Shown here: one piece after another, positions 1-64,000 of the stretch
How the letters are laid out: the number at the start of each line of letters is the position of its first letter
Numbering within the stretch: position 1 is the first letter of the stretch
Source of the DNA: a virus
IMG/VR virus record: IMGVR_UViG_3300045009_000924
Span: 1-64,000 of that record
Length of the DNA: 64,000 nucleotides
Strand: one strand, 5' to 3'
The notes under the pieces: model-generated
Database searches by the model: none
Told to the model about the DNA's origin: nothing
The model's input: the letters and a program-made list of their open reading frames with translations, nothing else
Position numbers and translations under genes: made by a program

Positions 1-84
1 CAAACTAAAAGAAAAGTACCGTCTGTTCGAACAGGCAAAATTGAGCAAAGGAATACTCAGGGAGATTCAAGCAAATTTGATGGA

Positions 85-1002
85 TTAGGACTTGATTGTT
101 CTATCGGCGAAATTCAACCCGCTGAATTCCTCAAACTCCCGCAACGTCCTCGCGGAACCGAGCGCGCCTTCCCCGATTCGTCGGTCCGTAAATATCGACA
201 AGTACTCCGCTTTGGATGCGGCGTCCAATTCGCCCCACAAAGCGGGGAAGTCAGTCCACACATGATGTCTGCGGGTTTTGTGGAATGGCTGATTGGAATG
301 ATACAAATGCCAGACGTTAGGCGCCAGCGGCATCACCAAATCGAACCCGTGAGTGAACGCCCTGGCCGCGATTAGTGGCTCCTCCCCCCAAAAGGCTATC
401 TTCTTGTTGGGCTTTATGGAAGCGAATTCGCCGAGCGTAAATATGAACCCGCCGGAAACGGAGGCAACGTAACCACACAGCGGTTCGACGTGAACTGCGG
501 TTTGGGACGGAATGAGAGTTTCGGCGAATTGCTCGGGCTTTTCGCGGAAACTTATTCTGGCGTTGCTGAAGTTGTGGTCGTCCCTCGGCATCTCGTTTCC
601 GTGGTCGTCATATCCGTAGTGTGGCGGATATTGACTTATCAATGGTTTGTCTATGCCGAGTTTTTTGTATCGGTCGATTGTTTCAATCAACGTCGAATCC
701 CAACCGCGCGCGAATCGCATGTGCGAATCTATTTGCAGGTAATAGTCTTCGCCGTCGTAAAATTCGTTGGCTATGTATCTCGCGGTCTGCAGACCTATAT
801 TTTGCGGCGCGATGCTCTCGTGGTAACTCACCCGGACCGAAGAACGTTCCGGTTTTGGTCTCTCTGTTTCGCCGGCAAAAAGCAAACAATTGTGGATGCC
901 GAAATGCAGGGGATATTTCCCGGAGGACTTGTCGATTGCGTCGGCTACCGTCTTGGTTAGTTCCCAATCTCTGTATGCCGGTATCTGAATGAATACCGAC
1001 AT
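85..1002 (-). CDS. GT60-like (GlcNAc family) glycosyltransferase
   Basis: Motifs IQIPAYRD, YYLQIDSHMRF..GWD and FWGEE..AARAFTHGFD are typical of the Skp1-HyPro/polypeptide alpha-GlcNAc transferase family. Confidence 0.8.
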   Translation of the reverse strand: MSVFIQIPAYRDWELTKTVADAIDKSSGKYPLHFGIHNCLLFAGETERPKPERSSVRVSYHESIAPQNIGLQTARYIANEFYDGEDYYLQIDSHMRFARGWDSTLIETIDRYKKLGIDKPLISQYPPHYGYDDHGNEMPRDDHNFSNARISFREKPEQFAETLIPSQTAVHVEPLCGYVASVSGGFIFTLGEFASIKPNKKIAFWGEEPLIAARAFTHGFDLVMPLAPNVWHLYHSNQPFHKTRRHHVWTDFPALWGELDAASKAEYLSIFTDRRIGEGALGSARTLREFEEFSGLNFADRTIKS

Positions 1003-1023
1003 GTCATCGGTTTTCTTTTGTTC

Positions 1024-1263
1024 TCATTTGTCTATCGGACCCCATTTGTCTATCGGACACTTTGCGGCCGCTAGTTTTGTTTTGAGATTCATGAGACATC
1101 CGCATTCTTTGCACTGTTTCGTAGCCCTGAATAATCGGGGGCACTCCTCGCATATCGCCATGCGGCGATTGGCGGTTTCTTCGTCGGCGTAATTATTGGG
1201 ATTGACGACGTCCCAGGGTCTTGTGTTGCCGAGTTTCTTTTTGTATTCCTGCCAAGCAGACAT
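1024..1263 (-). CDS. Small Cys-rich (Zn-binding) hypothetical protein, DUF6171-like
   Basis: R..ICEEC...QCKECGC..KTKL..AKCPIDKW pattern; tightly packed in the operon. Confidence 0.65.
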   Translation of the reverse strand: MSAWQEYKKKLGNTRPWDVVNPNNYADEETANRRMAICEECPRLFRATKQCKECGCLMNLKTKLAAAKCPIDKWGPIDK

Positions 1264-1265
1264 GT

Positions 1266-1508
1266 TTACTCACTCGGAGGAATGAAATTCGTGCCGTCGT
1301 ATTGCCAGCCCGTGCTTGGGCTTACCCGTCCGCGCAAATCGCCCGTGATTTCCACAATTATTGGCTGCGACTGCATACAGGCAATAATCCGCTCCGAGCG
1401 TTCGTGAACTTGGAATATGTGCACATGCCCAACTTCCCCATCTACGACATAAGCAAAAAACTTGTAGTCGTCTGGATTGTCGGCTGCAACTTGGATGATA
1501 TCGCTCAT
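1266..1508 (-). CDS. Small hypothetical protein, probably tail-fibre associated
   Basis: C-terminal GWQYDGTNFIPP resembles small fibre-associated phage proteins; upstream AGGAG RBS. Confidence 0.55.
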   Translation of the reverse strand: MSDIIQVAADNPDDYKFFAYVVDGEVGHVHIFQVHERSERIIACMQSQPIIVEITGDLRGRVSPSTGWQYDGTNFIPPSE

Positions 1509-1550
1509 GTTTTGTTCTCCTGAAGTGTTCGTATTTACAACGTCAAAATA

Positions 1551-2258
1551 CTAGCAATACGGCGGACCGCACTCGACGCAGAATAGGAAGCACGCCAACG
1601 ATGGACATCCAGCCTTGTCGTATTGTTGATAACGGGTCGCTTCACAACACCCGCAAATTCCAAACGGATTGTCGTAAGCCTCAATGACCGGACCAGGGCT
1701 GTAACCCTCCAAAGAACTGCAGTTACCGTCGCAAACCGGCGGCGGCAGTGTTGTGGTCGTCGTAGTGGTCGGCGCAGCAGTAGTGGTAGTGGTAGTGGTA
1801 GTGGTCGGCGCAGCAGTAGTGGTAGTGGTAGTGGTCGGCGCAGCAGTAGTGGTAGTGGTAGTGGTAGTGGTCGGCGCAGCAGTAGTGGTAGTGGTAGTGG
1901 GCGCAGCAGTAGTGGTAGTGGTAGTGGGCGCAGCAGTAGTGGTAGTAGTAGTGGGGGCAACTGGTGTCACACACGCCTGCGCGGAAGAATCCGAATTCAC
2001 CCCGTACGGAGTTTCCAGAGCGACAGTGAAACAGTATTGCGTACCATTGGACAGACCCGTAACCGTGATTGAGTTACAGGGGGAAGAACACGTTCCAGAT
2101 ACGGCACCCGCAGTCGCCCGATACGTTCCCGAATTGTTTTTGCCGCGATACGTGGACTCGGTGAACGATACAGTCGCCTGACCGTTGCCCGCAGAAGCAC
2201 CGCCAATGGTCGGCGTCGTCGGCTTCTTGCCCTGGCTAGATGTATTGCCCGGAATCAC
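1551..2258 (-). CDS. FN3-domain virion protein with Thr-rich mucin-like stalk and Cys-rich tip
   Basis: FN3-like segment (PTIGGASAGNGQATVSF...ITVTGLSNGTQYCFTV), six P-T6-9 tracts joined by AA, Cys-rich C-terminus; stop/start overlap with upstream gene. Confidence 0.75.
   Translation of the reverse strand: MIPGNTSSQGKKPTTPTIGGASAGNGQATVSFTESTYRGKNNSGTYRATAGAVSGTCSSPCNSITVTGLSNGTQYCFTVALETPYGVNSDSSAQACVTPVAPTTTTTTAAPTTTTTTAAPTTTTTTAAPTTTTTTTTTAAPTTTTTTTAAPTTTTTTTTTAAPTTTTTTTLPPPVCDGNCSSLEGYSPGPVIEAYDNPFGICGCCEATRYQQYDKAGCPSLACFLFCVECGPPYC
1750..1958. repeat. Coding tandem repeat built from GTAGTG units, encoding AAP-T6-9
   Basis: Repeated gcgcagcagtagtggtagtggtagtgg(tc) units visible directly. 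Confidence 0.95.
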
Positions 2259-3010
2259 GAGGCACTCAAATCACCCATCAGCATCCAGACGTTCGTATCG
2301 GCGCACTTCAGGAGTGTCGCCGACGAATACTGCGCCCTCAAGAATTTGCCCGGAGTGGCATAGATGAATACGGCGCCAGATTCCCCGACAACTTCCAAAG
2401 TGCCCGACCCGTATCTGATGATATGAATTTGCGCGCCTTCGGGAAAATTTGCGGTGTCCTGCAAGGGAACCGTGATGGTTCTGTTGCTTGACGAATTCAT
2501 TTTGATGAATTTGTTTTTGTCGGTCAATACAAGCGAATAATTGGCGGTTTTCATGTTGATTGTGGCATCTGCCAGTTTGCCCAATTCAATCGCCGCCGCC
2601 GCGTTGATGTCGGCGTTGACGATTGCGCCGTCGGCGATTTTCGCCGATGTCACGGCGCTGTCGGCGATTTTCGCCGATGTCACGGCACTGTTGGCGATTT
2701 TTGCAGTTGTCACAGCATTATCTTCAACCGTAAACTGGTCAGCCGATTGCCATTGTGACCCGTTGTAATATTGAATTTGGTTTAATGGCGTTGTGCCATC
2801 TGACTGATACTGTACGAAACACACCATTCCCGGAGAAAGAGACGGTTTTCCACTACCCCCAACAGAAATGGGCACCCCATCACCAAATGCAGAATCCCTT
2901 GCTGACGCTGTTAAAAATTTCATGATTACCTGAGACATGAAATAGCCATTTACGTCATCAGCAGAAAGAACGTCCCCCTGAATAAATAATTTTGTACCCA
3001 AACCCGGCAT
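2255..3010 (-). CDS. Tail fibre/short fibre-like protein
   Basis: N-terminal GDVLSADDVNGYFM-type anchor, VT(S/T)AKIA(D/N)xA 10-aa repeats (30-bp repeats ~2630-2715), C-terminal LRAQYSSATL...WMLMGDL; follows baseplate genes. Confidence 0.7.
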   Translation of the reverse strand: MPGLGTKLFIQGDVLSADDVNGYFMSQVIMKFLTASARDSAFGDGVPISVGGSGKPSLSPGMVCFVQYQSDGTTPLNQIQYYNGSQWQSADQFTVEDNAVTTAKIANSAVTSAKIADSAVTSAKIADGAIVNADINAAAAIELGKLADATINMKTANYSLVLTDKNKFIKMNSSSNRTITVPLQDTANFPEGAQIHIIRYGSGTLEVVGESGAVFIYATPGKFLRAQYSSATLLKCADTNVWMLMGDLSAS

Positions 3011-3043
3011 ATATTCTCCTAATCAATTTTACTAGTCACGTTA

Positions 3044-4267
3044 TTAATCTAATGGAAAGTTTGAGCCGATAACACCGAGGGATATGTCGTCAAGTGTAAA
3101 TAAAAAAATATTCTCTGTTGTGTGAGTTATTTTATATCCCATTGGTCTTGCTTTTTCTATGGCGCGAAGAACCAAAGAACTTGAATCTCCAGCATTTGCG
3201 ACATCAAGTGTCTCATTCGTCAAAGTTTTTATACTAATAGAAAAAGGGTCACCACCAAAATATGGTGTCAAAGCCACTACACGAGTTGACGGTTCCCCAT
3301 TTTTCGTTTTTATTAATACTTGCCTAGCTGAATCAATCATTGCTTCCCTGGTGCCACCATTGCTTCCATAACGCCTAGTCCTCAACTGCCATTCAATAAA
3401 GTCCCTAGATAAAAAATGATTATCAAAATAATAACTACCGTTGTCGCTTTGGATATTTTTGATAACATTCTCACCAGTAAATTGAGAAATCCAAGGAACA
3501 TATTCATCTCTAACTTTTGACACGTCAACAAGAGAACTTTCTGTCCAGTAATCTGAAATCCATTCGGGATTTTTTAGCTCTTCTATTTCAAATCCATACA
3601 TTGCGCCGTATTCAATTCTTGTGTCACCGATAGAATGTGTAAGAGCATCTATAAATTTAAAAAATGGAAATGACGGAGCAGAAGATTGAGAATCAAATTC
3701 CCAATAAAAATCTGAAAGATATCTTCTTATTAATCCAATAATAGGATTATTATTAAAAGCTAAATCATGAATAAGATGAGGACATGTAAAAAATATCGGT
3801 CGCTGTGAATGTCCTGATATTGTTAATTCTATTGTTGCTGTATGATTTGTGTCGTCGTCTTCAACTGTAGCAATATTTGACTGAATAGCATTGTATTTTC
3901 CACTTGATAAAAATTGCTCGTTTGGCTGAACTGAGGAATCATTATCTATATATAATTTGCACGATGTTGAAATTTGGGAATCGCATTTAATTTTTGAATT
4001 AAAGGACAAAACTCTACCGTTATCGCTCAAAAACAAATCTACATTTTGAAGTTTTATTGTTACCGGATTAATATTCGCCGGGTAAACGGCAATCACATAT
4101 CTAGACGAAACAACAAAATCAGTTGAAATTAATTCAGAGGTAACAGTATTTTGTCCCGATACAGCAGTCCATGAAGTTGACAAATCAGCAACCAAAACGT
4201 TATTGTTGGCTTCATCATAATTCAACAATGCATCATTGTTCGGCAATAAATTAAATACTACAGGCAT
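3044..4267 (-). CDS. Baseplate wedge protein (P2 gpI-like C-terminal region)
   Basis: YVPWISQFTG, GTREAM and ARPMGY motifs; directly downstream of baseplate J-like gene. Confidence 0.6.
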   Translation of the reverse strand: MPVVFNLLPNNDALLNYDEANNNVLVADLSTSWTAVSGQNTVTSELISTDFVVSSRYVIAVYPANINPVTIKLQNVDLFLSDNGRVLSFNSKIKCDSQISTSCKLYIDNDSSVQPNEQFLSSGKYNAIQSNIATVEDDDTNHTATIELTISGHSQRPIFFTCPHLIHDLAFNNNPIIGLIRRYLSDFYWEFDSQSSAPSFPFFKFIDALTHSIGDTRIEYGAMYGFEIEELKNPEWISDYWTESSLVDVSKVRDEYVPWISQFTGENVIKNIQSDNGSYYFDNHFLSRDFIEWQLRTRRYGSNGGTREAMIDSARQVLIKTKNGEPSTRVVALTPYFGGDPFSISIKTLTNETLDVANAGDSSSLVLRAIEKARPMGYKITHTTENIFLFTLDDISLGVIGSNFPLD

Positions 4268-5734
4268 TTATTCCACATCCCAAACATTAAATGTCAAATT
4301 AAGATTTTCTGCTGCGATTATTGGAAGTGTTCCTTTATTAAGAAATAACAAATCGTCTCCATGTTTTGGCAACCAACCTTTACCAACTGAAGAAATAATT
4401 ATGTCATCAACATAAACAACCCCAGGAGTAGAAGCAATAAGCGAAATTATTTGATTTTTTCTAACTCTGTCTAATGCAAACGGATAATTATTTGGGCTTA
4501 AATAATCAATCAGTATGTTTTGAATAGAAATTTCAACTTCATCCACATCATAACTTTCGTCAACCACTACTGTTCCCTGTATATTGAAAGTTACCAATGT
4601 TGGGTTAAGTATTTCAAATGTTAAACCAGCAACTGATTTTGAGCGAACATCTGAAAGAATTTGACTCTTTTGTAAATTTGTTAAAAAATCATTTAATCCA
4701 TAAGCAAAAATAACAACATATCCAGCTGCCTCCACCCCAGCATATGCAGAAGCTGTAACGCTTGTGCTTGCAGTGTTTGCTGCAACTTTATTGAATGAAA
4801 AAGTCGTATCTCCAGTAGCAACAATTTCATGAGTTCCATTAAATGTTGCACTAGCCGAGTTTCCAAAAATTGTTATATCAACAACGTCGCCCACTACATA
4901 AAGATGATTTTCTTCTGTGTTTACAGTTGCAAGATTGTTATTTAAAAAGATTGTGTCTATGCCAAATTCTCTATTTACTGTTATATTTTTTGTTTCTGCT
5001 TGACTATTTTTTGTCAAATCATAAGTTTTTACTCTACTAATAATGTCCGGATATGAAGTCAAAAGATATGCATCAACCTGGCTATCTTTCGTTAGGGCAG
5101 ACGTCAAAGAGCGAAGATACGTTGCCGATTTTGACAAATAATCTTCATCCGTATCAGCATTTATTCCGTTTAAAAAATTATTTGGAGTATTTGTTATACA
5201 TGATTGAATAGACAAACCAGAGGAAATAATCTTTAACTGTAAATTATCATTAATTGGTGGAACAATCCCGCCCTGAAGGCAAACAAGAGTTGTGGATGCA
5301 GATGGATAATTTTGTGTTATTTCTAAATCAACTTCGTCTATTTCAAGCATTTCTGTTGTTAGAAATGCAATTTCAATTAACTCATCTTCAAATGTTGTCT
5401 CATAACTAAAAACTGTACCTGCTGGAATTATTCCACCGGCATATGTATTTAGCGTTATGGTTGCGTCAACAACAGCTGGAACAGATTCTTGCCGTGAATA
5501 TCCAAAAATTGAAATTATCCCAGCCATTAATCTATTGGGAAGTCTGTTTATCGCAGCAATATTTAGTGAAGAAATATAAGCCATTGCCTGAAATATTGCA
5601 TCTTCCGGCGTTCCTGTTCTTAAATTGAATTCCGGAAGAGCCAATCGCGCAATTTCCAGAGCGTCCCTATATATATCTCCCGGCTCTTTGTCAAAAATTT
5701 TCAAATTGATATATTCTGCAAAATCTGATGGCAT
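4268..5734 (-). CDS. Baseplate J-like protein
   Basis: G.SRQESVPA, IPAGTVF, G.NADTDEDYL and PGVVYVD motifs; position in contractile tail operon. Confidence 0.8.
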   Translation of the reverse strand: MPSDFAEYINLKIFDKEPGDIYRDALEIARLALPEFNLRTGTPEDAIFQAMAYISSLNIAAINRLPNRLMAGIISIFGYSRQESVPAVVDATITLNTYAGGIIPAGTVFSYETTFEDELIEIAFLTTEMLEIDEVDLEITQNYPSASTTLVCLQGGIVPPINDNLQLKIISSGLSIQSCITNTPNNFLNGINADTDEDYLSKSATYLRSLTSALTKDSQVDAYLLTSYPDIISRVKTYDLTKNSQAETKNITVNREFGIDTIFLNNNLATVNTEENHLYVVGDVVDITIFGNSASATFNGTHEIVATGDTTFSFNKVAANTASTSVTASAYAGVEAAGYVVIFAYGLNDFLTNLQKSQILSDVRSKSVAGLTFEILNPTLVTFNIQGTVVVDESYDVDEVEISIQNILIDYLSPNNYPFALDRVRKNQIISLIASTPGVVYVDDIIISSVGKGWLPKHGDDLLFLNKGTLPIIAAENLNLTFNVWDVE

Positions 5735-5737
5735 AGT

Positions 5738-6037
5738 TTATTGTCTTTCTATTTCGAATGAAAATGAAATGTTTACTTTTGAATCTATACTTTCCGACGT
5801 TGATATATCAATTATCCGAATCTCCGGAACGTATCTGGCCGCATTTAATATAAACAAACCTTTATCTATTGTTCTAAAAACTGGGTCATATGAACCAAAT
5901 TGCGGAGTCATTGGATGTGTTAGTGGTTCCGTAAGTATCGAAATTGACAAAAGTTGTGAGTAGTATTCGTAACTCCCTTCCGGTAATTTTTTTAACCCAG
6001 TTGAGTCAAATTTTAATGGAAATTGAATCATGTCCAT
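5738..6037 (-). CDS. Baseplate wedge gp25/gpW-like protein
   Basis: 99 aa, FPLKF...TEP..HPM.PQFGS...YVPEIRI pattern; immediately upstream of J-like gene. Confidence 0.65.
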   Translation of the reverse strand: MDMIQFPLKFDSTGLKKLPEGSYEYYSQLLSISILTEPLTHPMTPQFGSYDPVFRTIDKGLFILNAARYVPEIRIIDISTSESIDSKVNISFSFEIERQ

Positions 6038-6042
6038 AACTG

Positions 6043-6447
6043 TTAATCCGTTTGTTTAAAAGATTGAAGATTTATATTTCCTAGCTGTAAAGCAGAACGC
6101 AAAGAATTTATTTGGTTTTGCAGTTGGTCAATAAGCAAGTTAAATTTTTCTTTACCAGCAAATGTATCCTTTTTTAATTTTTCTGTTCCAAACACAATAA
6201 TTTCTTTGAAAAATTCATCTGTAAAAGTACACACAGCAGAATCACCAAATGACAGTTTATTTCTTGTTGTCGTTCCTATTGGCAATACAGGGCCGAATGA
6301 AACATTTATTTCGTGTATTAGTACGGTCACCCTCCCAACAGAATCAACACTTTCGACTGTACATGAATAAAATCTTCCGGGTTGCAGCGGATGCGACGAA
6401 GCTTTATCTGTAGAAATAATATCTGGTCTTTTATTTTTTAATGACAT
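6043..6447 (-). CDS. Short baseplate spike (gpV-like OB-fold) protein
   Basis: VESVDSVGRVTV...GD.AVC.F...IIVFG OB-like pattern; synteny between hub and gp25-like genes. Confidence 0.5.
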   Translation of the reverse strand: MSLKNKRPDIISTDKASSHPLQPGRFYSCTVESVDSVGRVTVLIHEINVSFGPVLPIGTTTRNKLSFGDSAVCTFTDEFFKEIIVFGTEKLKKDTFAGKEKFNLLIDQLQNQINSLRSALQLGNINLQSFKQTD

Positions 6448-6479
6448 CTATTTACACTCCCAACCTACTAACAATTTTA

Positions 6480-8390
6480 CTAAATCCATAGTGAATCCGA
6501 ACCCCCGGGGGTATTTGGTATTGTTCCCAACCCACCCACTGAATTTGCATATTGCGGAAACCTGTGTTTTAAAACAAGCGTTTGCTGCAATGAAATTAAT
6601 TTTGCATAATCTCTTGCATTTCTAATTGCGTCCTTTTTGGTTGTTCCACGAAGAACCCCAAGATGTTTTCCCGAACCCTCATACCCACCAGCATTCCAAA
6701 ATTTTTGCTCCACCTCTTGAAGTGAATTTTCTAAAGTTACAGCAACGTTGTTTTGAGTGTAGATTAGTGGCAAAAGAATTGCCCTATATTCACTGCCATA
6801 CGGTTCCGTAATTGTGTAGGAATAAATTGTTTTTGGATTTTCGTTTCCATCCGGCAGAACTGGTCTGGTATATAAATCTAAATTGCCGGCATAGATAAGA
6901 CTATTTCTATCCCCAGTGCTTTTTTCTGTAATTTTGTCGTTTGTTATTAAATTTATAAAGGCTGGATAAGCAATTGTCAAATCAGCATATTCCATTCTGG
7001 GATATCTGTCTAATTGACCGGCGGCTTGTGGAAATGGAAATAGTCTTGCGTCTTGTCTTATTCCAGATTGTGATTGCCCTGCAGAATTTCTTGTTTTATC
7101 CTGAACAGCTCTTACTGAAATTTCCGTGTCTGCATATGTTTGTATATATCTGATTCCGACTGGCAATTCTTTCTTTTTGTATTTTTCTTCATCTCTTTGT
7201 TGTGTTCTAAATGTTACGCTAACCGGGTCTGGGGCCATTTCATTGTAACTAACACTGTCAATCAAATAGTATCCAGACATCCACGGTATGTTTCCAACAT
7301 ATGCGGTCATTCCTGGACGTATTTGTGTTCCGTTTATTCTTTCGACAGTGCAACTTCCGTCAGCTTCGCGAGGGTCGTTGTCAGATTTTGTTATTGATGG
7401 ATGTTCTGTTAAATTGAAAATTCCCTCTCTGCCAATATAATTTTCTCCGCTATTTGGAAACTGCAAAGATATAAAACGAACAGTCTTATTTACTGTTTCT
7501 TTTTTTACTTCTGTTACTGTTTTGTAAATTGGAGAATTTTTTCCCTTATCTTCTTCGTATCCAATAAGAACTTTTTTGGTTACTTTTTTGTTTTTTGTTT
7601 TTGGGATAACCATTGAATTATTTCCCCACTTGTCAATAAGCCATTCTTCTGAACCAAAAATTAAAAGACCGTCAACTTCAAACAAAACAAATTTTGCATC
7701 GTCTGATAATCTTTTCATTATGTCCCACAGGGAGTCGGCTTGCTTGTTTCCAGAAGATTTTACTTGTTGTGATTTTGATGTTTGCTGCCCATAAAATGCA
7801 AGACCAAATTTTGCTGCAGCGTTTCTAACGAACTCTGTTCCAGTTCCCTTTATGGATGATGCACTTTTTCTGTCTCGTTTCATTTGCTGTATTGCTTTTG
7901 TATAACACTTAATTGAAAAATTCGGACTCATTCCCGGACCCTGGGAAACTGTCACGTTAGCTATTTCAAAAAGTTGTTGAACAAAAACGATGTTTGGTTC
8001 GTATGGTTGAATTCTGCCAAGTGTTTGAGTTTGATAAATGACATCTCTTGTCAACGTAAAATAATTCTTTTCCGCCATTTGTAAATTTGGGTCAACTATT
8101 TCAAAAGAAAGTTCAGAAGCCAAATCCATTGTGTAGCTGACGCTTATTCTTGTTGCAAGCGATGATACATCGGTAAATGCTTTATTCGGAAGATTTGGCA
8201 AATCAGCGATAAGTATTTTTCTTTCGTATGGCCCCCTGTTTTGTTTTGCCATTTGCCACTCGGAAAATGAAATATTTTGAACGTTTCTTCCGCTCATTGC
8301 TGTTTGTGTTTTATTTTTCCCTTGTTCGGCAAATTGTCTTCTTATTTCCAATATTTTGTCCCATGAATCTGCTGACGGCATAAAAATCAC
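6480..8390 (-). CDS. Baseplate hub (gpD/late control-like) protein with C-terminal extension
   Basis: SLWDIMKRLSDDAKFVLFEVDGLLIFG and IRPGMT....G.YLIDSVS motifs; synteny. Confidence 0.6.
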   Translation of the reverse strand: MIFMPSADSWDKILEIRRQFAEQGKNKTQTAMSGRNVQNISFSEWQMAKQNRGPYERKILIADLPNLPNKAFTDVSSLATRISVSYTMDLASELSFEIVDPNLQMAEKNYFTLTRDVIYQTQTLGRIQPYEPNIVFVQQLFEIANVTVSQGPGMSPNFSIKCYTKAIQQMKRDRKSASSIKGTGTEFVRNAAAKFGLAFYGQQTSKSQQVKSSGNKQADSLWDIMKRLSDDAKFVLFEVDGLLIFGSEEWLIDKWGNNSMVIPKTKNKKVTKKVLIGYEEDKGKNSPIYKTVTEVKKETVNKTVRFISLQFPNSGENYIGREGIFNLTEHPSITKSDNDPREADGSCTVERINGTQIRPGMTAYVGNIPWMSGYYLIDSVSYNEMAPDPVSVTFRTQQRDEEKYKKKELPVGIRYIQTYADTEISVRAVQDKTRNSAGQSQSGIRQDARLFPFPQAAGQLDRYPRMEYADLTIAYPAFINLITNDKITEKSTGDRNSLIYAGNLDLYTRPVLPDGNENPKTIYSYTITEPYGSEYRAILLPLIYTQNNVAVTLENSLQEVEQKFWNAGGYEGSGKHLGVLRGTTKKDAIRNARDYAKLISLQQTLVLKHRFPQYANSVGGLGTIPNTPGGSDSLWI

Positions 8391-9967
8391 TTAGCCTTTG
8401 GTTTGCAATCAGTTTGTGGTTGACCCAGGGGACCGGGTGTTGTGTCTGTTGTCCACAGATTGACACATGGCTCATCGGTATTTGTTGGGGGAGGCGGAAC
8501 TTGTGGAATATCTTTTGGTGGACGTGGCATAACAATTAAATTCGGTCCCTCTAATGGAAGTTCCTGTATTGTCATGCTCACAGTTGCTCTATTTATGCTT
8601 CCGGGTGGAGCATCGCCCTGATTAGGCGGAGAAGACCCGTCACCAGGACGCGAACGTTGAGCTGAGGTTATTTGCATATCTACTATTGCAAAAACTATTC
8701 CGCTTCCACCAGTCATGTTGGGAATGACAATTTGTTCTTGAAACATCGCATCAAAACCAAGAAAAGTTACTGGCGATGGCCTCATTGACATTGTTCTTAG
8801 CAATTTCAATTTGTTGTCAACTGAGCTATACAAATTGCCCGCATCCCCAACAACAAACTCAAAATTTATTTTCATTAATCTAAAATTTTTAAAATCTATG
8901 TATGGAGTGTTGTTTATTCTTTCTATCTCTGTCCACTCAGAGCCAAGATTTGAATAAGTTACGTTATTCGGTCTATAATCAAAAACAAATCTATCTGGTG
9001 CCGATGCCGTTGAACCGTCTTTTTTTGTGTAGTACTGAATCATTTGTGGTTTATCAATTGAAAAACTACCAAATTCACCAAGAGATTTACCCCCTCCAAG
9101 TATTCCAGTTCCAACGCGACGCGTAACCCTAACTGTTGTTGTTCTTGAACTTCCCATCCCGTCATCCGAATCATATTGTTCAGCATCATCTGGTGATTGT
9201 TTTAAGAATCTTCCATCAAGCGACCATGAACCTGGAATTTTTTCTCCAGTCATTGAACGCATGGTGCTGGAGTTCAAATTTTCTATAACCTGAGTTGCTC
9301 CAGGAAATGGAACTCCCGTTGAAACAAGTTCTTGTATTTGTCTAATTGTAAAATTTTCTAGATTTATTTCAGTTGCATCACCCGTAAAGGAATCCCATTT
9401 GGAATTATCAAATTCTTTCACAATCGGAATTGCTGTTGAATCTACGTATTTTTGTCCAATTGGAAAAAATCTTCTTAGCAAAGGATGATACCAGAAATAT
9501 ACTGGAGTTAAACTTGTATCACTAATTCTTTTCCACAGTGGTATTTTTTCTGAATCGTATGGATTTTTTGATTCCGGAAAACCGGTGTCTTGCCATTTGA
9601 ATATTTTATCCAATGATTGATATATATCATTTGCAAAAATTACTCTTGTTCCTGTTGCGATTGCAGAAACAGATTGTTTATTTGGTTGTGGTTTTGCGGC
9701 TTCTGCCGCTCTTGCATATTTTTCAATATCAAATGTAAATTCATCACCATCTGTATATTCAATGTAATTTGCTTCCCATGTTGAAATGTCTTGAAATGGA
9801 AACCAATATTTTTGATTACTGTAAAGCGTGTATGAATTGGGATATTCTGGTGTGTTTGTAACAATACTTTGTTTAAATTTTTTCTTCACGGGATAATTTT
9901 TGTACAGACTTGCCACACTTGCTGAAGTCCACTGAACCGTAAAAAGTTTTATGTCGCCGTAAGCCAT
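8387..9967 (-). CDS. Tail tube initiator-like protein with long N-terminal extension
   Basis: C-terminal half F.YRPNNVTYS...WTEIER..N.P...RATVSMTIQE resembles gpU/CIS tube-initiator proteins; directly follows tape measure. Confidence 0.5.
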   Translation of the reverse strand: MAYGDIKLFTVQWTSASVASLYKNYPVKKKFKQSIVTNTPEYPNSYTLYSNQKYWFPFQDISTWEANYIEYTDGDEFTFDIEKYARAAEAAKPQPNKQSVSAIATGTRVIFANDIYQSLDKIFKWQDTGFPESKNPYDSEKIPLWKRISDTSLTPVYFWYHPLLRRFFPIGQKYVDSTAIPIVKEFDNSKWDSFTGDATEINLENFTIRQIQELVSTGVPFPGATQVIENLNSSTMRSMTGEKIPGSWSLDGRFLKQSPDDAEQYDSDDGMGSSRTTTVRVTRRVGTGILGGGKSLGEFGSFSIDKPQMIQYYTKKDGSTASAPDRFVFDYRPNNVTYSNLGSEWTEIERINNTPYIDFKNFRLMKINFEFVVGDAGNLYSSVDNKLKLLRTMSMRPSPVTFLGFDAMFQEQIVIPNMTGGSGIVFAIVDMQITSAQRSRPGDGSSPPNQGDAPPGSINRATVSMTIQELPLEGPNLIVMPRPPKDIPQVPPPPTNTDEPCVNLWTTDTTPGPLGQPQTDCKPKAK

Positions 9968-9970
9968 AGA

Positions 9971-12900
9971 TTAACGCTCTCGATACTGTCTTTCTCTGTC
10001 GTCGAGCTTTGCCATAACCATACTTGCTATTGCTTCTGGCGAAGCATTTGCGCCATTGATATTAATTGTGTAATTGGCTGGCCCGGTGGAATAATTCATG
10101 GGGGAGGAAGCTCCCCCATTGTTTGCTGGAACTGGCGTATCACCAACACCAGGAACAGGACCAGGCACAACATGCAAATGTCTAGATGCAAGATTGCCAT
10201 GAAATTCCGCAAAACCACCATTGGCGTGTATCAATTTCGCATACTGCCCAAGATTTTGTCCCTTCAAATCATATGCTCTTCCAGTCACATGGTCAGAATT
10301 AACAGAACCAAGATTGTGATTTCTCCATGCAGATGTAATTTGTCTCTTTCCGGTTAATTGTGCATTTATTGCTTGATGTCTTGCCATTGTTTGTGAAAGG
10401 CGAGACGTTGTTGTGTCACCCATTTGACCACCGCGCGGAGTTGCGGTATCACCACCATCATCGGGCAACAATCTAAATGTTCCTCCCTGATTTGTTGCTT
10501 TAAGTCCTTTTTTCCACCAATCGGGAGCGCCACTGTCTCCAGTGAAAAACTTTTCCGTAACTAACTTGTAATTATTGACTGCTCCCTTAAAAATTTCATA
10601 ATCAATTCCAAATTTCGTGGCTATTGCTTCCATATCCCCAACAAATGGGTCAAGAGCGTTTTCTTCTAGTGGGTCAACCAATGATGTTAGGCGACCTGGC
10701 ATGGTTGTGGAAAAATTCAAGCGTTTTAATACGGCTTCTATTGAGCCTTGTGTTGTTTCCCCAGTAGCTGAATCTCTGAAGTCGAATCCCTCTGACATAA
10801 TGCTTGTGCTTAGAGTTTTCAACTTAGCATCATCCATGTTTTCTATTTGTTTTTGCAAAACTCCAGCATCTATCGAATACCCACTCGCTTGCGCCATTGC
10901 GGCAAGTTGCTGGGAATAGGTTTTTGCAATGGCATTTCGCATTTCGTCAGCTGTTTGAACACCTTTTATCTGGGCATCAGTTCCCCCCAAACCCGAAAGC
11001 GACCCACCTTCAGCGAATGCTGTTCCCCCAACAAACTTGCCAGTTTTTTTATCTATGGAGCCAAATCCCATACGAGCAGCTTCATAAGCAGCAAATGCAT
11101 CTCCACCAGTAGCAGCTATTTGTTGAGCCGCATAATTCTCAAAATATGCATCTGATGCAATATCTTTTTCCTCGTCTGTTGCGCCCGGGCTTAAGTATTT
11201 ATCTCTTAGTTCGGTTGTGGCAAAGTTGATTGCTTTTTGTGCTTCTCTTTGCTCTCTCTTTTTTCTAAACTTGTCTCCGGTTTGCAACATTAAATCCGTT
11301 ATTGCATTATTCATTTGACCAGAAGTTAATATTAATGCTGCTCCCATTTTTACAGCTATGTCTTTATATTTTACGGTTGCATTATATAAATCCACACCAA
11401 GTTCCTGTGCCAGTAATTCAAGTTCAGCTTCTGATTTTCCGGTGTCTTTAGCCAACTGCGCAAATCTTGCATCACCAATATTGTCAAGCATCGTCATTAC
11501 TTTGTCATGTTGTTCAGCTCGGCCTATCAATCCCTGCAATGATTCTTCTGGTCTTTTCTTCATATCTTTTAATTGTTCTTCTGAAATGCTTATTCCCAAT
11601 CTTGTTTGATTATCAAATGCATACTGAAGAGTTTCTGAGGCTGTCTTTCCTACCTTTTTTTCTGCAGTCCTTTTTTTAGAAGAACCCTTATAATATTCGT
11701 CGCTTGCTGCTTTCCATTCAGCCGGAGTCGCGTCGTACGATGGTATCGAGCTGAACTCCATTCCTTTTCTATCCGCGTCAACAAGGTCTTGGGCTGTTAT
11801 TCCGGCAACATCTCTAAGCTTGTCCGCCACGTTTGCTCGAGCCGCTATAAATTTTGCACCGAAACCTTGAAAAGCTCGTTTTCTACGGGATATATCTATG
11901 CCTTTTTCCTGCATTTCTCTGGTTACAGTGAAAGTTCTAGATGCTCGTTCTGAAATCCCAGTAAACAAGCTGAACAATGCGAATTCTGCTGCTTCTTTGG
12001 CTTCTTTCAATTCATATTTTCCTTTATTTACGGCACCAGAAATAGCACCAACAAGAGTTCCAATCCCCGCTCCTATCGCCGCGCCATATGGTCCAAAATA
12101 TTGTCCGACCGCAGCTCCACCAACCAAGCCAGCAGCTGCACCAGTGCCCGCGCTTCTTGCTTTTAGTGCACCACCAACGCCAGCAACAGCCAAACCCAGT
12201 CTTGGGTCAATCATCGAAACCATTCCGCCGAGTGCCATTGCCCCCCTCATTTCTTCTGGGGCATATTGACTAGCCAAAGAAAGACCCATACTTGTGCCCA
12301 TTCGGCCAGTTCCACTTTGTGCAAATCGTTTGCTTGCTGCGCCAAATTTTGTTTCAGAACGAGAGATTCTCATCATTTCTCGCATGTATGAAAGTCGAGT
12401 GGTAAATCTTCCCCTATTCTGCTGCTCTCTTTGGTCTTTCATTCTTTGAAGGGCTTCTTGTCTCATTTTTGTAACATTTACGAAATCTCCTTTTCCGTCA
12501 TTTAGGGTTGGGTCGAATCTTCCACTATTCGCGTAGGCCATGACACCCTGCGCTGAACCAGCTACTCCAGCAAATTTATTACCAACATACGCGCCAACAT
12601 CCTGAAGTCTCCCCCTTGCCCGCATGGCCGCTTTTGTAAGACTTTCCCGAGCTGTCAAACCGGGGTCTCTCATTATTTTTTGGGTTGTTTTTGTTCCGTC
12701 TGGTGCTGTTGTGGTTACATCTTTGAAATATCTCTTATAAGCCGGTCCATATTTGAATGCATGACTCATTTGTGCTTCGTACCGCGCTTGTTGTGGTGTG
12801 CCTTGTACTTTAACTGCTTCAGCGGCAAGCATTCTGTCTCTATCATTTTTTTGCAACAATCGAACAATGTCAGCGTTTGAGCCACTGGCATCAAGACCGC

Positions 12901-15481
12901 GAGCGCGCGCTAAGCGACGAAGACGTTTGTCGCCCATGCGTGAATAATCAACATCCGCACCCTTACTAACCCCGAGTGAAGGTCGTCCTGGTGTTGCGGC
13001 TGGTCCGCCGGGTGTGTGAACGCCGGTAAGAGGCGTTGCACCATAACCGGCATTCAGTATTTCCCGACGCTCAAACGCCCTCTGGTCCATTCCTGCCCTA
13101 AATCTGTCGCCTTTTGCAAATCCCTGCTTTGCCAATCTGCCAACCTGCATTGCTTCACTTAATCGCATTCTGTCGTCGACCAGAAGTCGACTAAATGAAG
13201 ATTGATTATTTTGAGAAAAAGTTAATGGTATTCCTCTCTCGTTGACATAAACACCACCAAGATGTCTTGTGTCTCTATAAACAGCTGCACCCCTGTTATT
13301 CTGCCCTCGGGAATCTTTTCCAATAACGCTAGTGTCAGTAATCGCTTGTGTTTTTATTGCATCAGTATCTGAAACTATCTGTCTCGTGAATGGCAATCCC
13401 GTTGCTGGGTCCATCATCATTGTTGCCCTTATTGATTGTGCGCCAGGCGTAAATTGGCCAGATGATATTGCAATACCCCCACCATATTGGCGTGCATCGG
13501 CTTGTTGGAATGTGCTTGACATCATTCTTCCACCCATGACATTTTGTTTTTCTGCAAAATCACTCAATTGACTACCAGATGAAACTCCATATATTCTTGA
13601 AAGGAATGGTCCGCGATAATGCATTAAATTAGATATTGCTGGTCCATACACCGGAAGTGCGCCACCCGGTGCCCCAGGGCCAAGGGCTGGATATGGCGCC
13701 ATGGGAGCTGCCGGATACCCACCACTCGAAAGCCTGCCAGACGAAGCGGCTGGAGAAGAAATTTGGGGTGACCCACCTGCAACTTGATTTCCGTTTACAT
13801 AAACATTTTGTGCTTGAATCGGCATATTTTGCAAATTAGAAAACGGAAGAGAACGACCTATTCCGGTTCCCATAGGCATCATTTTTCCAGCTGCCCCCAT
13901 CATTCTTCTGCCAAATATTTGAAAAGCCAATAGTGGCGCAAGTGCTCTCATAAATCCACCATTACCACCACCAAAACCGGTAAGCAGCTGGGTCATGCCG
14001 CGTATCAACATTCCTATTCCACTTAAAACATCGTTTAAGAATGGAAGTATTTCGAAAAATACTCCTTTCATTTTGAACAACAAATCAGATGCATCTCTTA
14101 TGAGGTCGCCTATTTTCGTACCGAATTGGACAACTGTGTCCTCGTTGCCCATGAGCAATTCTCTAAACCTGGTCATGTTTTCGACACCATCTTTAATCGC
14201 TAGCCAGATTTGACCAAATGATTTTTCAACAACTCTCGCGCCATCTATTAGGGGTCTTAATTTTTCGATAATAATATTCCAGCCACGTTTAAAATTGCTC
14301 ATCCATTCACCAAGTCTTTTAAACATTCCCTGAAAACCCGGAAGGTACTGACGAATTGTTTTAACCATCCAATTGCTAACTTTTTCTACACCGTCGACAA
14401 ATCCTTTTATCATTCCCTCAGAACCGAATTGAGCTTGAACAGTAAGAAGAATTCTTTGCATGTCTCTGGAAATTATTTCAAAAAGTCTTTGAAACGCTTC
14501 TTTTCCTGGTTTTAAGAACTGCATTCCAAAATCGGCAAATTGACCACGCAATAAAGTAAAATATCTTGTCAATTCACTAATTAATGTTGTATTAACTGCC
14601 TCAAATTGACCAAGCACGCCTCCCTTTTTAGCCAATTCTCCAGAGAACAAAAGTTCTTTAAATTCTTTTTTTGTTTTTATTTTTGTGTCTTTAAGAGCTT
14701 TTTCCATTTCTGGGCCAAGTTTTTTTGCTTCTGAAAGAACATTGCTTATCGTTTTCTTTTCGTCTTCCAATGCAGCTACTACTGTCCCAACTTGGGCAGC
14801 AGCTTTTTTCGGGTCTTGTCCTGCAGCGCCAAAGTCCATAAGCGCTTTCAATGATTTGCTACTTGCATTTATTTGAGATACATTCATCGTTTTTGACATT
14901 GAAGCAAATGCACCATTTAGGGCTTCCACTCCAAGGGAGGCAAGGTCTGCATTCATTTGCAAATTTCGCATAGCCATTACGGTTTGATTCATTGAAGTTT
15001 TGTATTGAGAAGCGCCCTTTCCTCGGTATGCGTACATTGCTGCCTGCTGTTCTCTTATCGCCGCAGACGCCCCTGCTAGGGCAACGGTGAATGCAGCCGC
15101 ACCACCGGCAAGTAACTGCATTACCCCCCTATACGCTTTTACCGCATACTGTCCAGCAATAACCAAGGCATGCCACGCAAGCATGGTGGCAGCAAGTATT
15201 CCCATTTCAATTATGACACCCTTTATGGCTGTTGTTAAAAATTTAGTTAATACTTTTCCAAAACCACGTATTACTGAATCAACAAAGTCAAAGTGTTTCT
15301 TCCATTTGCCTGTTGCTCTATTTAGTGCAGCGCTGGTTGCGTTTGCATATTTTTGTACGTTTTTTCCAGAGGAGAGACGACTCTCCATCGCTTCTGCTGC
15401 ACGAAGTTTTGCAATAAGAGCATCAAGCTGTTTAGTCTTGGTTATTACCTTGACTACTATGCTTACTTTTTCGTCGGCCAT
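9971..15481 (-). CDS. Tape measure protein with SAP-like domain and C-terminal M15-like Zn peptidase
   Basis: 1836 aa, Ala/Gly-rich and helical, downstream of tail chaperone; ITSAWR..SDH.TGRAYD...HLHV near the C-terminus. Confidence 0.85.
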   Translation of the reverse strand: MADEKVSIVVKVITKTKQLDALIAKLRAAEAMESRLSSGKNVQKYANATSAALNRATGKWKKHFDFVDSVIRGFGKVLTKFLTTAIKGVIIEMGILAATMLAWHALVIAGQYAVKAYRGVMQLLAGGAAAFTVALAGASAAIREQQAAMYAYRGKGASQYKTSMNQTVMAMRNLQMNADLASLGVEALNGAFASMSKTMNVSQINASSKSLKALMDFGAAGQDPKKAAAQVGTVVAALEDEKKTISNVLSEAKKLGPEMEKALKDTKIKTKKEFKELLFSGELAKKGGVLGQFEAVNTTLISELTRYFTLLRGQFADFGMQFLKPGKEAFQRLFEIISRDMQRILLTVQAQFGSEGMIKGFVDGVEKVSNWMVKTIRQYLPGFQGMFKRLGEWMSNFKRGWNIIIEKLRPLIDGARVVEKSFGQIWLAIKDGVENMTRFRELLMGNEDTVVQFGTKIGDLIRDASDLLFKMKGVFFEILPFLNDVLSGIGMLIRGMTQLLTGFGGGNGGFMRALAPLLAFQIFGRRMMGAAGKMMPMGTGIGRSLPFSNLQNMPIQAQNVYVNGNQVAGGSPQISSPAASSGRLSSGGYPAAPMAPYPALGPGAPGGALPVYGPAISNLMHYRGPFLSRIYGVSSGSQLSDFAEKQNVMGGRMMSSTFQQADARQYGGGIAISSGQFTPGAQSIRATMMMDPATGLPFTRQIVSDTDAIKTQAITDTSVIGKDSRGQNNRGAAVYRDTRHLGGVYVNERGIPLTFSQNNQSSFSRLLVDDRMRLSEAMQVGRLAKQGFAKGDRFRAGMDQRAFERREILNAGYGATPLTGVHTPGGPAATPGRPSLGVSKGADVDYSRMGDKRLRRLARARGLDASGSNADIVRLLQKNDRDRMLAAEAVKVQGTPQQARYEAQMSHAFKYGPAYKRYFKDVTTTAPDGTKTTQKIMRDPGLTARESLTKAAMRARGRLQDVGAYVGNKFAGVAGSAQGVMAYANSGRFDPTLNDGKGDFVNVTKMRQEALQRMKDQREQQNRGRFTTRLSYMREMMRISRSETKFGAASKRFAQSGTGRMGTSMGLSLASQYAPEEMRGAMALGGMVSMIDPRLGLAVAGVGGALKARSAGTGAAAGLVGGAAVGQYFGPYGAAIGAGIGTLVGAISGAVNKGKYELKEAKEAAEFALFSLFTGISERASRTFTVTREMQEKGIDISRRKRAFQGFGAKFIAARANVADKLRDVAGITAQDLVDADRKGMEFSSIPSYDATPAEWKAASDEYYKGSSKKRTAEKKVGKTASETLQYAFDNQTRLGISISEEQLKDMKKRPEESLQGLIGRAEQHDKVMTMLDNIGDARFAQLAKDTGKSEAELELLAQELGVDLYNATVKYKDIAVKMGAALILTSGQMNNAITDLMLQTGDKFRKKREQREAQKAINFATTELRDKYLSPGATDEEKDIASDAYFENYAAQQIAATGGDAFAAYEAARMGFGSIDKKTGKFVGGTAFAEGGSLSGLGGTDAQIKGVQTADEMRNAIAKTYSQQLAAMAQASGYSIDAGVLQKQIENMDDAKLKTLSTSIMSEGFDFRDSATGETTQGSIEAVLKRLNFSTTMPGRLTSLVDPLEENALDPFVGDMEAIATKFGIDYEIFKGAVNNYKLVTEKFFTGDSGAPDWWKKGLKATNQGGTFRLLPDDGGDTATPRGGQMGDTTTSRLSQTMARHQAINAQLTGKRQITSAWRNHNLGSVNSDHVTGRAYDLKGQNLGQYAKLIHANGGFAEFHGNLASRHLHVVPGPVPGVGDTPVPANNGGASSPMNYSTGPANYTININGANASPEAIASMVMAKLDDRERQYRER

Positions 15482-15543
15482 TACGTCTCCAAGTGATGGT
15501 TAATCACGTGAGTGTAAAAGCGCCGAGCTGTGTGGCCAGTATG

Positions 15544-15741
15544 CTACACAGTCTTCGACTTGCGCTCTTGCTCTTCGCGGTCGTTACGTATAACTCTAGC
15601 ACAGGCAAGCAGAATTAACCAGCTATCGTCGTCAACATCTAACAAAGAAAGTGGATTTTGGCCAAACAACTCGCCAAGACGAGCGGCGGCAGATACGCGG
15701 GAGTCTTTGACTAATTCGTCGTAGACTCCTTCGTAGGGTCC
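15544..15741 (-). CDS. Tail assembly chaperone -1 frameshift extension (G-T type)
   Basis: Start-less open -1 frame (YEGVYDELVKDSRVSAAARLGELFGQNPLSLLDVDDDSWLILLACARVIRNDREEQERKSKTV*) overlapping the chaperone end and filling the gap to the tape measure. Confidence 0.7.
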   Translation of the reverse strand, partial: GPYEGVYDELVKDSRVSAAARLGELFGQNPLSLLDVDDDSWLILLACARVIRNDREEQERKSKTV

Positions 15742-16253
15742 ACTGCCGTGACCGTATCGGAATATCCTGCGGCATCAAGAATAGCCAAAGCAGCTGACTC
15801 CACATGTGGGTCAACACCGAACATGGCGCGAACCGCATCCGGGACGGGTCGTGTCGTGTCTGTCATTTCCAAAATCGTTGGATGTGCAAAATTCAGATAG
15901 TTGCCATCCGAATCAAAAACTTCTTCGTCATCGATAAAAATTCCGACCGTTGTATTACCGATTACCAAACATGCAAATTTTGTTGCATCAAGACCGTTTC
16001 TCGTATCTTCACCAGCATTTTTGCGCCAGTTTTTCATTTGTGATTGTGTAATATTTGGACTTACCTTAATACTTACGCCAGGACGTTCGGGAACAGCAAT
16101 AAGAACATGTTGGCGCTCAACTTTTTTCTTAATTATGCTGCGAAGCCGGTCAAGTTGTGTTTCTTCCTTGACCTGTGGCAATGAAGTATCTTTTGAAGAT
16201 TGCTTCTTTTTTGATGAATCTTGATTGTCTGATGTATAAAGTGTTTCGCTCAT
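15711..16253 (-). CDS. Tail assembly chaperone
   Basis: Position between tube and tape measure; ends ...VDPTKESTTN with an overlapping -1 frame. Confidence 0.75.
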   Translation of the reverse strand: MSETLYTSDNQDSSKKKQSSKDTSLPQVKEETQLDRLRSIIKKKVERQHVLIAVPERPGVSIKVSPNITQSQMKNWRKNAGEDTRNGLDATKFACLVIGNTTVGIFIDDEEVFDSDGNYLNFAHPTILEMTDTTRPVPDAVRAMFGVDPHVESAALAILDAAGYSDTVTAVDPTKESTTN

Positions 16254-16260
16254 AACACGA

Positions 16261-16297
16261 AAACTATCACACTACGTATCCAATTATTGCAACTATC
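16261..16297 (-). promoter_or_regulatory. Putative phage promoter GATAG-TTGCAA-N20-TAGTTT
   Basis: Shares GATAGTTGCA with the element upstream of the sheath gene. Confidence 0.4.
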
Positions 16298-16300
16298 TAA

Positions 16301-16801
16301 TTATGACGCATTCTCTACATCGGAAATCGCAAACGTGAGGGCAAATGTTGACGGAGCGCCAGAAGATGAGTCGCCCTCTGGTTCAGTCAAGCCGACCAAC
16401 AATGCGTTGTAATATACGCGGTCGTTTGTTGGGTCTTTAATATCACAGTCGTAAACTGATACTGTAATATTGTAATAAGCAATTCCAACATATCTTCTCA
16501 AAGTTTTAAGTTTTGCCCCAATTCCAGCAGCAGTTTCCGCCGAGACCATATCATCGTCGTAGTGTGCGGTTAGTGTTATATCGCCAATTTCTGATGGCGC
16601 ACACAATACCGTTGGACGAGATTTGCCACCCTCGTAAATTTTTTCTACGGATGCAGTGATTTCCCCACCAGAAACCTGTGCAAATTTAAAGAGAGTCCAT
16701 TTTGGAAGGTTTTTCTGCACGTTGAGTTGTTGCTTGGTTGCGGCACCAAATGATGACGGCACAATGTCTGCCAATACTTGTCTTTGCGCTATTTTTGCCA
16801 T
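16301..16801 (-). CDS. Tail tube protein
   Basis: 166 aa directly after sheath; FAQVSGGEI...GDITLT..YD...PEGDSSS..F.LTF pattern. Confidence 0.8.
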   Translation of the reverse strand: MAKIAQRQVLADIVPSSFGAATKQQLNVQKNLPKWTLFKFAQVSGGEITASVEKIYEGGKSRPTVLCAPSEIGDITLTAHYDDDMVSAETAAGIGAKLKTLRRYVGIAYYNITVSVYDCDIKDPTNDRVYYNALLVGLTEPEGDSSSGAPSTFALTFAISDVENAS

Positions 16802-16815
16802 TTTTTATTCCTCCG

Positions 16816-18267
16816 TTACACCACTGAAGTGGTTAGATTTGATTTAACAATATCGATTTCAATTTGGTCGCCTACGCTGCTAACTCTCAATCCAATCCTT
16901 GCCTTTATAAGACCATCGTTTAGCTGTGAAGTTGGATTGATTGTTTTGTCACACTTGACCACAAATCCCGGGTCAAGCAACCTTCCACTTGAATCATATG
17001 CTGGATATAGGGCTCCAGTGTCTCGCATTGTTGCAAGAACCGAAACCAATCTTGCTGAAATATTTGAAAATATTTCGTTTCTGCCATCAATTGGACTAAA
17101 TACCAAATCCTCAAGTGAGAGATAAGATTCAGCAACAATCGTGTTTACGACATCCTGTTGTGTGATGTACTTGAAATTGTCAGTGTCAATTGAGCAGGAG
17201 CGAGCACCATAAATTCTTACAGTGTTTTGAATTACTCTGATTGCGTTAACAGAATTCTCATCGAGGTCATCGCCAACAGTTTTGTCTACATCAAATTTTA
17301 CGCCAGTCACAAATCGCGAGGTTGAAATCAATCCGGCAGCTGGAGTGTGAGTTCCGCTTTGATTATGAGCAACGGCTCTTTTCGCTGCGACGTAACCAAC
17401 CGGCGGAACCATTTTTGTTATTCCAGCAATTGACGTAGGAATTTCCACCCATGGGTAGTAGTAAGCGGAATGTTCGGCATGGTTCAACTGTCGAACTGCA
17501 AATGCAGCTGCTTTGGCCTGTGCTACCGTTTGTGTTTCTGGACCAGAAAGCAAAGCAATCCTGTTATATGCATTTGCATGCTCTGTCAAATATTCATTCA
17601 TTGCTTCTGTTTGATTTTCTGGACATGCAACAGCACCAACACCCAATGCGTCATTGAACAGCAAAAGTGAACTGTTGAAATCGTCTTCATCAAGGGAGGT
17701 GTCTAGTGCGCTGCCAGCACTTAGTGACGTTGCCGCAATCGTGGATGGCAATAAGTTTACATTATCCACTGCCGCACTAAGATAACGAGATGCAACCGCA
17801 CTTGAATTAATTCTTCCCACGGCCTGCGATGAGCTGGTTACATTTCCGGTTGAGTAAACCAAATTATCTTCAAAATATACAAGTATTCTGAATGAGGTGT
17901 TCGAGTTAATTACCTGTATATCGACATCTTCCGACCAGCTGCCAGCTCCGTTAGCCGTGAGTGTTATTACATCGTTGTCGCCATTCAAAAGCGTTAATTC
18001 ACCAGCAGTTGCAGAAGCCCCAACAGAACGAGCAACATATGCTCTCGTACCACCCTCTTCAAAGAATGTCTCTACCGTTGGGTGAAGATATGAGTCTGAA
18101 CGATATTCACCGAAAATATCTTCAAATTCAGCAAGACTTTCAACAAGCACTGCCTCATTGCTCGGCCCACGCTGAGCAAGACCAACAACAAAAAGCTGCG
18201 ACGATTCACGAACCGTCGCTGTCGACGGGCCGGTTCTAACTGAGGTTGATATAACTACACCAGGCAT
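16816..18267 (-). CDS. Tail sheath protein
   Basis: MPGV, GLAQRGP, FFEEGG.RAYV.R, AYYYPW, PP.GYVAA and RIYGARS sheath motifs. Confidence 0.92.
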   Translation of the reverse strand: MPGVVISTSVRTGPSTATVRESSQLFVVGLAQRGPSNEAVLVESLAEFEDIFGEYRSDSYLHPTVETFFEEGGTRAYVARSVGASATAGELTLLNGDNDVITLTANGAGSWSEDVDIQVINSNTSFRILVYFEDNLVYSTGNVTSSSQAVGRINSSAVASRYLSAAVDNVNLLPSTIAATSLSAGSALDTSLDEDDFNSSLLLFNDALGVGAVACPENQTEAMNEYLTEHANAYNRIALLSGPETQTVAQAKAAAFAVRQLNHAEHSAYYYPWVEIPTSIAGITKMVPPVGYVAAKRAVAHNQSGTHTPAAGLISTSRFVTGVKFDVDKTVGDDLDENSVNAIRVIQNTVRIYGARSCSIDTDNFKYITQQDVVNTIVAESYLSLEDLVFSPIDGRNEIFSNISARLVSVLATMRDTGALYPAYDSSGRLLDPGFVVKCDKTINPTSQLNDGLIKARIGLRVSSVGDQIEIDIVKSNLTTSVV

Positions 18268-18319
18268 AGGACCTTCCTATTTTGTTTTGTTCGGGTTGGA
18301 ATCCCTTATGTTGATTTCA

Positions 18320-18357
18320 ATTGTACAGACAAGAAGTGATTATTTTGTGCAACTATC
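18320..18357 (-). promoter_or_regulatory. Putative phage promoter GATAG-TTGCAC-N21-TACAAT
   Basis: Intergenic, upstream of sheath; matches the element at 16261-16297. Confidence 0.45.
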
Positions 18358-18383
18358 AAATTGCTTTATTTTTAACATTCTCA

Positions 18384-19043
18384 TTATGGTCTCGGAATGA
18401 TAACGCTTGCAGAAACGCCATAATCACTGTCAAGCGATGGCATTTCCTCGTCAACTCCAACTTGTTTTGCACCAAGATGTATTTCATCAATTACACCAAG
18501 GTCTGTTCTTGTAACAACTTCATCCATTTCAAGAGTGTAAGCAATAAAAGAACCAGACATAAATCTGTCACCTTTTAATAGTGTTGTATCGGAAAACTCT
18601 TCTCTTATTGAAGATTCGTCAATAATTATTCTGAAATTAGACCTAGCGTCGTATGCTTTCAGGCATGGATAATCAAGAATTGCCGAACGAACAACCGTGG
18701 TTAACCTATCCCTCATTAATGGACATTGTTCTATTCCCTCTGTTCTAACCCAGCAGTAAGTTCTCATACTGTAAGAAACTCTGTACAAGGGGTGTCCAAA
18801 CTCAAAACCAATTCTGCTTAATTGATTTGTTGACAATACAATCGTAATGATAGATGGCCATCTATCTATTGCCAATGGCTCATATGCAATATATTGTTCC
18901 GGATTCGGCAAAAGACCACTATCGAGATTCCAGCCATTTCTATATCTGATTAATCGAGTCGGTAAATCATTTTCCAAATACGAATTAACGAAATCTTTTG
19001 CGAAATGAGTTCCGTTCATTAGATAATTTTGATATGAAGTCAT
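18384..19043 (-). CDS. Tail terminator/completion protein (putative)
   Basis: Synteny between neck genes and sheath; WPSI motif. Confidence 0.5.
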   Translation of the reverse strand: MTSYQNYLMNGTHFAKDFVNSYLENDLPTRLIRYRNGWNLDSGLLPNPEQYIAYEPLAIDRWPSIITIVLSTNQLSRIGFEFGHPLYRVSYSMRTYCWVRTEGIEQCPLMRDRLTTVVRSAILDYPCLKAYDARSNFRIIIDESSIREEFSDTTLLKGDRFMSGSFIAYTLEMDEVVTRTDLGVIDEIHLGAKQVGVDEEMPSLDSDYGVSASVIIPRP

Positions 19044-19543
19044 GTCACCCTGCTTCCCTCAACAATGTACTTTGCTAAATGTTTTCCTATTGTTCTATCG
19101 AAATCTCTGGGAACAAAAACAATCGGTCTAGCTGGCATATTTTTTGTTCCAAATTGATGCCATCTTGCTATTCGTCCCGGAACGACAAGTTCCATTGATT
19201 GGTCGTCTATATCGCTTTCCGGATTTGACGAAGCATTGCTAACAAGTGTGTAAAGTTTTCCGGTTTGAACAAGAATTTGTTCCGCCGTTGCTGGATATCT
19301 TATTTTTTTCCAAGCGTAGTAACTTGGACTCAGTGGTTTCCATCCACCCTTGAGCATTGCCTTTGCCGAAAGAAGTCCCATTGTTGTAAAGTTGTCCCCC
19401 CATACGCGCTCCAGGTCCTCTGCTGCTTTTTTTAATACAGGACGTACATTTCGTGTTCTATCTTTTATATCTTTTAATCTGGCTTTTGCCTGCTTGGCGT
19501 CAACTTTTGTTATTACTACATCAATGCTATAAGTTTTTCCCAC
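19040..19543 (-). CDS. Virion morphogenesis protein (Mu gpG/P2 gpS-like)
   Basis: WKPLSP.Y, ILVQTG.L and ARWHQFGTKNMPARP motifs. Confidence 0.85.
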   Translation of the reverse strand: MGKTYSIDVVITKVDAKQAKARLKDIKDRTRNVRPVLKKAAEDLERVWGDNFTTMGLLSAKAMLKGGWKPLSPSYYAWKKIRYPATAEQILVQTGKLYTLVSNASSNPESDIDDQSMELVVPGRIARWHQFGTKNMPARPIVFVPRDFDRTIGKHLAKYIVEGSRVT

Positions 19544-19544
19544 A

Positions 19545-20192
19545 TTAAATCCTGTTTCGTTTATATTTTCTTAAAGAAACCAATTCGGAATCCAAAAACC
19601 CAGTCTCAACTATTGCAACACCGCGAGGATTTAAATCTTTTACTCCAACAACATCGTCGTGCATATTTTGCATCTCTCTCGTGGCGGCTCGCAAAATCAT
19701 AAGTTTGAAAATTGGTATGTTTGCTCCATCAAGGCCTGCCGTATATGTAACCGTGATTAAATCATTTGGATATCCGTAATAAAAATCTATTCCGTATGGT
19801 CTTTTTATATAATCTTTTTCTATTGTTAATTCTTTCTCTGAGCCAAATGGTGGTTTAACTGTAACTCTAGTTATAGAAACAATCGGAGTATTTTTTAAAT
19901 ACACAGCAGGCGGTGGCGTCGACCAATTTGTTAAATCATTTGTATTACTTTGTTCGAAACTTGTACTATACGTATTTTCGGCGGTTGTCAAAAACGTTCC
20001 CATCGGAACTCCGGAATGCATCGCATCAAGGCGTTGTTCTTCGATAAAAGTCTCCACCTCAATCGGCCTACGCAAAAATGCCTCAAGTTCACCCTGTAAA
20101 CCAGCAAGTATCAGTTCTGCGGCATCTTCCTGGCGTGCCGTAAGGGATATGTCCATGTATGTTTTTAAATCAGAAAGTGAAACAATGCTCAT
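19545..20192 (-). CDS. Head-tail adaptor protein
   Basis: VSLSDLKTYM, PIVSITRV, ITVTYTAG and L..Y(K)R motifs of head-tail connectors. Confidence 0.7.
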   Translation of the reverse strand: MSIVSLSDLKTYMDISLTARQEDAAELILAGLQGELEAFLRRPIEVETFIEEQRLDAMHSGVPMGTFLTTAENTYSTSFEQSNTNDLTNWSTPPPAVYLKNTPIVSITRVTVKPPFGSEKELTIEKDYIKRPYGIDFYYGYPNDLITVTYTAGLDGANIPIFKLMILRAATREMQNMHDDVVGVKDLNPRGVAIVETGFLDSELVSLRKYKRNRI

Positions 20193-20267
20193 GAATTCTC
20201 CGGATGTAAATAGATATTGGGATTAAATACTTAAAACATTAAATTTTAACATCAATATCACATCTAA

Positions 20268-20705
20268 ATGAATGATACACCAATCAAATCAAACAACCGT
20301 GATAGTGTTATCCGCATGTCAAACCCAATCAAAAACGTAAAAAAAATAGATTCTCTTAAACAAAAAAAACTCCAAGCAAAGCTAATCAATCACATTACGT
20401 CTGTTTATTTTTTCTTTACTTCAGGTGATGAAGATTTTGAAGAGACGGATATTGATGATTTTATTTTAGACAATTGGGACAATGCAATAATCACAGCAGC
20501 AGCCCTGGGATTGCGTGTAATTGGTGAAACAGAAGATGGGAAAATAGTTGCGGAATTAAAACCGGTGGAAAGTGTCAAAAAGTTTTTGATTGATGGCAAT
20601 TGGGGCGGAGAGGAAGATATTTACATGGAAGATATTGACGAAGAAGACGTCACGGCCTCCCCAGAGGAAATTGATTGGGGACAATTTTCAGAAATTTTCG
20701 ATTAA
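20268..20705 (+). CDS. Acidic hypothetical protein (lone plus-strand gene; start may be a downstream Met)
   Basis: Fills the gap between minus-strand genes; D/E-rich C-terminus. Confidence 0.6.
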   Translation: MNDTPIKSNNRDSVIRMSNPIKNVKKIDSLKQKKLQAKLINHITSVYFFFTSGDEDFEETDIDDFILDNWDNAIITAAALGLRVIGETEDGKIVAELKPVESVKKFLIDGNWGGEEDIYMEDIDEEDVTASPEEIDWGQFSEIFD

Positions 20706-20710
20706 GTAAA

Positions 20711-21604
20711 TTACTTTTTTCTTCCTCTTCTTACATTTGTTTTTCTTCCGGCTTTCTTTACGGTTGCTTTTCTCGCTCGGTTGGCGGCTTTCGCCCTAGT
20801 CGCTGATTTCGCTTTTGGCGGCTTTTGGGGCAATGCGGTTAAGCGACCTCTAGCAATTTCCTTACCTTTGGAAATTTTCAATCTTGCAATGTCCGCTTTT
20901 CCGCCTTTCATATATGGCCTTATTTTTATTCTTTGGGTTCCCCTGTCGCTAACCACTCCCTGCTTGTTTCTTTTCATTCTTCTGTCAAAGCGAGACATCG
21001 CATCTCTCAGACGTTTTGGATTTGTTCGACCAAGGTAGCTAAGGCCACCCGAATCCCTGCTAGCCGTAGCCAAATTTATTCTATCTTCTACTTCTTTTTT
21101 AGTTGGTTTTCTGTATACAAGCCTTCCCCTTTTGTCGCGTTTTTGTTTTCCGGTTCTTGGATTTCTAACCGCTATTCTTCGATTTGCCTCTCTGATAATT
21201 TCCTTGTTTGTGGCCTCCGACCTTGACAGTATGGTTCTTCCTTTAGGTTTTTCGTCAAAAAGAGTTTGACGTCTGCCTTCTTCCATTATTGAGCGTTTCA
21301 TAAGTTTTCCCGTTCTTTTATTACGTGCCATTTTTCCGCGTTTATAAAATCCTCTTTTTGAGCCTACTTTGCGAGCCCCTTCGCCATATTCGGCCAAAAT
21401 TTTTAGGTCTTTGTAACGTCCCTTTTCTATGTCTTTGTCAGTTAGGCCAAAAAGCTGCTTAGCCATTTTCGCTGCGCGGTTATACCTACGACGAACATCC
21501 CTTTCGACTTTTCCCGCTTTTGTCTGTTCCTTAAATAAAAGAATGTCAGACAACATTTGTGCTGCATCATCCGTTATATCTGGGCCGTAGCGTACTCCGG
21601 GCAT
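20711..21604 (-). CDS. Highly basic K/R-rich protein, possibly nucleic-acid binding
   Basis: Very high K/R content, tail KPPKAKSATRAKAANRARKATVKKAGRK; GGAG RBS. Confidence 0.7.
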   Translation of the reverse strand: MPGVRYGPDITDDAAQMLSDILLFKEQTKAGKVERDVRRRYNRAAKMAKQLFGLTDKDIEKGRYKDLKILAEYGEGARKVGSKRGFYKRGKMARNKRTGKLMKRSIMEEGRRQTLFDEKPKGRTILSRSEATNKEIIREANRRIAVRNPRTGKQKRDKRGRLVYRKPTKKEVEDRINLATASRDSGGLSYLGRTNPKRLRDAMSRFDRRMKRNKQGVVSDRGTQRIKIRPYMKGGKADIARLKISKGKEIARGRLTALPQKPPKAKSATRAKAANRARKATVKKAGRKTNVRRGRKK

Positions 21605-21666
21605 TTTAACTCCAGTAAATATTTACATATTTGTATTGCTATCTAGATAATACCAGAAAATTTAAT

Positions 21667-22221
21667 TTACCTGTCTGCATTGGGCGGAGATTCAAATTCC
21701 ATCACTTTTGACGATTGTGCATTGGGGGGTGCCTCAATCGGAACCCAGGCTTTTGAATAGTTGTGCTCTTTTATATTTCTTTGCTTTATCAAGTCACCAT
21801 CAACAAGAACTGACAATTCTTCATTGCCCATTGACAAATACATTTTCAAATCGGAGACAGAATAGTCACCAGTTTCGTATATTGTTTTAACAACTTTAGA
21901 CAGTTTTTCTGTAACTATTTTTGAATGTCCTCGATTCAGTCTGATGTGAAGCATCATTGAATCTATCACATCCAGGTCGTGAACAACGGCTGGAATTTTA
22001 GAATTACAGCGCTCGGATATTTCTTTTATTGATTTTGCCAGCAAAAATCTTTCCGAACCATCAATTATTTCTCCAGTTGATTTTCTAACATGAATGGGGT
22101 GAATAAAACCGAATTCAATTAACGAACCAGCTATCAACATAAGCTCCGGTCTGAGTGTGTGTGTAACTTTCCAACTTGGAACCGATAGCTCGGAAAATTT
22201 AATTTCTTTGATTTCAATCAT
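21667..22221 (-). CDS. ParB/Srx-fold protein (IbrB-like)
   Basis: SL.EFGFIHPI.V....IIDG..R motif and LNRGH; adjacent to IbrA-like gene. Confidence 0.7.
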   Translation of the reverse strand: MIEIKEIKFSELSVPSWKVTHTLRPELMLIAGSLIEFGFIHPIHVRKSTGEIIDGSERFLLAKSIKEISERCNSKIPAVVHDLDVIDSMMLHIRLNRGHSKIVTEKLSKVVKTIYETGDYSVSDLKMYLSMGNEELSVLVDGDLIKQRNIKEHNYSKAWVPIEAPPNAQSSKVMEFESPPNADR

Positions 22222-23348
22222 TCTGTTATTTCACTTTCTTCCATTGTTCGAACTGTGTGCGCTCTGGTTTTCGGACCAACTGGCGTTGGTGAGTTTACAT
22301 CGATTTCGTGTAACAATAAGTTTCTTATGAGTAGGCTTAGTGGATATCCCCTTGGGTCAGAAGAATGTTTTTTTCTAAATTTTGAAACGTATACTTTTGC
22401 TTCCATTTTTCTTCTTTCGCCAACTAGGTATTTTTCTATAAACTCAGACGCTCCGTCAAACCCCTTTTTTGAATAACTCATGATAAGTTTTTCCACATCA
22501 AAATCCGGCCATAAATTTCTTTGTGCATCTATGTATGGAAAACATTCAAAAAGCCTGTCGTAAAATTCCGGCTCTGTCGCTATTACGTCGCCAATTCTTC
22601 TTATTGCGGTTGCGTGAAGCGGAATTCCAACCCTGGTATTGCTTCCAGTTATTGAAGCCAAGTCATAATATTTACAATATTCAGCGTTGTGCTCTTCGAT
22701 TATATATTTAAAAACATCGTTTGTATTCCAATCATAAATTATTTTTGCAAATTTTAAAGGTATTCCGCGTTTTAATTTATATGGAGTAACTATGTAATTT
22801 TCGTGCAACTTCTGAACAAGGGAGCGATATCTGACCATTGATTCACTTGCCCTTACTCCAGTTAGGAAAGCAACGTTTCCCCTTTTCCCTTGCATTGTGT
22901 AGTAATCAGTTTGTTCCGGTAGAGAAACGGTGTGGTCAAGTCCAAAATCATTTGCATTTATTGCCCAATCGGGCATGTCGCGAACCCATCTGTCCTGAAG
23001 CATTCTTTGATAACTCCATAAGAGTGTGGTTATTCTTCTTCCCAAAACCCATATCTCTGCCGGATATGGAAGACAGTACCACTCCATGTCAATCCATTCG
23101 TAATTTCTGACTTTTTGAACATAATCAATTACTAGCGGACTAACCATCTCTTCGTCTCTAAAAATAACTTTCACTGGGCCGAGACCCCTTTCTTCGTGCA
23201 CCTCTTTTGCTAGATACAAAACAGCAGTTGAATCTTTTCCACCCGAAAACTGGACACAAACAGTATCAAATATGTCGTAAACGTGTCTGATTCTTTTTCG
23301 CGCAGCCTCGACACATGTCATGTCAAGAAATAAGCGCTGTCTGGTCAT
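22218..23348 (-). CDS. PAPS-reductase-family PP-loop protein (IbrA-like)
   Basis: FSGGKDS PP-loop, FRDEE, GVRASES.VR and IYDW..NDVF motifs; start set at the ATGA overlap with the upstream gene (MTRQRLF). Confidence 0.85.
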   Translation of the reverse strand: MTRQRLFLDMTCVEAARKRIRHVYDIFDTVCVQFSGGKDSTAVLYLAKEVHEERGLGPVKVIFRDEEMVSPLVIDYVQKVRNYEWIDMEWYCLPYPAEIWVLGRRITTLLWSYQRMLQDRWVRDMPDWAINANDFGLDHTVSLPEQTDYYTMQGKRGNVAFLTGVRASESMVRYRSLVQKLHENYIVTPYKLKRGIPLKFAKIIYDWNTNDVFKYIIEEHNAEYCKYYDLASITGSNTRVGIPLHATAIRRIGDVIATEPEFYDRLFECFPYIDAQRNLWPDFDVEKLIMSYSKKGFDGASEFIEKYLVGERRKMEAKVYVSKFRKKHSSDPRGYPLSLLIRNLLLHEIDVNSPTPVGPKTRAHTVRTMEESEITE

Positions 23349-24181
23349 TGTGAATGTTTTGTGATAAACGAAATTAATTTTTCTGCTGTAGTTGAACCTG
23401 GGTAAATTGGATTCAATTTTAGTGATTTTATAAATTCGTACCACAAAGACTGCTGTTCTGTGGTGTCAAAAGTTATTTGTACTGTTATTGCTGCACTTGG
23501 CGCGGCAGAGCTTTTCAATGCCGTTGTAGAACCGCGAATCGCCGCATCGGAATGGTCAAAATCAGAATTTAATTTAATTTCTTGTCCATCTTTTGTGCGG
23601 TTGATAGATACGGCAGAAGAATCAAAAACAGGAACTATCTTACTCGTCGAATCTTCGTCGTTATTTGATTTTTCCTCTTCCGAAAAATAGGTCGACTTAT
23701 CAATAATTACTGGAGGAACATAGGAACCGGATTGAATAATTTGATTTTGTTGTCGAACTGATGTTTGTTCCATTTCCGCAAGTTCAAACTCATCCCAACC
23801 AAGACTATCCACCAACTCTGGGTAGTAATCGCTTATCTCCACGACCAACTCGTTAAGTATTTCTGGTTCCGTATATCCAAGCTCCATCGTTCTATTGTCT
23901 GCTATTGCAAAAGCAATTGCTCTTTCATCATCAACGTCGTATTGAACGGCAGCTATTTTGTCCCATCCAAGCTGTTTTGCTGCTTCAAGTTGGTGATTGC
24001 CAGCGACCACCGTAAATAAACCGTCACCTTTGGGTCTAACAACTATGGGTTTTATTTGTCCAAATTCCTCATAAGAAGCAACAATTGCTCTTAGATTTCC
24101 TTTTCGTGGATTTTTTTCTAGAGGCTCAAGAAGTTTTATTTCAATAGCCAGTGGCAAAAGGGACTCATGAATATTGTTCAT
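23345..24181 (-). CDS. ParB-like N-terminal domain protein
   Basis: NPRKGN...S..EFGQ.KPIVV...VVAGNHQL.AA..LGW...AIADNR. Confidence 0.85.
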   Translation of the reverse strand: MNNIHESLLPLAIEIKLLEPLEKNPRKGNLRAIVASYEEFGQIKPIVVRPKGDGLFTVVAGNHQLEAAKQLGWDKIAAVQYDVDDERAIAFAIADNRTMELGYTEPEILNELVVEISDYYPELVDSLGWDEFELAEMEQTSVRQQNQIIQSGSYVPPVIIDKSTYFSEEEKSNNDEDSTSKIVPVFDSSAVSINRTKDGQEIKLNSDFDHSDAAIRGSTTALKSSAAPSAAITVQITFDTTEQQSLWYEFIKSLKLNPIYPGSTTAEKLISFITKHSQ

Positions 24182-24519
24182 GATATAACTTGTGTTCTAA
24201 CATTTGCATTCAAAGTTCTAAGTGCGTCAATTGACGTACGCAAAGATAGCAAAGCTTCTCTTTTTGCCTTAACTAAAGCTTCTGCACACCTATATTCATG
24301 ATTCTGTTGGTCCATTTTGTAGTCCGCCCATGCTTCTCTTTCTTTAATTGAACCTTTTGCGGACAAATATTCTTTCGCCCAATTGCTTTTATACATCGCT
24401 TCCTTTTTGGAACAATCCATAGCAATTGTTTCAAATTGTTCAGTTTCATTTTCAAGTCGGTCCATCAAGCGAAGAATTTCCTGTTCCACCTCAACTTGAC
24501 TGATTGGAACGCTTCTCAT
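24178..24519 (-). CDS. Helical hypothetical protein
   Basis: Overlapping stop/start with both neighbours; coiled-coil-like composition. Confidence 0.65.
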   Translation of the reverse strand: MRSVPISQVEVEQEILRLMDRLENETEQFETIAMDCSKKEAMYKSNWAKEYLSAKGSIKEREAWADYKMDQQNHEYRCAEALVKAKREALLSLRTSIDALRTLNANVRTQVIS

Positions 24520-25046
24520 TTGTCGTCCTTTTCTATTGATTCAATTGATGTCCAATCTACTTTATTTAAAACATCCAAACTTGATTTAGGCCATTCATAA
24601 CGCTGTTTTCCGATTTTTGCCCTAGCCATTTCCTCCAAAATCCACGCATCACATTTGTCGTCGGCGCCGGGATTTTTCCATATAATTCCAGTTTTTGCTG
24701 AAATAAATGAAACAACTTCATTTTTTGAAGCGTTTCCTTTTCCGGTTGAAAATTTTGCGCGACAGGTTGGCGGTATTTCTACATATGGAATGTCCATTCG
24801 ATAAAGCATTGTTCTGACAACACCGCCCAGCTCACCTATTGAGTGGGCTTGAGAATTTCTGGAAGAAAACGCATACCCCTCTATTACCACTGCCTTTATT
24901 TTAAATTCAACAATTAAATTTCCTATTGATTCTGAAATTTCTATAAGTCTTTTTGGCCCAGTGGAGTCAACAGAAATAACATCACAATTATTATTATTTG
25001 AATATCCAGTTGAAGTCAAAGAAAGGTCAATTCCGAGAAAATTCAC
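24516..25046 (-). CDS. RuvC-like Holliday junction resolvase
   Basis: GIDLSLTSTG, VIEGY, GELGGV, TGKGNASK and D..DA RNase H-fold motifs. Confidence 0.85.
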   Translation of the reverse strand: MNFLGIDLSLTSTGYSNNNNCDVISVDSTGPKRLIEISESIGNLIVEFKIKAVVIEGYAFSSRNSQAHSIGELGGVVRTMLYRMDIPYVEIPPTCRAKFSTGKGNASKNEVVSFISAKTGIIWKNPGADDKCDAWILEEMARAKIGKQRYEWPKSSLDVLNKVDWTSIESIEKDDK

Positions 25047-25076
25047 GAACCGACACTACATCTGATGCGGTACGCC

Positions 25077-25117
25077 CAAAAGCAGGGCAGAAGATATTTC
25101 CCCCCACCCCGCTTTTG
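25077..25117. terminator. Imperfect hairpin, possible terminator or structured RNA
   Basis: caaaagc-agggcag...cccc-gcttttg inverted repeat in an intergenic gap. Confidence 0.4.
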
Positions 25118-25192
25118 AACCTATAACGGTCCTAAGTGATAATCAGTGTATTGAATTAATAAATAATGAAAGTGTTAATTTTCGAACTAATA

Positions 25193-25564
25193 TTATTTAT
25201 TCCAACTTTGTTTTGCAAGACCCAATTCAAAAGCCAATTCAGGATTTGCCGTGATTCTGACGTGGCATGGACGACAAACAGCAAGAATGTTTGACTCATC
25301 GAGTATTGAGCCACCCTGCGACCTGCGAACCATTTCGTGCAAATCCCTGCTCAGGTGGTGATTGTATGTAACTTTTCCATCGTGTTTTGCAAAGACTTTG
25401 CATGCTTCACACAGTGGACGTTCTTTTAGAACTTTCTGAACAAGTTTGCGCCGCTCAACATAAACTTCTTCCGTTTTTTTGCTTCTTTTTGCAAGTGAAG
25501 TTTTTTGTTTTAGGGGTTTTTTCGTTTTATTTTTTTTATTTTTTTGAAACATTTTCATCTCCAT
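25193..25564 (-). CDS. HNH endonuclease
   Basis: CEAC...DLHE...RSQGGS...N.LAVCRPCH. Confidence 0.8.
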   Translation of the reverse strand: MEMKMFQKNKKNKTKKPLKQKTSLAKRSKKTEEVYVERRKLVQKVLKERPLCEACKVFAKHDGKVTYNHHLSRDLHEMVRRSQGGSILDESNILAVCRPCHVRITANPELAFELGLAKQSWNK

Positions 25565-25583
25565 GGAGAGATGAAATTATATC

Positions 25584-26099
25584 TCAAAGGTTGTTTTCGT
25601 TTATGAAATCAAAGTTCCATTCATCATCCAATGCATCCCAAAGAGCTCTATCAATCGCTGTTTCTTCCATATCGAATTCCCTCATTAATTTTCTATGTTG
25701 AGCGATAGCTCTTCGATAAAACTCAACTTTCTCCCAGCCGTCTGTTTTGATTTCCGAACCAGTTTCAATCATTATTGAAACTTCATCAAGTCTTTTGTCT
25801 ACATGAAACTTGAATCTCTTGATGCGAGTTGCTTTTGCGTCATAATAATTGTTTGAATCATTTGAAAGAAATTTTCCATCTCTCCCCATTGACGAGTAGC
25901 GCTCTCGGTCCGATTCTGCGTCGGCTTCGACATCGTCAATTTGATTTTGAAGATTTTCAGACAATGCGAAAAGTGCATCACGCCATCTAGTCCAGTTTTC
26001 TTTTTTGAGAAGAAATTGTTTATGAACTGGAGAAAGTTTGTTCTTTACTTCTTCAGCGACAAGGCGAGCAAACTCATCGTCGCTAACCTTTCCGCTCAT
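25584..26099 (-). CDS. Hypothetical protein
   Basis: Clean helical ORF; start MSGKVSDD chosen to minimise overlap. Confidence 0.65.
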   Translation of the reverse strand: MSGKVSDDEFARLVAEEVKNKLSPVHKQFLLKKENWTRWRDALFALSENLQNQIDDVEADAESDRERYSSMGRDGKFLSNDSNNYYDAKATRIKRFKFHVDKRLDEVSIMIETGSEIKTDGWEKVEFYRRAIAQHRKLMREFDMEETAIDRALWDALDDEWNFDFINENNL

Positions 26100-26922
26100 A
26101 ATGCCCACCCCACGCTGGGCAGAGCGGTTTGAACGAGCACCATCCACATAAAACCGATTTTTTGTGTTGGAAGTTTCCCGATTTACAACAGTCATCTATG
26201 TCCCTTTTCGTTTGTTGAATTATTTCTATGGTCTTATTTAGGTCACTATCTGTAACCTGGCGCTTAAATCTAACCCCATCTTTTAAATATAACAACTCAA
26301 CCGAAACCCTTTTTTCTTTGCCTATTTTCAGGTGTGACAAAAGTCCTGAATAGGCAAATAACTGAAAAAATTTTTCATCAAAGTCGCTTTCCCTGGTGGG
26401 CGTTTTCCCTGTTTTGTAGTCGCTAATTACTACATCAGAAATTTCATCATTGTTATTTGTGAATAAATCTTTATTATTTAAAAGCAAACGGTCGATATAG
26501 CCGCGAACTTTGACACCACCAATCTCCCCGGTAACAAAACACTCCATTTTCCATGGATTGGTTTGGGTTGGGTCTTCAAGATGCCAAAGATTCTCCACAC
26601 ACCACCACGCCGACCACATGAATAGATTTAAGTCTTTTTTGCTGAATATAACCCCATTTGCTTTTTTCCCCCATTCGGAATTCCACAGTTCGCGAAGAAT
26701 TTGATTTGCTCTTTCTTGTGTTCTTTCGTCTGGCTCTAGTTTGTATAACTGCTCAAGAACGGCATGAACATAATTTCCGAGTATTGCTTCCTGTCCACTC
26801 GGGTCTGGCAGGCCGTCAATTTTCGAGTATTTAAATTTTAGTGGACATTGACGAAAGGTGTTTATTGAACTGGGAGAAAGAAATTCTGGAGCTACAAGCT
26901 CATTGCTGTTTTGGTTGTTCAT
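26083..26922 (-). CDS. PD-(D/E)XK exonuclease, RecB/AddB/Cas4-like
   Basis: LSPSSI..F.QCP, G..VH, GYIDRL, DYKTG, QL..Y and CGWC...C motifs. Confidence 0.88.
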   Translation of the reverse strand: MNNQNSNELVAPEFLSPSSINTFRQCPLKFKYSKIDGLPDPSGQEAILGNYVHAVLEQLYKLEPDERTQERANQILRELWNSEWGKKANGVIFSKKDLNLFMWSAWWCVENLWHLEDPTQTNPWKMECFVTGEIGGVKVRGYIDRLLLNNKDLFTNNNDEISDVVISDYKTGKTPTRESDFDEKFFQLFAYSGLLSHLKIGKEKRVSVELLYLKDGVRFKRQVTDSDLNKTIEIIQQTKRDIDDCCKSGNFQHKKSVLCGWCSFKPLCPAWGGHYERKG

Positions 26923-27637
26923 CTACGTATGTCCCATCAAAATTTAGACGAATGATTTCGGTGATTAAAACATCAAGCTCTTCTGGGGTGACTGTGTTTT
27001 TCTTTGGTTTTGGTTTTCCTCCAGAATATTTTTCCCAAAAGGAATTAAGCTCCGCTTTTTTGTCAGCGCTAAGCTTTTTTGCTGAATCTACGAAATTATT
27101 CCATTTTTCGTCAAATTCTGTTTTTTGTTGCACTTGATGTTGCACTTGGTGTTGCTCCTCGTGCTCCTCTTCGTATGTGGTTAACATTGCTTCCTCTGCA
27201 TCAATTGCATCCATGGAGCGAGAAAGATATAAACCGACACCAAGTTGTTGGGCTGCCTTTTTGAGAGCGTCCGAAACTGCCATCTTAAAAGAATTTCCAA
27301 GGTCTACGGGTTTCCCTGTTGATTTGATTCTTTTTATGCTTGTTCCGCCAACGCCGTGCTTTACAACTTTTTTTCCAGCTATTTCGGCAGTCAGGCTCAC
27401 ATGTGCAATAATTTCATCTGGCTCGTGCTGGTCTCGCTCGAGTTTAATTATTTCAGACGACCAAGCGTCAACACCAAGAACTTTGTTGAGTCGATTGATA
27501 ACTTCACTAACTGGAATAAATCGCAACTCAACTCCAGAAACTGTAAAAATCTTTTCCATTTCTAAAGGAAATTGAGCATAAAGGGAGCGGGTTACTTCGT
27601 TTAGTTGTTTTATGTGTGTTTCTGTTGTTTCGGTCAT
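26900..27637 (-). CDS. Rad52/Rad22-family single-strand annealing protein
   Basis: VINRLN.VLG...W, G.G and KMAVSDALKKAA..LGVGLYL motifs. Confidence 0.85.
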   Translation of the reverse strand: MTETTETHIKQLNEVTRSLYAQFPLEMEKIFTVSGVELRFIPVSEVINRLNKVLGVDAWSSEIIKLERDQHEPDEIIAHVSLTAEIAGKKVVKHGVGGTSIKRIKSTGKPVDLGNSFKMAVSDALKKAAQQLGVGLYLSRSMDAIDAEEAMLTTYEEEHEEQHQVQHQVQQKTEFDEKWNNFVDSAKKLSADKKAELNSFWEKYSGGKPKPKKNTVTPEELDVLITEIIRLNFDGTYVDEQPKQQ

Positions 27638-27643
27638 TTTTAT

Positions 27644-28138
27644 TTATTGGTCCTTTGCCTTTCTGACGATAATACTTGTTTTTAACTCTCCAACCTCACA
27701 GTAGTTATCTGCGTTAATACCTATTTTATTTAACTCTTTGATTCGCCAATACGAAGGTGCGCAGTATGTCAAAACATCAGCAATCATTTCTTGTGTGGTT
27801 TTCAAAACCTCCCCCGTTTGCATGTCTATCGATAGCTTAACGATTTTGTCCGCGACTGCATTTCCGAGGGATTTATGGTCCCACCCCTTTCTGTCATACG
27901 CTGATTTTTTTTCAATTTGGGCGCCGTTGGCCAAAGCGACATTTTCCTGGTCGCCCATTATTCCAATCATCGCGTATGAAAATGTGTCATAAACAAGACC
28001 GACATCTCTTTTAAGGAGATTCATTTCGGCAAGGTATTCGCAGGCTTGTATTAGGTCTGGTGAATTCGACACATAATTAAATATTTCTTCATCAAGTTCG
28101 GTCAAAAATTTTTTAATCGTGTTTATTTTATCAATCAT
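27644..28138 (-). CDS. Hypothetical protein
   Basis: Clean ORF with AGGGG RBS inside the operon. Confidence 0.65.
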   Translation of the reverse strand: MIDKINTIKKFLTELDEEIFNYVSNSPDLIQACEYLAEMNLLKRDVGLVYDTFSYAMIGIMGDQENVALANGAQIEKKSAYDRKGWDHKSLGNAVADKIVKLSIDMQTGEVLKTTQEMIADVLTYCAPSYWRIKELNKIGINADNYCEVGELKTSIIVRKAKDQ

Positions 28139-28166
28139 TTTTGCCCCTTTAATTTCTTGCAGGTTG

Positions 28167-29483
28167 TTAAATGAGTATAGACACCTTTCTTCTTTGTGGC
28201 AACCCCAATCCAGTCAAATATGTGTATGCACCAACGGAAGAGTCAACTTGGTCGTCGTGAACTGCTGCTTCGGGGAAAGAGCTAAATTCGTCAAGAAATG
28301 ATGTTAACCACGGACTTCGAACAATTCGGACATTCCCATTTGCCACAGCCGCAGCAAACGGCCTAGCCCTTGTTTCTTTGTCTCCGGTTGAGCGCATGGC
28401 AGAAAAATCATAACCGGTTAATACATATCTGGCGTATTGGTCAACCAATGCTTTTCCGCTAGAGCCTGGCTCTTGCTCCATTCTTATTGACACGGCATGG
28501 CCATCTTCGGCTGCTGTTTGTGCTATTAGTTGCTCAACTTTCTCTCCACGAGCTCTTATTTTTCTTACGTCCAAAATGTAGGCAATACCCTCATTTAGCA
28601 TCATCAGTGTTCCAACCGTCCAGTCGGGGTCGGTATTGGTGGAGGAAACTTCCGTTGCGGCCAAGTCCCAATAGCGAACCACTCTGCACGAGCTTGTTAT
28701 TAACGGTATTTCATTTTGGTCAATTATTATAAAAGAAGTTCTATCAAATAAACTCCCCAAAGTCGTTGACCACCAATCACCTTCTTCGAGCCGCTTCCTT
28801 TCCACGGGGTCCAAAGCGGATAGAGATTGTCTATATGAATCCGCGTCAATCCCTGGGTTGTCCTTTAGGGTAGAGGGAACAAAAATCCTACCTTCTTCTT
28901 TGCCCTCGACAATAAATCTCTGCCTAACCCAATTTGGTGCCGGGTTTGAGGCGCACCTCATTCGAAGGGGAACCTGAGAAACAGGACCGGAAGCGGGTCG
29001 GCGCAAACGGGAAAAGAGATAGCGATAGTCAGATTCCCTTATTTCCGTAACTTCATCCATTCCTATGAACTGAAATTCCGAGCCCTTGTATCTCAAATAA
29101 TCATTAGCATTATTTAAATAACCAAAAGAAATTCTTGCACCGGATGGAAATGTTGCAATAAATGTATTGCTATTCCAGTGAACATCTTCGTAATCATTCA
29201 TCCATAAACGAAATCTATCCATCAGCGCACCCGGAAGAGACAGGTCGGCAAACGTGCGTCTAAACAAAATTGCAGAATATCCAGGAACATCAACATATTG
29301 AAGGGCGGCCATGAGCAATGCGGATGATTTGCCACCACCAGCAGCGCCACCAAATAGGGCCTCTATTGAATTCGTTCTCAAAAACACTTTTTGATTTATT
29401 GACGGTTCCTCGGGACAGAATATCGGCATTTTGGGCTGGAGAAATTCCCAAATTTTGGTCCAATCTTGTTTTTTTTCTGTCAC
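28167..29483 (-). CDS. terL: Terminase large subunit
   Basis: Walker A GGAAGGGKS, Walker B IGMDE, ASNP coupling motif, nuclease WDLA and HDDQVD. Confidence 0.93.
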   Translation of the reverse strand: MTEKKQDWTKIWEFLQPKMPIFCPEEPSINQKVFLRTNSIEALFGGAAGGGKSSALLMAALQYVDVPGYSAILFRRTFADLSLPGALMDRFRLWMNDYEDVHWNSNTFIATFPSGARISFGYLNNANDYLRYKGSEFQFIGMDEVTEIRESDYRYLFSRLRRPASGPVSQVPLRMRCASNPAPNWVRQRFIVEGKEEGRIFVPSTLKDNPGIDADSYRQSLSALDPVERKRLEEGDWWSTTLGSLFDRTSFIIIDQNEIPLITSSCRVVRYWDLAATEVSSTNTDPDWTVGTLMMLNEGIAYILDVRKIRARGEKVEQLIAQTAAEDGHAVSIRMEQEPGSSGKALVDQYARYVLTGYDFSAMRSTGDKETRARPFAAAVANGNVRIVRSPWLTSFLDEFSSFPEAAVHDDQVDSSVGAYTYLTGLGLPQRRKVSILI

Positions 29484-29564
29484 AAATAAATCCTAACTTT
29501 AATAAAACGCACAACTCTTGATTCTCTTAGTTTTATCATCGATTTGTGCGCTACTGTATGTTAT

Positions 29565-29765
29565 ATGCCAAAATTTACCCAAGATTGGAACAAGTTTGTT
29601 TTTTGGCTACGTAGCAAAACAAATCGTAACACCTTCGCCAACATATTAATGGTTTCATTTATAATATTTACAAGTATTGGTGCTGGATTAATATTTCCTC
29701 CAGCTGGTCTGGTGGTTGTGGGTATCACATGCGGAATATTTGGATTTCTTTTAGGTTCGGAATAA
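29565..29765 (+). CDS. Small membrane protein upstream of portal
   Basis: Two hydrophobic segments; common position just before HK97-type portals. Confidence 0.6.
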   Translation: MPKFTQDWNKFVFWLRSKTNRNTFANILMVSFIIFTSIGAGLIFPPAGLVVVGITCGIFGFLLGSE

Positions 29766-29776
29766 CTAAATAAATT

Positions 29777-31858
29777 ATGGCTTGGAATAGTTCACCGAAT
29801 AATAAATTGTTGGGTCGAGAGCGAATTAAAGCTCTTGGTTATGGCTTGCCAATATCGGCCAATCCCTCTTTTGCAGATAAACCATATAAAGATGGCTGGG
29901 ATATCGAGCGCGCCTACCGCGAGGGCATGTCGAAAATTACGTGGGTCAATAGGTGTATTGATGCCATAGCGGGAAATCAGGCAAGATTGCCAGTGATGTT
30001 GAGGAAAGACAATTCCAAATATGGCGAAAAAGTAAAAGGGAGGGAAGCCGATAGGTCAAAAACACTTGAATTGCTAAATAATAAAGCAAACATCGGTGAA
30101 AACTCTTTCATTTTCAGATACAGACTCTCGGCACAGCTTTTACTTGGCACCAGGGGGGCTTTTATAGAAAAAGTTAGGGGTCGAGACGGTGGGGTAGTCG
30201 CACTAAATTTGCTTCCCCCACAATCAACAGCGCCAATACCACACGTCAAAAATTTTGTGTCCGGATATGAAGTGTTAATGCCGTACGGAGTAAAAAAAAT
30301 ACTAAAACCAGACGACGTGTGTTGGATTAGAAGACCACACCCACTTGACCCATATTTATCCTTAACTCCACTTGAGGCTTCTGGAGTGGCCATAGAAATC
30401 GAAAATTTAGCAAAACTTTATAATAGAAACTACCTCCTCAATGACGGTCGTCCGGGTGGATTGCTGGTTGTTCGTGGCGAAATTGATGACGACGATAAAG
30501 AGGAATTGCGAAGTAGGTTTAGGGGGAATTTGGCGAAAACCGGTCAAACAACGGTAATTTCTTCAGATGAGGGTGTTGATTTTGTTGACACGTCAGCATC
30601 TCCGAGAGATGCCGCCTACATGCAAATGCGACAAATAACCAAAGAGGAAATACTTTCAGCTTTTGGTGTTCCCGAGTCTGTTATTGGAAATGCTGCGGGA
30701 AGAACTTTCTCAAATGCGGCCGAAGAAATAAGAGTGTTTTGGGTTGAAACAATGAGCCCCCATTTAGAAGTTGTTGCGAGAGCGATAGATGAACTGGACG
30801 AAGAATATTATATAGATTTTGATACTTCGGAAGTTCCAATTCTGATGCTCTACAAACAGGAACGAGAACGCTACTTAATGCAAGAACTTCAAGCTGGATT
30901 AATTAGTGTCAATGAATATAGACTTGGTTCGGCAAGAAAAGAAGTTGAATCGGATTTGGCAGATTCATTACTAATGAATCCCAACCTGATACCGATTGCA
31001 AATACAAAAAAGAAAATGGAAGAAAACGCTGCACAAATACCCGGAGCCCAAGGGGCAGCGCCCGGAATGCCCGGAATGCCCGGAATGCCCGGAATGCCTG
31101 GAATGCCCGGAATGCCCGGAGCAGAACAGCAACCCCTAGACCCCAACACAATGCAGGGGGCAATGGCTGGGCTTGCCAACGCCGAGTCACAAATGGCCCA
31201 GGATATGCTGGCCCCAAGCACTCTTCCACCCGAGGCAACCGGAGCGGCACCACAAACTGGCCAAGTTCCACAAGCAATGACGACGGCGTCGGATTCGGGA
31301 ATTCAAACAAAATCAAACGAACAAGAAGAAAATTCACAGTTTGCAATGGAGAGATGGTCTGAAATACTTTCACGTGGAATAGAGAGAATTATCGAAAGAC
31401 AACAAAGAGTTGTTTTGGAAAAAGCAAGCGGAGCCAAATCAAGAAAAGCATTATCCTCCGGAACTCTTGATATCGATTCAATTATTTCAGTTGACACATG
31501 GAACAAGCAGATAGAGGAAGATATAAAACCAGTAATTGTGGCAATAATCAATGACGGCCTTGAAAACAGAAATAATTTTTACGAGAAAAAGGGAATAAAA
31601 ACCAAATCTCTTCAACCAGTTGAAATAATTATGTTTGCCGACAAAAGAATTTCTGAAATTAAAAAATTAAACAAAGACGTTCATGCGGAAATTTCCTCTT
31701 TAATGATTAAATCATTTTCAATGAAAGACGAAGAAGAAAGATTTATTCAATTTAGACAAGGAATAATTGAAATGTATGCAAATGTTTTTGCAAAAGAACA
31801 AGTTGCTGTTGCTGAATCAGAAACAATCCTCGCTTGGAATTTTGGTCAACAAATTTAG
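29777..31858 (+). CDS. HK97-family portal protein with PGM linker and helical C-terminal extension
   Basis: WVNRCIDAIA, LLLG..GAF, NDGRPGGLL, I.SAFGVP and ISVNEYR portal motifs. Confidence 0.92.
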   Translation: MAWNSSPNNKLLGRERIKALGYGLPISANPSFADKPYKDGWDIERAYREGMSKITWVNRCIDAIAGNQARLPVMLRKDNSKYGEKVKGREADRSKTLELLNNKANIGENSFIFRYRLSAQLLLGTRGAFIEKVRGRDGGVVALNLLPPQSTAPIPHVKNFVSGYEVLMPYGVKKILKPDDVCWIRRPHPLDPYLSLTPLEASGVAIEIENLAKLYNRNYLLNDGRPGGLLVVRGEIDDDDKEELRSRFRGNLAKTGQTTVISSDEGVDFVDTSASPRDAAYMQMRQITKEEILSAFGVPESVIGNAAGRTFSNAAEEIRVFWVETMSPHLEVVARAIDELDEEYYIDFDTSEVPILMLYKQERERYLMQELQAGLISVNEYRLGSARKEVESDLADSLLMNPNLIPIANTKKKMEENAAQIPGAQGAAPGMPGMPGMPGMPGMPGMPGAEQQPLDPNTMQGAMAGLANAESQMAQDMLAPSTLPPEATGAAPQTGQVPQAMTTASDSGIQTKSNEQEENSQFAMERWSEILSRGIERIIERQQRVVLEKASGAKSRKALSSGTLDIDSIISVDTWNKQIEEDIKPVIVAIINDGLENRNNFYEKKGIKTKSLQPVEIIMFADKRISEIKKLNKDVHAEISSLMIKSFSMKDEEERFIQFRQGIIEMYANVFAKEQVAVAESETILAWNFGQQI
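31061..31119 (+). repeat. 9-bp tandem repeat (cccggaatg, about 6.5 copies) encoding PGM
   Basis: Directly visible. Confidence 0.95.
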
Positions 31859-31897
31859 AAATTATTTTCTTTATACGAGACATCAAAAATTCAAAAC

Positions 31898-31929
31898 TTG
31901 CAATGGGGCAGAAATACTTGCCGTATTAT
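31898..31929 (+). promoter_or_regulatory. Putative promoter TTGCAA-N20-TATTAT
   Basis: Same architecture as the elements upstream of sheath and chaperone genes. Confidence 0.4.
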
Positions 31930-31956
31930 AAATAAACAAAATAGAAAGAATTATTG

Positions 31957-34900
31957 ATGCAGGAAAAATTTCAGTACAAATCTAGCCATATTGCTACGTT
32001 GGGGCCAAAGTCAAGCTCGCTCAATCTGGATGAGGCTCAGGGAATAGTTGAATGTTTTGTTGCTGGAATAGGCAACAAAGACAGCGTCGGCGACATTGTC
32101 GCGGCTGGTGCCTTCACAAAGAGCTTGCAGCGCAGAAAACCAAGAGTTGTCTGGGGACACAATTGGAATGACCCAATCGGCAAGGTTTTGGAAATATATG
32201 AAGTTCAATCTTCTGACCCACGTCTGCCAATGAAGATGAAAGTTGCTGGAATAGGTGGTCTCTTTGCAAAAGTTCAATTTAATCTTAACTCAGAAAAAGG
32301 AAGAGAAGCTTTTGCGAACGTTGCATTTTTTGGAGAAGAACAAGAATGGTCAATCGGTTATAAAACACTGAGAGCGCAGTTTGACCAGAAATCGCAGGCA
32401 AATGTAATTTTTGAACTTGAACTTTATGAAGTTTCACCAGTTCTTCATGGAGCAAATCAACTTACCGGAACTATTTCTGTAAAGAACGACATGCTCGCAG
32501 AGCAGCAAACAACCCCGGCAGGTATTTCGGTTGTGCTACCAGGCGAACAGTCGATTGATAGAGAAGAAATACAAAAGCAACTCTGCAATATGTATGGTTC
32601 AAAAATACATGTTGTTGATGCAGATGCGGAAACGGTTACTTTCGTTAAACCAGGAGAAAAGGGGGGATATGAAAAATATAAATGTCACTGGATTAGGAAC
32701 GGTGGAACATTTATGTTTGGAAATCCACAAAGAGTTTTTACGCCACAAGAGCTTCCCCAGCAGCCACAGGTTGTCATTTCCCCGCCATCACCCCACATTC
32801 ACCCAGCGCAGCCGCAAAGAATTGTCAGACCACAGCAAATGCCGGCAATACCGGTTGCAATAAAACCAAATCCAATCGGACCGGGAACAGTGATGGTTCC
32901 ACTTCCAAAAATTGAATATGAAGGCGACTCGCCCCAAATAGATAAAAATAATCTGGACAAAGAGGAAGCGGAATTGCGCGACGCGTTGTTAAAAATTGTA
33001 AAACGACATGGAAAATTCAATGAAGATGGAACTGGTGTTTGGGCTGGGTATTATCCTCCAGAAAAAAATCCAGTTGCGGGAATCGGCGTAAAATGCGCAA
33101 ATTGTGTTCTTTACAATGGTGGTTCATCTTGCAAAATAATTTCTCTCCCTGTTCACCCAGAGGGCAAATGTAGATTTGCGGTAATACCGAATGGCGTCGT
33201 AAAAGGCTATGAATCTGATAAAAAAGCAGCCGAAAAATTTGAGGACGATGAACGGGAAGACTACCTAATTGAAATGGAAGCAAAATATCCAGGTGAACTT
33301 CTTTTGGCTGGCTTACGTGGTGCTGTCGGTAGGTTGAGAAAAAAGAAAAGAAAGAAAAAATATAAAGACTTAGCAGAATTCAACGAAGACGAAATAGACG
33401 AAAAGGGTTATTGTATTGGAATTGACCCAGAAGATGCATTCGCGGTCAAACAAATCCTTGACCCAATCTTTGATTACTACAAAGCTGAAACATTTGTAGA
33501 TGTTGATGGAATAGTAATTCAGTCTGGCATTAGTTACGATTTGATAGAAGCTGTAGATAACGCGCTCGAAAACAACGAGATAAAAAAAAAATTATTAGTT
33601 GAGTCTGGCGTTCAGGTAAAAAACCTCGGAAGAAGAATTGCTTCTTACGGTGCCGCTCGTTTAATAGATAGACCCAATCTTGGTGGTCGTTCTCGCAGGG
33701 GTGGCAAGCGCGGATTTGGCGTTCCGGAGGGCGACCTCAACCCAGATACACGCGTAGACAAAAATAGAAACGGTTTGCTATTCGATGGATTTCCGGGGTG
33801 GGAGCAACCAGACCCAACTCCATACGGACCCGGCTCAATGTACAACACAGACGTCACACCAGAACAACGAATAGACAGCGGGAAAATTGGGACAGAGGGA
33901 AAGCCAATTGGGGGAGATGGTGCAGTAACGGACCTGGTTAAGCGCCCAGAGGACAAGCCCCAGTTGCGGAGCGGTCCAGCGCGCCCCACCGATGAAAACT
34001 TTGTTCAGCCGCTTGATGAAAAACCCAAGCCGCAAAAACCAAAATCAAATGAACAAAGAAGAATTAAATCTGGAAGAAATCTGGCACGACATGGACTCGG
34101 CAGGGAACATGAACAAAAATTTGGTGTCAGCAGAGATGAAAAACAAAGAAGAGAAGATTTTGACAAAATAGTTCAAAATTGGATTGATTCAGGGTTCAAT
34201 TGGGAACAATCACCAAGAAGTTCATCTGACAAAAAAGTTTCAGAAAATTATCTTCGTGGTAAAGAAATGGGGAGAAATCAAGCTCGAGTTGCATGGAGGG
34301 GAACTAATAGGGGGAGCGGAAAGCGACCGGAAGGTTTCAATGAAAAAAATAAATCGAGCAAAGAGTATGCAGACTGGTTTTTTATGTATGCCGGTCACCT
34401 TGGAAATTTTGCACGAGCTCTAGATTCGAAAAAAATAAAAAACAGAGAAGAATATGATAAGGGAATAAAAAAGGGAATATCTGAACATTTTGCAGACAAG
34501 CTTCCAGATACTTCAAGTTGGGATATTGATAAAACAAAAAAATACAACAACTGGCTAAATGAATTCGGATATGAAACAAATGTTTCCGACGGAAGGCTTT
34601 CCTCCGGTGATTTGCGCGAACGAACCGCCAGGGGGGGACAAACAAAAATTGAAGGATTGGATGGGGGTTTTGACCCCGACAATCCATTTGGCGACGAAAA
34701 TATGCCATACGACTTGGGCTTTGATGTATACGACAAAATAATTGAAGAATTCCTGGGAGAGGAAACTCCGAAGAAATTTAGGCCAAAACAAGACGAACCG
34801 CAAGCCTGGAGTGATGAGGAAATATATCGAAGAAGAATGAGCGGTGCAACCCTACAGGAGGTTGCCGATATTCTCGGCTGGAGTCGCCAGGAAGTTAGAC

Positions 34901-37900
34901 AAGCAGAACAAAGACACATGTACTTCTTGCGAAGCGGCAAAAAAATCGAAAGACCAAAAAGACTTAATAAATTGAGAAAACGAAGAAAAGAAAATAAGGA
35001 AAAAGTAAAAGCATTAAAAGAAAAACAAAAAGCGGAAAAAGAAAAAGAAAAAACAGAAAGAATCGCCAAAGAAAAAGAAGAAGCAGAAAGAATCGCTCAA
35101 GAAAAATTAGACAGAGAAGAAAATCGCGGACGCCTTTCCTCTGGTGGAAATGAAAAATTAGATAACGCAGGGCCGGTTGGTCACGTACTCAGCCAGGTTT
35201 CCCCTCGGAGAGCAGAAAGACTTTCTTCTGGGGCCAATCTAAATGAAGCTGAATTGGAAAAATATTATGACAACATGAAGTTTCAAATTCTTTCTTCAAT
35301 ACAGGAAGCATTAAAAAATCCGGATTTGAAATTTGATAGACCATGGGCGCGCACTGACAATTATGCAAGAAACCCAACAAACAAAAGACGAAACGTAGCG
35401 GGAAGGGCATACGAGGGCAGCGGACAGTTAATTTTGTCCATGAAAGGTTTCACGCAAAAATACCCAGTGGCAAAATGGGCTGGGGCAAAGCAGTGGAAAG
35501 AAATTGGCGGGAGAATCAGAAAAGGCGAAGCACCAACATGGATTCTTGCCCCAACAATAAAAAACGGGAGAAGAACTGGCGAGTTCCACATGACGGCGGT
35601 GTACAACATTGCCCAAGTGGAAGGATTGCCACAGGCAATGTACAAGGCAATGCCAGATGTGATTTCAGAAGAACAAAGAGTACAAAACGTTCAAAATATA
35701 ATTAACGAAATCGGGCCAGTTGTTGAAGAAGGAAATTTCGGAGGTGCATTCTTCAATAACACAAGAGATACCATATTCATGCCTAAATTCGGACAATTTG
35801 ATAGCGCTGTTGATTATTACGCCACTTTGATGCACGAGATAACACACTGGACCGGCCACGAATCAAGACTTAGACGGAAAAAGGGGAAAATGACAGCTCC
35901 GGAGTTTTCCGACGAATTCAGGCAGTATGCGTTTGAGGAATTAATTGCTGAAATCGGCTCTTCTTTGATAATGGGAATGCTCGGAATAACGCACAAATTC
36001 AGACAAGACCATGGAACATATCTAAAAGAATGGGCAAGCCAATTGAGCACGGACCCAACCGCAATTAGGAGAGCAATGGTTGAAGCACAAAAAGCTGTTA
36101 ACTATGTCCTAAATCGCTCCGCGACGCTCAGAAGACTTGGTGGTTTTGAACCCGACGAAAGAAGAAGCGAAGGTGACCTCAAGTATGAAATTCCACTTAT
36201 TGAGGGAATGGTTGATTCTCCTTCGGTGCCCAGGGGTGGGGTTATTCGCGGAACATTTGAACAAATAGATGATGACGATTCAAGACTTTCATCCGGGAAA
36301 ATAGAAGATTTTGCAACTCGACCACACAAAGCTGGAAAAACGCACAAGATAGGAACAAGAGGCTGGAGCGCAATAGATAGACAAAACGGCGATAGAGAGG
36401 TTTATCACTATTCGACAATGATGGGAATCATACGAGGCAATGAATACTTTGAAATTTCAAAGGGCTGGGACTCCACATCAGACAAACAGGGAATAAATAA
36501 AATACTCAAAGCTCTGGGGCAAAAGGAACCAAGAAGAGCAGCAGAACTAGAAATTACAAACAGGCTCAACTCTGGCAAGATAGAAGATTTTGCAAACAGA
36601 CCACACGTCCCCAGCAGGCGAATAAAAGCAGGTAGCGGTGGGGCCTGGAGCTCTTTTGATTTGGCAAATGGTGATAGGGAAATTTACCACTACTCAACAA
36701 AAATGGGTTTTATACGAAACGGAGCATTTTACCAAGAATCCGATGGGTGGGGTTCTGTTTCCGACAAACAGGGAATAAATAAAATACTTAGAGCTTTGGG
36801 GCAAAAAAATGCCATAAGAGTTCAACAAATTGCAAACCTAAATACAGACGATGATGACAGATTTGTATCTTTGCCGAAAAAAGATGAAAATGGAAAAGTA
36901 ATAGACGCAACTGGGAGACTTTCGAGCGGCGGGGGAATCATAAACTCCGTAAAAAACCCCAAAGATAAAGACAAACAAATCAAAAGAACAGAAGACGTTT
37001 CATTTCAACTTGCTCACCAGCTTCCAAATGAGCCCACCCAGCAGCAAAAAGATATTATCGAAACTGCAATGATGGCCATAACCGGAAAATTGCGACCATA
37101 TAAAAATAAACAGGGAAGAATGGTGTACCCGGTCATATCCGTCCAAGCCGCAGCGGGAACGGGAAAAACAACAACACTCAAATGGCTTGCTAGAACATTA
37201 GACGATTTGTTTAATTTGGAAATTGGAAACGAAGCAGAAAGAAAAGAAAAATTAAGTTTTCTATCGCAAAGATTTGATGTTGATTTTTCGAAAATGACCG
37301 ATGAGCAAATAAAAAAGACAGTCGAAAGCTTAAAGGATAAGTATGGTTCTAAATCACTTTATTACGCCGTATTCAACGTAAAAAACCAAGAAGAGGCCGA
37401 AGCTGTTTTTCCACAAAATACCGGCGTAGCTACGCTCGACAAATTGGCACGATGGGGCGTGATGATGGGTGCTGCAAACGAAAAGTTTGGAGACCATATT
37501 GCAAGAAAGCTTACGGCAGCTGGGGCGAGAGTCGACAGGGCGAGAGATTTTGATGACCAAGGAAAACCGATAGGCGGCGCTGTAACCACACTCAAAAACG
37601 ATGGAACACCATATCAATTCACTTATGTCGACTACGCAACTGGCGAAAGAAAACAAACAGGGCCACACCCAACAGCAAAATTGCCAGACGGTTCACCCGC
37701 TGGGCAAAAGCCAACACTTGAACACACGGGATTAATAACTCTAGAAACAACAGATGATTTCCTGCGATTTCTAAAATTACAACCAGATTCAAGAAATCTT
37801 CCGGGTTCCGACAGATTGCCAGACCTGGATGGAATGACACTCGCCGAAATAATTAGGCATGCAGTAGAAAGATGGACACTAAGCACAGATGAAAAATTGT

Positions 37901-40900
37901 CAGCAAAGCATTTTTCTTATGATGAAGAAGACATTCTATCAAGGCAATCTGGCTATAACCAACGAGTTGCAACGGGACAGGCAACATTAGATGTTGGATA
38001 TGAACAAAAACTTGATGAGGTGGGTGACCCGGTTTTCGATGACGAGGGCAAACCAGTAATGGTGAGAGCGAAGGAAGCTATCGGGAGCACAGATTTCAAC
38101 CCGCGTTTTTGGGTACGCGTACAGGAGGACCCAGAAGCAAATATTCCTGAAGAATGGCTAAAAATGGGCCAAAAAGTTGTCGAGAATATATTGCAAGAGT
38201 TTTATGTAGACGAAAAAGGTAAAAAACAAAAAACACTTGTTCTTCCGAGCCAGGGGCAAATCGCAAAAATATTTGCTCTTTCAAACCCGGACCTTTCAGA
38301 AGCAAAATACATGGTCGGTCACGCAAAAGGTGTAACAAGGCGTGATGCAGTTCGCACAAGTGCTAAAGTCGGGGACGTAGTAGACAAAGACGGCAATGTT
38401 ATAAAAGATGTTAGAAAACTTCCTCCAGACTTTCCGTTGTGGATTGTTACTGCAATAGATGGTGCTGGTGCTATTGAAAAACCCAAAAAAGGAGGTAAAA
38501 CTCCAAGCGTTGAATCGTCCAAAAGAACTGCAACCATCAGAAGAGTATTTGCCGACCCATTAAGAAAATTGAATGCTTTATTTATTGATGAAGCACAAGA
38601 CCTTAACCCAACATTCATGTCAGTTCTTGAAAACAACAGAGATAAATTCCCAATAATTCTCGTTGGCGACGAAAGACAGTCCGTTTACAATTTCAGAAAT
38701 GCAGTAAATGCAATGGAGTTAATGGACCCAGATTATATTTTGCCGCTCAATGAATCATTTAGATTTGGTAATAGGCTAGCTCATCAAGCAAATATACTTC
38801 AAGCATATTTGAATCTTGACGATGAAGAACTTGCGGCGACAAGGGGCGAACTACCACCGCGAAGACAATGGGTGACGGGTCATCATCACATGCTTGTTGC
38901 GAAACAATTTGATGACGCAATAGAATTGCTTAAAAAATCAGATTCATTAGACAAAAGAGACAAAACAACGCTATTGAGAATTTTGAGCGCACTGGACAAA
39001 GAATTCAAATTGTCTCAAGAATTCACAGAAAAAACAAAATCACCAGAGTATGTTCTCATTACCGATGAGGGTATTTCAGCAAAAGACAAAATTAAATTTC
39101 TCGAAAAAAGAAAAGCTAGTGCCGTAGAAGAATCGGAAGGAAGAATACACAATCGATTTGCCTATGTGCTGGATGAAAATGGGCAAAGAATACCGGAACT
39201 CGACAGTGATGGCCAACCACAACGAGATAAAGACCACAATATTGTGTACAGAAGAGTTGGCCCACTACTTCCTAAAATTGGAGAAACTTTTGCATTTCTT
39301 GCTGGCACAAATGAGGAATTAATACAAAAAGCATTTGAGTACGCCCAACTTTTGAACAACGAAGTCCAGATGGAAACACTTGCATGGATTATTAGAAATC
39401 CCGGCAAGACTCCACCACCAGGGCTTGTTCCTCAAATAACTATCGCTCCCAAAAAATTCGACGATATTCTTACGTTTCTTAAGCACTACGCCTGGGTTTT
39501 GGATAGCGCAAAGGGACGTGCAGGAAAAAAACCGCCCAAATCTCCATTTATAGGAAACCTGTGGACTAGAGAACAAATTAAAAGAGAAGCTTTAAGGCCG
39601 GGCAAAACACAGCTTAGAACAATGTGGAGAATACTTCACCCCCGCAACGGCCAACCAATGCACCCACGAAGACTTATACACCTAATGGAGGGAGGAATGC
39701 GAAGAACTGGTGTTTTGGGACCAGACGGCCGAGAGACACTTGTGTTCGAACCAGCAGTCATTCTCCCTGAACGCAAGGTACTAAAAATTGAAACACAATT
39801 TCATTTTCTTCATGCAAAAAAAGAAAAAGGCGAATTAAGCATCGAAGAATTGAAAAATCAACCAACAACAAAATTAAGCAACAGAGCAGACGTAACCGAC
39901 ACCTCTCTTAATAAAGTGACCGTGTTGGCTGGCAAAGGCAAAGGCGACTCTGCGCAACAGTCGGATATTCACTGGCATCTTGAAATGGAACAACAAGATA
40001 GCAGTGGTAAATGGAAAGTAATTGACGGAACATGGGACCACAACTCCAAAAAACCAGGACGATGGACTGGGCGAGTCATACTAACTGGACAGGGACTCAG
40101 TGGCTCAAAGTTAAGGGGAGGCGGACAAGGTAAACGAAGACCAGCTGGGTATTATCAAGAAGATGTAAAAAGAATAACCACAAGAGACCCCAGATTCAAA
40201 AAATATTTTGTTTATGAAGAAAGCATGGGAGTGATTAGGCGTGCCGCCGCTGCAGGGCAGGGTGAAACAACTTCACGAAACGACCAATATGCGATAGACA
40301 TAAAAGACGTTGATGGAAGCGAAGAAAGACTGTCAGAAATAATACGGGAAGTTTCACAGGAAATACTCAAAGCGGCAAACACAAATGGGGCAGATGCAAC
40401 GATAACGACAGCGCAACTATTTAAAGGACTCGAAGCACATACCATCGTGATAGGTGAGGCTTTCCAAAATGCATTTGACGAAGAAAGAGAAGCGTTTAAA
40501 AGAGTCGGTAAAAAATCACCACAAATGAGAGAAATGTTGAATACTGTATATGTCGCTTTAACTAGAGCAGAAAAACAAATTGACATTGGCGAAAGAATCG
40601 CCAAACTTTATTTTAATAGAGATAGCAGGCGGCGAGCCATAGACCACATAAATGACGAAATTGCAAAACTTAGAAAATCTGGAAAGCCAGAAGATTTGAC
40701 ACTTGCAGATGCTCTCGAAATTCCCCAAAATCATTTTTACGGCATTGATGACGACGACCCGAGAAGACCAGGACTACCAACCCCCACCTCACGGTCGGAT
40801 GATGACGATACACGGGTGAATGAGGAGGCAGATAATGCCGAAATAGAAGTAGATAATGCCGAACTAGAAGAGGATGAAAACATAGTTCCCAACAAAGATA

Positions 40901-43900
40901 ATGATGATGATGATGGGGAACCAACTGTTGATGAAGACAACATTGCCGGCAAGGATGATGAACAAAATGAGGATGAAACCTCTTATGTCAACTCTGGCAG
41001 GGTGAGCTCCGGAAGAGAAAATAACATAGTGGCAGTGTTGGGCAACCGGCCACGACGAGGAGTTCTCTCTCGGGAAGCTCAAAAAATTTGGGATACAAAC
41101 TTCCCCGAGCAATTGAATAAAATAATAAAAAATAACAATAAAAATGATGTATTGTCCCTTTATTCAGATACAACAAAATCAGAAATATCAAAAATATATA
41201 GAGGAAAAAATCGCTCATCGACTTTTTCGGAGAACCCGGATTTGGGGTTGGACCCAGACCACGAAGAGACGGAGTTTGATTTCTTCAATGTAAACCAAAA
41301 AGATTTTGAAAAAGCAAACAAGTTAATTAATCGGGTCGGCAAAGTATCAAATGTTGTCTGGGCACTGAAAAATTCAAACGATAAAAATTCAAGTCCCAAA
41401 ACACAGCTGGCTGCGAAAAAAATACTCAATGATGCACGGTATGACCGACTTTCATCTGGCAGGGCCGACAGAAGAGTAATTAAGAGTCTTGACGACGTCA
41501 AACAAAACATGAAGTATGACCACAGCAGGGCTGCGGATTACAAAATGACGGACGAGCAAATAAATATATCCGATGCAGTAATGACAGGGGACAACATTGT
41601 TGTTCGAGCCCTTGCGGGAACTGGAAAAACCTCAACCTTGCTGTCGACCGCAAAACGATTGCTTGACCAAGAGCCAGACAAGAGAATTGTCTATTTGACG
41701 TTTACAAGAAAAATGGCAGAAGAAGCAAGAAAAAAATTTAAAGATTACCCCAATGTTGAAGTTAGAACTTGGGACTCCGTTGGATTTGGAATTATTGGAA
41801 CAAACGAAAAACTTGCACGAAAAACAAATTCACAAAATCCAGGAATAATCGGCGTCGGAAATAATGAAGATGTTGCTAACCATTACGGATTTCAGGATGA
41901 TTTTGAACAAATTCAAGTAAAAAACAAACAGGGAGATTTGGTTCCAGAAACTGTTGGCTTAACCAGAAGACAAAGAGCTGCACTAATGGCAAGAGCGGCA
42001 ACAGAATTTTCAACTGGAAAAAATCAAAAAACTAACAGACCCTATACGGAAATGAACAAATCTCTAATTGGAATCGCTGCTTCTAAAATGGGGATAAATA
42101 GACTCAGTGACAGACAAATCGAAGAACTCGTCCGTCAAGCTCAAAAATTTTGGAACGATTCATTCGATGAAAATAGTCCACTGGAAATGTCAAGAAGTTA
42201 TATTTTGAAAAAATGGTCATTAACAAACCCCGACCTTGGCACTGGCGCTGGTATGAAAAAAAATGTTGATGGCAATGACATAATTTTCTTCGATGAAGCA
42301 CAAGATGCCAATCCGGTGATGACTGATGTCATTAGAAATCAAAAAATTCAATGGATAGCGGTGGGCGACAGTAATCAAGCAATTTATGAATTCAGGGGCG
42401 CCGTTGACGAATTGGAAGACCTTGAAGCTCCATATCAACTAACGCTCACAAAAACATTTAGATTTGGCAAAGAAATACAGGCTATTGCAAACAGATTTCT
42501 CAAAGCTCATGAAACAAAACTGACAAACGAAGAAGACGAAACACCAATATTCGCAAAATTGAGAATCGACGCAGCTGGTCCAGAGGGAATAATTCTCGAT
42601 TCCGAGGAAATGTTTCCCAAAGGAATTGCCGTTTCTGCAACTAGGGAAACAAAGAAAAATGGAAGTAAGGAAACACTTGCATTTTTGTCACAAACAAATG
42701 CAAAATCTTTTGAAAGAATAATTAATGAACAAGACAATGGTCGAAAAACAGGGTCAACAACTACATTTAAGAATGACCTGACCGGAATGATTGACCACAT
42801 GGAATGGTTGCAGGGTGGTAAGAAGACTGAAAAACCTAAGAATGTATTTCCGCCGCTGTGGAGCGTAAAAAATTGGGACGAACTTGCCAAGGCCGCAGGC
42901 CCACTTGGAGAGGGGGGAGCAACCGAGCTAGGAGGGGGAGCACCGGAAGAATCAGTTGAAAATGTCGACGTAAGTCAACAGGCACTTACCGCTTACAGAT
43001 TATTTGCTAAATATAACTTTAACTGGTCAAAAATGAGACAACATGTAGCAAATATACAAACACTTGATGGCGGAGATGTAATAAGTAGAAAGATAACTGC
43101 TGCAGATTTGCTCGATGAATTTGAACCAGTGGAAATTGTTGATGGCGGAGTTTTGTCGGCAAGCTGGAACCCACGAACAAAACAAATTGTTTTGAAAAAC
43201 GAGGGGGGAGATTGGGGGCAATTCACTGCTTACAAAGACCTATTGATAAAAGGCAAATACAAATTTACCTGGGGGGACCCAGCCGGTAAATACGGCAGAA
43301 AAACAGAACAACCAGGATGGCACCTGGAAGTTCCCAATGTTGATGCTGCTGCTTCAACTCTCAATAATCTTGCTAAAGATATTGAAATTGGTATACCGGG
43401 TGGTGATTCTCCGGAGTTTTCTTCACTTCAAACTTTTTCCCCCATTGTTGAGGGGAGCGGGAGCATACCCAATTATTTGAGCGGCGCGAAATACATCGAT
43501 GATAAAAGAAACACAAAAACAGTTAACTCCGAAATAACACTTCGTTTCAAGCGAGCAGATGGAAAATTTGTTGCCGTGGCGGATGGAAACACATTCCAAG
43601 TAAAAAACGTACTCAAGGGACAAGACCCCAAAACCAAAAAGTCAACATTTGCATGGTCGTCAAAAGATAAACCCCAATTTGGCGAACCAAATAAATGGGT
43701 TACCTCAGCAGACACAATTGAGGAATTGTACGAAAAACTTGAAAACCTCCGAAAAGTTAATAATTTAAGCGGTGGTTCCTCCTTCTTGCTGCAACCAACA
43801 CCATTGCAGGGGGCGGCGAAGAATAGTGTTGACATAGTTGCGCAAACAGCACATAGGTCCAAAGGACTGGAATTCGACAATGTTATTTTGGCGGGTGATT

Positions 43901-46368
43901 TCAAGGCACCGAAATGGGAGGAACTAGCTGAGGAATTAATAGTAAAAATGCAAAAAGATGGAAGAGTTATATCTAAAGAAGACATTGGTTCTCTTAAGGA
44001 ATTTTTGGAACTTCTTACACCCAAAGAGAGAGAAGAATTTAAGAAAAAGATAATTAAATCGATGGGAGCTGAAGAAATTCGATTGCAATATGTTGCCGCA
44101 ACAAGGGCAATGCGAAGACTTGTTCCGGGTTCACTTTCATGGATATTCGACGTCACCGACAATGAGGACGAAGAATTTAAAAAAGTGGACATTTCGAAAC
44201 CAAAGACACCAACAAGAAGAGCGGAAAGAAGAAATAGAAACACACAAGAGGGGGATGACAGGGTCTCGTCTGGCAGAGACCGAGACGAATCTGAAATTGA
44301 CCCCGATTATCCAATCGCAACAGAGGAAGAGCGTAGACAGAACGAATATGAAATGGGCCTGGATAATGAGGTAGACGAAAGAATTAGAGAAGGAGACAAA
44401 AAGAGCAGGAGACAGATAGAAAAGGAAATAAACCAAAGAGACGTAGATGCTGGAGATGAACAGGCAAAAGTAAAACAAAGAGAAATTATCGATAGAGATA
44501 AAAGATTGCAAAGTTCTGAAATTGACCCCGATTATCCAATCGCAACAGAGGAAGAGCGTAGACAGAACGAATATGAAATGGGCCTGGATAATGAGGTAGA
44601 CGAAAGAATTAGAGAAGGAGACAAAAAGAGCAGGAGACAGATAGAAAAGGAAATAAACCAAAGAGACGTAGATGCTGGAGATGAACAGGCAAAAGTAAAA
44701 CAAAGACAAATTATCGATAGAGATAAAAGATTGCAAAGTGGCGCTGACCAAACGACAGAAGAGGGAAGGCTGGCAAGAAGAAACAGAAAAAACAATAATA
44801 TTGACGATTCTGGCGATGGGCGAATCAGCAGTGGCCGCGACACGGTGTCTGCTCGAATCGTAGAAAAAATGCACGGCTTTAGTGCTGACAATGATGAAAA
44901 TGAATCGGCGAGACGCGCATGGGAGAGAATAAAAGAAAAAGGTTGGTTGATTGACCCATCGGGTGTCACTGGCGAGGGAATAGACAAAAAGAAAATCGAA
45001 TCAACATCTATTGGAATGGCAAATATTGGTTCGAGAATAGCCGCCAGAAACAGAAAAATAAAAATTGGTGACATATCAAAAAATAATCCTGATTCAGCAA
45101 ATCAAGAAACATGGATGCTTCCTGTTGAAAAACTTAAAAAAATGATACGAATACCCACCAAATGGGACCCCGAAACTGGCGACGTAATTGAAAGACGGGA
45201 ATTAAGTAGCGCAGAATTGGGGACAATGCTCAATTTGACTATTAGCGAATCCAGAAAATTAAATTCACCCAATGCGGGATTGTCGTTTAATGATGTCATG
45301 TATTTGATTGCAGAAATCGGAAACGAGCCAAGATTTGATTCATGGAGACTTTTCTCGCCGACAACTCTTGATGAATCTGGAGTTTCCGAATCAGACTATA
45401 TGCAGAGAGCTATAGATAATTTAGGAAGAGCAAAACTTAGGGAGAGATTTGTTCTGGAAACATTTGGCAAAGATGCATTCCCCATGTACATCGGGAGAAA
45501 CGAAAAAAATAGGATATCCCAATCCGAATATGAAAAAATGGACTCTGATAAAAGATTTGAATATGGTGGAATTTTTAAAGATGATGGTTCTTCGGAAGAT
45601 GCAAATACGGAATTGATGTATGAAGGAATGCGGTCTGATTCCCCAATTCCATTCACGCAAAATATAAATAAAACAAATACGACAACGCCAATTTCTCCCG
45701 TTTCTTCAAATGCAAAAACAATGAGAGCAGAATTCAGATTGAGCGAATTATTGGCAGCTCTGGGAATATCGGGAGAAGAAACAATTGCCGAAAAAGATAA
45801 AAAATTAAATTCATTTCTTAGCAGAAGTTCAATAGGTGAACAATCGAGAAAAACTATTGGAAGATGGGAAGCGATGGGTGTTCCCACTTCCGTTATTTCC
45901 GAAATGATTAAATCCGGGATTATAAAAGACGCAGCATCAGTGTTTAAAAATACCGATGTCGGAAGAAGGCTTGACATGGAATTGTCGAGACCAAAATATT
46001 CAGTTTATGAAGCGTTGCTTAATTTTATTAAAGAAACACAAGGTAGTTCGCCAAAAAATACAAGAAAAACAGTTTCCGACATACTTGACGCAACTGATGC
46101 TTACAACTACCTTCCGCAAATAGCAAAAGCCAAAGGTTCGATGCCATATTCTGCAAACGTCGGCGATATTCCCAGGTACTCAGATTCCGAATTGCAGCAA
46201 ATAGTAAATCGTTTCAATAATATTTTTGGAACCCAACACACAATTGATGATATTTTTAGCGACGAGCAAATTCGGCAGGCAAGAGAGAGAATAGAAAAAG
46301 ATGGAATTCATACGCCAATCGGCAAACCGAATGTAAGAACAAAACTAAAAAATGAAAATAATGAGTAA
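31957..46368 (+). CDS. Giant polyvalent head protein: HK97-type prohead protease, HiPIP-like, sigma70-R4-like HTH, ArdC-N/zincin, two SF1 (UvrD-like) helicases and unknown domains, punctuated by RLSSG motifs
   Basis: Protease (DSVGD..GAF, WGHN, WSIGY, LYEVSPV..GAN); HEITH..GH...EELIAE; two sets of AGTGKT/DEAQD/GD..Q/FRFG/KGLE/VA.TRA motifs. Confidence 0.9.
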   Translation: MQEKFQYKSSHIATLGPKSSSLNLDEAQGIVECFVAGIGNKDSVGDIVAAGAFTKSLQRRKPRVVWGHNWNDPIGKVLEIYEVQSSDPRLPMKMKVAGIGGLFAKVQFNLNSEKGREAFANVAFFGEEQEWSIGYKTLRAQFDQKSQANVIFELELYEVSPVLHGANQLTGTISVKNDMLAEQQTTPAGISVVLPGEQSIDREEIQKQLCNMYGSKIHVVDADAETVTFVKPGEKGGYEKYKCHWIRNGGTFMFGNPQRVFTPQELPQQPQVVISPPSPHIHPAQPQRIVRPQQMPAIPVAIKPNPIGPGTVMVPLPKIEYEGDSPQIDKNNLDKEEAELRDALLKIVKRHGKFNEDGTGVWAGYYPPEKNPVAGIGVKCANCVLYNGGSSCKIISLPVHPEGKCRFAVIPNGVVKGYESDKKAAEKFEDDEREDYLIEMEAKYPGELLLAGLRGAVGRLRKKKRKKKYKDLAEFNEDEIDEKGYCIGIDPEDAFAVKQILDPIFDYYKAETFVDVDGIVIQSGISYDLIEAVDNALENNEIKKKLLVESGVQVKNLGRRIASYGAARLIDRPNLGGRSRRGGKRGFGVPEGDLNPDTRVDKNRNGLLFDGFPGWEQPDPTPYGPGSMYNTDVTPEQRIDSGKIGTEGKPIGGDGAVTDLVKRPEDKPQLRSGPARPTDENFVQPLDEKPKPQKPKSNEQRRIKSGRNLARHGLGREHEQKFGVSRDEKQRREDFDKIVQNWIDSGFNWEQSPRSSSDKKVSENYLRGKEMGRNQARVAWRGTNRGSGKRPEGFNEKNKSSKEYADWFFMYAGHLGNFARALDSKKIKNREEYDKGIKKGISEHFADKLPDTSSWDIDKTKKYNNWLNEFGYETNVSDGRLSSGDLRERTARGGQTKIEGLDGGFDPDNPFGDENMPYDLGFDVYDKIIEEFLGEETPKKFRPKQDEPQAWSDEEIYRRRMSGATLQEVADILGWSRQEVRQAEQRHMYFLRSGKKIERPKRLNKLRKRRKENKEKVKALKEKQKAEKEKEKTERIAKEKEEAERIAQEKLDREENRGRLSSGGNEKLDNAGPVGHVLSQVSPRRAERLSSGANLNEAELEKYYDNMKFQILSSIQEALKNPDLKFDRPWARTDNYARNPTNKRRNVAGRAYEGSGQLILSMKGFTQKYPVAKWAGAKQWKEIGGRIRKGEAPTWILAPTIKNGRRTGEFHMTAVYNIAQVEGLPQAMYKAMPDVISEEQRVQNVQNIINEIGPVVEEGNFGGAFFNNTRDTIFMPKFGQFDSAVDYYATLMHEITHWTGHESRLRRKKGKMTAPEFSDEFRQYAFEELIAEIGSSLIMGMLGITHKFRQDHGTYLKEWASQLSTDPTAIRRAMVEAQKAVNYVLNRSATLRRLGGFEPDERRSEGDLKYEIPLIEGMVDSPSVPRGGVIRGTFEQIDDDDSRLSSGKIEDFATRPHKAGKTHKIGTRGWSAIDRQNGDREVYHYSTMMGIIRGNEYFEISKGWDSTSDKQGINKILKALGQKEPRRAAELEITNRLNSGKIEDFANRPHVPSRRIKAGSGGAWSSFDLANGDREIYHYSTKMGFIRNGAFYQESDGWGSVSDKQGINKILRALGQKNAIRVQQIANLNTDDDDRFVSLPKKDENGKVIDATGRLSSGGGIINSVKNPKDKDKQIKRTEDVSFQLAHQLPNEPTQQQKDIIETAMMAITGKLRPYKNKQGRMVYPVISVQAAAGTGKTTTLKWLARTLDDLFNLEIGNEAERKEKLSFLSQRFDVDFSKMTDEQIKKTVESLKDKYGSKSLYYAVFNVKNQEEAEAVFPQNTGVATLDKLARWGVMMGAANEKFGDHIARKLTAAGARVDRARDFDDQGKPIGGAVTTLKNDGTPYQFTYVDYATGERKQTGPHPTAKLPDGSPAGQKPTLEHTGLITLETTDDFLRFLKLQPDSRNLPGSDRLPDLDGMTLAEIIRHAVERWTLSTDEKLSAKHFSYDEEDILSRQSGYNQRVATGQATLDVGYEQKLDEVGDPVFDDEGKPVMVRAKEAIGSTDFNPRFWVRVQEDPEANIPEEWLKMGQKVVENILQEFYVDEKGKKQKTLVLPSQGQIAKIFALSNPDLSEAKYMVGHAKGVTRRDAVRTSAKVGDVVDKDGNVIKDVRKLPPDFPLWIVTAIDGAGAIEKPKKGGKTPSVESSKRTATIRRVFADPLRKLNALFIDEAQDLNPTFMSVLENNRDKFPIILVGDERQSVYNFRNAVNAMELMDPDYILPLNESFRFGNRLAHQANILQAYLNLDDEELAATRGELPPRRQWVTGHHHMLVAKQFDDAIELLKKSDSLDKRDKTTLLRILSALDKEFKLSQEFTEKTKSPEYVLITDEGISAKDKIKFLEKRKASAVEESEGRIHNRFAYVLDENGQRIPELDSDGQPQRDKDHNIVYRRVGPLLPKIGETFAFLAGTNEELIQKAFEYAQLLNNEVQMETLAWIIRNPGKTPPPGLVPQITIAPKKFDDILTFLKHYAWVLDSAKGRAGKKPPKSPFIGNLWTREQIKREALRPGKTQLRTMWRILHPRNGQPMHPRRLIHLMEGGMRRTGVLGPDGRETLVFEPAVILPERKVLKIETQFHFLHAKKEKGELSIEELKNQPTTKLSNRADVTDTSLNKVTVLAGKGKGDSAQQSDIHWHLEMEQQDSSGKWKVIDGTWDHNSKKPGRWTGRVILTGQGLSGSKLRGGGQGKRRPAGYYQEDVKRITTRDPRFKKYFVYEESMGVIRRAAAAGQGETTSRNDQYAIDIKDVDGSEERLSEIIREVSQEILKAANTNGADATITTAQLFKGLEAHTIVIGEAFQNAFDEEREAFKRVGKKSPQMREMLNTVYVALTRAEKQIDIGERIAKLYFNRDSRRRAIDHINDEIAKLRKSGKPEDLTLADALEIPQNHFYGIDDDDPRRPGLPTPTSRSDDDDTRVNEEADNAEIEVDNAELEEDENIVPNKDNDDDDGEPTVDEDNIAGKDDEQNEDETSYVNSGRVSSGRENNIVAVLGNRPRRGVLSREAQKIWDTNFPEQLNKIIKNNNKNDVLSLYSDTTKSEISKIYRGKNRSSTFSENPDLGLDPDHEETEFDFFNVNQKDFEKANKLINRVGKVSNVVWALKNSNDKNSSPKTQLAAKKILNDARYDRLSSGRADRRVIKSLDDVKQNMKYDHSRAADYKMTDEQINISDAVMTGDNIVVRALAGTGKTSTLLSTAKRLLDQEPDKRIVYLTFTRKMAEEARKKFKDYPNVEVRTWDSVGFGIIGTNEKLARKTNSQNPGIIGVGNNEDVANHYGFQDDFEQIQVKNKQGDLVPETVGLTRRQRAALMARAATEFSTGKNQKTNRPYTEMNKSLIGIAASKMGINRLSDRQIEELVRQAQKFWNDSFDENSPLEMSRSYILKKWSLTNPDLGTGAGMKKNVDGNDIIFFDEAQDANPVMTDVIRNQKIQWIAVGDSNQAIYEFRGAVDELEDLEAPYQLTLTKTFRFGKEIQAIANRFLKAHETKLTNEEDETPIFAKLRIDAAGPEGIILDSEEMFPKGIAVSATRETKKNGSKETLAFLSQTNAKSFERIINEQDNGRKTGSTTTFKNDLTGMIDHMEWLQGGKKTEKPKNVFPPLWSVKNWDELAKAAGPLGEGGATELGGGAPEESVENVDVSQQALTAYRLFAKYNFNWSKMRQHVANIQTLDGGDVISRKITAADLLDEFEPVEIVDGGVLSASWNPRTKQIVLKNEGGDWGQFTAYKDLLIKGKYKFTWGDPAGKYGRKTEQPGWHLEVPNVDAAASTLNNLAKDIEIGIPGGDSPEFSSLQTFSPIVEGSGSIPNYLSGAKYIDDKRNTKTVNSEITLRFKRADGKFVAVADGNTFQVKNVLKGQDPKTKKSTFAWSSKDKPQFGEPNKWVTSADTIEELYEKLENLRKVNNLSGGSSFLLQPTPLQGAAKNSVDIVAQTAHRSKGLEFDNVILAGDFKAPKWEELAEELIVKMQKDGRVISKEDIGSLKEFLELLTPKEREEFKKKIIKSMGAEEIRLQYVAATRAMRRLVPGSLSWIFDVTDNEDEEFKKVDISKPKTPTRRAERRNRNTQEGDDRVSSGRDRDESEIDPDYPIATEEERRQNEYEMGLDNEVDERIREGDKKSRRQIEKEINQRDVDAGDEQAKVKQREIIDRDKRLQSSEIDPDYPIATEEERRQNEYEMGLDNEVDERIREGDKKSRRQIEKEINQRDVDAGDEQAKVKQRQIIDRDKRLQSGADQTTEEGRLARRNRKNNNIDDSGDGRISSGRDTVSARIVEKMHGFSADNDENESARRAWERIKEKGWLIDPSGVTGEGIDKKKIESTSIGMANIGSRIAARNRKIKIGDISKNNPDSANQETWMLPVEKLKKMIRIPTKWDPETGDVIERRELSSAELGTMLNLTISESRKLNSPNAGLSFNDVMYLIAEIGNEPRFDSWRLFSPTTLDESGVSESDYMQRAIDNLGRAKLRERFVLETFGKDAFPMYIGRNEKNRISQSEYEKMDSDKRFEYGGIFKDDGSSEDANTELMYEGMRSDSPIPFTQNINKTNTTTPISPVSSNAKTMRAEFRLSELLAALGISGEETIAEKDKKLNSFLSRSSIGEQSRKTIGRWEAMGVPTSVISEMIKSGIIKDAASVFKNTDVGRRLDMELSRPKYSVYEALLNFIKETQGSSPKNTRKTVSDILDATDAYNYLPQIAKAKGSMPYSANVGDIPRYSDSELQQIVNRFNNIFGTQHTIDDIFSDEQIRQARERIEKDGIHTPIGKPNVRTKLKNENNE
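44290..44739 (+). repeat. 225-bp near-perfect tandem duplication (2 x 75 aa)
   Basis: SEIDPDYP...RDKRLQS occurs twice; one visible substitution (E/Q). Confidence 0.95.
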
Positions 46369-46393
46369 AGAGAAGTAATAAACTTTTTAAATA

Positions 46394-46431
46394 TTGCTAA
46401 TACATGACAGTTGGTCGTGATAGGTTATAAT
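46394..46431 (+). promoter_or_regulatory. Putative promoter TTGCTA-N21-TAGGTT with overlapping TATAAT
   Basis: Intergenic; same long-spacer architecture. Confidence 0.4.
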
Positions 46432-46494
46432 TTAGAGACATTTAAATAACGGTTAATGCCAGCAACGGTATTTTCCTGCACACACAGGAGTTCT

Positions 46495-48165
46495 ATGAGC
46501 TACAGCGAAAAGGCAAATGTAAGCGTCGACGCGGACGGGAATGTACTCAAATGCGCCAAAGGCGCTAACGCTGGCGAATGCGGTTTTGTCAAGGGTGCTG
46601 CGATTTGTGCTAAATGCGGCGCAATACCAGTGGAAATGAAAATGGTGCCTGTTTCCGAAGTTGAAGAAGAAGAAATGATGGAAGAAACCGAAGGGGAAAT
46701 GCCGAAAAAAACCAGAAAGAAGAAACTTAAAAAAGAATCCGGTGCTTATGCGTCAATGGATGATGACGAGGAAGACATGGAGGGGGAGGAGATGGGCAAA
46801 AAGGAAATGGCAATGGATGATGATGATTCCGAAATGATGGAGGATGAAGTTACCGAAGAGGAAGAAGTTCCTACAAAGTCTAAAAAATCTTGGAAAAGAA
46901 CAAAAGGAAAAGCCGCCCATGCATCCATGGACGACGAAGAGGAAATGGACGAAGAGGAAATGCCATCCGAAGAGGAGGAGGAAGTCGTTGAAGAGACGGG
47001 AGAGGAAGACGAGGAAGTTGAAGTTGAAGAAGAGGTAGACGAGGAGGAAATTGAAGAAGACGAAATGAAGTCCAGTTATGCGCGTCGCCGAAAAATGGGC
47101 AAAAAAGCAGCCGTTGATATGGAGGCGGAAGACGAAGAAGAGCTCGAAGACGAAGAGGTGACGGACGAAGAAGAGGAAATGACGGACGAAGAAGAGGAAA
47201 TGGGTGAAAAATCTTTTACTCCATCAGATACTTATTGGGAAGAGGTTCGTCGCTCAAGAATAAATTCACTTGGAATCAAATCGGCAGACCTGGGTGCTTT
47301 TGGTTATTTGTGTGCTCTTGAAAGAAAGGCATATCCGGGTTCGTCTCCGGTTTGTGATGATTGCCCTGGTGGCTGCGTTGCGGAGAAGGGTCTGCCCGGC
47401 ATTCTTCACGCCGAGGGCGTGGCAGAACAAATGTTTGACGGCGTCGTCATTGACTCTGGATATTCGCCAGATGCGGATATGTTTGTCGTTGACGTACAAG
47501 GAAAAGATGGTGTAGTAAAAGAAGTCTTTGTTGACGGAACAAGTGCCGAAATAATGGGATTTCATAAACTAGACATTTCCGAATTCGAACAAAAATCGGA
47601 TTATTCAGAATACAAACTTATTGATTTTACCGAAGCCGCAGAAATAGCGATTAAATCAATTGACGGCCATGTTGTGGCTGTCGAACCGGACGTATTTGAA
47701 GGTTTTGATACATACGCTGTTGAAATTGAGGGATTTGACGGGAAATCATATGATGTTTTTGTTTCTCTTGATGGAGAGGTTCTTGGATACGACAGATACG
47801 AGCAAGATGAAGCAATTGAAATAGAAGCCGAAGCGGCAGAAATAGCGATGAAGCGTGCTTTTTCTGAAGAAAAGCGGCAAGAGTTGGCTAAATCCGGCAT
47901 GGCGTTACCGGATGGCTCTTATCCAATAGTTTCGGAAACTGACTTGAGAAATGCCATTCAAGCATTTGGTCGCGCCAAAGACAAGGAATCCGCAAAGAAG
48001 CACATAATGAAACGCGCAAGAGCGCTAAAACTCGAGAGCTTAATTCCTGCAAACTGGCTTGCTGGCGCAAGCGAGAAAAGTGAAAAAGAGGTGGATGATG
48101 CTTCATTCATGGCTTCACTTGTTGAATTCCAGCTTCTCGAAGACCAAATCGACAGCGACAATTAA
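46495..48165 (+). CDS. Acidic head-associated protein: Cys-rich N-terminus, D/E tract, two PepSY-like domains, C-terminal DUF6582-like domain
   Basis: AGGAG RBS before ATG 46495; IDFTEAAEIAIKSIDGHVVAVE...YAVEI...YDVFVSLDGEVLG (PepSY-like); ALPDGSYPI...DLRNAI.AFGR. Confidence 0.75.
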   Translation: MSYSEKANVSVDADGNVLKCAKGANAGECGFVKGAAICAKCGAIPVEMKMVPVSEVEEEEMMEETEGEMPKKTRKKKLKKESGAYASMDDDEEDMEGEEMGKKEMAMDDDDSEMMEDEVTEEEEVPTKSKKSWKRTKGKAAHASMDDEEEMDEEEMPSEEEEEVVEETGEEDEEVEVEEEVDEEEIEEDEMKSSYARRRKMGKKAAVDMEAEDEEELEDEEVTDEEEEMTDEEEEMGEKSFTPSDTYWEEVRRSRINSLGIKSADLGAFGYLCALERKAYPGSSPVCDDCPGGCVAEKGLPGILHAEGVAEQMFDGVVIDSGYSPDADMFVVDVQGKDGVVKEVFVDGTSAEIMGFHKLDISEFEQKSDYSEYKLIDFTEAAEIAIKSIDGHVVAVEPDVFEGFDTYAVEIEGFDGKSYDVFVSLDGEVLGYDRYEQDEAIEIEAEAAEIAMKRAFSEEKRQELAKSGMALPDGSYPIVSETDLRNAIQAFGRAKDKESAKKHIMKRARALKLESLIPANWLAGASEKSEKEVDDASFMASLVEFQLLEDQIDSDN

Positions 48166-48195
48166 AAAAACGTCGCCCGCATTATCGGGTGGAAA

Positions 48196-51100
48196 ATGAA
48201 AAAAACACGTCACATTATTTCAGAGCGTCTATTCGCGCCCAAAAAATGCTGCGATGGACAAAATGAAAGAGCAATTGCATTTAAGAGGGCAATATATATT
48301 TCTGCTAAAACAGAAATATTGAATCCCGATATAGCCGTAAAAGCAGCAATGTCGATTGGCGATTCCTACGGCGGAGGAGAAAAAAGAACAACGTACGAAG
48401 ATACGGATAATAGAAAAAGAGATTTCAGCGGAGATTTGCCGCCAGGTTTAGAAAAAGATGAATTGGGAAATATTTGGGACAAAAATAAAAAATACACACC
48501 GGGTGACAGGCTTGTTCTTTTCCCGAATAGATTAACAAGAAACAGATTACCACAGACTCCAAATTTTGGTTGGATTTCTCCACCCGCTCAAAAAAATGTT
48601 GAAAAATCAGAAGAAAATGAACCAGTCATTGTATTAAAAAAATACAAAGTAAATCCAAAAACTGACGACATAATTCCATCAACTGAAAAAATTTTAAATC
48701 CCCTAAATCATTCTTCCGGCGACAGCATGGATGACTTTATAAACGGAATTACAAAAAGTAATAAAATAAATACGAAAATACTCCCTGGCAGACCCCTGAA
48801 AGACAGAATACCGGGAGGAAGGCTCATTGCCAGAGCAGCCGCAATGATTGGCATAATAACAGACGCAAATAATAAATTTAGATGCCCACCGGGAACTCCA
48901 GCAGCAAATCAATTCACCGATATGCGTGGAACAACTTGTTTTGGATTTAGTGCATCAAGGTTTGCAAAATTTGCCGCAGAAAAAGCCGTAGAACTAACCG
49001 ACGCAGGAGAATTGCAAGGTTTTAAGCGATTCGTAAGTAGGGCCATGAACTGGGTTAATGGTGGCTCATGGGATGACGACCAAGGAATAAGCAACCTTCC
49101 AGTCAACAGACCTATTGAATACTTTTTTGGAAGAACACCAGGTTTCGACCCCGTCACGGGAACAACCGCAAGACCGGACTGGGCATCTGCCGATGTGCCA
49201 GATTCTGCTGGCGGCAGAACTTTTAAAAACACAATGATTGAAGGTCAAAGAAGAATTGATGAAGCAAAAAAAATAGTAGATGATTTAATGTCATCACTTG
49301 GCGTGGATACTTCTGCTCCAGCAAGGGAAAACAACTCCGATATATATGAAACTTTTGACAGACTCAAGGAAAACGGACAGTGGGATGTTCAAATAGAAAG
49401 ACTAGATGACAACGAAGTTAGAGCATTGGTTGTAAAAGAACTGAGGAGAAGATTTAGAGCCTTAAAAGCATCAGGAGAAACAACACTAACATTCGACTCC
49501 CTGCCACCAGAAATAAAAGAAAGCTTAATTAAATCCGAAACAGCAAGATTCAGAGTTACGGAAAGAGCTGTTGCCAGCACCATTCTTGAACAATTTGCGT
49601 TAATGCCAGAACATATGAAAAAAATAAAAACTATTCGTTTAACAAAAAATGAACCTGGCACAAAACATCCGGATGAAGGTTCTTTCGGATTTATGCAAAA
49701 CGCAGAAACGGGAGAAATAGCATCTTCGATATTTTTTAATTTTGACACGATTTTAGAAAATCAAACAAAGAATGTTCCTGGAATAAAATTTGACGAAAGA
49801 CTTTTGGTGACAGCAATTGATGGAATGTCTGATGCCGAAAGGGCTGAAGCAGTAGCAGATTTTATAACAAGTGCAAATGATTTTGCAAAAAATAGAGCCT
49901 CACTTGTTTCTGGAGTTGAATCATTTTCCAGATTTATAGCTTTGCACGAAATAGGTCACTCTATTCAGGGCGAAGCGTTTGTTGCGTATTTGAAACGCAA
50001 CTTTGACGAAACTGGAAAACTTGAATTTGTTGATTCGGCAGGAAAATTGCGCTCATTTACATCAATTACAGAAATGACAGCCAGTGATTTTAACAGCGCT
50101 CTCGTGGCGTTTTCGCGAGATGCGATTGAGTCAAACCCCGCATTAAAAGAACAATTATTAAAACTTGCCGATGTTTACGGCAAATACCCCCGTGGATACC
50201 TTGATAACGGAGGGAGTGGATTTTTTCTTTTAGAAGCCCAAGCAGAGATGTGGGCTATGCGAGAAATGGGATTAATACATGGTGATGATATTGACCTCGC
50301 GCTCTCCTCAATGGACGAATACGAAAACGCAGAACTAAGAAAACAAAGGCTCAAAAAAGCATCTTCCATTGTCGAAGAATCAAAAGAAAAAAGAAAAATA
50401 GAAAGCATGAAGAGGCCGTGGGAAAAAACAGATAAACAAATAGATTCTGATATGAAAAAAATTAAAGACAGAATTAAGGACAGAGAGGGAACTGATAATT
50501 CAGATTTATTGAATATCGCCGCAGTGGCCGAACTTGAGATGGATGATGCCAAAAATAATTACGACTTGGCGAGTAAGGAATATGACAGAATCAAAGAAGC
50601 AATTGAAAAGGGTGAAGATGTTGACTTTGATTCGGCTTCAAAACTTGATGTTTTGGCAAGCGCCAAGGAAAACGCTAAAAAAGATTTTGAATATTTTAAA
50701 AAAATAAGAGAAATGACTAAAAAAGAATGGATGAGCAGAAACACCATTGGCGACAGGGGGGCCTCAAGAGAGTTTGAGGATGCTCTTTACAAATTTAGAG
50801 AAGAAAAAGGAATTTTGAAAGGGTCAGAAAAAGCAGAAATTGTTGAAAAATTAAAAATACAAGAGCTAAAAGCTCAAGCAGAAAGACTTGACGACAAATC
50901 TCTGGTTGACGATTACACAAATATTATGTCCATTATCGACAAGGGTGAATATTCTTCGCCAGAAGAATACGATGAGATGCTTAAACAAAGCGAAATACTG
51001 TTAGACGAATACATCAGAAGAGCCAGAGCTGCTGGTGATACAAGAAGAAAAAGCACAATACGAAAAAGTCTGCTTGAAAAAGTAGATGAAAAATCTTCTC

Positions 51101-54100
51101 CAAAATCCAAAAAAATTAAAAAATTTAAAAGCGGAGCAGATGCAAAAAATCATGCTCAAAAAGAAAGAAAAAATCTTCGCAGAAAAATATCAAAAGAGCA
51201 AGCGCAGGCAGTTAGGGAAATGGGGGATTTCAAGTCGAATTCAATATCCAGAATTTTGCACCCAGAATCAAATGCACAATCCGGAAGAGCAATGAATAGG
51301 GCAAACGCAAGATTGCGAAGACTTGGCCTCGAGATAGATAAAAAAACAACTTCCGACGGGTCAATGGAAGACCAAGTAAAAAATATTTTGATTCCAACCA
51401 TGGAGGCCATGGACCTATCGTCGGCTTCCGAGCCATTCGAAATGGAAGCAATAATTGAATTAGAGCCAGGCGAATTAAGCGGAAAAGCATTGGGTAAAGA
51501 ATTTGACCATAAGGGCTTTGTTAACGGAAGGGTAATCAGCAAAGGCCATAAGAAGGGTGACGTCTCTAAAAAGAAAAATCCACAAACGGGCAAAAAGCAA
51601 AATCGAGTTATTGTGACCGTCAAGGAAGGTGACAGGGGGATATTCCCATCGGCTGGAGCCGATGAAAAACAAATGTTTGTTATTCCGCCAGGAAAAATGA
51701 GGGTAATCGGGAGAGACCCAGATGGAACAGTAAGAGTTGAAATTTCTTCGCAAAAAGGTACGACCGAAGTTCTTGATGATTTGGCAAGGGATTTGGCAGA
51801 GGGTTCCGGTGATGCAATCTGGAGAAAATCAGCAGCTGCGAAAATCCAAAAAATTTCCGACAAAAGAGTCGTTGATGTTCCATCACGTCTTTCGTCTGGC
51901 AGAACGTCAGTATCAAAAGACAAAGAAGCAGTGTCCAGGGAGCTGGTTAAATCACTAAAAGATAAAGGCTCCACTTTTGGTTCATATTCAGAAGTTGACG
52001 ACATGATGGACGAAATAAAAGACCCAGACAGCCCAATGTTTTTACTTAAAGGGGACACAGATGTAAAAATAAATAATTTAAGAACATATTTTGAACGCTC
52101 AGTGCCCAAGGGGGACAGAGAATCATTTATGAAACATTTCGAACAAACTATGAGCGAAATAGAAAAACTCATAGACAGAAGTTCAACCAAGGGGAGCATG
52201 GGACAGGTAGAACCCCCAGAATTTGTTGTTAGAATCCAAAAAGAAATAGAAAAAAACCTTGTTAGGTTAACAACTAGAGATTTTTTGGGGAAAGACCCAT
52301 ACGGAGAACAACAATTCGTTGATGAAGATGGCGTTGAATATGGATGGGTAACGACAAGTCGGGGAGGCGGAAAGGGGCGTTGGGTTCCAACTGGAAGAAC
52401 CGGACGAAAACCAACACCGTTTTTTCCTGTTCAAAAAATAGACAAAGACGAACTCGACCCCAAAGTAGAAAATTTAATATCCACTTCCTCCACAAAAGAA
52501 ATAGAAAAAATAATTGAGCAAGCAGCTATAAGATTTCACCAAGGTCTCGATTCGAGGCCAAGAGTACGAATGCGCGAATCAGAACTTGATGATTTTGCTG
52601 AAACTGGAAAAATAAGAGCAACAAAACGCACTGGCTCATCTGCTGTTTCGGGTATATCGAGAAGAACAGAAAGACTTTCATCTGGGGCTGAAAGAACATA
52701 CAAACCGGGCGCAATAAAAGACGAAATTGAGTTTGCTGAAAAAGCTAAAGAAAAAATAATAGAACTTTATGAAAAAGTTGACCCCCCGGTAATTCCAGAA
52801 GGAACATCCCCGGCGGCAAGAGAAGAAATTAAGAGAAATCACCTAAACAATTTTTTTGCCTCACTTACTGATGTTCAACTTTCAGCGATGGGCCTAGAAA
52901 AACTATACGACGAAAATGGAAATCCCAAAGTGAGCGTCACTACGGGTCAAATTGTTTTTGCAGTCAAAAACGCAGAAATGGCAATAGCAATGTTGGCAAT
53001 GGGTCAGACTGTTCGGATTGACGACGGAAAGCGAAAAGATGAACCCAGAATGGTGGAAAATGCAGCAAATCAAATAAATAAACTTTTGAAAGACGTTAAA
53101 GACTCCAAAGGAATTTTGCAAACTATTGATTTATGTAGAGTTTATTCTGAGGGCGATAATGTTTGGTGCTCAGAAAATATAGGCGTTGATAGAAAAGAAA
53201 TGCCACAGGTCGGCGGGATGGCAGCAGACCACCGAAGTCTTGCCATGAGATTGTGGAAGTCGCAATTCGCAACAGCAGAAACAATAAATGCTCACTTCGT
53301 AAACAGTGACGGCAAAAAACTTAAAAAAGAATTGAAAATCACAGAACAAATTAAAAAATTAAGACAAGATGGAAAAGTTGCGGAAGCGGATGAATTAGAA
53401 AAAGCATGGGGTCGACTTGAGGGAATATGCCATCAACATGATGGCGTTAGTTCAAAAAAATTAAACGGAAAAGATGAAATAAAAATAGAATACAAAATTG
53501 ATGGTAAAAAAATAAAAGAAACCATCTCCCCGGAAGAAGCCAGAGCAGTAATGGAGCGTTTTGGGGTTAAATTAACCGGAAAAGATATAAAAGAACTTGG
53601 TGAAAGATGGAATCGAGAAGGAGAACTTAAAAAAATTAAAAGCATGCCCGATGGGGAAGAAAAAGAGAAATTACTCGAAAAATTTGTTGTTTTCCAACCG
53701 TTGAGCAAAGAAGAAAAAGAATTGTTTTTTAGTCATCTCGATTATCCATATGTTGAGCCAGATGGACTTGACCAATTTATTGATTTCTTGGATTTGTTGA
53801 ATGTGAAAGTCGATAGTGAAGAAATCGTTTCAGCAAAAACACTAAAAGCGTCACAACGGCAAATAGATGCTGGAAAAACCGACATGCTGGGCGAGGTGAT
53901 GAAGTATGCACTTAAGGACATATTGAAAGAATATGAAAAAATACTTGAAACAGACGGAAAAGAAGCTGCAGATTTGTGGAGAGAAAATGAAATTGCGAAA
54001 CTAAGAAGGGAACACGGTCTTTTCAAAAAAATTATTATTTCAAGCGACGGATACATTGTTGATGGACACCACAGGGTGGTGGGAAGAGTTCTTTCTGATG

Positions 54101-56706
54101 CAGTTGAGGATAATCCACTTCTTCAACTTGGGATGACGATAAGACGAGTCGACATGCCGATTGTTGAATTGTTAACTGTCTCTCGCGTATATCAGGACCA
54201 TCTTGGTCTTAAGCCTGCAAGCTTGGAAAAGGGTGCTCCAGAAACATATATCGAACAAGGAATAGATGCAATCCAAGAAATCGACAAAGACACCATTGAC
54301 GCCATGCACGGCAAGCTTCTTTTTGAACTCGATGACAGACTGGCAGATATTTACGACAAGGGAACATTTATCCAAGTTGAATCAGTTGGCCTACGCCAAA
54401 AAAGCAGCGAATATGTGGACGCATTACTAGAAAAACGAAGAGTAGCTTCACTAAAGACACGCTTTAGAAGGAAAAAATCACCCGGAACGCCAGTCGAAGA
54501 ATTCGAAGAAAAGGTAAAACAGCGTTCACAAAAAGGAGAATTGGTCGAAAGTGGTTCGGGAAGGCTTTCCTCTGGGGCCGAAAAACAGTTGGATGCGGGG
54601 GAAGTAGCAAAACAATTACGGCCCATTGATTACATTTCAAAGCGAGTCAAACTTGAAAAATCAATAGACAAAGAATTTAAAAATTCCGTCGATTCTGTTT
54701 TCCAAAAGATAAACAAACTTTCAGCATCTGAAATATATGGAGCAAAAAGTAAATACATTGGAAATAAACAATTCAATGAATACGCAGAAAAATTCATAAA
54801 AAGCTTACCCGGCACCATTCCGGAAGAAGAAATCAGCAATTTTAGAAAACTAACTAAAGCTGTTGGAGAATTGGTTGATAAATATGCAGAAAGCAAAACC
54901 ATGAGAACTGGAACAAAATCTGCAGCAAGAATGATTATTACCGCATTAAAAATAATTCTCGACAATAAATATTTTAATAATTCGATGTCGGCGATTATGG
55001 TGCCGGGCACTGGCGGGCAAGGGGCTTTTACTTTTCTTGATGCATGGATTGACACCGGCGCAAGAGAAATCTCCAAATCCGAAGGTATTAAATCAGTAAT
55101 TGACATGTTGGTGATTGCGGCGGTCCTTGGAATATCGAGGGGACCCAGAGCCACCAAATTACTTAAAAAATATTTTAAGAAAGATAAAAAAGATAAATCT
55201 CCATCAGATTCCGGTCAAAGACTATCTTCCGGTTTGGCTCCACCTGGAAAAAGAAATGCGTTGAATTCAGCACAAAAAATTTTGAAGAAAACAAATATCA
55301 ATTCAGAATCTTCAGAAAAAATAATGTTTGCCTACTCCGGAATTTTAAATTATGAAAAAGGTTCCACAAATACGGAATTAGAAACAATGGCTCGCCGAGT
55401 AAAATTCAACTCTGGTGAAACAATAACAAAAATGATGATGGAAAAACTTGTTGACGCAGACAAAATAACAGAAGAACAAAAAACAGTAATGATAGAAAAA
55501 CTCGGATTAAATATAAACGATTTTGATGGAATGGAGTCTAAATCGAAAGCAATCAAAAATGCATTCAATGATGGCATCGATGCTTTGGATTTTTACATAA
55601 CAAACCAAGACAAAGAAGAATATTCCGGGAGAAAAGTTGGATATGGCTATGCAAAAAGAAAATTCGGGCCGGATGAATTTGATATAGATGAAGAAGATGT
55701 CTCAACGAACATGTCCCTTTCTGCCCTGAGAAGAGGATATTGGGCGGATAATGGATTAAACGAAAATATTCAAGATGATGAAATGCCAGTATCTGGCTAC
55801 CTTATTCACAATTCACAAATTGAAGCAAAGAAAAAAATGATTAAAAAGAATGGTTCAATAAACATCGACGATGACGCAATATTTGAAATTGGAGATAGTG
55901 ATATTTTCGGTGATGGCCTAACAGCACAGGGAGAGATAGAAGTTGTGTTGTCTCCAGAGGTTTCGTCAAGAACTGCTTACGGAAGGGGTTCAGCGCTAAA
56001 AAATGGACAAAAACCAGTATCGATGAGGTCTGCATCAAGAAGAGATATAGCACAAGCGCTAGTTGGCTCAAATCAATCGATGGATACACAGGCGGCAATA
56101 AATATGCTGGCGGCTTCATTTGATAATGATTTTTCCGCAGTTGCGTCCAGGAAGCCGAGCGGCTCAAGATATAAACAGATTGGTCAATCAATTCCAGAAG
56201 ATTTCGAACATGAACAAATACAGGCACACATTCTCGGGGGATTTGATAAAGACGAAGTCGAATCAATCAATTACCCATTTTCAAAAATCCAAAAACTTTC
56301 TCAAAAGGAAGACTTAAAAGATATAGCAGATGAAAAATCAATAGCAGCGATGCTGAGAAAAGCCGGTTTCACGGAAGCGGAAATAAAATATTTTTATTCA
56401 ATATCTGATGGAAAACCGTTTAACACACAAAGCATGCAGGCGTTGAAGTCATATCGCGCAGCTCAAAAAATAAGAGAAAAATATAAAAGACAAGGATTCA
56501 ATAAAATTAATTTTGCTCACCCACAAGGAATCAATATCGACAATCCGGCCACATACAACATAAATGCCACACCTAGTCAATCAGTTGAGGAAGTTCTTAA
56601 GAAAAATATTGCAAAAGAAATAGCAGAACAAGCAAAAAGGGTTTTGAGAGAAATGAGGAGCAATACAATTCCCAACTTTGAGATTTTGACTGGGAGAAAA
56701 AAATGA
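48196..56706 (+). CDS. Giant polyvalent head protein: zincin, degenerate ART-like, ParB/Srx-like and DUF3626-like domains, four RLSSG motifs
   Basis: ALHEIGH...EAQAE; EFDHKGF...VKEGDRG...VIPPG; LKASQ...ISSDGYIVDGHHR; PVSGYL...QAHILGG. Confidence 0.8.
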   Translation: MKKTRHIISERLFAPKKCCDGQNERAIAFKRAIYISAKTEILNPDIAVKAAMSIGDSYGGGEKRTTYEDTDNRKRDFSGDLPPGLEKDELGNIWDKNKKYTPGDRLVLFPNRLTRNRLPQTPNFGWISPPAQKNVEKSEENEPVIVLKKYKVNPKTDDIIPSTEKILNPLNHSSGDSMDDFINGITKSNKINTKILPGRPLKDRIPGGRLIARAAAMIGIITDANNKFRCPPGTPAANQFTDMRGTTCFGFSASRFAKFAAEKAVELTDAGELQGFKRFVSRAMNWVNGGSWDDDQGISNLPVNRPIEYFFGRTPGFDPVTGTTARPDWASADVPDSAGGRTFKNTMIEGQRRIDEAKKIVDDLMSSLGVDTSAPARENNSDIYETFDRLKENGQWDVQIERLDDNEVRALVVKELRRRFRALKASGETTLTFDSLPPEIKESLIKSETARFRVTERAVASTILEQFALMPEHMKKIKTIRLTKNEPGTKHPDEGSFGFMQNAETGEIASSIFFNFDTILENQTKNVPGIKFDERLLVTAIDGMSDAERAEAVADFITSANDFAKNRASLVSGVESFSRFIALHEIGHSIQGEAFVAYLKRNFDETGKLEFVDSAGKLRSFTSITEMTASDFNSALVAFSRDAIESNPALKEQLLKLADVYGKYPRGYLDNGGSGFFLLEAQAEMWAMREMGLIHGDDIDLALSSMDEYENAELRKQRLKKASSIVEESKEKRKIESMKRPWEKTDKQIDSDMKKIKDRIKDREGTDNSDLLNIAAVAELEMDDAKNNYDLASKEYDRIKEAIEKGEDVDFDSASKLDVLASAKENAKKDFEYFKKIREMTKKEWMSRNTIGDRGASREFEDALYKFREEKGILKGSEKAEIVEKLKIQELKAQAERLDDKSLVDDYTNIMSIIDKGEYSSPEEYDEMLKQSEILLDEYIRRARAAGDTRRKSTIRKSLLEKVDEKSSPKSKKIKKFKSGADAKNHAQKERKNLRRKISKEQAQAVREMGDFKSNSISRILHPESNAQSGRAMNRANARLRRLGLEIDKKTTSDGSMEDQVKNILIPTMEAMDLSSASEPFEMEAIIELEPGELSGKALGKEFDHKGFVNGRVISKGHKKGDVSKKKNPQTGKKQNRVIVTVKEGDRGIFPSAGADEKQMFVIPPGKMRVIGRDPDGTVRVEISSQKGTTEVLDDLARDLAEGSGDAIWRKSAAAKIQKISDKRVVDVPSRLSSGRTSVSKDKEAVSRELVKSLKDKGSTFGSYSEVDDMMDEIKDPDSPMFLLKGDTDVKINNLRTYFERSVPKGDRESFMKHFEQTMSEIEKLIDRSSTKGSMGQVEPPEFVVRIQKEIEKNLVRLTTRDFLGKDPYGEQQFVDEDGVEYGWVTTSRGGGKGRWVPTGRTGRKPTPFFPVQKIDKDELDPKVENLISTSSTKEIEKIIEQAAIRFHQGLDSRPRVRMRESELDDFAETGKIRATKRTGSSAVSGISRRTERLSSGAERTYKPGAIKDEIEFAEKAKEKIIELYEKVDPPVIPEGTSPAAREEIKRNHLNNFFASLTDVQLSAMGLEKLYDENGNPKVSVTTGQIVFAVKNAEMAIAMLAMGQTVRIDDGKRKDEPRMVENAANQINKLLKDVKDSKGILQTIDLCRVYSEGDNVWCSENIGVDRKEMPQVGGMAADHRSLAMRLWKSQFATAETINAHFVNSDGKKLKKELKITEQIKKLRQDGKVAEADELEKAWGRLEGICHQHDGVSSKKLNGKDEIKIEYKIDGKKIKETISPEEARAVMERFGVKLTGKDIKELGERWNREGELKKIKSMPDGEEKEKLLEKFVVFQPLSKEEKELFFSHLDYPYVEPDGLDQFIDFLDLLNVKVDSEEIVSAKTLKASQRQIDAGKTDMLGEVMKYALKDILKEYEKILETDGKEAADLWRENEIAKLRREHGLFKKIIISSDGYIVDGHHRVVGRVLSDAVEDNPLLQLGMTIRRVDMPIVELLTVSRVYQDHLGLKPASLEKGAPETYIEQGIDAIQEIDKDTIDAMHGKLLFELDDRLADIYDKGTFIQVESVGLRQKSSEYVDALLEKRRVASLKTRFRRKKSPGTPVEEFEEKVKQRSQKGELVESGSGRLSSGAEKQLDAGEVAKQLRPIDYISKRVKLEKSIDKEFKNSVDSVFQKINKLSASEIYGAKSKYIGNKQFNEYAEKFIKSLPGTIPEEEISNFRKLTKAVGELVDKYAESKTMRTGTKSAARMIITALKIILDNKYFNNSMSAIMVPGTGGQGAFTFLDAWIDTGAREISKSEGIKSVIDMLVIAAVLGISRGPRATKLLKKYFKKDKKDKSPSDSGQRLSSGLAPPGKRNALNSAQKILKKTNINSESSEKIMFAYSGILNYEKGSTNTELETMARRVKFNSGETITKMMMEKLVDADKITEEQKTVMIEKLGLNINDFDGMESKSKAIKNAFNDGIDALDFYITNQDKEEYSGRKVGYGYAKRKFGPDEFDIDEEDVSTNMSLSALRRGYWADNGLNENIQDDEMPVSGYLIHNSQIEAKKKMIKKNGSINIDDDAIFEIGDSDIFGDGLTAQGEIEVVLSPEVSSRTAYGRGSALKNGQKPVSMRSASRRDIAQALVGSNQSMDTQAAINMLAASFDNDFSAVASRKPSGSRYKQIGQSIPEDFEHEQIQAHILGGFDKDEVESINYPFSKIQKLSQKEDLKDIADEKSIAAMLRKAGFTEAEIKYFYSISDGKPFNTQSMQALKSYRAAQKIREKYKRQGFNKINFAHPQGINIDNPATYNINATPSQSVEEVLKKNIAKEIAEQAKRVLREMRSNTIPNFEILTGRKK

Positions 56707-57227
56707 GAGCAATACTTGTTGCGGCAGTCGAGGATGACAAAATCTATTACGACCTAGATGCAAAAAATGAACAAAAAGATGCAATTTTGGTTAGGCCAGA
56801 TGGGTCAATGGTAAAAGTAGATTTTTTTGATTTTGCCAATTCTTGTGGCGGTCTATTAAAAATAAGAACTTCTAAATTTCATAAATTCATGTGGGATGGT
56901 GCGGCAGGGAAAAAAGCAAACCTTTGGAAAAGTGTTTTTATTGATAAAACGAAAGATGTGAGCGAGTCGGTCTTGGAAAATGTCGATGTGTTTGAGTCTT
57001 TGGGCAAAAACAGAAAAAAAATGCTGAAAACTGATAAAAAAGCAAAAGCTTTCAAAAAAACAGTTGACAAAAAATCAAAACAAAAGGTGCAGACAAAATC
57101 TGCGCAGCCCTGCTGCGATAACGAAATGGTAAAGTTTGATATGAAGAATCTTGTTTTCGGGGATGCCCAAACAAGAAAGCAAGCATGGACAGCCATGATT
57201 CTCCTTCGCCAATTGGAAAGTAATTAA
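56703..57227 (+). CDS. Hypothetical protein
   Basis: ATGA overlap with upstream gene. Confidence 0.65.
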   Translation: MRAILVAAVEDDKIYYDLDAKNEQKDAILVRPDGSMVKVDFFDFANSCGGLLKIRTSKFHKFMWDGAAGKKANLWKSVFIDKTKDVSESVLENVDVFESLGKNRKKMLKTDKKAKAFKKTVDKKSKQKVQTKSAQPCCDNEMVKFDMKNLVFGDAQTRKQAWTAMILLRQLESN

Positions 57228-57229
57228 AA

Positions 57230-57886
57230 ATGAAAGAAAATTTAATAAAAGCCGACCCACTTGGTGGAATAATTCCGCAAGAGCTCATAACCGGAGACAT
57301 CTTGCGCGGATATGGGCCTCGCAGGGGAAATTTGGAAAGACTGTTGCGCTATTGGCGACCAATCATGAGAAAACCTGGCGGATTTAGAAGATGCAGATTG
57401 ATACTTGCAAATCACCCAGAACTGTACCCATTAAACAATATTTGTGCATGGCTCCATCACGAAGTAACTGGTGTTTGGCCAAACGAGGGGTGCCATCATC
57501 CCGGCATGAGAAATTGCAGAGGAAAACTTCGCAAATTGATGAATTGGAACGACAGTCAATTTTCTTCATATATAAGAAGTGGTTTTAAAAAGAAGCCAAA
57601 AAATCTGATGCGAAACGCAAAAGATTTGTCTATTGAGGATGATGAGGTTTTCTTTTATGAATATATCAACCCATCCGTCAAGTCGGACGAACAAAACGTG
57701 GTAACAGAGGAGGACGCCAATCATGCAATAAATGTTCTTTTTGATTTTATCGAAATGGAAAAAAAATTTATTGATTATTTAAGAAATGATGATAACTGGG
57801 AACAGGTGGGGGAAGGGAACAACGGAGAAATGAAATCTTCTCCAAGAATCAAAACAAAATCTTTGGAAGAGGAATGCTGTGGATAA
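57230..57886 (+). CDS. Head-associated hypothetical protein with Cys/His motif
   Basis: GNLERLLRYW...PGGFRRC...CAWLHHEVTGVWP motif, resembling ones in actinophage head modules. Confidence 0.65.
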   Translation: MKENLIKADPLGGIIPQELITGDILRGYGPRRGNLERLLRYWRPIMRKPGGFRRCRLILANHPELYPLNNICAWLHHEVTGVWPNEGCHHPGMRNCRGKLRKLMNWNDSQFSSYIRSGFKKKPKNLMRNAKDLSIEDDEVFFYEYINPSVKSDEQNVVTEEDANHAINVLFDFIEMEKKFIDYLRNDDNWEQVGEGNNGEMKSSPRIKTKSLEEECCG

Positions 57887-59888
57887 CCATAAAAACAATG
57901 TTTATATTTACAGGGTTGTACTTGCGAAAATGGAAAACCAACAACCCAAAGACCATTTGCGCGGAATGACAATTCGAAATGACAAAAACATAGTTATGTT
58001 CAAAGCTCTTTCAAAAAGACACGGAAATAATAGGAGAAAAGTTGTTTCGGCTGATTTGGGTGGGATGCAATTCAAGGCAAATGTGGGTAGGCAGATTGCA
58101 AGAAGCGTAATCAGCACAATAGTTCCCGGGGACATGAGTCCGTATCGCTCTCCGGTTAGGTCGGCATTTTGGAGAACGGTAACACCGGGCTTTGGTGGGG
58201 GTAGGCGCGGTGGCTCAATGCCTGGGGAAAATCGCGGATATAGATGCCCGGAGGGCTATCAATATGGCGGAAGATTTACCGATAATAGATTGTCGACATG
58301 TGGTGCACAATTGTTCGATATACCATCTCCGCTTGGCGCTGCGTTGAGAGCCATTAGAAATGCAATAAATCCGAACGTATCAAGAACAACCGGAAAACCG
58401 ATATCGGGAATTCGTGGAGATAGTGAAATAATAGTTCGGCGAGCTCCGGTTATTCCAAAAGTTTCTTCTGATAACAGGGCAGAAGTTTCTCGAGTTGTCT
58501 TAGACCTCGTGAACCAAATAGGAAAATTTAATAAATCTTCAAACGAAATAGCCAGAAGAATGGTTAGGCGTGATGGATTTGTTCTAGAACCGGTTGTGCC
58601 AAATAAGGTTTTACGTGCAATACCAGATAACAGAGACATGGAGGGCGCAACAATGTTGATGTCGGCAATCTCTGCGGCGGGCATAGGGGGAGAAGAGTTG
58701 GGTTTGCTTTCAAACACCGGGATTAAATCTTTGATTTATGTTCTTCCCGGTGGTTCAACATTAACACTAGAAAAAGCAAGAAAGCTTTCGATTGGCGAAA
58801 GAAGAAAACTTGGCAGAGTCGTAAATTCCGCTGCAGAATTAGACAATAGAGACGACCCGGCAAAAAGGCTTCAATTTGTTGCGTCGGAAATAGGTTCTGG
58901 AATATCTTATACAGAAAATTTCGTCGGTATAAAAAATCCAAACGAGCGAATCGGAAAAAACCTTGCCTGGGTCAACACTCTTTTCAAAAATAGAAAATTG
59001 ATTAAACCAGAAATGACCGGAACAGAAAGAGAAACTATTTCATTTGCTGCAAAAAGAAAACTAATAAAAAATACCGAATACGCACTAAGGCATATTGCGT
59101 CTGGTGGAAACATTTCCGATATTCATCCATCAATAATAGCGGAAGTGCTAAAACGTTCTTTAAATGTTTCAAAAAGAGAACTACAGGGAAACATAACCGC
59201 AATAGATGTGAACGGAAGGGGTTATTTGATTTACGGTAAACCGAAAAAATTTCAACATATCGGTGAAAGATTTGCCTCTGATGTTCAGCAACATTTGGGA
59301 CTGGAATCGCCCGATGTATTTTTCATTGGGAAACAGGGGAATGTGAGAAGCTATTTGAGAGATGATATTTCTTCTGTTATTCCCGACGGTGTTTTCAATC
59401 CTCAAAAAACTTTTAATGAATTAGATATGAATGATGTGGCCAGAATTATGGTTGCAGATTTTTTGACAGACCAAAGAGAAAGACCAAATACATCAATTTA
59501 CGCAGTAGACACAAATGAGGGTACGCGTGCGGTTTTGGCACAAAATACAAGTTCCGGATTGGCGGATTTGTCGAAATTGGAAATAACAAAAAGAATGAAA
59601 ATCAGACTCTCTGATTTTTACGAGTCTGGTCTTGTCCCTGCATATTCGGATTACTATCAGAAACTAAGAGCAGAACAAAGAATTTTATTCATAAAGTTTA
59701 TTTCACAAATGATTAACAGAGCAAAATCATTTAATCCATCAAAATTCGCAGACAATCTAAATGTATATGGAATTTCTGAAGGTGAAAGAATACATCTTGA
59801 AATAATTACAAAATTGTTTAATGACAGAATTGAAGTTTTGTCAACTCAAAAAGAATTACTCAGAGAAATTTTAACGGAAAGAAAATAA
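57879..59888 (+). CDS. Head-associated protein with RCPxG motif, degenerate JAB-like and HipA/PI-kinase-like domains
   Basis: ERFASDVQQHLGLESP...DFLTDQRER resembles a kinase fold lacking catalytic residues; start uncertain. Confidence 0.6.
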   Translation: MDNHKNNVYIYRVVLAKMENQQPKDHLRGMTIRNDKNIVMFKALSKRHGNNRRKVVSADLGGMQFKANVGRQIARSVISTIVPGDMSPYRSPVRSAFWRTVTPGFGGGRRGGSMPGENRGYRCPEGYQYGGRFTDNRLSTCGAQLFDIPSPLGAALRAIRNAINPNVSRTTGKPISGIRGDSEIIVRRAPVIPKVSSDNRAEVSRVVLDLVNQIGKFNKSSNEIARRMVRRDGFVLEPVVPNKVLRAIPDNRDMEGATMLMSAISAAGIGGEELGLLSNTGIKSLIYVLPGGSTLTLEKARKLSIGERRKLGRVVNSAAELDNRDDPAKRLQFVASEIGSGISYTENFVGIKNPNERIGKNLAWVNTLFKNRKLIKPEMTGTERETISFAAKRKLIKNTEYALRHIASGGNISDIHPSIIAEVLKRSLNVSKRELQGNITAIDVNGRGYLIYGKPKKFQHIGERFASDVQQHLGLESPDVFFIGKQGNVRSYLRDDISSVIPDGVFNPQKTFNELDMNDVARIMVADFLTDQRERPNTSIYAVDTNEGTRAVLAQNTSSGLADLSKLEITKRMKIRLSDFYESGLVPAYSDYYQKLRAEQRILFIKFISQMINRAKSFNPSKFADNLNVYGISEGERIHLEIITKLFNDRIEVLSTQKELLREILTERK

Positions 59889-59889
59889 A

Positions 59890-60687
59890 ATGAAAAAAAT
59901 TAATAAAATATCAATAGTCAAAGACGTATTTACAAACACCCCACACGTTATGGCAATTTCGTCCGACGAAGAAATAAAAATTAAAGCAATTACCGAATAT
60001 GGAAAATTGATAATTAAGGAATATAATTATCAAAATGGGTATATAAATGCTGGTGTTCCAGATGGATTCGTAAAAACAGACTTCAAGCAACTTACTCCCA
60101 ACATGGAAAAAATGTTTTCTGCTGCATTTGACGAAATAGGCTGGAACACGCAAAAAGTTAACGAAATGACAACAAAAATAATTAATTATCAAAAAACAAA
60201 ATCTTTTATATCAAGAAACGCAAATATAAGGAAATCAAACTCATTTAAGAGCCCTTCAAGCAGGTCTCTGTTCAAATTTAAAAATAAAATAAACAAGATA
60301 AATATTTTAAATTACAAAGCAAAAACATTCAAAGATAACAACACAACAAGTGCTTTGGTTGAAAAAATAAAATCAAGAGAACTTGCATTTGACAGAAAAA
60401 CAAATACAATCGCCGCGAAAAAAAACGATTTATTTTCTCAAAATACGCTTGATTTAATAAATCAAGATTCAAAAAATATTCGTCTGCTTAGACGACATTT
60501 CGGTGAAAAAAACGAAGACTTTATTAATATGGCGAAAAAATACAAGAGACGGACATTGCGAAGAGCGACAAAAATATCAGAAAAAAAATTATTTGACGAT
60601 ATTGAAGAGAAAAACATTTTCGGATTTCAAAAGTTTAATACTTCAATAAGAACAAAACTTAAAAGAAAAACCGGGAAGAAAAAATGA
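59890..60687 (+). CDS. Basic K/N-rich hypothetical protein
   Basis: Clean ORF abutting its neighbours. Confidence 0.6.
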   Translation: MKKINKISIVKDVFTNTPHVMAISSDEEIKIKAITEYGKLIIKEYNYQNGYINAGVPDGFVKTDFKQLTPNMEKMFSAAFDEIGWNTQKVNEMTTKIINYQKTKSFISRNANIRKSNSFKSPSSRSLFKFKNKINKINILNYKAKTFKDNNTTSALVEKIKSRELAFDRKTNTIAAKKNDLFSQNTLDLINQDSKNIRLLRRHFGEKNEDFINMAKKYKRRTLRRATKISEKKLFDDIEEKNIFGFQKFNTSIRTKLKRKTGKKK

Positions 60688-61454
60688 AAGAGTTAATTAA
60701 AAAAGCGCAAGCTCTAAAAACCGCACGTGAAATAGGATGCAGTGGTGCGCACAAAGACAAAAATGGAAATTGGATGCCGTGCTCTTCTCACGAAGAATTA
60801 ATTCGAATATCAGAGTTGGCAGAAACTTCAAAATGGAGAACTGTTGTTCCTGGTGAATCAAAGAAAGCATTAAGAAAAATCGGAAAAAATAAAAGAAAAA
60901 GATTTCAAGACGAGTGGGCAGAAATAAAAAAACAAAACCAGGGAGAGTGGGAGGAGCTCAGGGAGAAGCCCATATCGGGAATAGAGTCCCTACCCGGCGG
61001 CGGTCTTGTTTCCGGCGACCTTTTTGCCGGGAAATCAGCGAATGGCCCGTGTTGGCCCGGATACAAACAGGTAGGTATGAAAATTGGGAAGAGGGGCAAG
61101 CTGGTGCCGAATTGTGTTCCTGTCGACAATAAATCTGCAAAGGGTCCAGAATATGTTCGAGATAATGACCCCGATGTTTTTATTGATGCCGAATCGGCGC
61201 GAGCGAGAGCCAGGCAAATCGGTTGTATAGGGATTAGTAGAAGAATTAGTAAAACCGGTCGGTCGGTCTGGATGCCATGCACAAATATGACCGATTATGC
61301 AAATAGAACAGGTTCAACACCATTGGGTAAATTAAATATTGAAAAAAGAAGAAACGATGAAACCAGCAGGGCAGTGCGAACAATTCTTGCAGCACGAGAC
61401 AAAGTGAGATTAAAAAGAAAAGTTTCTTTATTCCAACAATTAAAATCAAAATGA
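60684..61454 (+). CDS. Head-associated protein with repeated Cys micro-domains
   Basis: Two AR.IGC.G...WMPC repeats and one CWPGYKQVGMK...VPNCVP motif. Confidence 0.65.
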   Translation: MKELIKKAQALKTAREIGCSGAHKDKNGNWMPCSSHEELIRISELAETSKWRTVVPGESKKALRKIGKNKRKRFQDEWAEIKKQNQGEWEELREKPISGIESLPGGGLVSGDLFAGKSANGPCWPGYKQVGMKIGKRGKLVPNCVPVDNKSAKGPEYVRDNDPDVFIDAESARARARQIGCIGISRRISKTGRSVWMPCTNMTDYANRTGSTPLGKLNIEKRRNDETSRAVRTILAARDKVRLKRKVSLFQQLKSK

Positions 61455-61484
61455 CTATTTACACACTTTTGATAACAAAATTAA

Positions 61485-61521
61485 ATAGTTCCACTATTAA
61501 GTGTAAATAATCTGTTATTTT
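61485..61521 (+). promoter_or_regulatory. Putative capsid promoter ATAG-TTCCAC-N21-TATTTT, overlapped by the inverted repeat tatttacac/gtgtaaata
   Basis: Similar to the GATAGTTGCA elements; inverted repeat at 61456-61464 and 61501-61509. Confidence 0.35.
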
Positions 61522-61600
61522 GGAATATCACAGGGCTGGGTGCTTTCCTGAGCCGAGTAAAAAAAAAATCAATCCAACCCTCTCAATACAGGAGAAAAAA

Positions 61601-63004
61601 ATGTCGCAAGACAAAGCAAGAATCGATGAGCTTCAAACAGCCCTTCGCTCAAAGATGGCAGAGAATAAAAACATCGCTGATTCATTTAAAGTTGAAGACG
61701 GCACTGTCGTTGTTTCGGCAGAACAGAAAACAACATTCGACAAAAACATGCGTGACATCAAAGAAATCAAGTCACTCATTTCCGACCTCGAGTCAATGCA
61801 GGAAGTTTCCTCATGGGGCTCGGAGCAGAAAGAGACAAGTGTTGGTGCCGAATATTCAGCTGCAAATGCCGAAGTTGGTCAGTTGACATCACGTGAGCTT
61901 AAGACAATTGGCGAAATGTTCACGGAATCGCCAGAATTTAAAGCTCTAAACAACGGTCGCAATGGTGCAAACATGTCATCCCCATGGCAGATAAAGGCTT
62001 CATTGACCGGCCTGCAAGTGAAGGATGTCTTCACGGCGATGCCGACAGTCGGCAATCTCTCAGGATTCACCCGTGGAGGTGGCCTTGGTGATTTCGGCAG
62101 TGTTCAGCGCGATGCGATGATTACTCCGCCACAGAGAACACGTCGCGTGCGCGACCTGTTTCCAGTTCGTCGCACAACGGCTGCTGTAATTGAGTACTTC
62201 CGTCAGATTGGCTTCACATCGCTTGAGGCCCCAGGCGTAGACCACGCCAATGGCGTAACATACTCAACAAACAATGCAGCATCAACAGTTGCCGAGCGCT
62301 CCGGGAACGCGTTTGGAGCCAAGCCGCAGTCGTCATTCAAGTTCGTTGGTGAGCAGGCACCGGTTCGCACAATGGCGCACTGGGAAGCTGCACATCGCAA
62401 CGTTCTTGCCGATGAGCCGCAGTTGCGGTCAATCATTGACAATGAGCTGATGTACGGTCTGCGCCTTCTTGAGGATGCACAGATTCTCAATGGCAACGGC
62501 GCCGGCGAAAACCTCATGGGTGTCATGAATACGCCGAGCATTCAGGAGTACTCATGGTCAGATGGTGCCACTGAGCCAGTTTCGGACACAAAAGCCGACG
62601 CACTCCGTCGCGCCGCAACCCTCTCGTTCCTCGCGTACTACGAGCCATCTGGCATTGTGATGCACCCGAACGATTGGGAAGACATCGAGTTGACAAAAGA
62701 CGCAAACGGTCAGTACCTCCTTGCTGTGTCAATCGCACAGGGTGGCGCGCCACGCGTCTGGAGAATGCCGATTGTTGACACGCCGGCCATGCCAGAGGGC
62801 TTCGCCCTTGTTGGAGCATTCGGTACAGCTGCACAACTTTACGACAGAGAGGAAGCAAGCATACGCATTAGCGAACAGCATGCAGACTTCTTCATTCGCA
62901 ATGCAATCGTGATTCTTGCCGAGCAGCGCCTTGCGCTGGCTGTCAAGCGTCCGGAGGCTTTCGTCAAAGTTGAATTCGATGGGGCACCCTCCGTCTCCAT
63001 CTGA
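61601..63004 (+). CDS. HK97-fold major capsid protein with N-terminal delta domain
   Basis: AGGAG RBS; RVRDLF, KPQS, TMAHW, ED.QILNGNG, MHPNDW and AEQRLALAV.RPEAF motifs. Confidence 0.95.
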   Translation: MSQDKARIDELQTALRSKMAENKNIADSFKVEDGTVVVSAEQKTTFDKNMRDIKEIKSLISDLESMQEVSSWGSEQKETSVGAEYSAANAEVGQLTSRELKTIGEMFTESPEFKALNNGRNGANMSSPWQIKASLTGLQVKDVFTAMPTVGNLSGFTRGGGLGDFGSVQRDAMITPPQRTRRVRDLFPVRRTTAAVIEYFRQIGFTSLEAPGVDHANGVTYSTNNAASTVAERSGNAFGAKPQSSFKFVGEQAPVRTMAHWEAAHRNVLADEPQLRSIIDNELMYGLRLLEDAQILNGNGAGENLMGVMNTPSIQEYSWSDGATEPVSDTKADALRRAATLSFLAYYEPSGIVMHPNDWEDIELTKDANGQYLLAVSIAQGGAPRVWRMPIVDTPAMPEGFALVGAFGTAAQLYDREEASIRISEQHADFFIRNAIVILAEQRLALAVKRPEAFVKVEFDGAPSVSI

Positions 63005-63036
63005 TTCGAATAGCTTGGGCTAAATCACCAAGAACG

Positions 63037-63090
63037 GGCCCCTGGGCAAAGGCTGCAACATAGCCTGAACCCGGGGGTCAATTCTTTCTA
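63037..63090 (+). terminator. Hairpin after the capsid gene, probable intrinsic terminator
   Basis: ggcccctggg/cccgggggtc stem with inner aggct/agcct stem, followed by a T-rich tract. Confidence 0.6.
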
Positions 63091-63134
63091 TCTGCATGTA
63101 TTGACTGTGAGAGAATATATAGGTGGGTGTACCA

Positions 63135-64000
63135 ATGAAAGACAAAAACAAAGACGACGAAAATTTGTTTTTAGAACTTGAAGCAATTGGCGAAGCAATC
63201 GAAATAGAAAATGAAATTCTAGAGGCTTCGGAAAAATCATTTGTAGAATTGAAACAAGAAGAATTTAATCCAATTTATGATGAGTACTATAATTCAAAAG
63301 TAGTTGGCAAATTTGTGTTTGTTGACATTGAAGAAAAATCAGCATCCGGGAAAAAACTAAAAGACCCACGAGGGGGATTAACGGCAGCCGGACGTGCGCA
63401 TTTTAAAAAAACAGAGGGCGCAAACCTAAAACCAGGAGTAAGAGGTCCGGCAAATACCCCAGAAAAAATGCGCCGAAAAGGTTCATTTTTGACTCGTTTT
63501 TTTACAAATCCATCCGGACCAATGAAGGATAAAAAAGGAAGAGCAACCAGGCTGGCCTTGTCGGCATCAGCGTGGGGCGAACCGGTTCCGGGTGATGCAG
63601 AAGCGGCAGCACGCCTAGCGGCAAAAGGTAGAAGATTGCTAGAACGCTATGCAAAGACAAAGAAAAAAGAACTTGAATCTTTTGAAAATATTCAATCAAA
63701 AGAAGTTAATGAAATTTTTTCTAAAGCACTCGGACAGTCCATAGGGCAGATGGCCGGAGCAAAACCCAGTGCAGACGAGGCAATCGACCACGACATGGAT
63801 GGCATGATTTTTGATGGAACCCCCCAGGAACAGAGAAAACCATACAAAAAGGGAAGCGACTCTTGGGGGCGCGAACAGGGAATGGATTACGAAAAGCGAA
63901 GAAGAGCCTTTGTTCGCCAAGAACTTGCACGTCAGGGTATAAAGCGCCGAAGGGGTCCACAGCGAACAGAAGCGGAGCGGCTTGCTCGCACCCGCGCACG
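63135..64000 (+). CDS. Head-associated protein with DUF6321-like domain (runs off the window end)
   Basis: Manual translation from ATG 63135: KDPRGGLTAAGRAHFKKTEGANLKPGV...RLALSASAWG, then DHDMDGMIFDGTPQE; no stop before 64000. Confidence 0.7.
   Translation, partial: MKDKNKDDENLFLELEAIGEAIEIENEILEASEKSFVELKQEEFNPIYDEYYNSKVVGKFVFVDIEEKSASGKKLKDPRGGLTAAGRAHFKKTEGANLKPGVRGPANTPEKMRRKGSFLTRFFTNPSGPMKDKKGRATRLALSASAWGEPVPGDAEAAARLAAKGRRLLERYAKTKKKELESFENIQSKEVNEIFSKALGQSIGQMAGAKPSADEAIDHDMDGMIFDGTPQEQRKPYKKGSDSWGREQGMDYEKRRRAFVRQELARQGIKRRRGPQRTEAERLARTRA

Follow-up and report, generated by a model that had tools for sequence, protein, structure and literature searches.

Organization of the locus

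The window, that is, the whole stretch of 64,000 nucleotides analysed here, comes from an uncultured lake-type phage with a genome of at least 103 kb. As shown in Table 1, two giant genes, encoding proteins A and B, sit in the virion gene block, with the TerL and portal genes on one side and the capsid protein gene on the other. A third giant ORF of 5254 aa lies beyond the window, at 73953-89714 of the contig. Protein A starts with an S78 prohead protease domain, which is followed by a conserved 460-aa module and then by cargo modules: a sigma70_r4-like HTH, ArdC-N together with MPTase-PolyVal, two small paralogous domains, an SF1 helicase, and a UvrD helicase. Pfam did not return the ParB-like domain that the initial annotation of this DNA had assigned to the largest protein. 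The first 1230 residues of protein B form a module without junction sites that is present in all relatives; four junctions follow, and the module downstream of the last one (aa 2342-2836) is common to six relatives. Pfam and PHROG searches gave no match for protein B. The tape measure homologs of the relatives occupy the same genomic place.

Table 1. Positions in the window of the virion genes, junction peptides and candidate protease features
Feature	Coordinates	Strand	Evidence or remark
Tape measure protein, 1836 aa	9971..15481	-	Between tube/chaperone genes and baseplate genes
RLSSG, tape measure aa 583	13721..13735	-	Between conserved N-terminal part and Gly/Pro-rich region
RLSSG, tape measure aa 35	15365..15379	-	Orthologous site across relatives
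TerL	28167-29483		With portal and capsid protein, flanks the giants
Portal protein	29777..31858	+	Pfam E = 2e-50; protein A gene adjoins downstream
Giant protein A, 4804 aa	31954..46368	+	ORF call, Pfam
Peptidase_S78 (HK97-type prohead protease) domain, A aa 30-179	32041..32490	+	PF04586 E = 6.6e-11
Variant RIKSG, A aa 703	34060..34074	+	RLSSG in relatives L004, L005, L006; pLDDT<50 linker
RLSSG, A aa 881	34594..34608	+	Six-frame search, relatives' alignment, AlphaFold linker
RLSSG, A aa 1060	35131..35145	+	Six-frame search, relatives' alignment, AlphaFold linker
RLSSG, A aa 1089	35218..35232	+	N-terminal border of ArdC-N/MPTase module
MPTase-PolyVal zincin, HExxH at A aa 1294	35686..36075	+	Pfam E = 1.3e-31
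RLSSG, A aa 1444	36283..36297	+	Closes 43-residue linker; next domain begins immediately
Variant RLNSG, A aa 1537	36562..36576	+	RLSSG in three relatives; in linker
RLSSG, A aa 1655	36916..36930	+	Six-frame search, relatives' alignment, AlphaFold model
Variant RVSSG, A aa 3016	40999..41013	+	RLSSG in L006; helicase block stops here
RLSSG, A aa 3165	41446..41460	+	UvrD block of relatives begins aa 3170-3184
Variant RVSSG, A aa 4103	44260..44274	+	Shortly past end of Pfam UvrD_C match (aa 4057)
Variant RLQSG, A aa 4259	44728..44742	+	xLSSG or LASG in six relatives
Variant RISSG, A aa 4290	44821..44835	+	RLSSG in L064 only
Giant protein B, 2836 aa	48196..56706	+	ORF call
B-type zincin HExxH, B aa 584-588	49945..49959	+	Invariant Glu 96 residues beyond second His
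RLSSG, B aa 1231	51886..51900	+	Six-frame search
RLSSG, B aa 1493	52672..52686	+	Six-frame search
RLSSG, B aa 2123	54562..54576	+	Six-frame search
RLSSG, B aa 2342	55219..55233	+	Six-frame search
HK97-fold major capsid protein, ~170-aa N-terminal delta region	61520..63004	+	Pfam; HK97 gp5 structures E ~ 4e-47
KDVFTAMP, capsid aa 168-175, candidate maturation site	62021..62044	+	Form aromatic-[ST]-small

Occurrence and codon usage of RLSSG

A six-frame search of the window returned 12 exact copies of RLSSG. They belong to three ORFs, each copy in frame, and their coordinates are those listed in the initial annotation. The chance expectation, given there as well under one copy, was computed from composition as 0.033 per ~20,000 aa. 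RLSSG was the sole enriched pentamer in the window once low-complexity ones were set aside, and the other 32 ORFs of the window had none, so that the restriction to the two giants and the tape measure claimed earlier holds. In the full contig (103,248 bp), 20 exact copies were confined to four proteins; eight of them lie in the third giant ORF, which also has RISSG twice and RLASG once. The sequence around the copies was unrelated from site to site, and BLAST between the RLSSG-bearing proteins found no similarity.

The codons for Arg, both Ser and Gly differ among the copies; therefore, selection acts on the peptide. The codon variability described in the initial annotation is thus correct, but the Leu codon is biased, being CTT at 16 of the 20 sites against a background of 29% (P = 3.5e-6). 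The first Ser was TCN at every one of the 20 contig sites, and CTT and TCT were over-used ~1.5-2x at junction sites clade-wide.

Position of the junction peptides in protein A

The junction peptides stand between the modules of protein A, and homology blocks with relatives start or stop there. The ends of these blocks fall near sites (P ~ 0.001 compared with random site positions); the HSPs of the C-terminal module, for example, begin at aa 4257-4267, at the RLQSG of aa 4259. In the AlphaFold model of protein A, six of the seven modelled sites were in disordered segments with pLDDT<50, which make up 34% of the model, and the sites mostly stand immediately ahead of the next folded domain. The single modelled site outside a low-confidence linker was the RLSSG at aa 1089, at a helix end and loop with a pLDDT of ~72-79. 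The placement of the motif in linkers around domains, as first proposed, is thus supported both by the model and by the homology blocks. The spacing of the junctions was highly irregular, from 29 to 1361 aa.

The variants named in the initial annotation fared unequally. RIKSG (34060), RLNSG (36562), RVSSG (40999) and RLQSG (44728) have canonical [RK]LSSG at the aligned positions of relatives and are therefore real sites. RISSG (44821) was matched to RLSSG in one relative only, and the orthologous alignment gave no confirmation for the RVSSG at 44260. RIDSG (33868) and QLRSG (33961) showed no conservation, and their status is uncertain. FLRSG (34924) was rejected as a site, being inside a confident helix and not LSSG in relatives. 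A tandem repeat of ~77 aa was also found in protein A, the two copies of which end in RLQSS and RLQSG.

Turnover of the junction peptide among relatives

In collinear relatives, orthologous positions retain sites though the flanks diverge. The order of modules differs in relatives, and the sites coincide with module-exchange breakpoints. The flanks around 279 distinct sites in related loci were linker-like. Among 60 related loci, most had [LF]SSG as the top-ranking 4-mer of their giant ORF, and the residue ahead of it was lineage-specific (R, K, S or G). In the more distant complete genomes, the recurrent peptides were GFASR (21 copies), LGSR within [PA]LGSRS (21), GLAS[ST]/GLRS (~20), ISGRMG (13) or G[ML]RS (~10). 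The common register of all these codes is a hydrophobic residue, then a small or variable one, then Ser/Gly. In one genome, G015, the cargo genes are unfused and there is no code. The search for a cultured relative found none that carries the code or this architecture.

The tape measure follows the same pattern, since its N-terminal site has each genome's own code: RLSSG in G000, KLSSG in G004, RLASG in G007, GLASRG in G010, ALASRS in G016 and GLASS in G013. The equivalent of the site at aa 583 is FSSG, LSSG or GFASS in G003, G004, G007 and G010. A question that arises is why head cargo and the tape measure, a tail protein, should have a processing signal in common.

Judged from these sequence comparisons, RLSSG is best explained as the local version of a clade-wide junction code. 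Among the outcomes that the initial annotation had named as speaking against such a code were sites inside folds and boundaries that are not conserved in homologs; linker placement and orthologous retention were found instead.

Candidate proteases encoded by the phage

The PF04586 match in protein A scored 43 bits against a cut-off of 21 bits, and the domain was related to HK97 gp4 by BLASTP (E = 5e-8). In alignment, residues H69 and S133 fall on the catalytic His/Ser region of HK97 gp4; they are invariant in 35 and 20 relatives. The S78 domain was nearly invariant among 20 relatives. Over eight genomes with different codes its identity was 72-85%, compared with 54-65% for the portal and 62-74% for the capsid protein, which makes it the most conserved and slowest-evolving protein compared. 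Its gene is universal, always comes next after the portal, and is fused to cargo in nine of nine genomes, the code-free G015 included. Columns 85, 86 and 146 of the domain differ among lineages whose LSSG is preceded by R, S, G or K.

The candidate maturation site of the capsid protein, KDVFTAMP, sits 6-8 residues upstream of the HK97 Ser104 equivalent. Most of 79 relatives, and also cultured Gordonia/Brevibacterium phages, had the boundary motif KD[VI][FY][ST][AGS], which stays constant while the junction code changes; in Gordonia phages, the capsid proteins have VFSSG at this boundary. In none of nine genomes did the capsid protein have the genome's own junction peptide; the two share the general form hydrophobic-[ST]-small only.

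Two zincins are also encoded. The HExxH of the B-like protein was found at the equivalent place (aa ~480-680) in nine of nine genomes, and the H, E, H and later E were invariant in an eight-genome alignment. The module that carries it, inside the site-free 1230-aa stretch, is fast-evolving, with 22-36% identity between genomes; it was present in every code-bearing genome examined and also in the code-free G015. Foldseek gave no match at E <= 0.001. In the Atlas comparison, the nearest cluster was anthrax-lethal-factor-like (ATLF / MEROPS M34) with a score of 0.83, which is below the reliable range, and VIA returned a lethal-factor-like fold (Z 10.3, rmsd 6.6, 230 aligned) among helical noise of similar Z. 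These two leads point weakly to an anthrax-lethal-factor-like fold, and together with the HExxH...E they make the B module a candidate protease. The second zincin, MPTase-PolyVal (PF18818), was found in G000, G004, G006-G010, G016, G017 and G019. It was absent from G011, G012 and G013, genomes that are complete or near-complete and contain 13, ~10 and ~20 junctions, respectively, and MPTase-PolyVal was therefore rejected as a universal junction protease.

Interpretation of the junction code

Since relatives use their own peptide at the same places, the peptide is most likely a protease cutting signal, and we consider it probable that some phage protease cleaves there. A protease site was also the first reading of the initial annotation, and the linkers at module borders, the orthologous retention and the genome-wide change, tape measure included, speak for it. 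A phage-encoded endopeptidase would recognise the short linear peptide in disordered linkers and, by cutting there, free the individual modules of the tape measure and of all three giant cargo polyproteins. The cargo may enter the capsid through its synthesis between the portal and capsid genes and, in part, through its fusion to the prohead protease, and the cut pieces would be ejected into the host.

We speculated that the reader of the code is a fast-evolving zincin in the cargo, with the HExxH module in the first 1230 aa of protein B as the best candidate, and this identification is tentative. All ejected proteins could be substrates of such a zincin, which might not act until after ejection, in a MARTX-like manner. 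The presence of the B module in nine of nine genomes, its divergence between them, its place in a stretch free of sites, and the zincin processing proposed for polyvalent proteins by Iyer et al. (2017) speak for it. The presence of the B-type zincin in G015, which has no code, counts against it, and so does the register of the code (hydrophobic, x, small), which resembles the P3-x-P1 format of assemblin-fold proteases. The S78 protease at the N-terminus of protein A might read the signal instead, cutting the capsid delta region and all junctions in the maturing prohead, with the freed modules held with the DNA until ejection; we regard this as possible but doubtful. The domain is intact, universal, placed directly after the portal and fused to the cargo, and its columns 85, 86 and 146 differ by the lineage residue before LSSG. 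Furthermore, the capsid motif [FY]-[ST]-[AGS] repeats the form of the invariant core of the codes (hydrophobic, x, Ser/Gly), this core shares a hydrophobic P3 with the HK97 gp5 site TFNK|S, and the VFSSG of the Gordonia phage capsids can be counted here as well. Shared cleavage motifs in phage head cargo that are known from experiment all belong to prohead proteases, which favours S78. However, S78 hardly changes while the code changes at three to five positions, the capsid boundary motif does not co-vary, and the tape measure, which assembles outside the prohead, has co-varying sites; these same points were counted for the zincin. Moreover, known assemblin-fold prohead proteases keep their specificity over far larger distances (phiKZ vs SPN3US).

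An uncut signal for packaging or threading, the other possibility raised in the initial annotation, appears improbable. The peptide would then be a docking or pacing signal, common to all proteins that exit by the tail, for example for a chaperone, for prohead loading, or for threading of unfolded chains via the portal and tail. The motif does lie in exposed linkers and is limited to the tape measure and the three giants, for all of which ejection is expected, and genome-wide co-variation needs a co-evolving partner that is not necessarily a protease. Nevertheless, junctions are denser where more modules are fused, and G015, with its separate cargo genes, has no code, as release predicts; the spacing is as irregular as described above, and a candidate binding partner was not identified. 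It is very unlikely that the junction works mainly at the nucleotide level, as microhomology for cassette exchange with the peptide as a by-product, although modules are shuffled at the junctions, CTTTCNTCYGG is common to eight of the 12 window sites, and the CTT and TCT preference is in line with it. All six Leu codons, all six Ser codons and every Arg and Gly codon are used at sites, no copy is out of the coding frame, and only one of nine degenerate 11-mer matches is not an RLSSG site. Both tape measure copies fail to match the 11-mer, and the N-terminal site of the tape measure is orthologous and at no cassette border, yet co-varies. Equally slight is the chance that a host protease reads the code, each phage lineage being adapted to the enzyme of the host it infects. 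Differences in host could lie behind the lineage-specific codes, and the phage enzyme is still a candidate; however, it is rare for the housekeeping proteases of related hosts to diverge so far in specificity, and phages with 60-85% identical structural proteins use unlike peptides, such as ISGRMG and PLGSRS.

Comparison with known systems

T4 gp21 (L/I-x-E, capsid-targeting sequences) and phiKZ gp175 process internal or ejection proteins, and the SPN3US prohead protease gp245 cleaves nine head proteins at A-x-E. As in these phages, one short motif recurs here across virion proteins that would be packaged and ejected, and the head module includes a gene for an assemblin-fold protease. Their processing, however, is mostly removal of N-terminal propeptides from separate proteins at a motif that is stable in distant relatives, whereas a protein of the present phage can have as many as a dozen internal junctions between unrelated modules, and the peptide turns over between close relatives and reaches a tail protein. 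For a substrate set of the T4, phiKZ and SPN3US type, one would expect the motif in the capsid or scaffold as well as in the cargo, and head proteins as substrates; here the code peptide was in 0 of 9 capsid proteins, and the tape measure has two conserved, co-varying sites.

The virus-encoded proteases 3C of picornaviruses and Mpro of coronaviruses split one chain of many units at a repeated short site. The comparison is one of working principle only, without homology, the present case being a dsDNA tailed phage; moreover, the RNA-virus polyproteins are replication machinery made after entry, whereas these are apparently virion cargo. MARTX-type toxins are delivered as one chain, and their effectors are freed by cuts at Leu-(Ala/Ser/Gly) in unstructured linkers. 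The likeness is again in working principle only, in a hydrophobic-small dipeptide cut in linkers, in their case after delivery; unlike there, delivery here would be through a phage tail, and a MARTX-type cysteine protease domain was not found here.

The polyvalent proteins of Iyer, Burroughs, Anand, de Souza and Aravind (2017; PMC5512222) are likewise giant multi-domain proteins with modules of the conflict type, such as ArdC-N, MPTase zincin and helicases, and their genes are neighbours of portal and terminase; their packaging and injection were predicted, and processing by their own peptidases, among them the MPTase-PolyVal zincin, was proposed. The known MPTase-bearing proteins N4 vRNAP, ArdC and TraC1 are delivered unprocessed (PMC5512222). 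Protein A combines unrelated conflict-type domains in one chain (six domains by Pfam) and is encoded in the virion gene block of a portal-terminase phage. In contrast, PMC5512222 has no linker motif, the word 'linker' being absent from it, and assemblin-like peptidases are only C-terminal there, whereas S78 is N-terminal here; a discrete lineage-specific junction peptide is present here, in the tape measure too, and MPTase-PolyVal is dispensable for the code. A published description of such a shared junction code was not found in the literature searched, as the initial annotation had supposed, whereas its kind, a shared protease motif, is known in T4, phiKZ and SPN3US. The system would belong, as a variant, with protease-processed virion cargo and polyvalent proteins.

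Implications

If the junctions are cut, this would be a true polyprotein strategy for virion cargo, in which three chains, encoded by ~39 kb, would give rise to some 35 individual proteins, among them anti-restriction, helicase, ADP-ribosyltransferase-like and peptidase modules. The polyvalent-protein idea would move from 'probably processed somehow' to defined sites. A stronger version, in which protease and peptide are a co-evolving pair, private to each lineage and acting only after ejection, is in our view rather unlikely. If true, ~35 enzyme modules and the tape-measure domains would be delivered as a few unfolded threads and cut into active effectors in the host. The system would then be the phage equivalent of multi-effector toxins that process themselves, with the peptide as a fast-changing 'zip code' and, at the same time, a cassette-exchange seam. 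Because the peptide differs between lineages, the clade may hold a natural set of orthogonal protease and site pairs. The code provides an exact, testable parts list for proteins without database annotation, and it marks where these phages exchange modules.

Distribution of the RLSSG peptide

The initial annotation had listed 12 exact RLSSG copies in the giant ORFs A and B and in the tape measure. Exactly these 12 were recovered in a six-frame search of the window, each in the coding frame of one of these three ORFs, against 0.033 copies per ~20,000 residues expected from composition. In a composition test, RLSSG was the only enriched pentamer other than low-complexity ones. The phage contig, of 103,248 bp, was estimated by CheckV to be ~65% complete; its first 64 kb make up the window, and a third giant ORF, C, lies further along it. 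The coordinates of these and other features are collected below.

Coordinates of the features discussed (contig of the window unless another genome is named)
Feature	Coordinates	Strand	Protein	Remarks
Tape measure	9971-15481	minus	1836 aa	RLSSG x2
DNA-handling genes	20711-27637	minus
TerL	28167-29483	minus
Portal	29777-31858			followed by A
ALSSG	31448-31462		portal aa 559	C-terminal extension
A	31954-46368		4804 aa	RLSSG x6
Paralogous small domains	36283-36930		A aa 1444-1654	two, 93 and 118 aa
Tandem duplication	44260-44742		A aa 4103-4263	~77 aa
B	48196-56706		2836 aa	RLSSG x4
RCPPGTPAANQFTD..G..CF	48880-48942		B aa 229-249
HK97-fold capsid protein	61520-63004
KD[VI][FY][ST][AGS][LM]P	62021-62044		capsid aa 168-175
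C	~73953-89714		5254 aa	beyond the window; 8 exact RLSSG, RISSG x2, RLASG
HEMMHAKVSP protein, G011	101645-103228		~500 aa	example
Collagen-like ORF, G004	12220-17247
Collagen-like ORF, G007	5773-12090
DalanDe fusion (L235)	22424-27325		1633 aa	Gordonia phage record

No BLAST similarity was detected among A, B, and C, or to five other virion proteins compared, and a repeat origin of RLSSG was rejected on these grounds; since A, B, and C are mutually dissimilar, its copies are not parts of repeated domains. The ALSSG in the portal is absent from all 11 distinct portals of relatives captured by the filter, and it is thus probably a chance copy.

A contains, in order, a Peptidase_S78 domain (aa 30-179), a sigma70_r4-like HTH, ArdC-N, an MPTase-PolyVal zincin, an SF1 helicase, and a UvrD helicase. 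The catalytic motifs of HK97 gp4 have their aligned counterparts in H69 and S133 of A; a sequence search of the S78 region against solved structures gave no match, nor did the structural block against phage DNA. Judging from the positions of TerL, the portal, A, and the capsid gene, ~30 kb of cargo genes therefore occupy the usual place of the protease and scaffold genes. The tail genes are separated from the terminase by a recombination and DNA-handling set, consisting of a Rad52-like annealase, a PD-(D/E)XK nuclease, a RuvC-like resolvase, two ParB_N proteins, and a PAPS-reductase-domain protein.

Sites as module borders

The initial annotation had placed the motifs in linkers around domains. 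AlphaFold2 was run on A aa 690-1700 (8-row alignment, mean pLDDT 62). Six of the seven modelled sites fell in segments with pLDDT <50, a class that accounts for 34% of the model, and the sites usually directly preceded the next folded domain; the exception, at aa 1089, was at a helix end. Furthermore, homology-block ends lay at a median of 53 aa from the nearest site, compared with 140 aa for random site positions (P ~0.001). Placement in linkers, at borders between modules, was thus borne out. Among the relatives, the block order differs from phage to phage; those that are collinear with A (44-64% identity) have retained the sites, with diverged flanks.

The proposed variants RIKSG, RLNSG, RVSSG (the copy at 40999), and RLQSG aligned with canonical RLSSG or xLSSG in the collinear relatives and are therefore genuine one-substitution sites. 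FLRSG (A aa 991), proposed along with them, was inside a helix of the model and is not a site. The two small paralogous domains of A, which were assigned to no family, have a beta-rich fold in the model, and both copies start with GKIEDFA directly behind a junction. The copies of the tandem duplication are near-identical in protein, each ending in RLQS[SG].

Codon usage at the sites

At the RLSSG sites (e.g., those at 34594-34608 and 52672-52686), codons vary at every position, so that selection acts on the peptide, and it is very improbable that the sites are a nucleotide-level by-product. A secondary bias was present. The Leu codon was CTT at 16 of 20 sites (29% background) and never TTR, the first Ser codon was always TCN, and CTTTCNTCYGG was common to 8 of the 12 window sites. 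At 250 sites in relatives, CTT accounted for 52% against a background of 35% and TCT for 50% against 24%, an excess of ~1.5-2 times. Exchange of cassettes at the junctions, or a preference in translation, may underlie this bias.

Turnover of the junction peptide among relatives

A related portal was encoded on 262 IMG/VR stretches, and the downstream giant ORF was present in 60 loci. In most of these, [LF]SSG was the top 4-mer of the giant ORF, the preceding residue being lineage-specific (R, K, S, or G; RFSSG in some lineages). The flanks of 279 distinct sites were polar and Gly/Pro-rich, without any further conserved position. Where loci were retrieved by way of their capsid protein (60-85% identity), the enriched peptides were quite different. 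Eight relatives, complete or nearly so, were fetched, and their own versions of the peptide (codes) are listed below. One large ORF each in G004 and G007 is dominated by collagen-like GATGPTG repeats, which are unrelated to the junction code.

Junction codes and tape measure N-terminal sites in the contig of the window (G000) and the relatives
Genome	Code	Copies	Tape measure site
G000	RLSSG	20 exact	RLSSG
G004	[LF]SSG	~24 in giants	KLSSG
G007	[LF]SSG	~10 in giants	RLASG
G010	GFASR	21	GLASRG
G016	[PA]LGSRS	21	ALASRS
G013	GLAS[ST] / GLRS	~20	GLASS
G011	ISGRMG	13	LAGRMG, slightly downstream of the aligned position
G012	G[ML]RS	~10
G015	no code; cargo genes separate	0

Tape measure homologs retain two sites, near aa 35-45 and near aa 580-750. 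Because the orthologous tape measure site tracks the private code of each genome, the comparison shows that the code has a trans-acting reader with which it co-evolves. The alignment of the N-terminal site also fixes a common register of all codes: a hydrophobic residue, S/A/G (or R), Ser (or Gly), and G/R/S.

Relation to known systems

Under the definition of Iyer et al. 2017 (PMC5512222), who described no junction motif and assemblin-like peptidases at C-termini only, the giant proteins count as polyvalent. Literature searches found no published description of such a junction motif. The processing logic resembles the prohead-protease maturation of T4, phiKZ, and SPN3US cargo and, more loosely, viral polyproteins and autoprocessing multi-effector toxins. 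Neither an N-terminal S78-cargo fusion nor a junction code was found in any cultured phage, Chidiebere and DalanDe of Gordonia included; the "capsid maturation protease" fusion of the actinophage DalanDe, a cultured relative, has the opposite order, with its S78 match in the C-terminal third, and no junction code. New here are how densely the internal junctions are set, the match between them and the points where modules are exchanged, a peptide that turns over fast and throughout the genome, and the presence of that peptide in the tape measure.

Candidate readers of the junction

The junction is probably a cleavage signal of some phage protease. A non-proteolytic signal is unlikely, and recognition by a host protease would be highly improbable. 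Ribosome-skipping (2A-like) or self-cleaving chemistry was set aside, because the signal consists of 4-6 residues in disordered linkers and varies between lineages with presumably similar ribosomes. If a phage protease cuts the junctions, the S78 prohead protease is a possible, if doubtful, reader. It is intact, universal, always located behind the portal, and fused to cargo, and motifs common to ejected head proteins and read by the prohead protease are established for SPN3US. Moreover, all codes have an invariant core that is similar to a conserved capsid boundary motif, KD[VI][FY][ST][AGS], 6-8 residues upstream of the position equivalent to HK97 Ser104, and HK97's own site (TFNK|S) has Phe at P3. 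However, S78 was the slowest-evolving protein compared (72-85% identical, versus 54-65% for the portal and 62-74% for the capsid protein), remaining near-constant while the code differs at three to five positions. In addition, no capsid protein bears the junction peptide of its own genome, the capsid motif does not co-vary with the code, and the tape measure assembles outside the prohead. A few S78 columns were specific to the residue class before LSSG, confounded by phylogeny; a complex predicted for a 46-aa junction segment and the S78 domain (from a 20-row alignment) scored 0.00 and weighs neither way. Capsid proteins as distant as 45% identity, among them those of Gordonia and Brevibacterium phages in culture, retain the longer motif KD[VI][FY][ST][AGS][LM]P almost unchanged, and it is likely the capsid maturation site.

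Within the same phage-protease reading, a cargo zincin is tentatively put forward as the reader. MPTase-PolyVal was excluded as the general reader, because it was not found in G011, G012, and G013, all of which bear a code. It is the only candidate excluded by presence and absence, since S78, the B-type zincin, and a third zincin are all universal. The last, a protein with a conserved HEMMHAKVSP motif in 8 of 8 relatives (G004, G007, G010-G016), is a candidate protease; it was not found on the contig of the window, which is incomplete. The B-type candidate lies in a site-free module (B aa 1-1230) found in 9 of 9 genomes, the code-free G015 included. This module has an invariant HExxH followed by Glu 96 residues further on. 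Its identity between genomes is only 22-36%. Two weak leads pointed to an anthrax-lethal-factor-like zincin fold; Foldseek of the model against the PDB returned nothing at E <= 0.001, and the VIA list held mostly coiled-coil matches. Also invariant within the module is RCPPGTPAANQFTD, for whose surroundings disorder was predicted. Its longer form, RCPPGTPAANQFTD..G..CF, did not vary among the B-like proteins of 8 aligned genomes and includes two conserved Cys, although Cys is scarce in the rest of the protein. AlphaFold modelled this part with low confidence and apparently unfolded; a role as a linear motif for targeting or for metal binding is conceivable.

Follow-up and report, generated by a model that had tools for sequence, protein, structure and literature searches.

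The window analysed is a 64,000-nt stretch of a 103-kb viral record (IMG/VR IMGVR_UViG_3300045009_000924, positions 1 to 64,000), in which a single 14.4-kb open reading frame follows directly on the portal gene and precedes the major capsid gene (Table 1). The stop-free frame spans 31954-46368 on the + strand and encodes 4804 aa if counted from the TTG at 31954; the likely start is the ATG at 31957, the codon right after this TTG, with an AGAAAG-like Shine-Dalgarno sequence upstream. Residue numbers of the protein are counted from the TTG. The preliminary description had placed a maturation protease at the N-terminus of this frame, in the canonical portal-protease-capsid position and with about 29 kb between the protease domain and the capsid gene; the gene coordinates confirmed the position and the distance, and the frame was found to be uninterrupted. 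The gene lies between the portal and capsid genes in every relative. An assembly fusion was ruled out: the same protease-cargo architecture recurs in hundreds of independent assemblies, which also supports the continuity of the frame.

Table 1. Features of the protease-cargo locus and of related genes in the window
Feature	Position	Strand	Details
Putative tape measure protein, 1836 aa	9971..15481	-	RLSSG at aa 42 and 590; no family match
Portal protein gene	29777..31858	+	Directly upstream of protease-cargo gene
Protease-cargo polyprotein gene	31957..46368	+	4803 aa from ATG; same architecture in at least 199 proteins, 419 loci
Conserved N-terminal module	31957..33579	+	Protease, Pro/Gln-rich linker, four-Cys domain, small alpha/beta domain (aa 480-547)
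S78 (HK97-type) prohead protease domain, aa 30-179	32041..32490	+	Pfam and PHROG matches; His69, Ser133, His165 invariant
A10 run at protease/cargo junction, codons 543-546	33582..33591	+	Candidate slippage site
TAG 33596-33598 (one A lost), TGA 33600-33602 (one A gained)	33596..33602	+	Stops in both shifted frames
Cargo leader, aa ~552-650	33607..33903	+	Also N-terminal in third giant protein; local alignment
RLSSG site 1, aa 881	34594..34608	+	
Sigma-70 region 4-like HTH, aa 957-987	34822..34914	+	Weak, sub-threshold; PF04545/PF08281 recur in homologues
RLSSG site 2, aa 1060	35131..35145	+	
RLSSG site 3, aa 1089	35218..35232	+	
ArdC-N (aa 1111-1199) and MPTase-PolyVal zincin (aa 1245-1374), ArdC-like anti-restriction module	35284..36075	+	Pfam, PHROG
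RLSSG site 4, aa 1444	36283..36297	+	
RLNSG site 5, aa 1537	36562..36576	+	
RLSSG site 6, aa 1655	36916..36930	+	Orthologous site RLASG in G001, LSLSSG in G003
UvrD/SF1-like helicase module 1	36931..40998	+	AAA_19, Viral_helicase1, AAA_22 pieces; helicase at aa ~1720-2250
RVSSG site 7, aa 3016	40999..41013	+	
RLSSG site 8, aa 3165	41446..41460	+	
UvrD-like helicase module 2	41461..44259	+	UvrD-helicase, UvrD_C, phrog_1967; helicase at aa ~3197-4057
RVSSG site 9, aa 4103	44260..44274	+	
RLQSG site 10, aa 4259	44728..44742	+	
RISSG site 11, aa 4290	44821..44835	+	
Conserved C-terminal module, 510 aa	44836..46365	+	C-terminal in all homologues with it; clade-restricted
Second giant protein, 2836 aa	48196..56706	+	Four RLSSG sites; no family match
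Major capsid protein gene	61520..63004	+	Likely ATG 61601; delta-like N-terminal extension of ~125 aa; no RLSSG

The S78 domain was identified by Pfam Peptidase_S78 (PF04586; 43 bits, cut-off 21; 49.3 bits when the genome was searched) and by the PHROG family 'head maturation protease' (phrog_3244, match over aa 29-187), and is 39-45% identical to capsid maturation proteases of actinophages. These limits agree with the aa ~20-180 proposed earlier, and the residues singled out there, the His of WGHN and the Ser of WSIGY, correspond to His69 (VVWGH) and Ser133 (EWSIGY), which together with His165 are invariant among 25 sequences; a catalytic role of His69 and Ser133 is predicted from their position in the S78 family. 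The domain had also been described as the only HK97-type maturation protease of the window, and this was borne out across the whole 103-kb record, where searches with S78, ClpP and S49 profiles detected no second protease (the S77 profile was silent even in control genomes); the sole prohead protease found is thus the one encoded in the head module. The N-terminal module occurs as a stand-alone product of 534-548 aa in some relatives, and the nearest cultured proteases are proteins of ~480-500 aa that adjoin the capsid gene. The first ~545 residues match the ~500-aa protease(-scaffold) proteins of cultured relatives. A PDB sequence search with the short form gave nothing useful, and its AlphaFold model was of low confidence (pLDDT 57); a Foldseek search with this low-confidence model placed the EBV and HSV-2 proteases at ranks 21 and 45 with non-significant E-values of 0.27-0.43.

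The protease-cargo fusion was found in at least 199 database proteins of 2642-8407 aa and at 419 IMG/VR loci, and in four complete relatives of 151-170 kb the sole S78 match heads an ORF of 2954-3723 aa. As judged from these sequences, the fusion is typical of a sizeable group of uncultured phages with genomes of 150-170 kb. No close cultured relative was detected by blastn against 50,697 phage records, and tblastn against cultured phages matched the protease domain alone, in actinophages. When the homologues were compared, the N-terminal 600 aa and C-terminal 500 aa were found to be conserved and the middle to be variable, as had been anticipated for a conserved protease with variable cargo. 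The cargo had been described as anti-restriction, helicase and transcription-related: the first two parts held, as an ArdC-N/zincin module and two UvrD-like helicases, while the third came down to a sub-threshold Sigma70_r4 match (16.9 bits against a cut-off of 24.1). The C-terminal module is confined to the clade (26 clusters), and an ESM Atlas search with it gave no lead.

Besides the second giant protein, the record encodes a third of 5254 aa, in which Pfam supports an RNase_T exonuclease alone; this separately encoded protein has the leader and the cleavage-like motif without the protease. BLAST between the three giants gave no matches, and the likeness of the leaders of the polyprotein and the third giant became visible just in direct local alignment (z = 11.9 against shuffles). 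The leader is common to the cargo half of the polyprotein and the third giant in G000, G001 and G003. Its end falls on the first LSSG-type site (aa 120-128) of the third giants; in the protease-cargo polyprotein the site there is degenerate.

The R-[LIV]-S-S-G motif was detected 23 times in the three giant proteins of the record, compared with 0.07 after shuffling; just two further sites were found, both in the putative tape measure protein (so called for its size and its place in the tail module), where the motif positions are conserved among relatives. The sites lie between domains, with 0 inside any Pfam domain, and the 4-mer that occurs most often in nearly every homologue is a form of this motif. 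All three giants of this record have the R-LSSG form (23 sites, 0 of the S form), whereas all three giants of G003 have S-LSSG (18 sites, 0 of the R form). This switch of the first residue in all three giants suggests that a single reader serves them all in trans. The capsid protein, the canonical substrate of a maturation protease, has no LSSG and just a conserved ANM[SVA][SA]PW near the expected maturation site; the motif is therefore not common to all substrates including the capsid protein, in contrast to the T4 CTS type. This check covered loci other than those of the more distant clade, which end before their capsid genes.

That the shared reader is the S78 protease was weighed against an alternative that assigns cleavage of the LSSG motifs to zincin (MPTase) domains, or to a host protease, once the proteins have been ejected into the new host, and leaves S78 with head maturation alone. 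An MPTase-PolyVal domain is present in the polyprotein, and the statements on MPTase domains in Iyer et al. (PMC5512222) suggest that their autoproteolysis may release domains; likewise, every motif-bearing protein (the three giants and the tape measure) is one that should exit the virion, and the motif is absent from the capsid protein. We nonetheless regard this alternative as unlikely since (i) the motif is retained, in 9-15 copies, in many homologues that have no MPTase on the same protein and always have the S78 domain; and (ii) the 460-aa protease-only products of the distant clade have an LSSG of their own. The co-variation of the residue before LSSG across unlinked genes fits any shared protease and lends the zincin no specific support.

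At the protease/cargo junction, a shift in either direction on the A10 run leads to an early stop (TAG 2 codons on, or TGA 3 codons on), and in every relative with the run both shifted frames terminate within 1-6 codons. Of 79 relatives, 75 have a run of A9-A11 at this same codon, representing 41 distinct sequences whose 30-nt flanks are just 42-54% identical. AAA makes up 42% of Lys codons elsewhere in these genes, AAG being commoner; the pure-A run is thus conserved at the nucleotide level beyond the need of the protein. In two complete genomes the junction run is the sole A/T run of at least 10, and both features of Thermus dnaX-type slippage, a run of at least 9 A/T inside a gene and nearby stops in both shifted frames, are present here. 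Database proteins of 534-548 aa terminate just after KKK. Some relatives are out of frame by default, the run being A9 in L009, L010 and L073 (three samples) and in L072; the conserved leader of these A9 relatives has no start codon of its own and is therefore translatable by a shift alone. The A9 states could be homopolymer errors, though three samples agree. In the more distant clade the same junction has an A7 heptamer followed by a stem-loop, and both default-short and default-long states occur; the stem-loop showed one-sided changes and 0 double compensatory pairs in the covariation analysis. Plain fusions without an A-run were found in four relatives at 50-53% identity and at 30 distinct junctions of the more distant clade, so the family as a whole does not depend on two products.

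The same run could instead be a DNA-level contingency switch (phase variation) or a mere Lys-rich linker, with each phage making either the short or the long form. A9, A10 and A11 alleles do occur among near-identical relatives (e.g., L072 compared with L067-L070), and RNA structure downstream of the run was not significant (z = -1.05). This explanation appears very improbable, however, because a phage fixed at A9 would be left without means to translate a conserved cargo of >3000 aa and the leader before it, and because the run stays pure A in genes that otherwise favour AAG for Lys; moreover, bacterial RNA polymerase slips efficiently on 9-A or 9-T runs (PMC5009743). Phase variation and programmed slippage are compatible with each other.

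The best reading of the locus, which we hold with moderate confidence, is that the gene encodes a Gag-Pol-like, slippage-tuned, self-processing polyprotein that would be packaged in the head. The first ~545 residues, comprising the S78 protease and a conserved assembly-type extension, would enter the prohead. During late expression, RNA polymerase, and perhaps the ribosome, would slip on the A10 run: messages with the template number of A's would give the full-length protease-cargo protein, and those with one A more or fewer would end 3-4 codons on, giving a protease-only form of ~547 aa (~61 kDa). The long form is proposed to co-assemble because the N-terminal module is common to both forms, and would be incorporated into the prohead in a fixed small proportion, bringing the cargo along. 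The ~100-aa leader that opens the cargo may serve as a capsid-targeting signal, since it also heads the separately encoded giant. The protease would cut at the inter-domain R-[LIV]-S-S-G motifs to release the ArdC-like anti-restriction module, the two UvrD-like helicases, the HTH protein and the conserved C-terminal module, and these fragments would exit the head with the DNA at infection. By our estimate, a cargo of ~480 kDa per copy limits the number of copies in a head for 150-170 kb DNA.

The preliminary description had gone further and held that the fusion would force co-packaging of the cargo. Because the fusion is real, conserved, variable in the middle and located in the head module, co-packaging appears to be its most economical reading; 'force', however, is too strong a word as (i) the A10 slip site should also yield the protease-only product; (ii) some relatives are out of frame by default; (iii) the 5254-aa giant has the leader and motif without the protease, and thus the leader, rather than the fusion, may direct packaging; and (iv) the tape measure, a tail protein, carries the motif, and thus cleavage in the prohead cannot explain everything. 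The last point also bears on whether the polyprotein serves expression only, with one late transcript encoding many enzymes that are cut apart in the cytoplasm of the producing cell, the cargo being left unpackaged. With the motif in this non-head protein, the cutting enzyme may act in the cytoplasm, and the packaging of the cargo is a step that we infer. Expression alone is, nevertheless, quite unlikely to account for a gene held between the portal and capsid genes in every relative, and the conserved short/long device with a shared assembly-type N-terminus is hard to explain without co-assembly; in addition, ArdC-type and polyvalent proteins are described, where Iyer et al. treat their action, as working at DNA entry, before phage gene expression (PMC5512222).

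A wider reading is put forward tentatively, and with more doubt than that of the single gene: a clade-wide Gag-Pol-like system of tailed phages in which recoding would set the ratio of the protease-only and protease-cargo products, the leader would target the giants to the prohead, the S78 protease would cut at a co-evolving, lineage-specific motif, and the virion would thereby be equipped with an exchangeable set of anti-defence enzymes. Loading, metering and release of the phage proteins that accompany DNA are understood for few model phages. If the proposed system is true, a single gene would supply all that is needed: the protease module as a handle for assembly, the A-run to control dosage, the leader as an address label, the LSSG-type motif to mark the cuts, and interchangeable enzyme cassettes. 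Injected anti-defence cargo would then be predictable from sequence alone in hundreds of uncultured phages, and the architecture would offer a natural scaffold with which phage heads could be loaded with foreign proteins. There would, in addition, be a second natural case, after dnaX, of related genes reaching two products by either polymerase slippage or ribosomal frameshifting. In the literature searched, nothing relevant was found on the motif string or on slippage together with a prohead protease, nor was a published description of the system.

A close precedent is provided by the polyvalent proteins, some of which have assemblin-like peptidases (Iyer, Burroughs, Anand, de Souza, Aravind 2017; PMC5512222). 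In the relevant statements of that paper, polyvalent proteins are predicted to be delivered with DNA, and a minority have an assemblin-like (prohead) peptidase predicted to process them, which is rare and always C-terminal. As in the proteins described there, several unrelated conflict-related domains, including helicases and an ArdC-N and MPTase hub, are joined here in one chain whose gene lies among virion late genes. Term searches of the text of PMC5512222 did not find an inter-domain LSSG code, a shared leader or a recoding site. Unlike the polyvalent proteins, the protease here is N-terminal, is the only maturation protease found in the phage and is conserved in hundreds of relatives; this placement is a variant of the polyvalent architecture, not an exclusion from the class.

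Internal proteins and Alt of phage T4 enter the prohead, where the maturation protease trims them at a short consensus motif; they lose an N-terminal capsid-targeting sequence and are ejected with the DNA. Ejection proteins of SPN3US are cut by the SPN3US prohead protease, according to the abstracts on that phage. The present cargo would resemble those of T4, SPN3US and phiKZ in entering the prohead, being trimmed at a short motif and leaving with DNA. It differs in that their cargoes are separate gene products and their protease is of the T4 gp21 type, while here the cargoes are strung together in giant chains of 2800-5250 aa, of which one includes the S78 protease, and the motif is of LSSG type and not Glu-ending. 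In herpesvirus UL26/UL26.5, lambda C/Nu3 and Mu I/Z, the protease is fused to a protein that carries the enzyme into the procapsid and each locus has two products. The locus described here likewise fuses the maturation protease and is predicted to have a second, short product; unlike it, those pairs share their C-terminus via internal initiation and carry scaffold, not enzymes for the next host.

For the junction itself, dnaX is a close parallel: the tau and gamma products arise in Thermus thermophilus by slippage on a 9-base run, and in E. coli by -1 frameshifting at A_AAA_AAG (Atkins et al. 2016; PMC5009743). As in Thermus dnaX, a long A/T run has nearby stops in both shifted frames, so that slipped messages would give a truncated product, and as in dnaX generally, homologous genes of other lineages have a heptamer and stem-loop instead; the gene and its biology are different, and the product ratio and mechanism here are predicted from sequence. 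The comparison with retroviral Gag-Pro-Pol is an analogy, a likeness of logic alone: a shared N-terminal assembly part, a junction at which recoding is proposed to set the ratio, enzymes that would be carried in, and an embedded protease that would cut them apart. In contrast to Gag-Pro-Pol, to whose proteins those described here are unrelated, the locus gives the long form by default, and its proposed signal is a homopolymer followed by a stop in either shifted frame.

The open reading frame (ORF) that joins a prohead protease to its cargo was found to be stop-free, encoding 4,804 residues from TTG 31954, which is used here as the origin of residue numbering, or 4,803 from the next codon, ATG 31957. 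An AGAAAG-like ribosome-binding site lies ahead of the ATG. For the protease, the anti-restriction domains and the helicases, the assignments by Pfam and PHROGs agreed. The source record (103,248 bases, 65% complete by CheckV, with bases 1–64000 forming the window) was searched in whole for a second maturation protease of the S78, ClpP or S49 type, and none was detected besides the match within the giant ORF. This supports the preliminary description, in which a single HK97-type protease heads the giant ORF; the distance of about 29 kb proposed between the protease domain and the capsid gene likewise matches the mapped coordinates. The large terminase and tail genes are on the strand opposite to the protease-cargo ORF. 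The G+C content is about 0.51 at positions 1–2000 and 62001–64000 compared with about 0.40 inside the window, with the capsid gene located within the right-hand rise.

Coordinates of the protease-cargo gene, its domains and other features of the record (window positions unless marked genome)
Feature	Position	Remarks
Putative tape measure protein	9971–15481 (-)	1,836 aa
PAPS-reductase-like gene	22218–23444 (-)	Opposite-strand block
Portal gene	29777–31858	Adjoins protease-cargo ORF on upstream side
Protease-cargo ORF	31954–46368 (+)
Peptidase_S78 (PF04586)	aa 30–179	Pfam, 43 bits vs cut-off 21
A10 run	33582–33591	Protease/cargo junction
Leader	aa ~552–650	Opens cargo
Sigma70_r4 match	aa 957–987	Pfam, below threshold
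ArdC-N	aa 1111–1199	Pfam
MPTase-PolyVal	aa 1245–1374	Pfam
Two UvrD/SF1-type helicases	aa ~1720–2250 and ~3197–4057	Pfam
Second giant	48196–56706	2,836 aa
DUF3721-repeat gene	60684–61454	Just before capsid gene
Major capsid gene	61520–63004
A10 run	61559–61568	Just upstream of likely capsid start codon
DUF6321 gene	63123–63998	After capsid gene
Third giant	genome 73953–89714	5,254 aa, outside window
RNase_T (DEDDh) exonuclease	aa 165–351 of third giant	Pfam, right behind leader
G14 run	genome 96372–96385	Outside window
A10 run	genome 102819–102828

A search with residues 1–560, limited to proteins of 2642–8407 aa, returned 199 matches. Nearly all of the 120 long homologues listed, which derive from many sources, carry PF04586, and most of these carriers also have ArdC-N/MPTase domains, helicase domains or both. 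In addition, 419 related loci were identified in IMG/VR. Five long relatives were inspected, including four rated 100% complete (151–170 kb, two with direct terminal repeats), and in all four the sole S78 match belongs to an ORF of 2,954–3,723 aa. An assembly artefact as the source of the fusion is ruled out by these homologues, loci and complete relatives. The check proposed in the preliminary description, for orthologs with a constant protease and changing cargo, was borne out by the coverage along the protein: the N-terminal 600 aa are conserved, the ArdC/MPTase block is widely shared, and the middle varies. The C-terminal 500 aa are also conserved and terminal in all homologues holding this module, which was found almost solely in the protease-cargo family. 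Residues His69, Ser133 and His165 were invariant in an alignment of 25 sequences. The closest cultured proteases were those of Gordonia and Brevibacterium phages (39–45% identity over aa 4–193); the two cultured-phage proteases inspected are 484 and 501 aa and are encoded directly upstream of the capsid gene.

The A10 run at the protease/cargo junction is in frame in the window, where loss of one A would bring TAG 33596 into frame and gain of one A would do so for TGA 33600. A run of A9–A11 was found at the junction codon in 75 of 79 usable relatives (41 distinct sequences), and in all 75 both shifted frames stop within 1–6 codons. The 30-nt flanks of the 41 sequences are only 54% and 42% identical, and AAA accounts for 42% of the Lys codons elsewhere in the same genes. 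In the complete relatives G001 and G003, the junction run is the only A/T run of at least 10 in the genome; the additional A10 runs and the G14 run of the source record were not conserved in either. The arrangement at the junction matches that described for Thermus dnaX: there, stop codons lie close to a 9-base run in either shifted frame, and about half of the product is still full length (PMC5009743). No RNA structure was found 3′ of the A10 run. In some relatives, a stand-alone protein of 534–548 aa spans 97% of residues 1–560, its C-terminus falling just past Lys-Lys-Lys. At locus L073, an A9 run precedes the end of the short ORF, and the cargo resumes directly from that run in a different frame; no start codon in the cargo frame was detected ahead of the conserved leader in L009, L010, L073 (three samples) or L072. 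A second A9 run, in frame, occurs about 125 codons into the cargo of the out-of-frame relatives L073 (12000–12008), L009 and L010. In a distant clade, the same junction reads GGN-GGN-TCA-AAA-AAA with a stem-loop 6–7 nt on. Eleven distinct junctions of this clade give the short form by default, and the cargo can be reached there only through a −1 shift; four give the long form by default, with a −1 frame that stops after 3 codons. Plain fusions account for a further 30 junctions and are also seen in 4 relatives from the window's own clade. The fusion is thus the family trait, and the candidate recoding is a recurrent refinement of it in some lineages.

The leader, directly past the A-run, was found to align with the N-terminus of the third giant (z = 11.9 vs shuffles), and it aligns in the same way at the start of the G001 and G003 third giants; all three third giants have their first LSSG-type site after the leader, about 100–130 aa in. 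RNase_T was the only domain that Pfam supported in the third giant of the source record, where ART, GNAT and zincin modules fell short of E 0.001. Since the leader heads both protease-fused cargo and the third giants, the cargo polyproteins have a common N-terminal module, fused to a protease or not, and comparison of the sequences suggests an ancestral arrangement of a protease gene plus a leader-cargo gene. This sharing irrespective of fusion makes the leader, not fusion alone, a candidate packaging signal. The second giants (also G001 14262–21515 and G003 126915–135041) are alike in a different conserved N-terminus, which contains a Cys-Cys pair and a YEDTDN[RK]KR stretch and lacks the leader; family searches gave no match for the second giant of the source record.

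An R-[LIV]-S-S-G motif or near variant was found 11 times in the protease-cargo ORF, 4 times in the second giant, 10 times in the third and twice in the putative tape measure protein, with none in the rest of the record. Strict sites in the three giants numbered 23 compared with 0.07 expected by shuffling (Fisher p = 3e-8 vs the remaining proteome), and none fell within any Pfam domain. The commonest 4-mer in homologues is nearly always a motif variant, including by lineage RLSSG, SLSSG, GLSSG, FSSGR, GLASG, GLAS[ST] and GM[RSA]S, with more in the distant clade. Each genome uses one variant across all three giants (23 with R and 0 with S before LSSG in the source record; 18 with S and 0 with R in G003). 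Such concerted change in genes that are not linked speaks for a single reader of the motif that works in trans. On motif-bearing homologues the constant partner is the S78 protease, also in those without a zincin. Herpesvirus assemblin cuts at Ala-Ser sites, to which cutting of the motif between small residues would bear a likeness that is only suggestive. Two observations weigh against a simple cleavage picture: (i) LSSG is absent from the major capsid protein, which has only a conserved ANM[SVA][SA]PW at the expected delta-like domain end; and (ii) the motif occurs in the tape measure protein (RLSSG at aa 42 and 590, both conserved in G001, as KLSSG and VLSSG; a degenerate KLGS in G003), a tail protein not normally within reach of a head protease. 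The portal has K-A-L-S-S-G-T at about aa 560; an SR[KE]xLSSG[TS]L stretch is also seen in the portals of the distant relatives L127 and L176, and in those of other relatives an [IV]-A-S-[GS] motif lies about 14 aa before the C-terminus. At 36283–36930 and about 44275–44742 are two tandem ~93-aa domain copies, each introduced by RL[SN]SGKIEDFA, and two 78-aa acidic repeats, each ending RLQS[SG], which look like duplication of whole cassettes plus linker.

Cysteine was about 10 times rarer in the three giants (0.12%) than in the remaining proteome (1.3%) and was absent from the tape measure protein, a pattern also seen in G001 and G003. This fits proteins that have to be unfolded in transit or to persist outside the cell, but is no proof of it.

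From these sequence features we infer a route in which slippage at the A-run would yield a protease-only product of about 547 aa beside the full-length form, the two would co-assemble via their shared N-terminal module, the S78 protease would cut at the motifs, and the freed ArdC-like, helicase and other modules would exit with the DNA. The earlier proposal that the fusion forces co-packaging of cargo stands in part: the fusion is real and conserved and its cargo variable; packaging is a prediction for which the leader, too, is a candidate signal.

Polyvalent proteins were defined by Iyer et al. 2017 (PMC5512222), according to whom assemblin-like peptidases are rare, lie ‘always at the C termini’ and are predicted to process the protein. 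The protease-cargo protein belongs to this class, yet differs in the inverted position of its peptidase and adds a punctuation motif, a leader and a candidate recoding site, none of which was found in the text of that paper or by literature search. Overall, the protease-cargo fusion is real, conserved and unusual, with functional parallels in the head cargo of T4 and SPN3US that is cut by prohead protease, in Gag-Pro-Pol and in dnaX.
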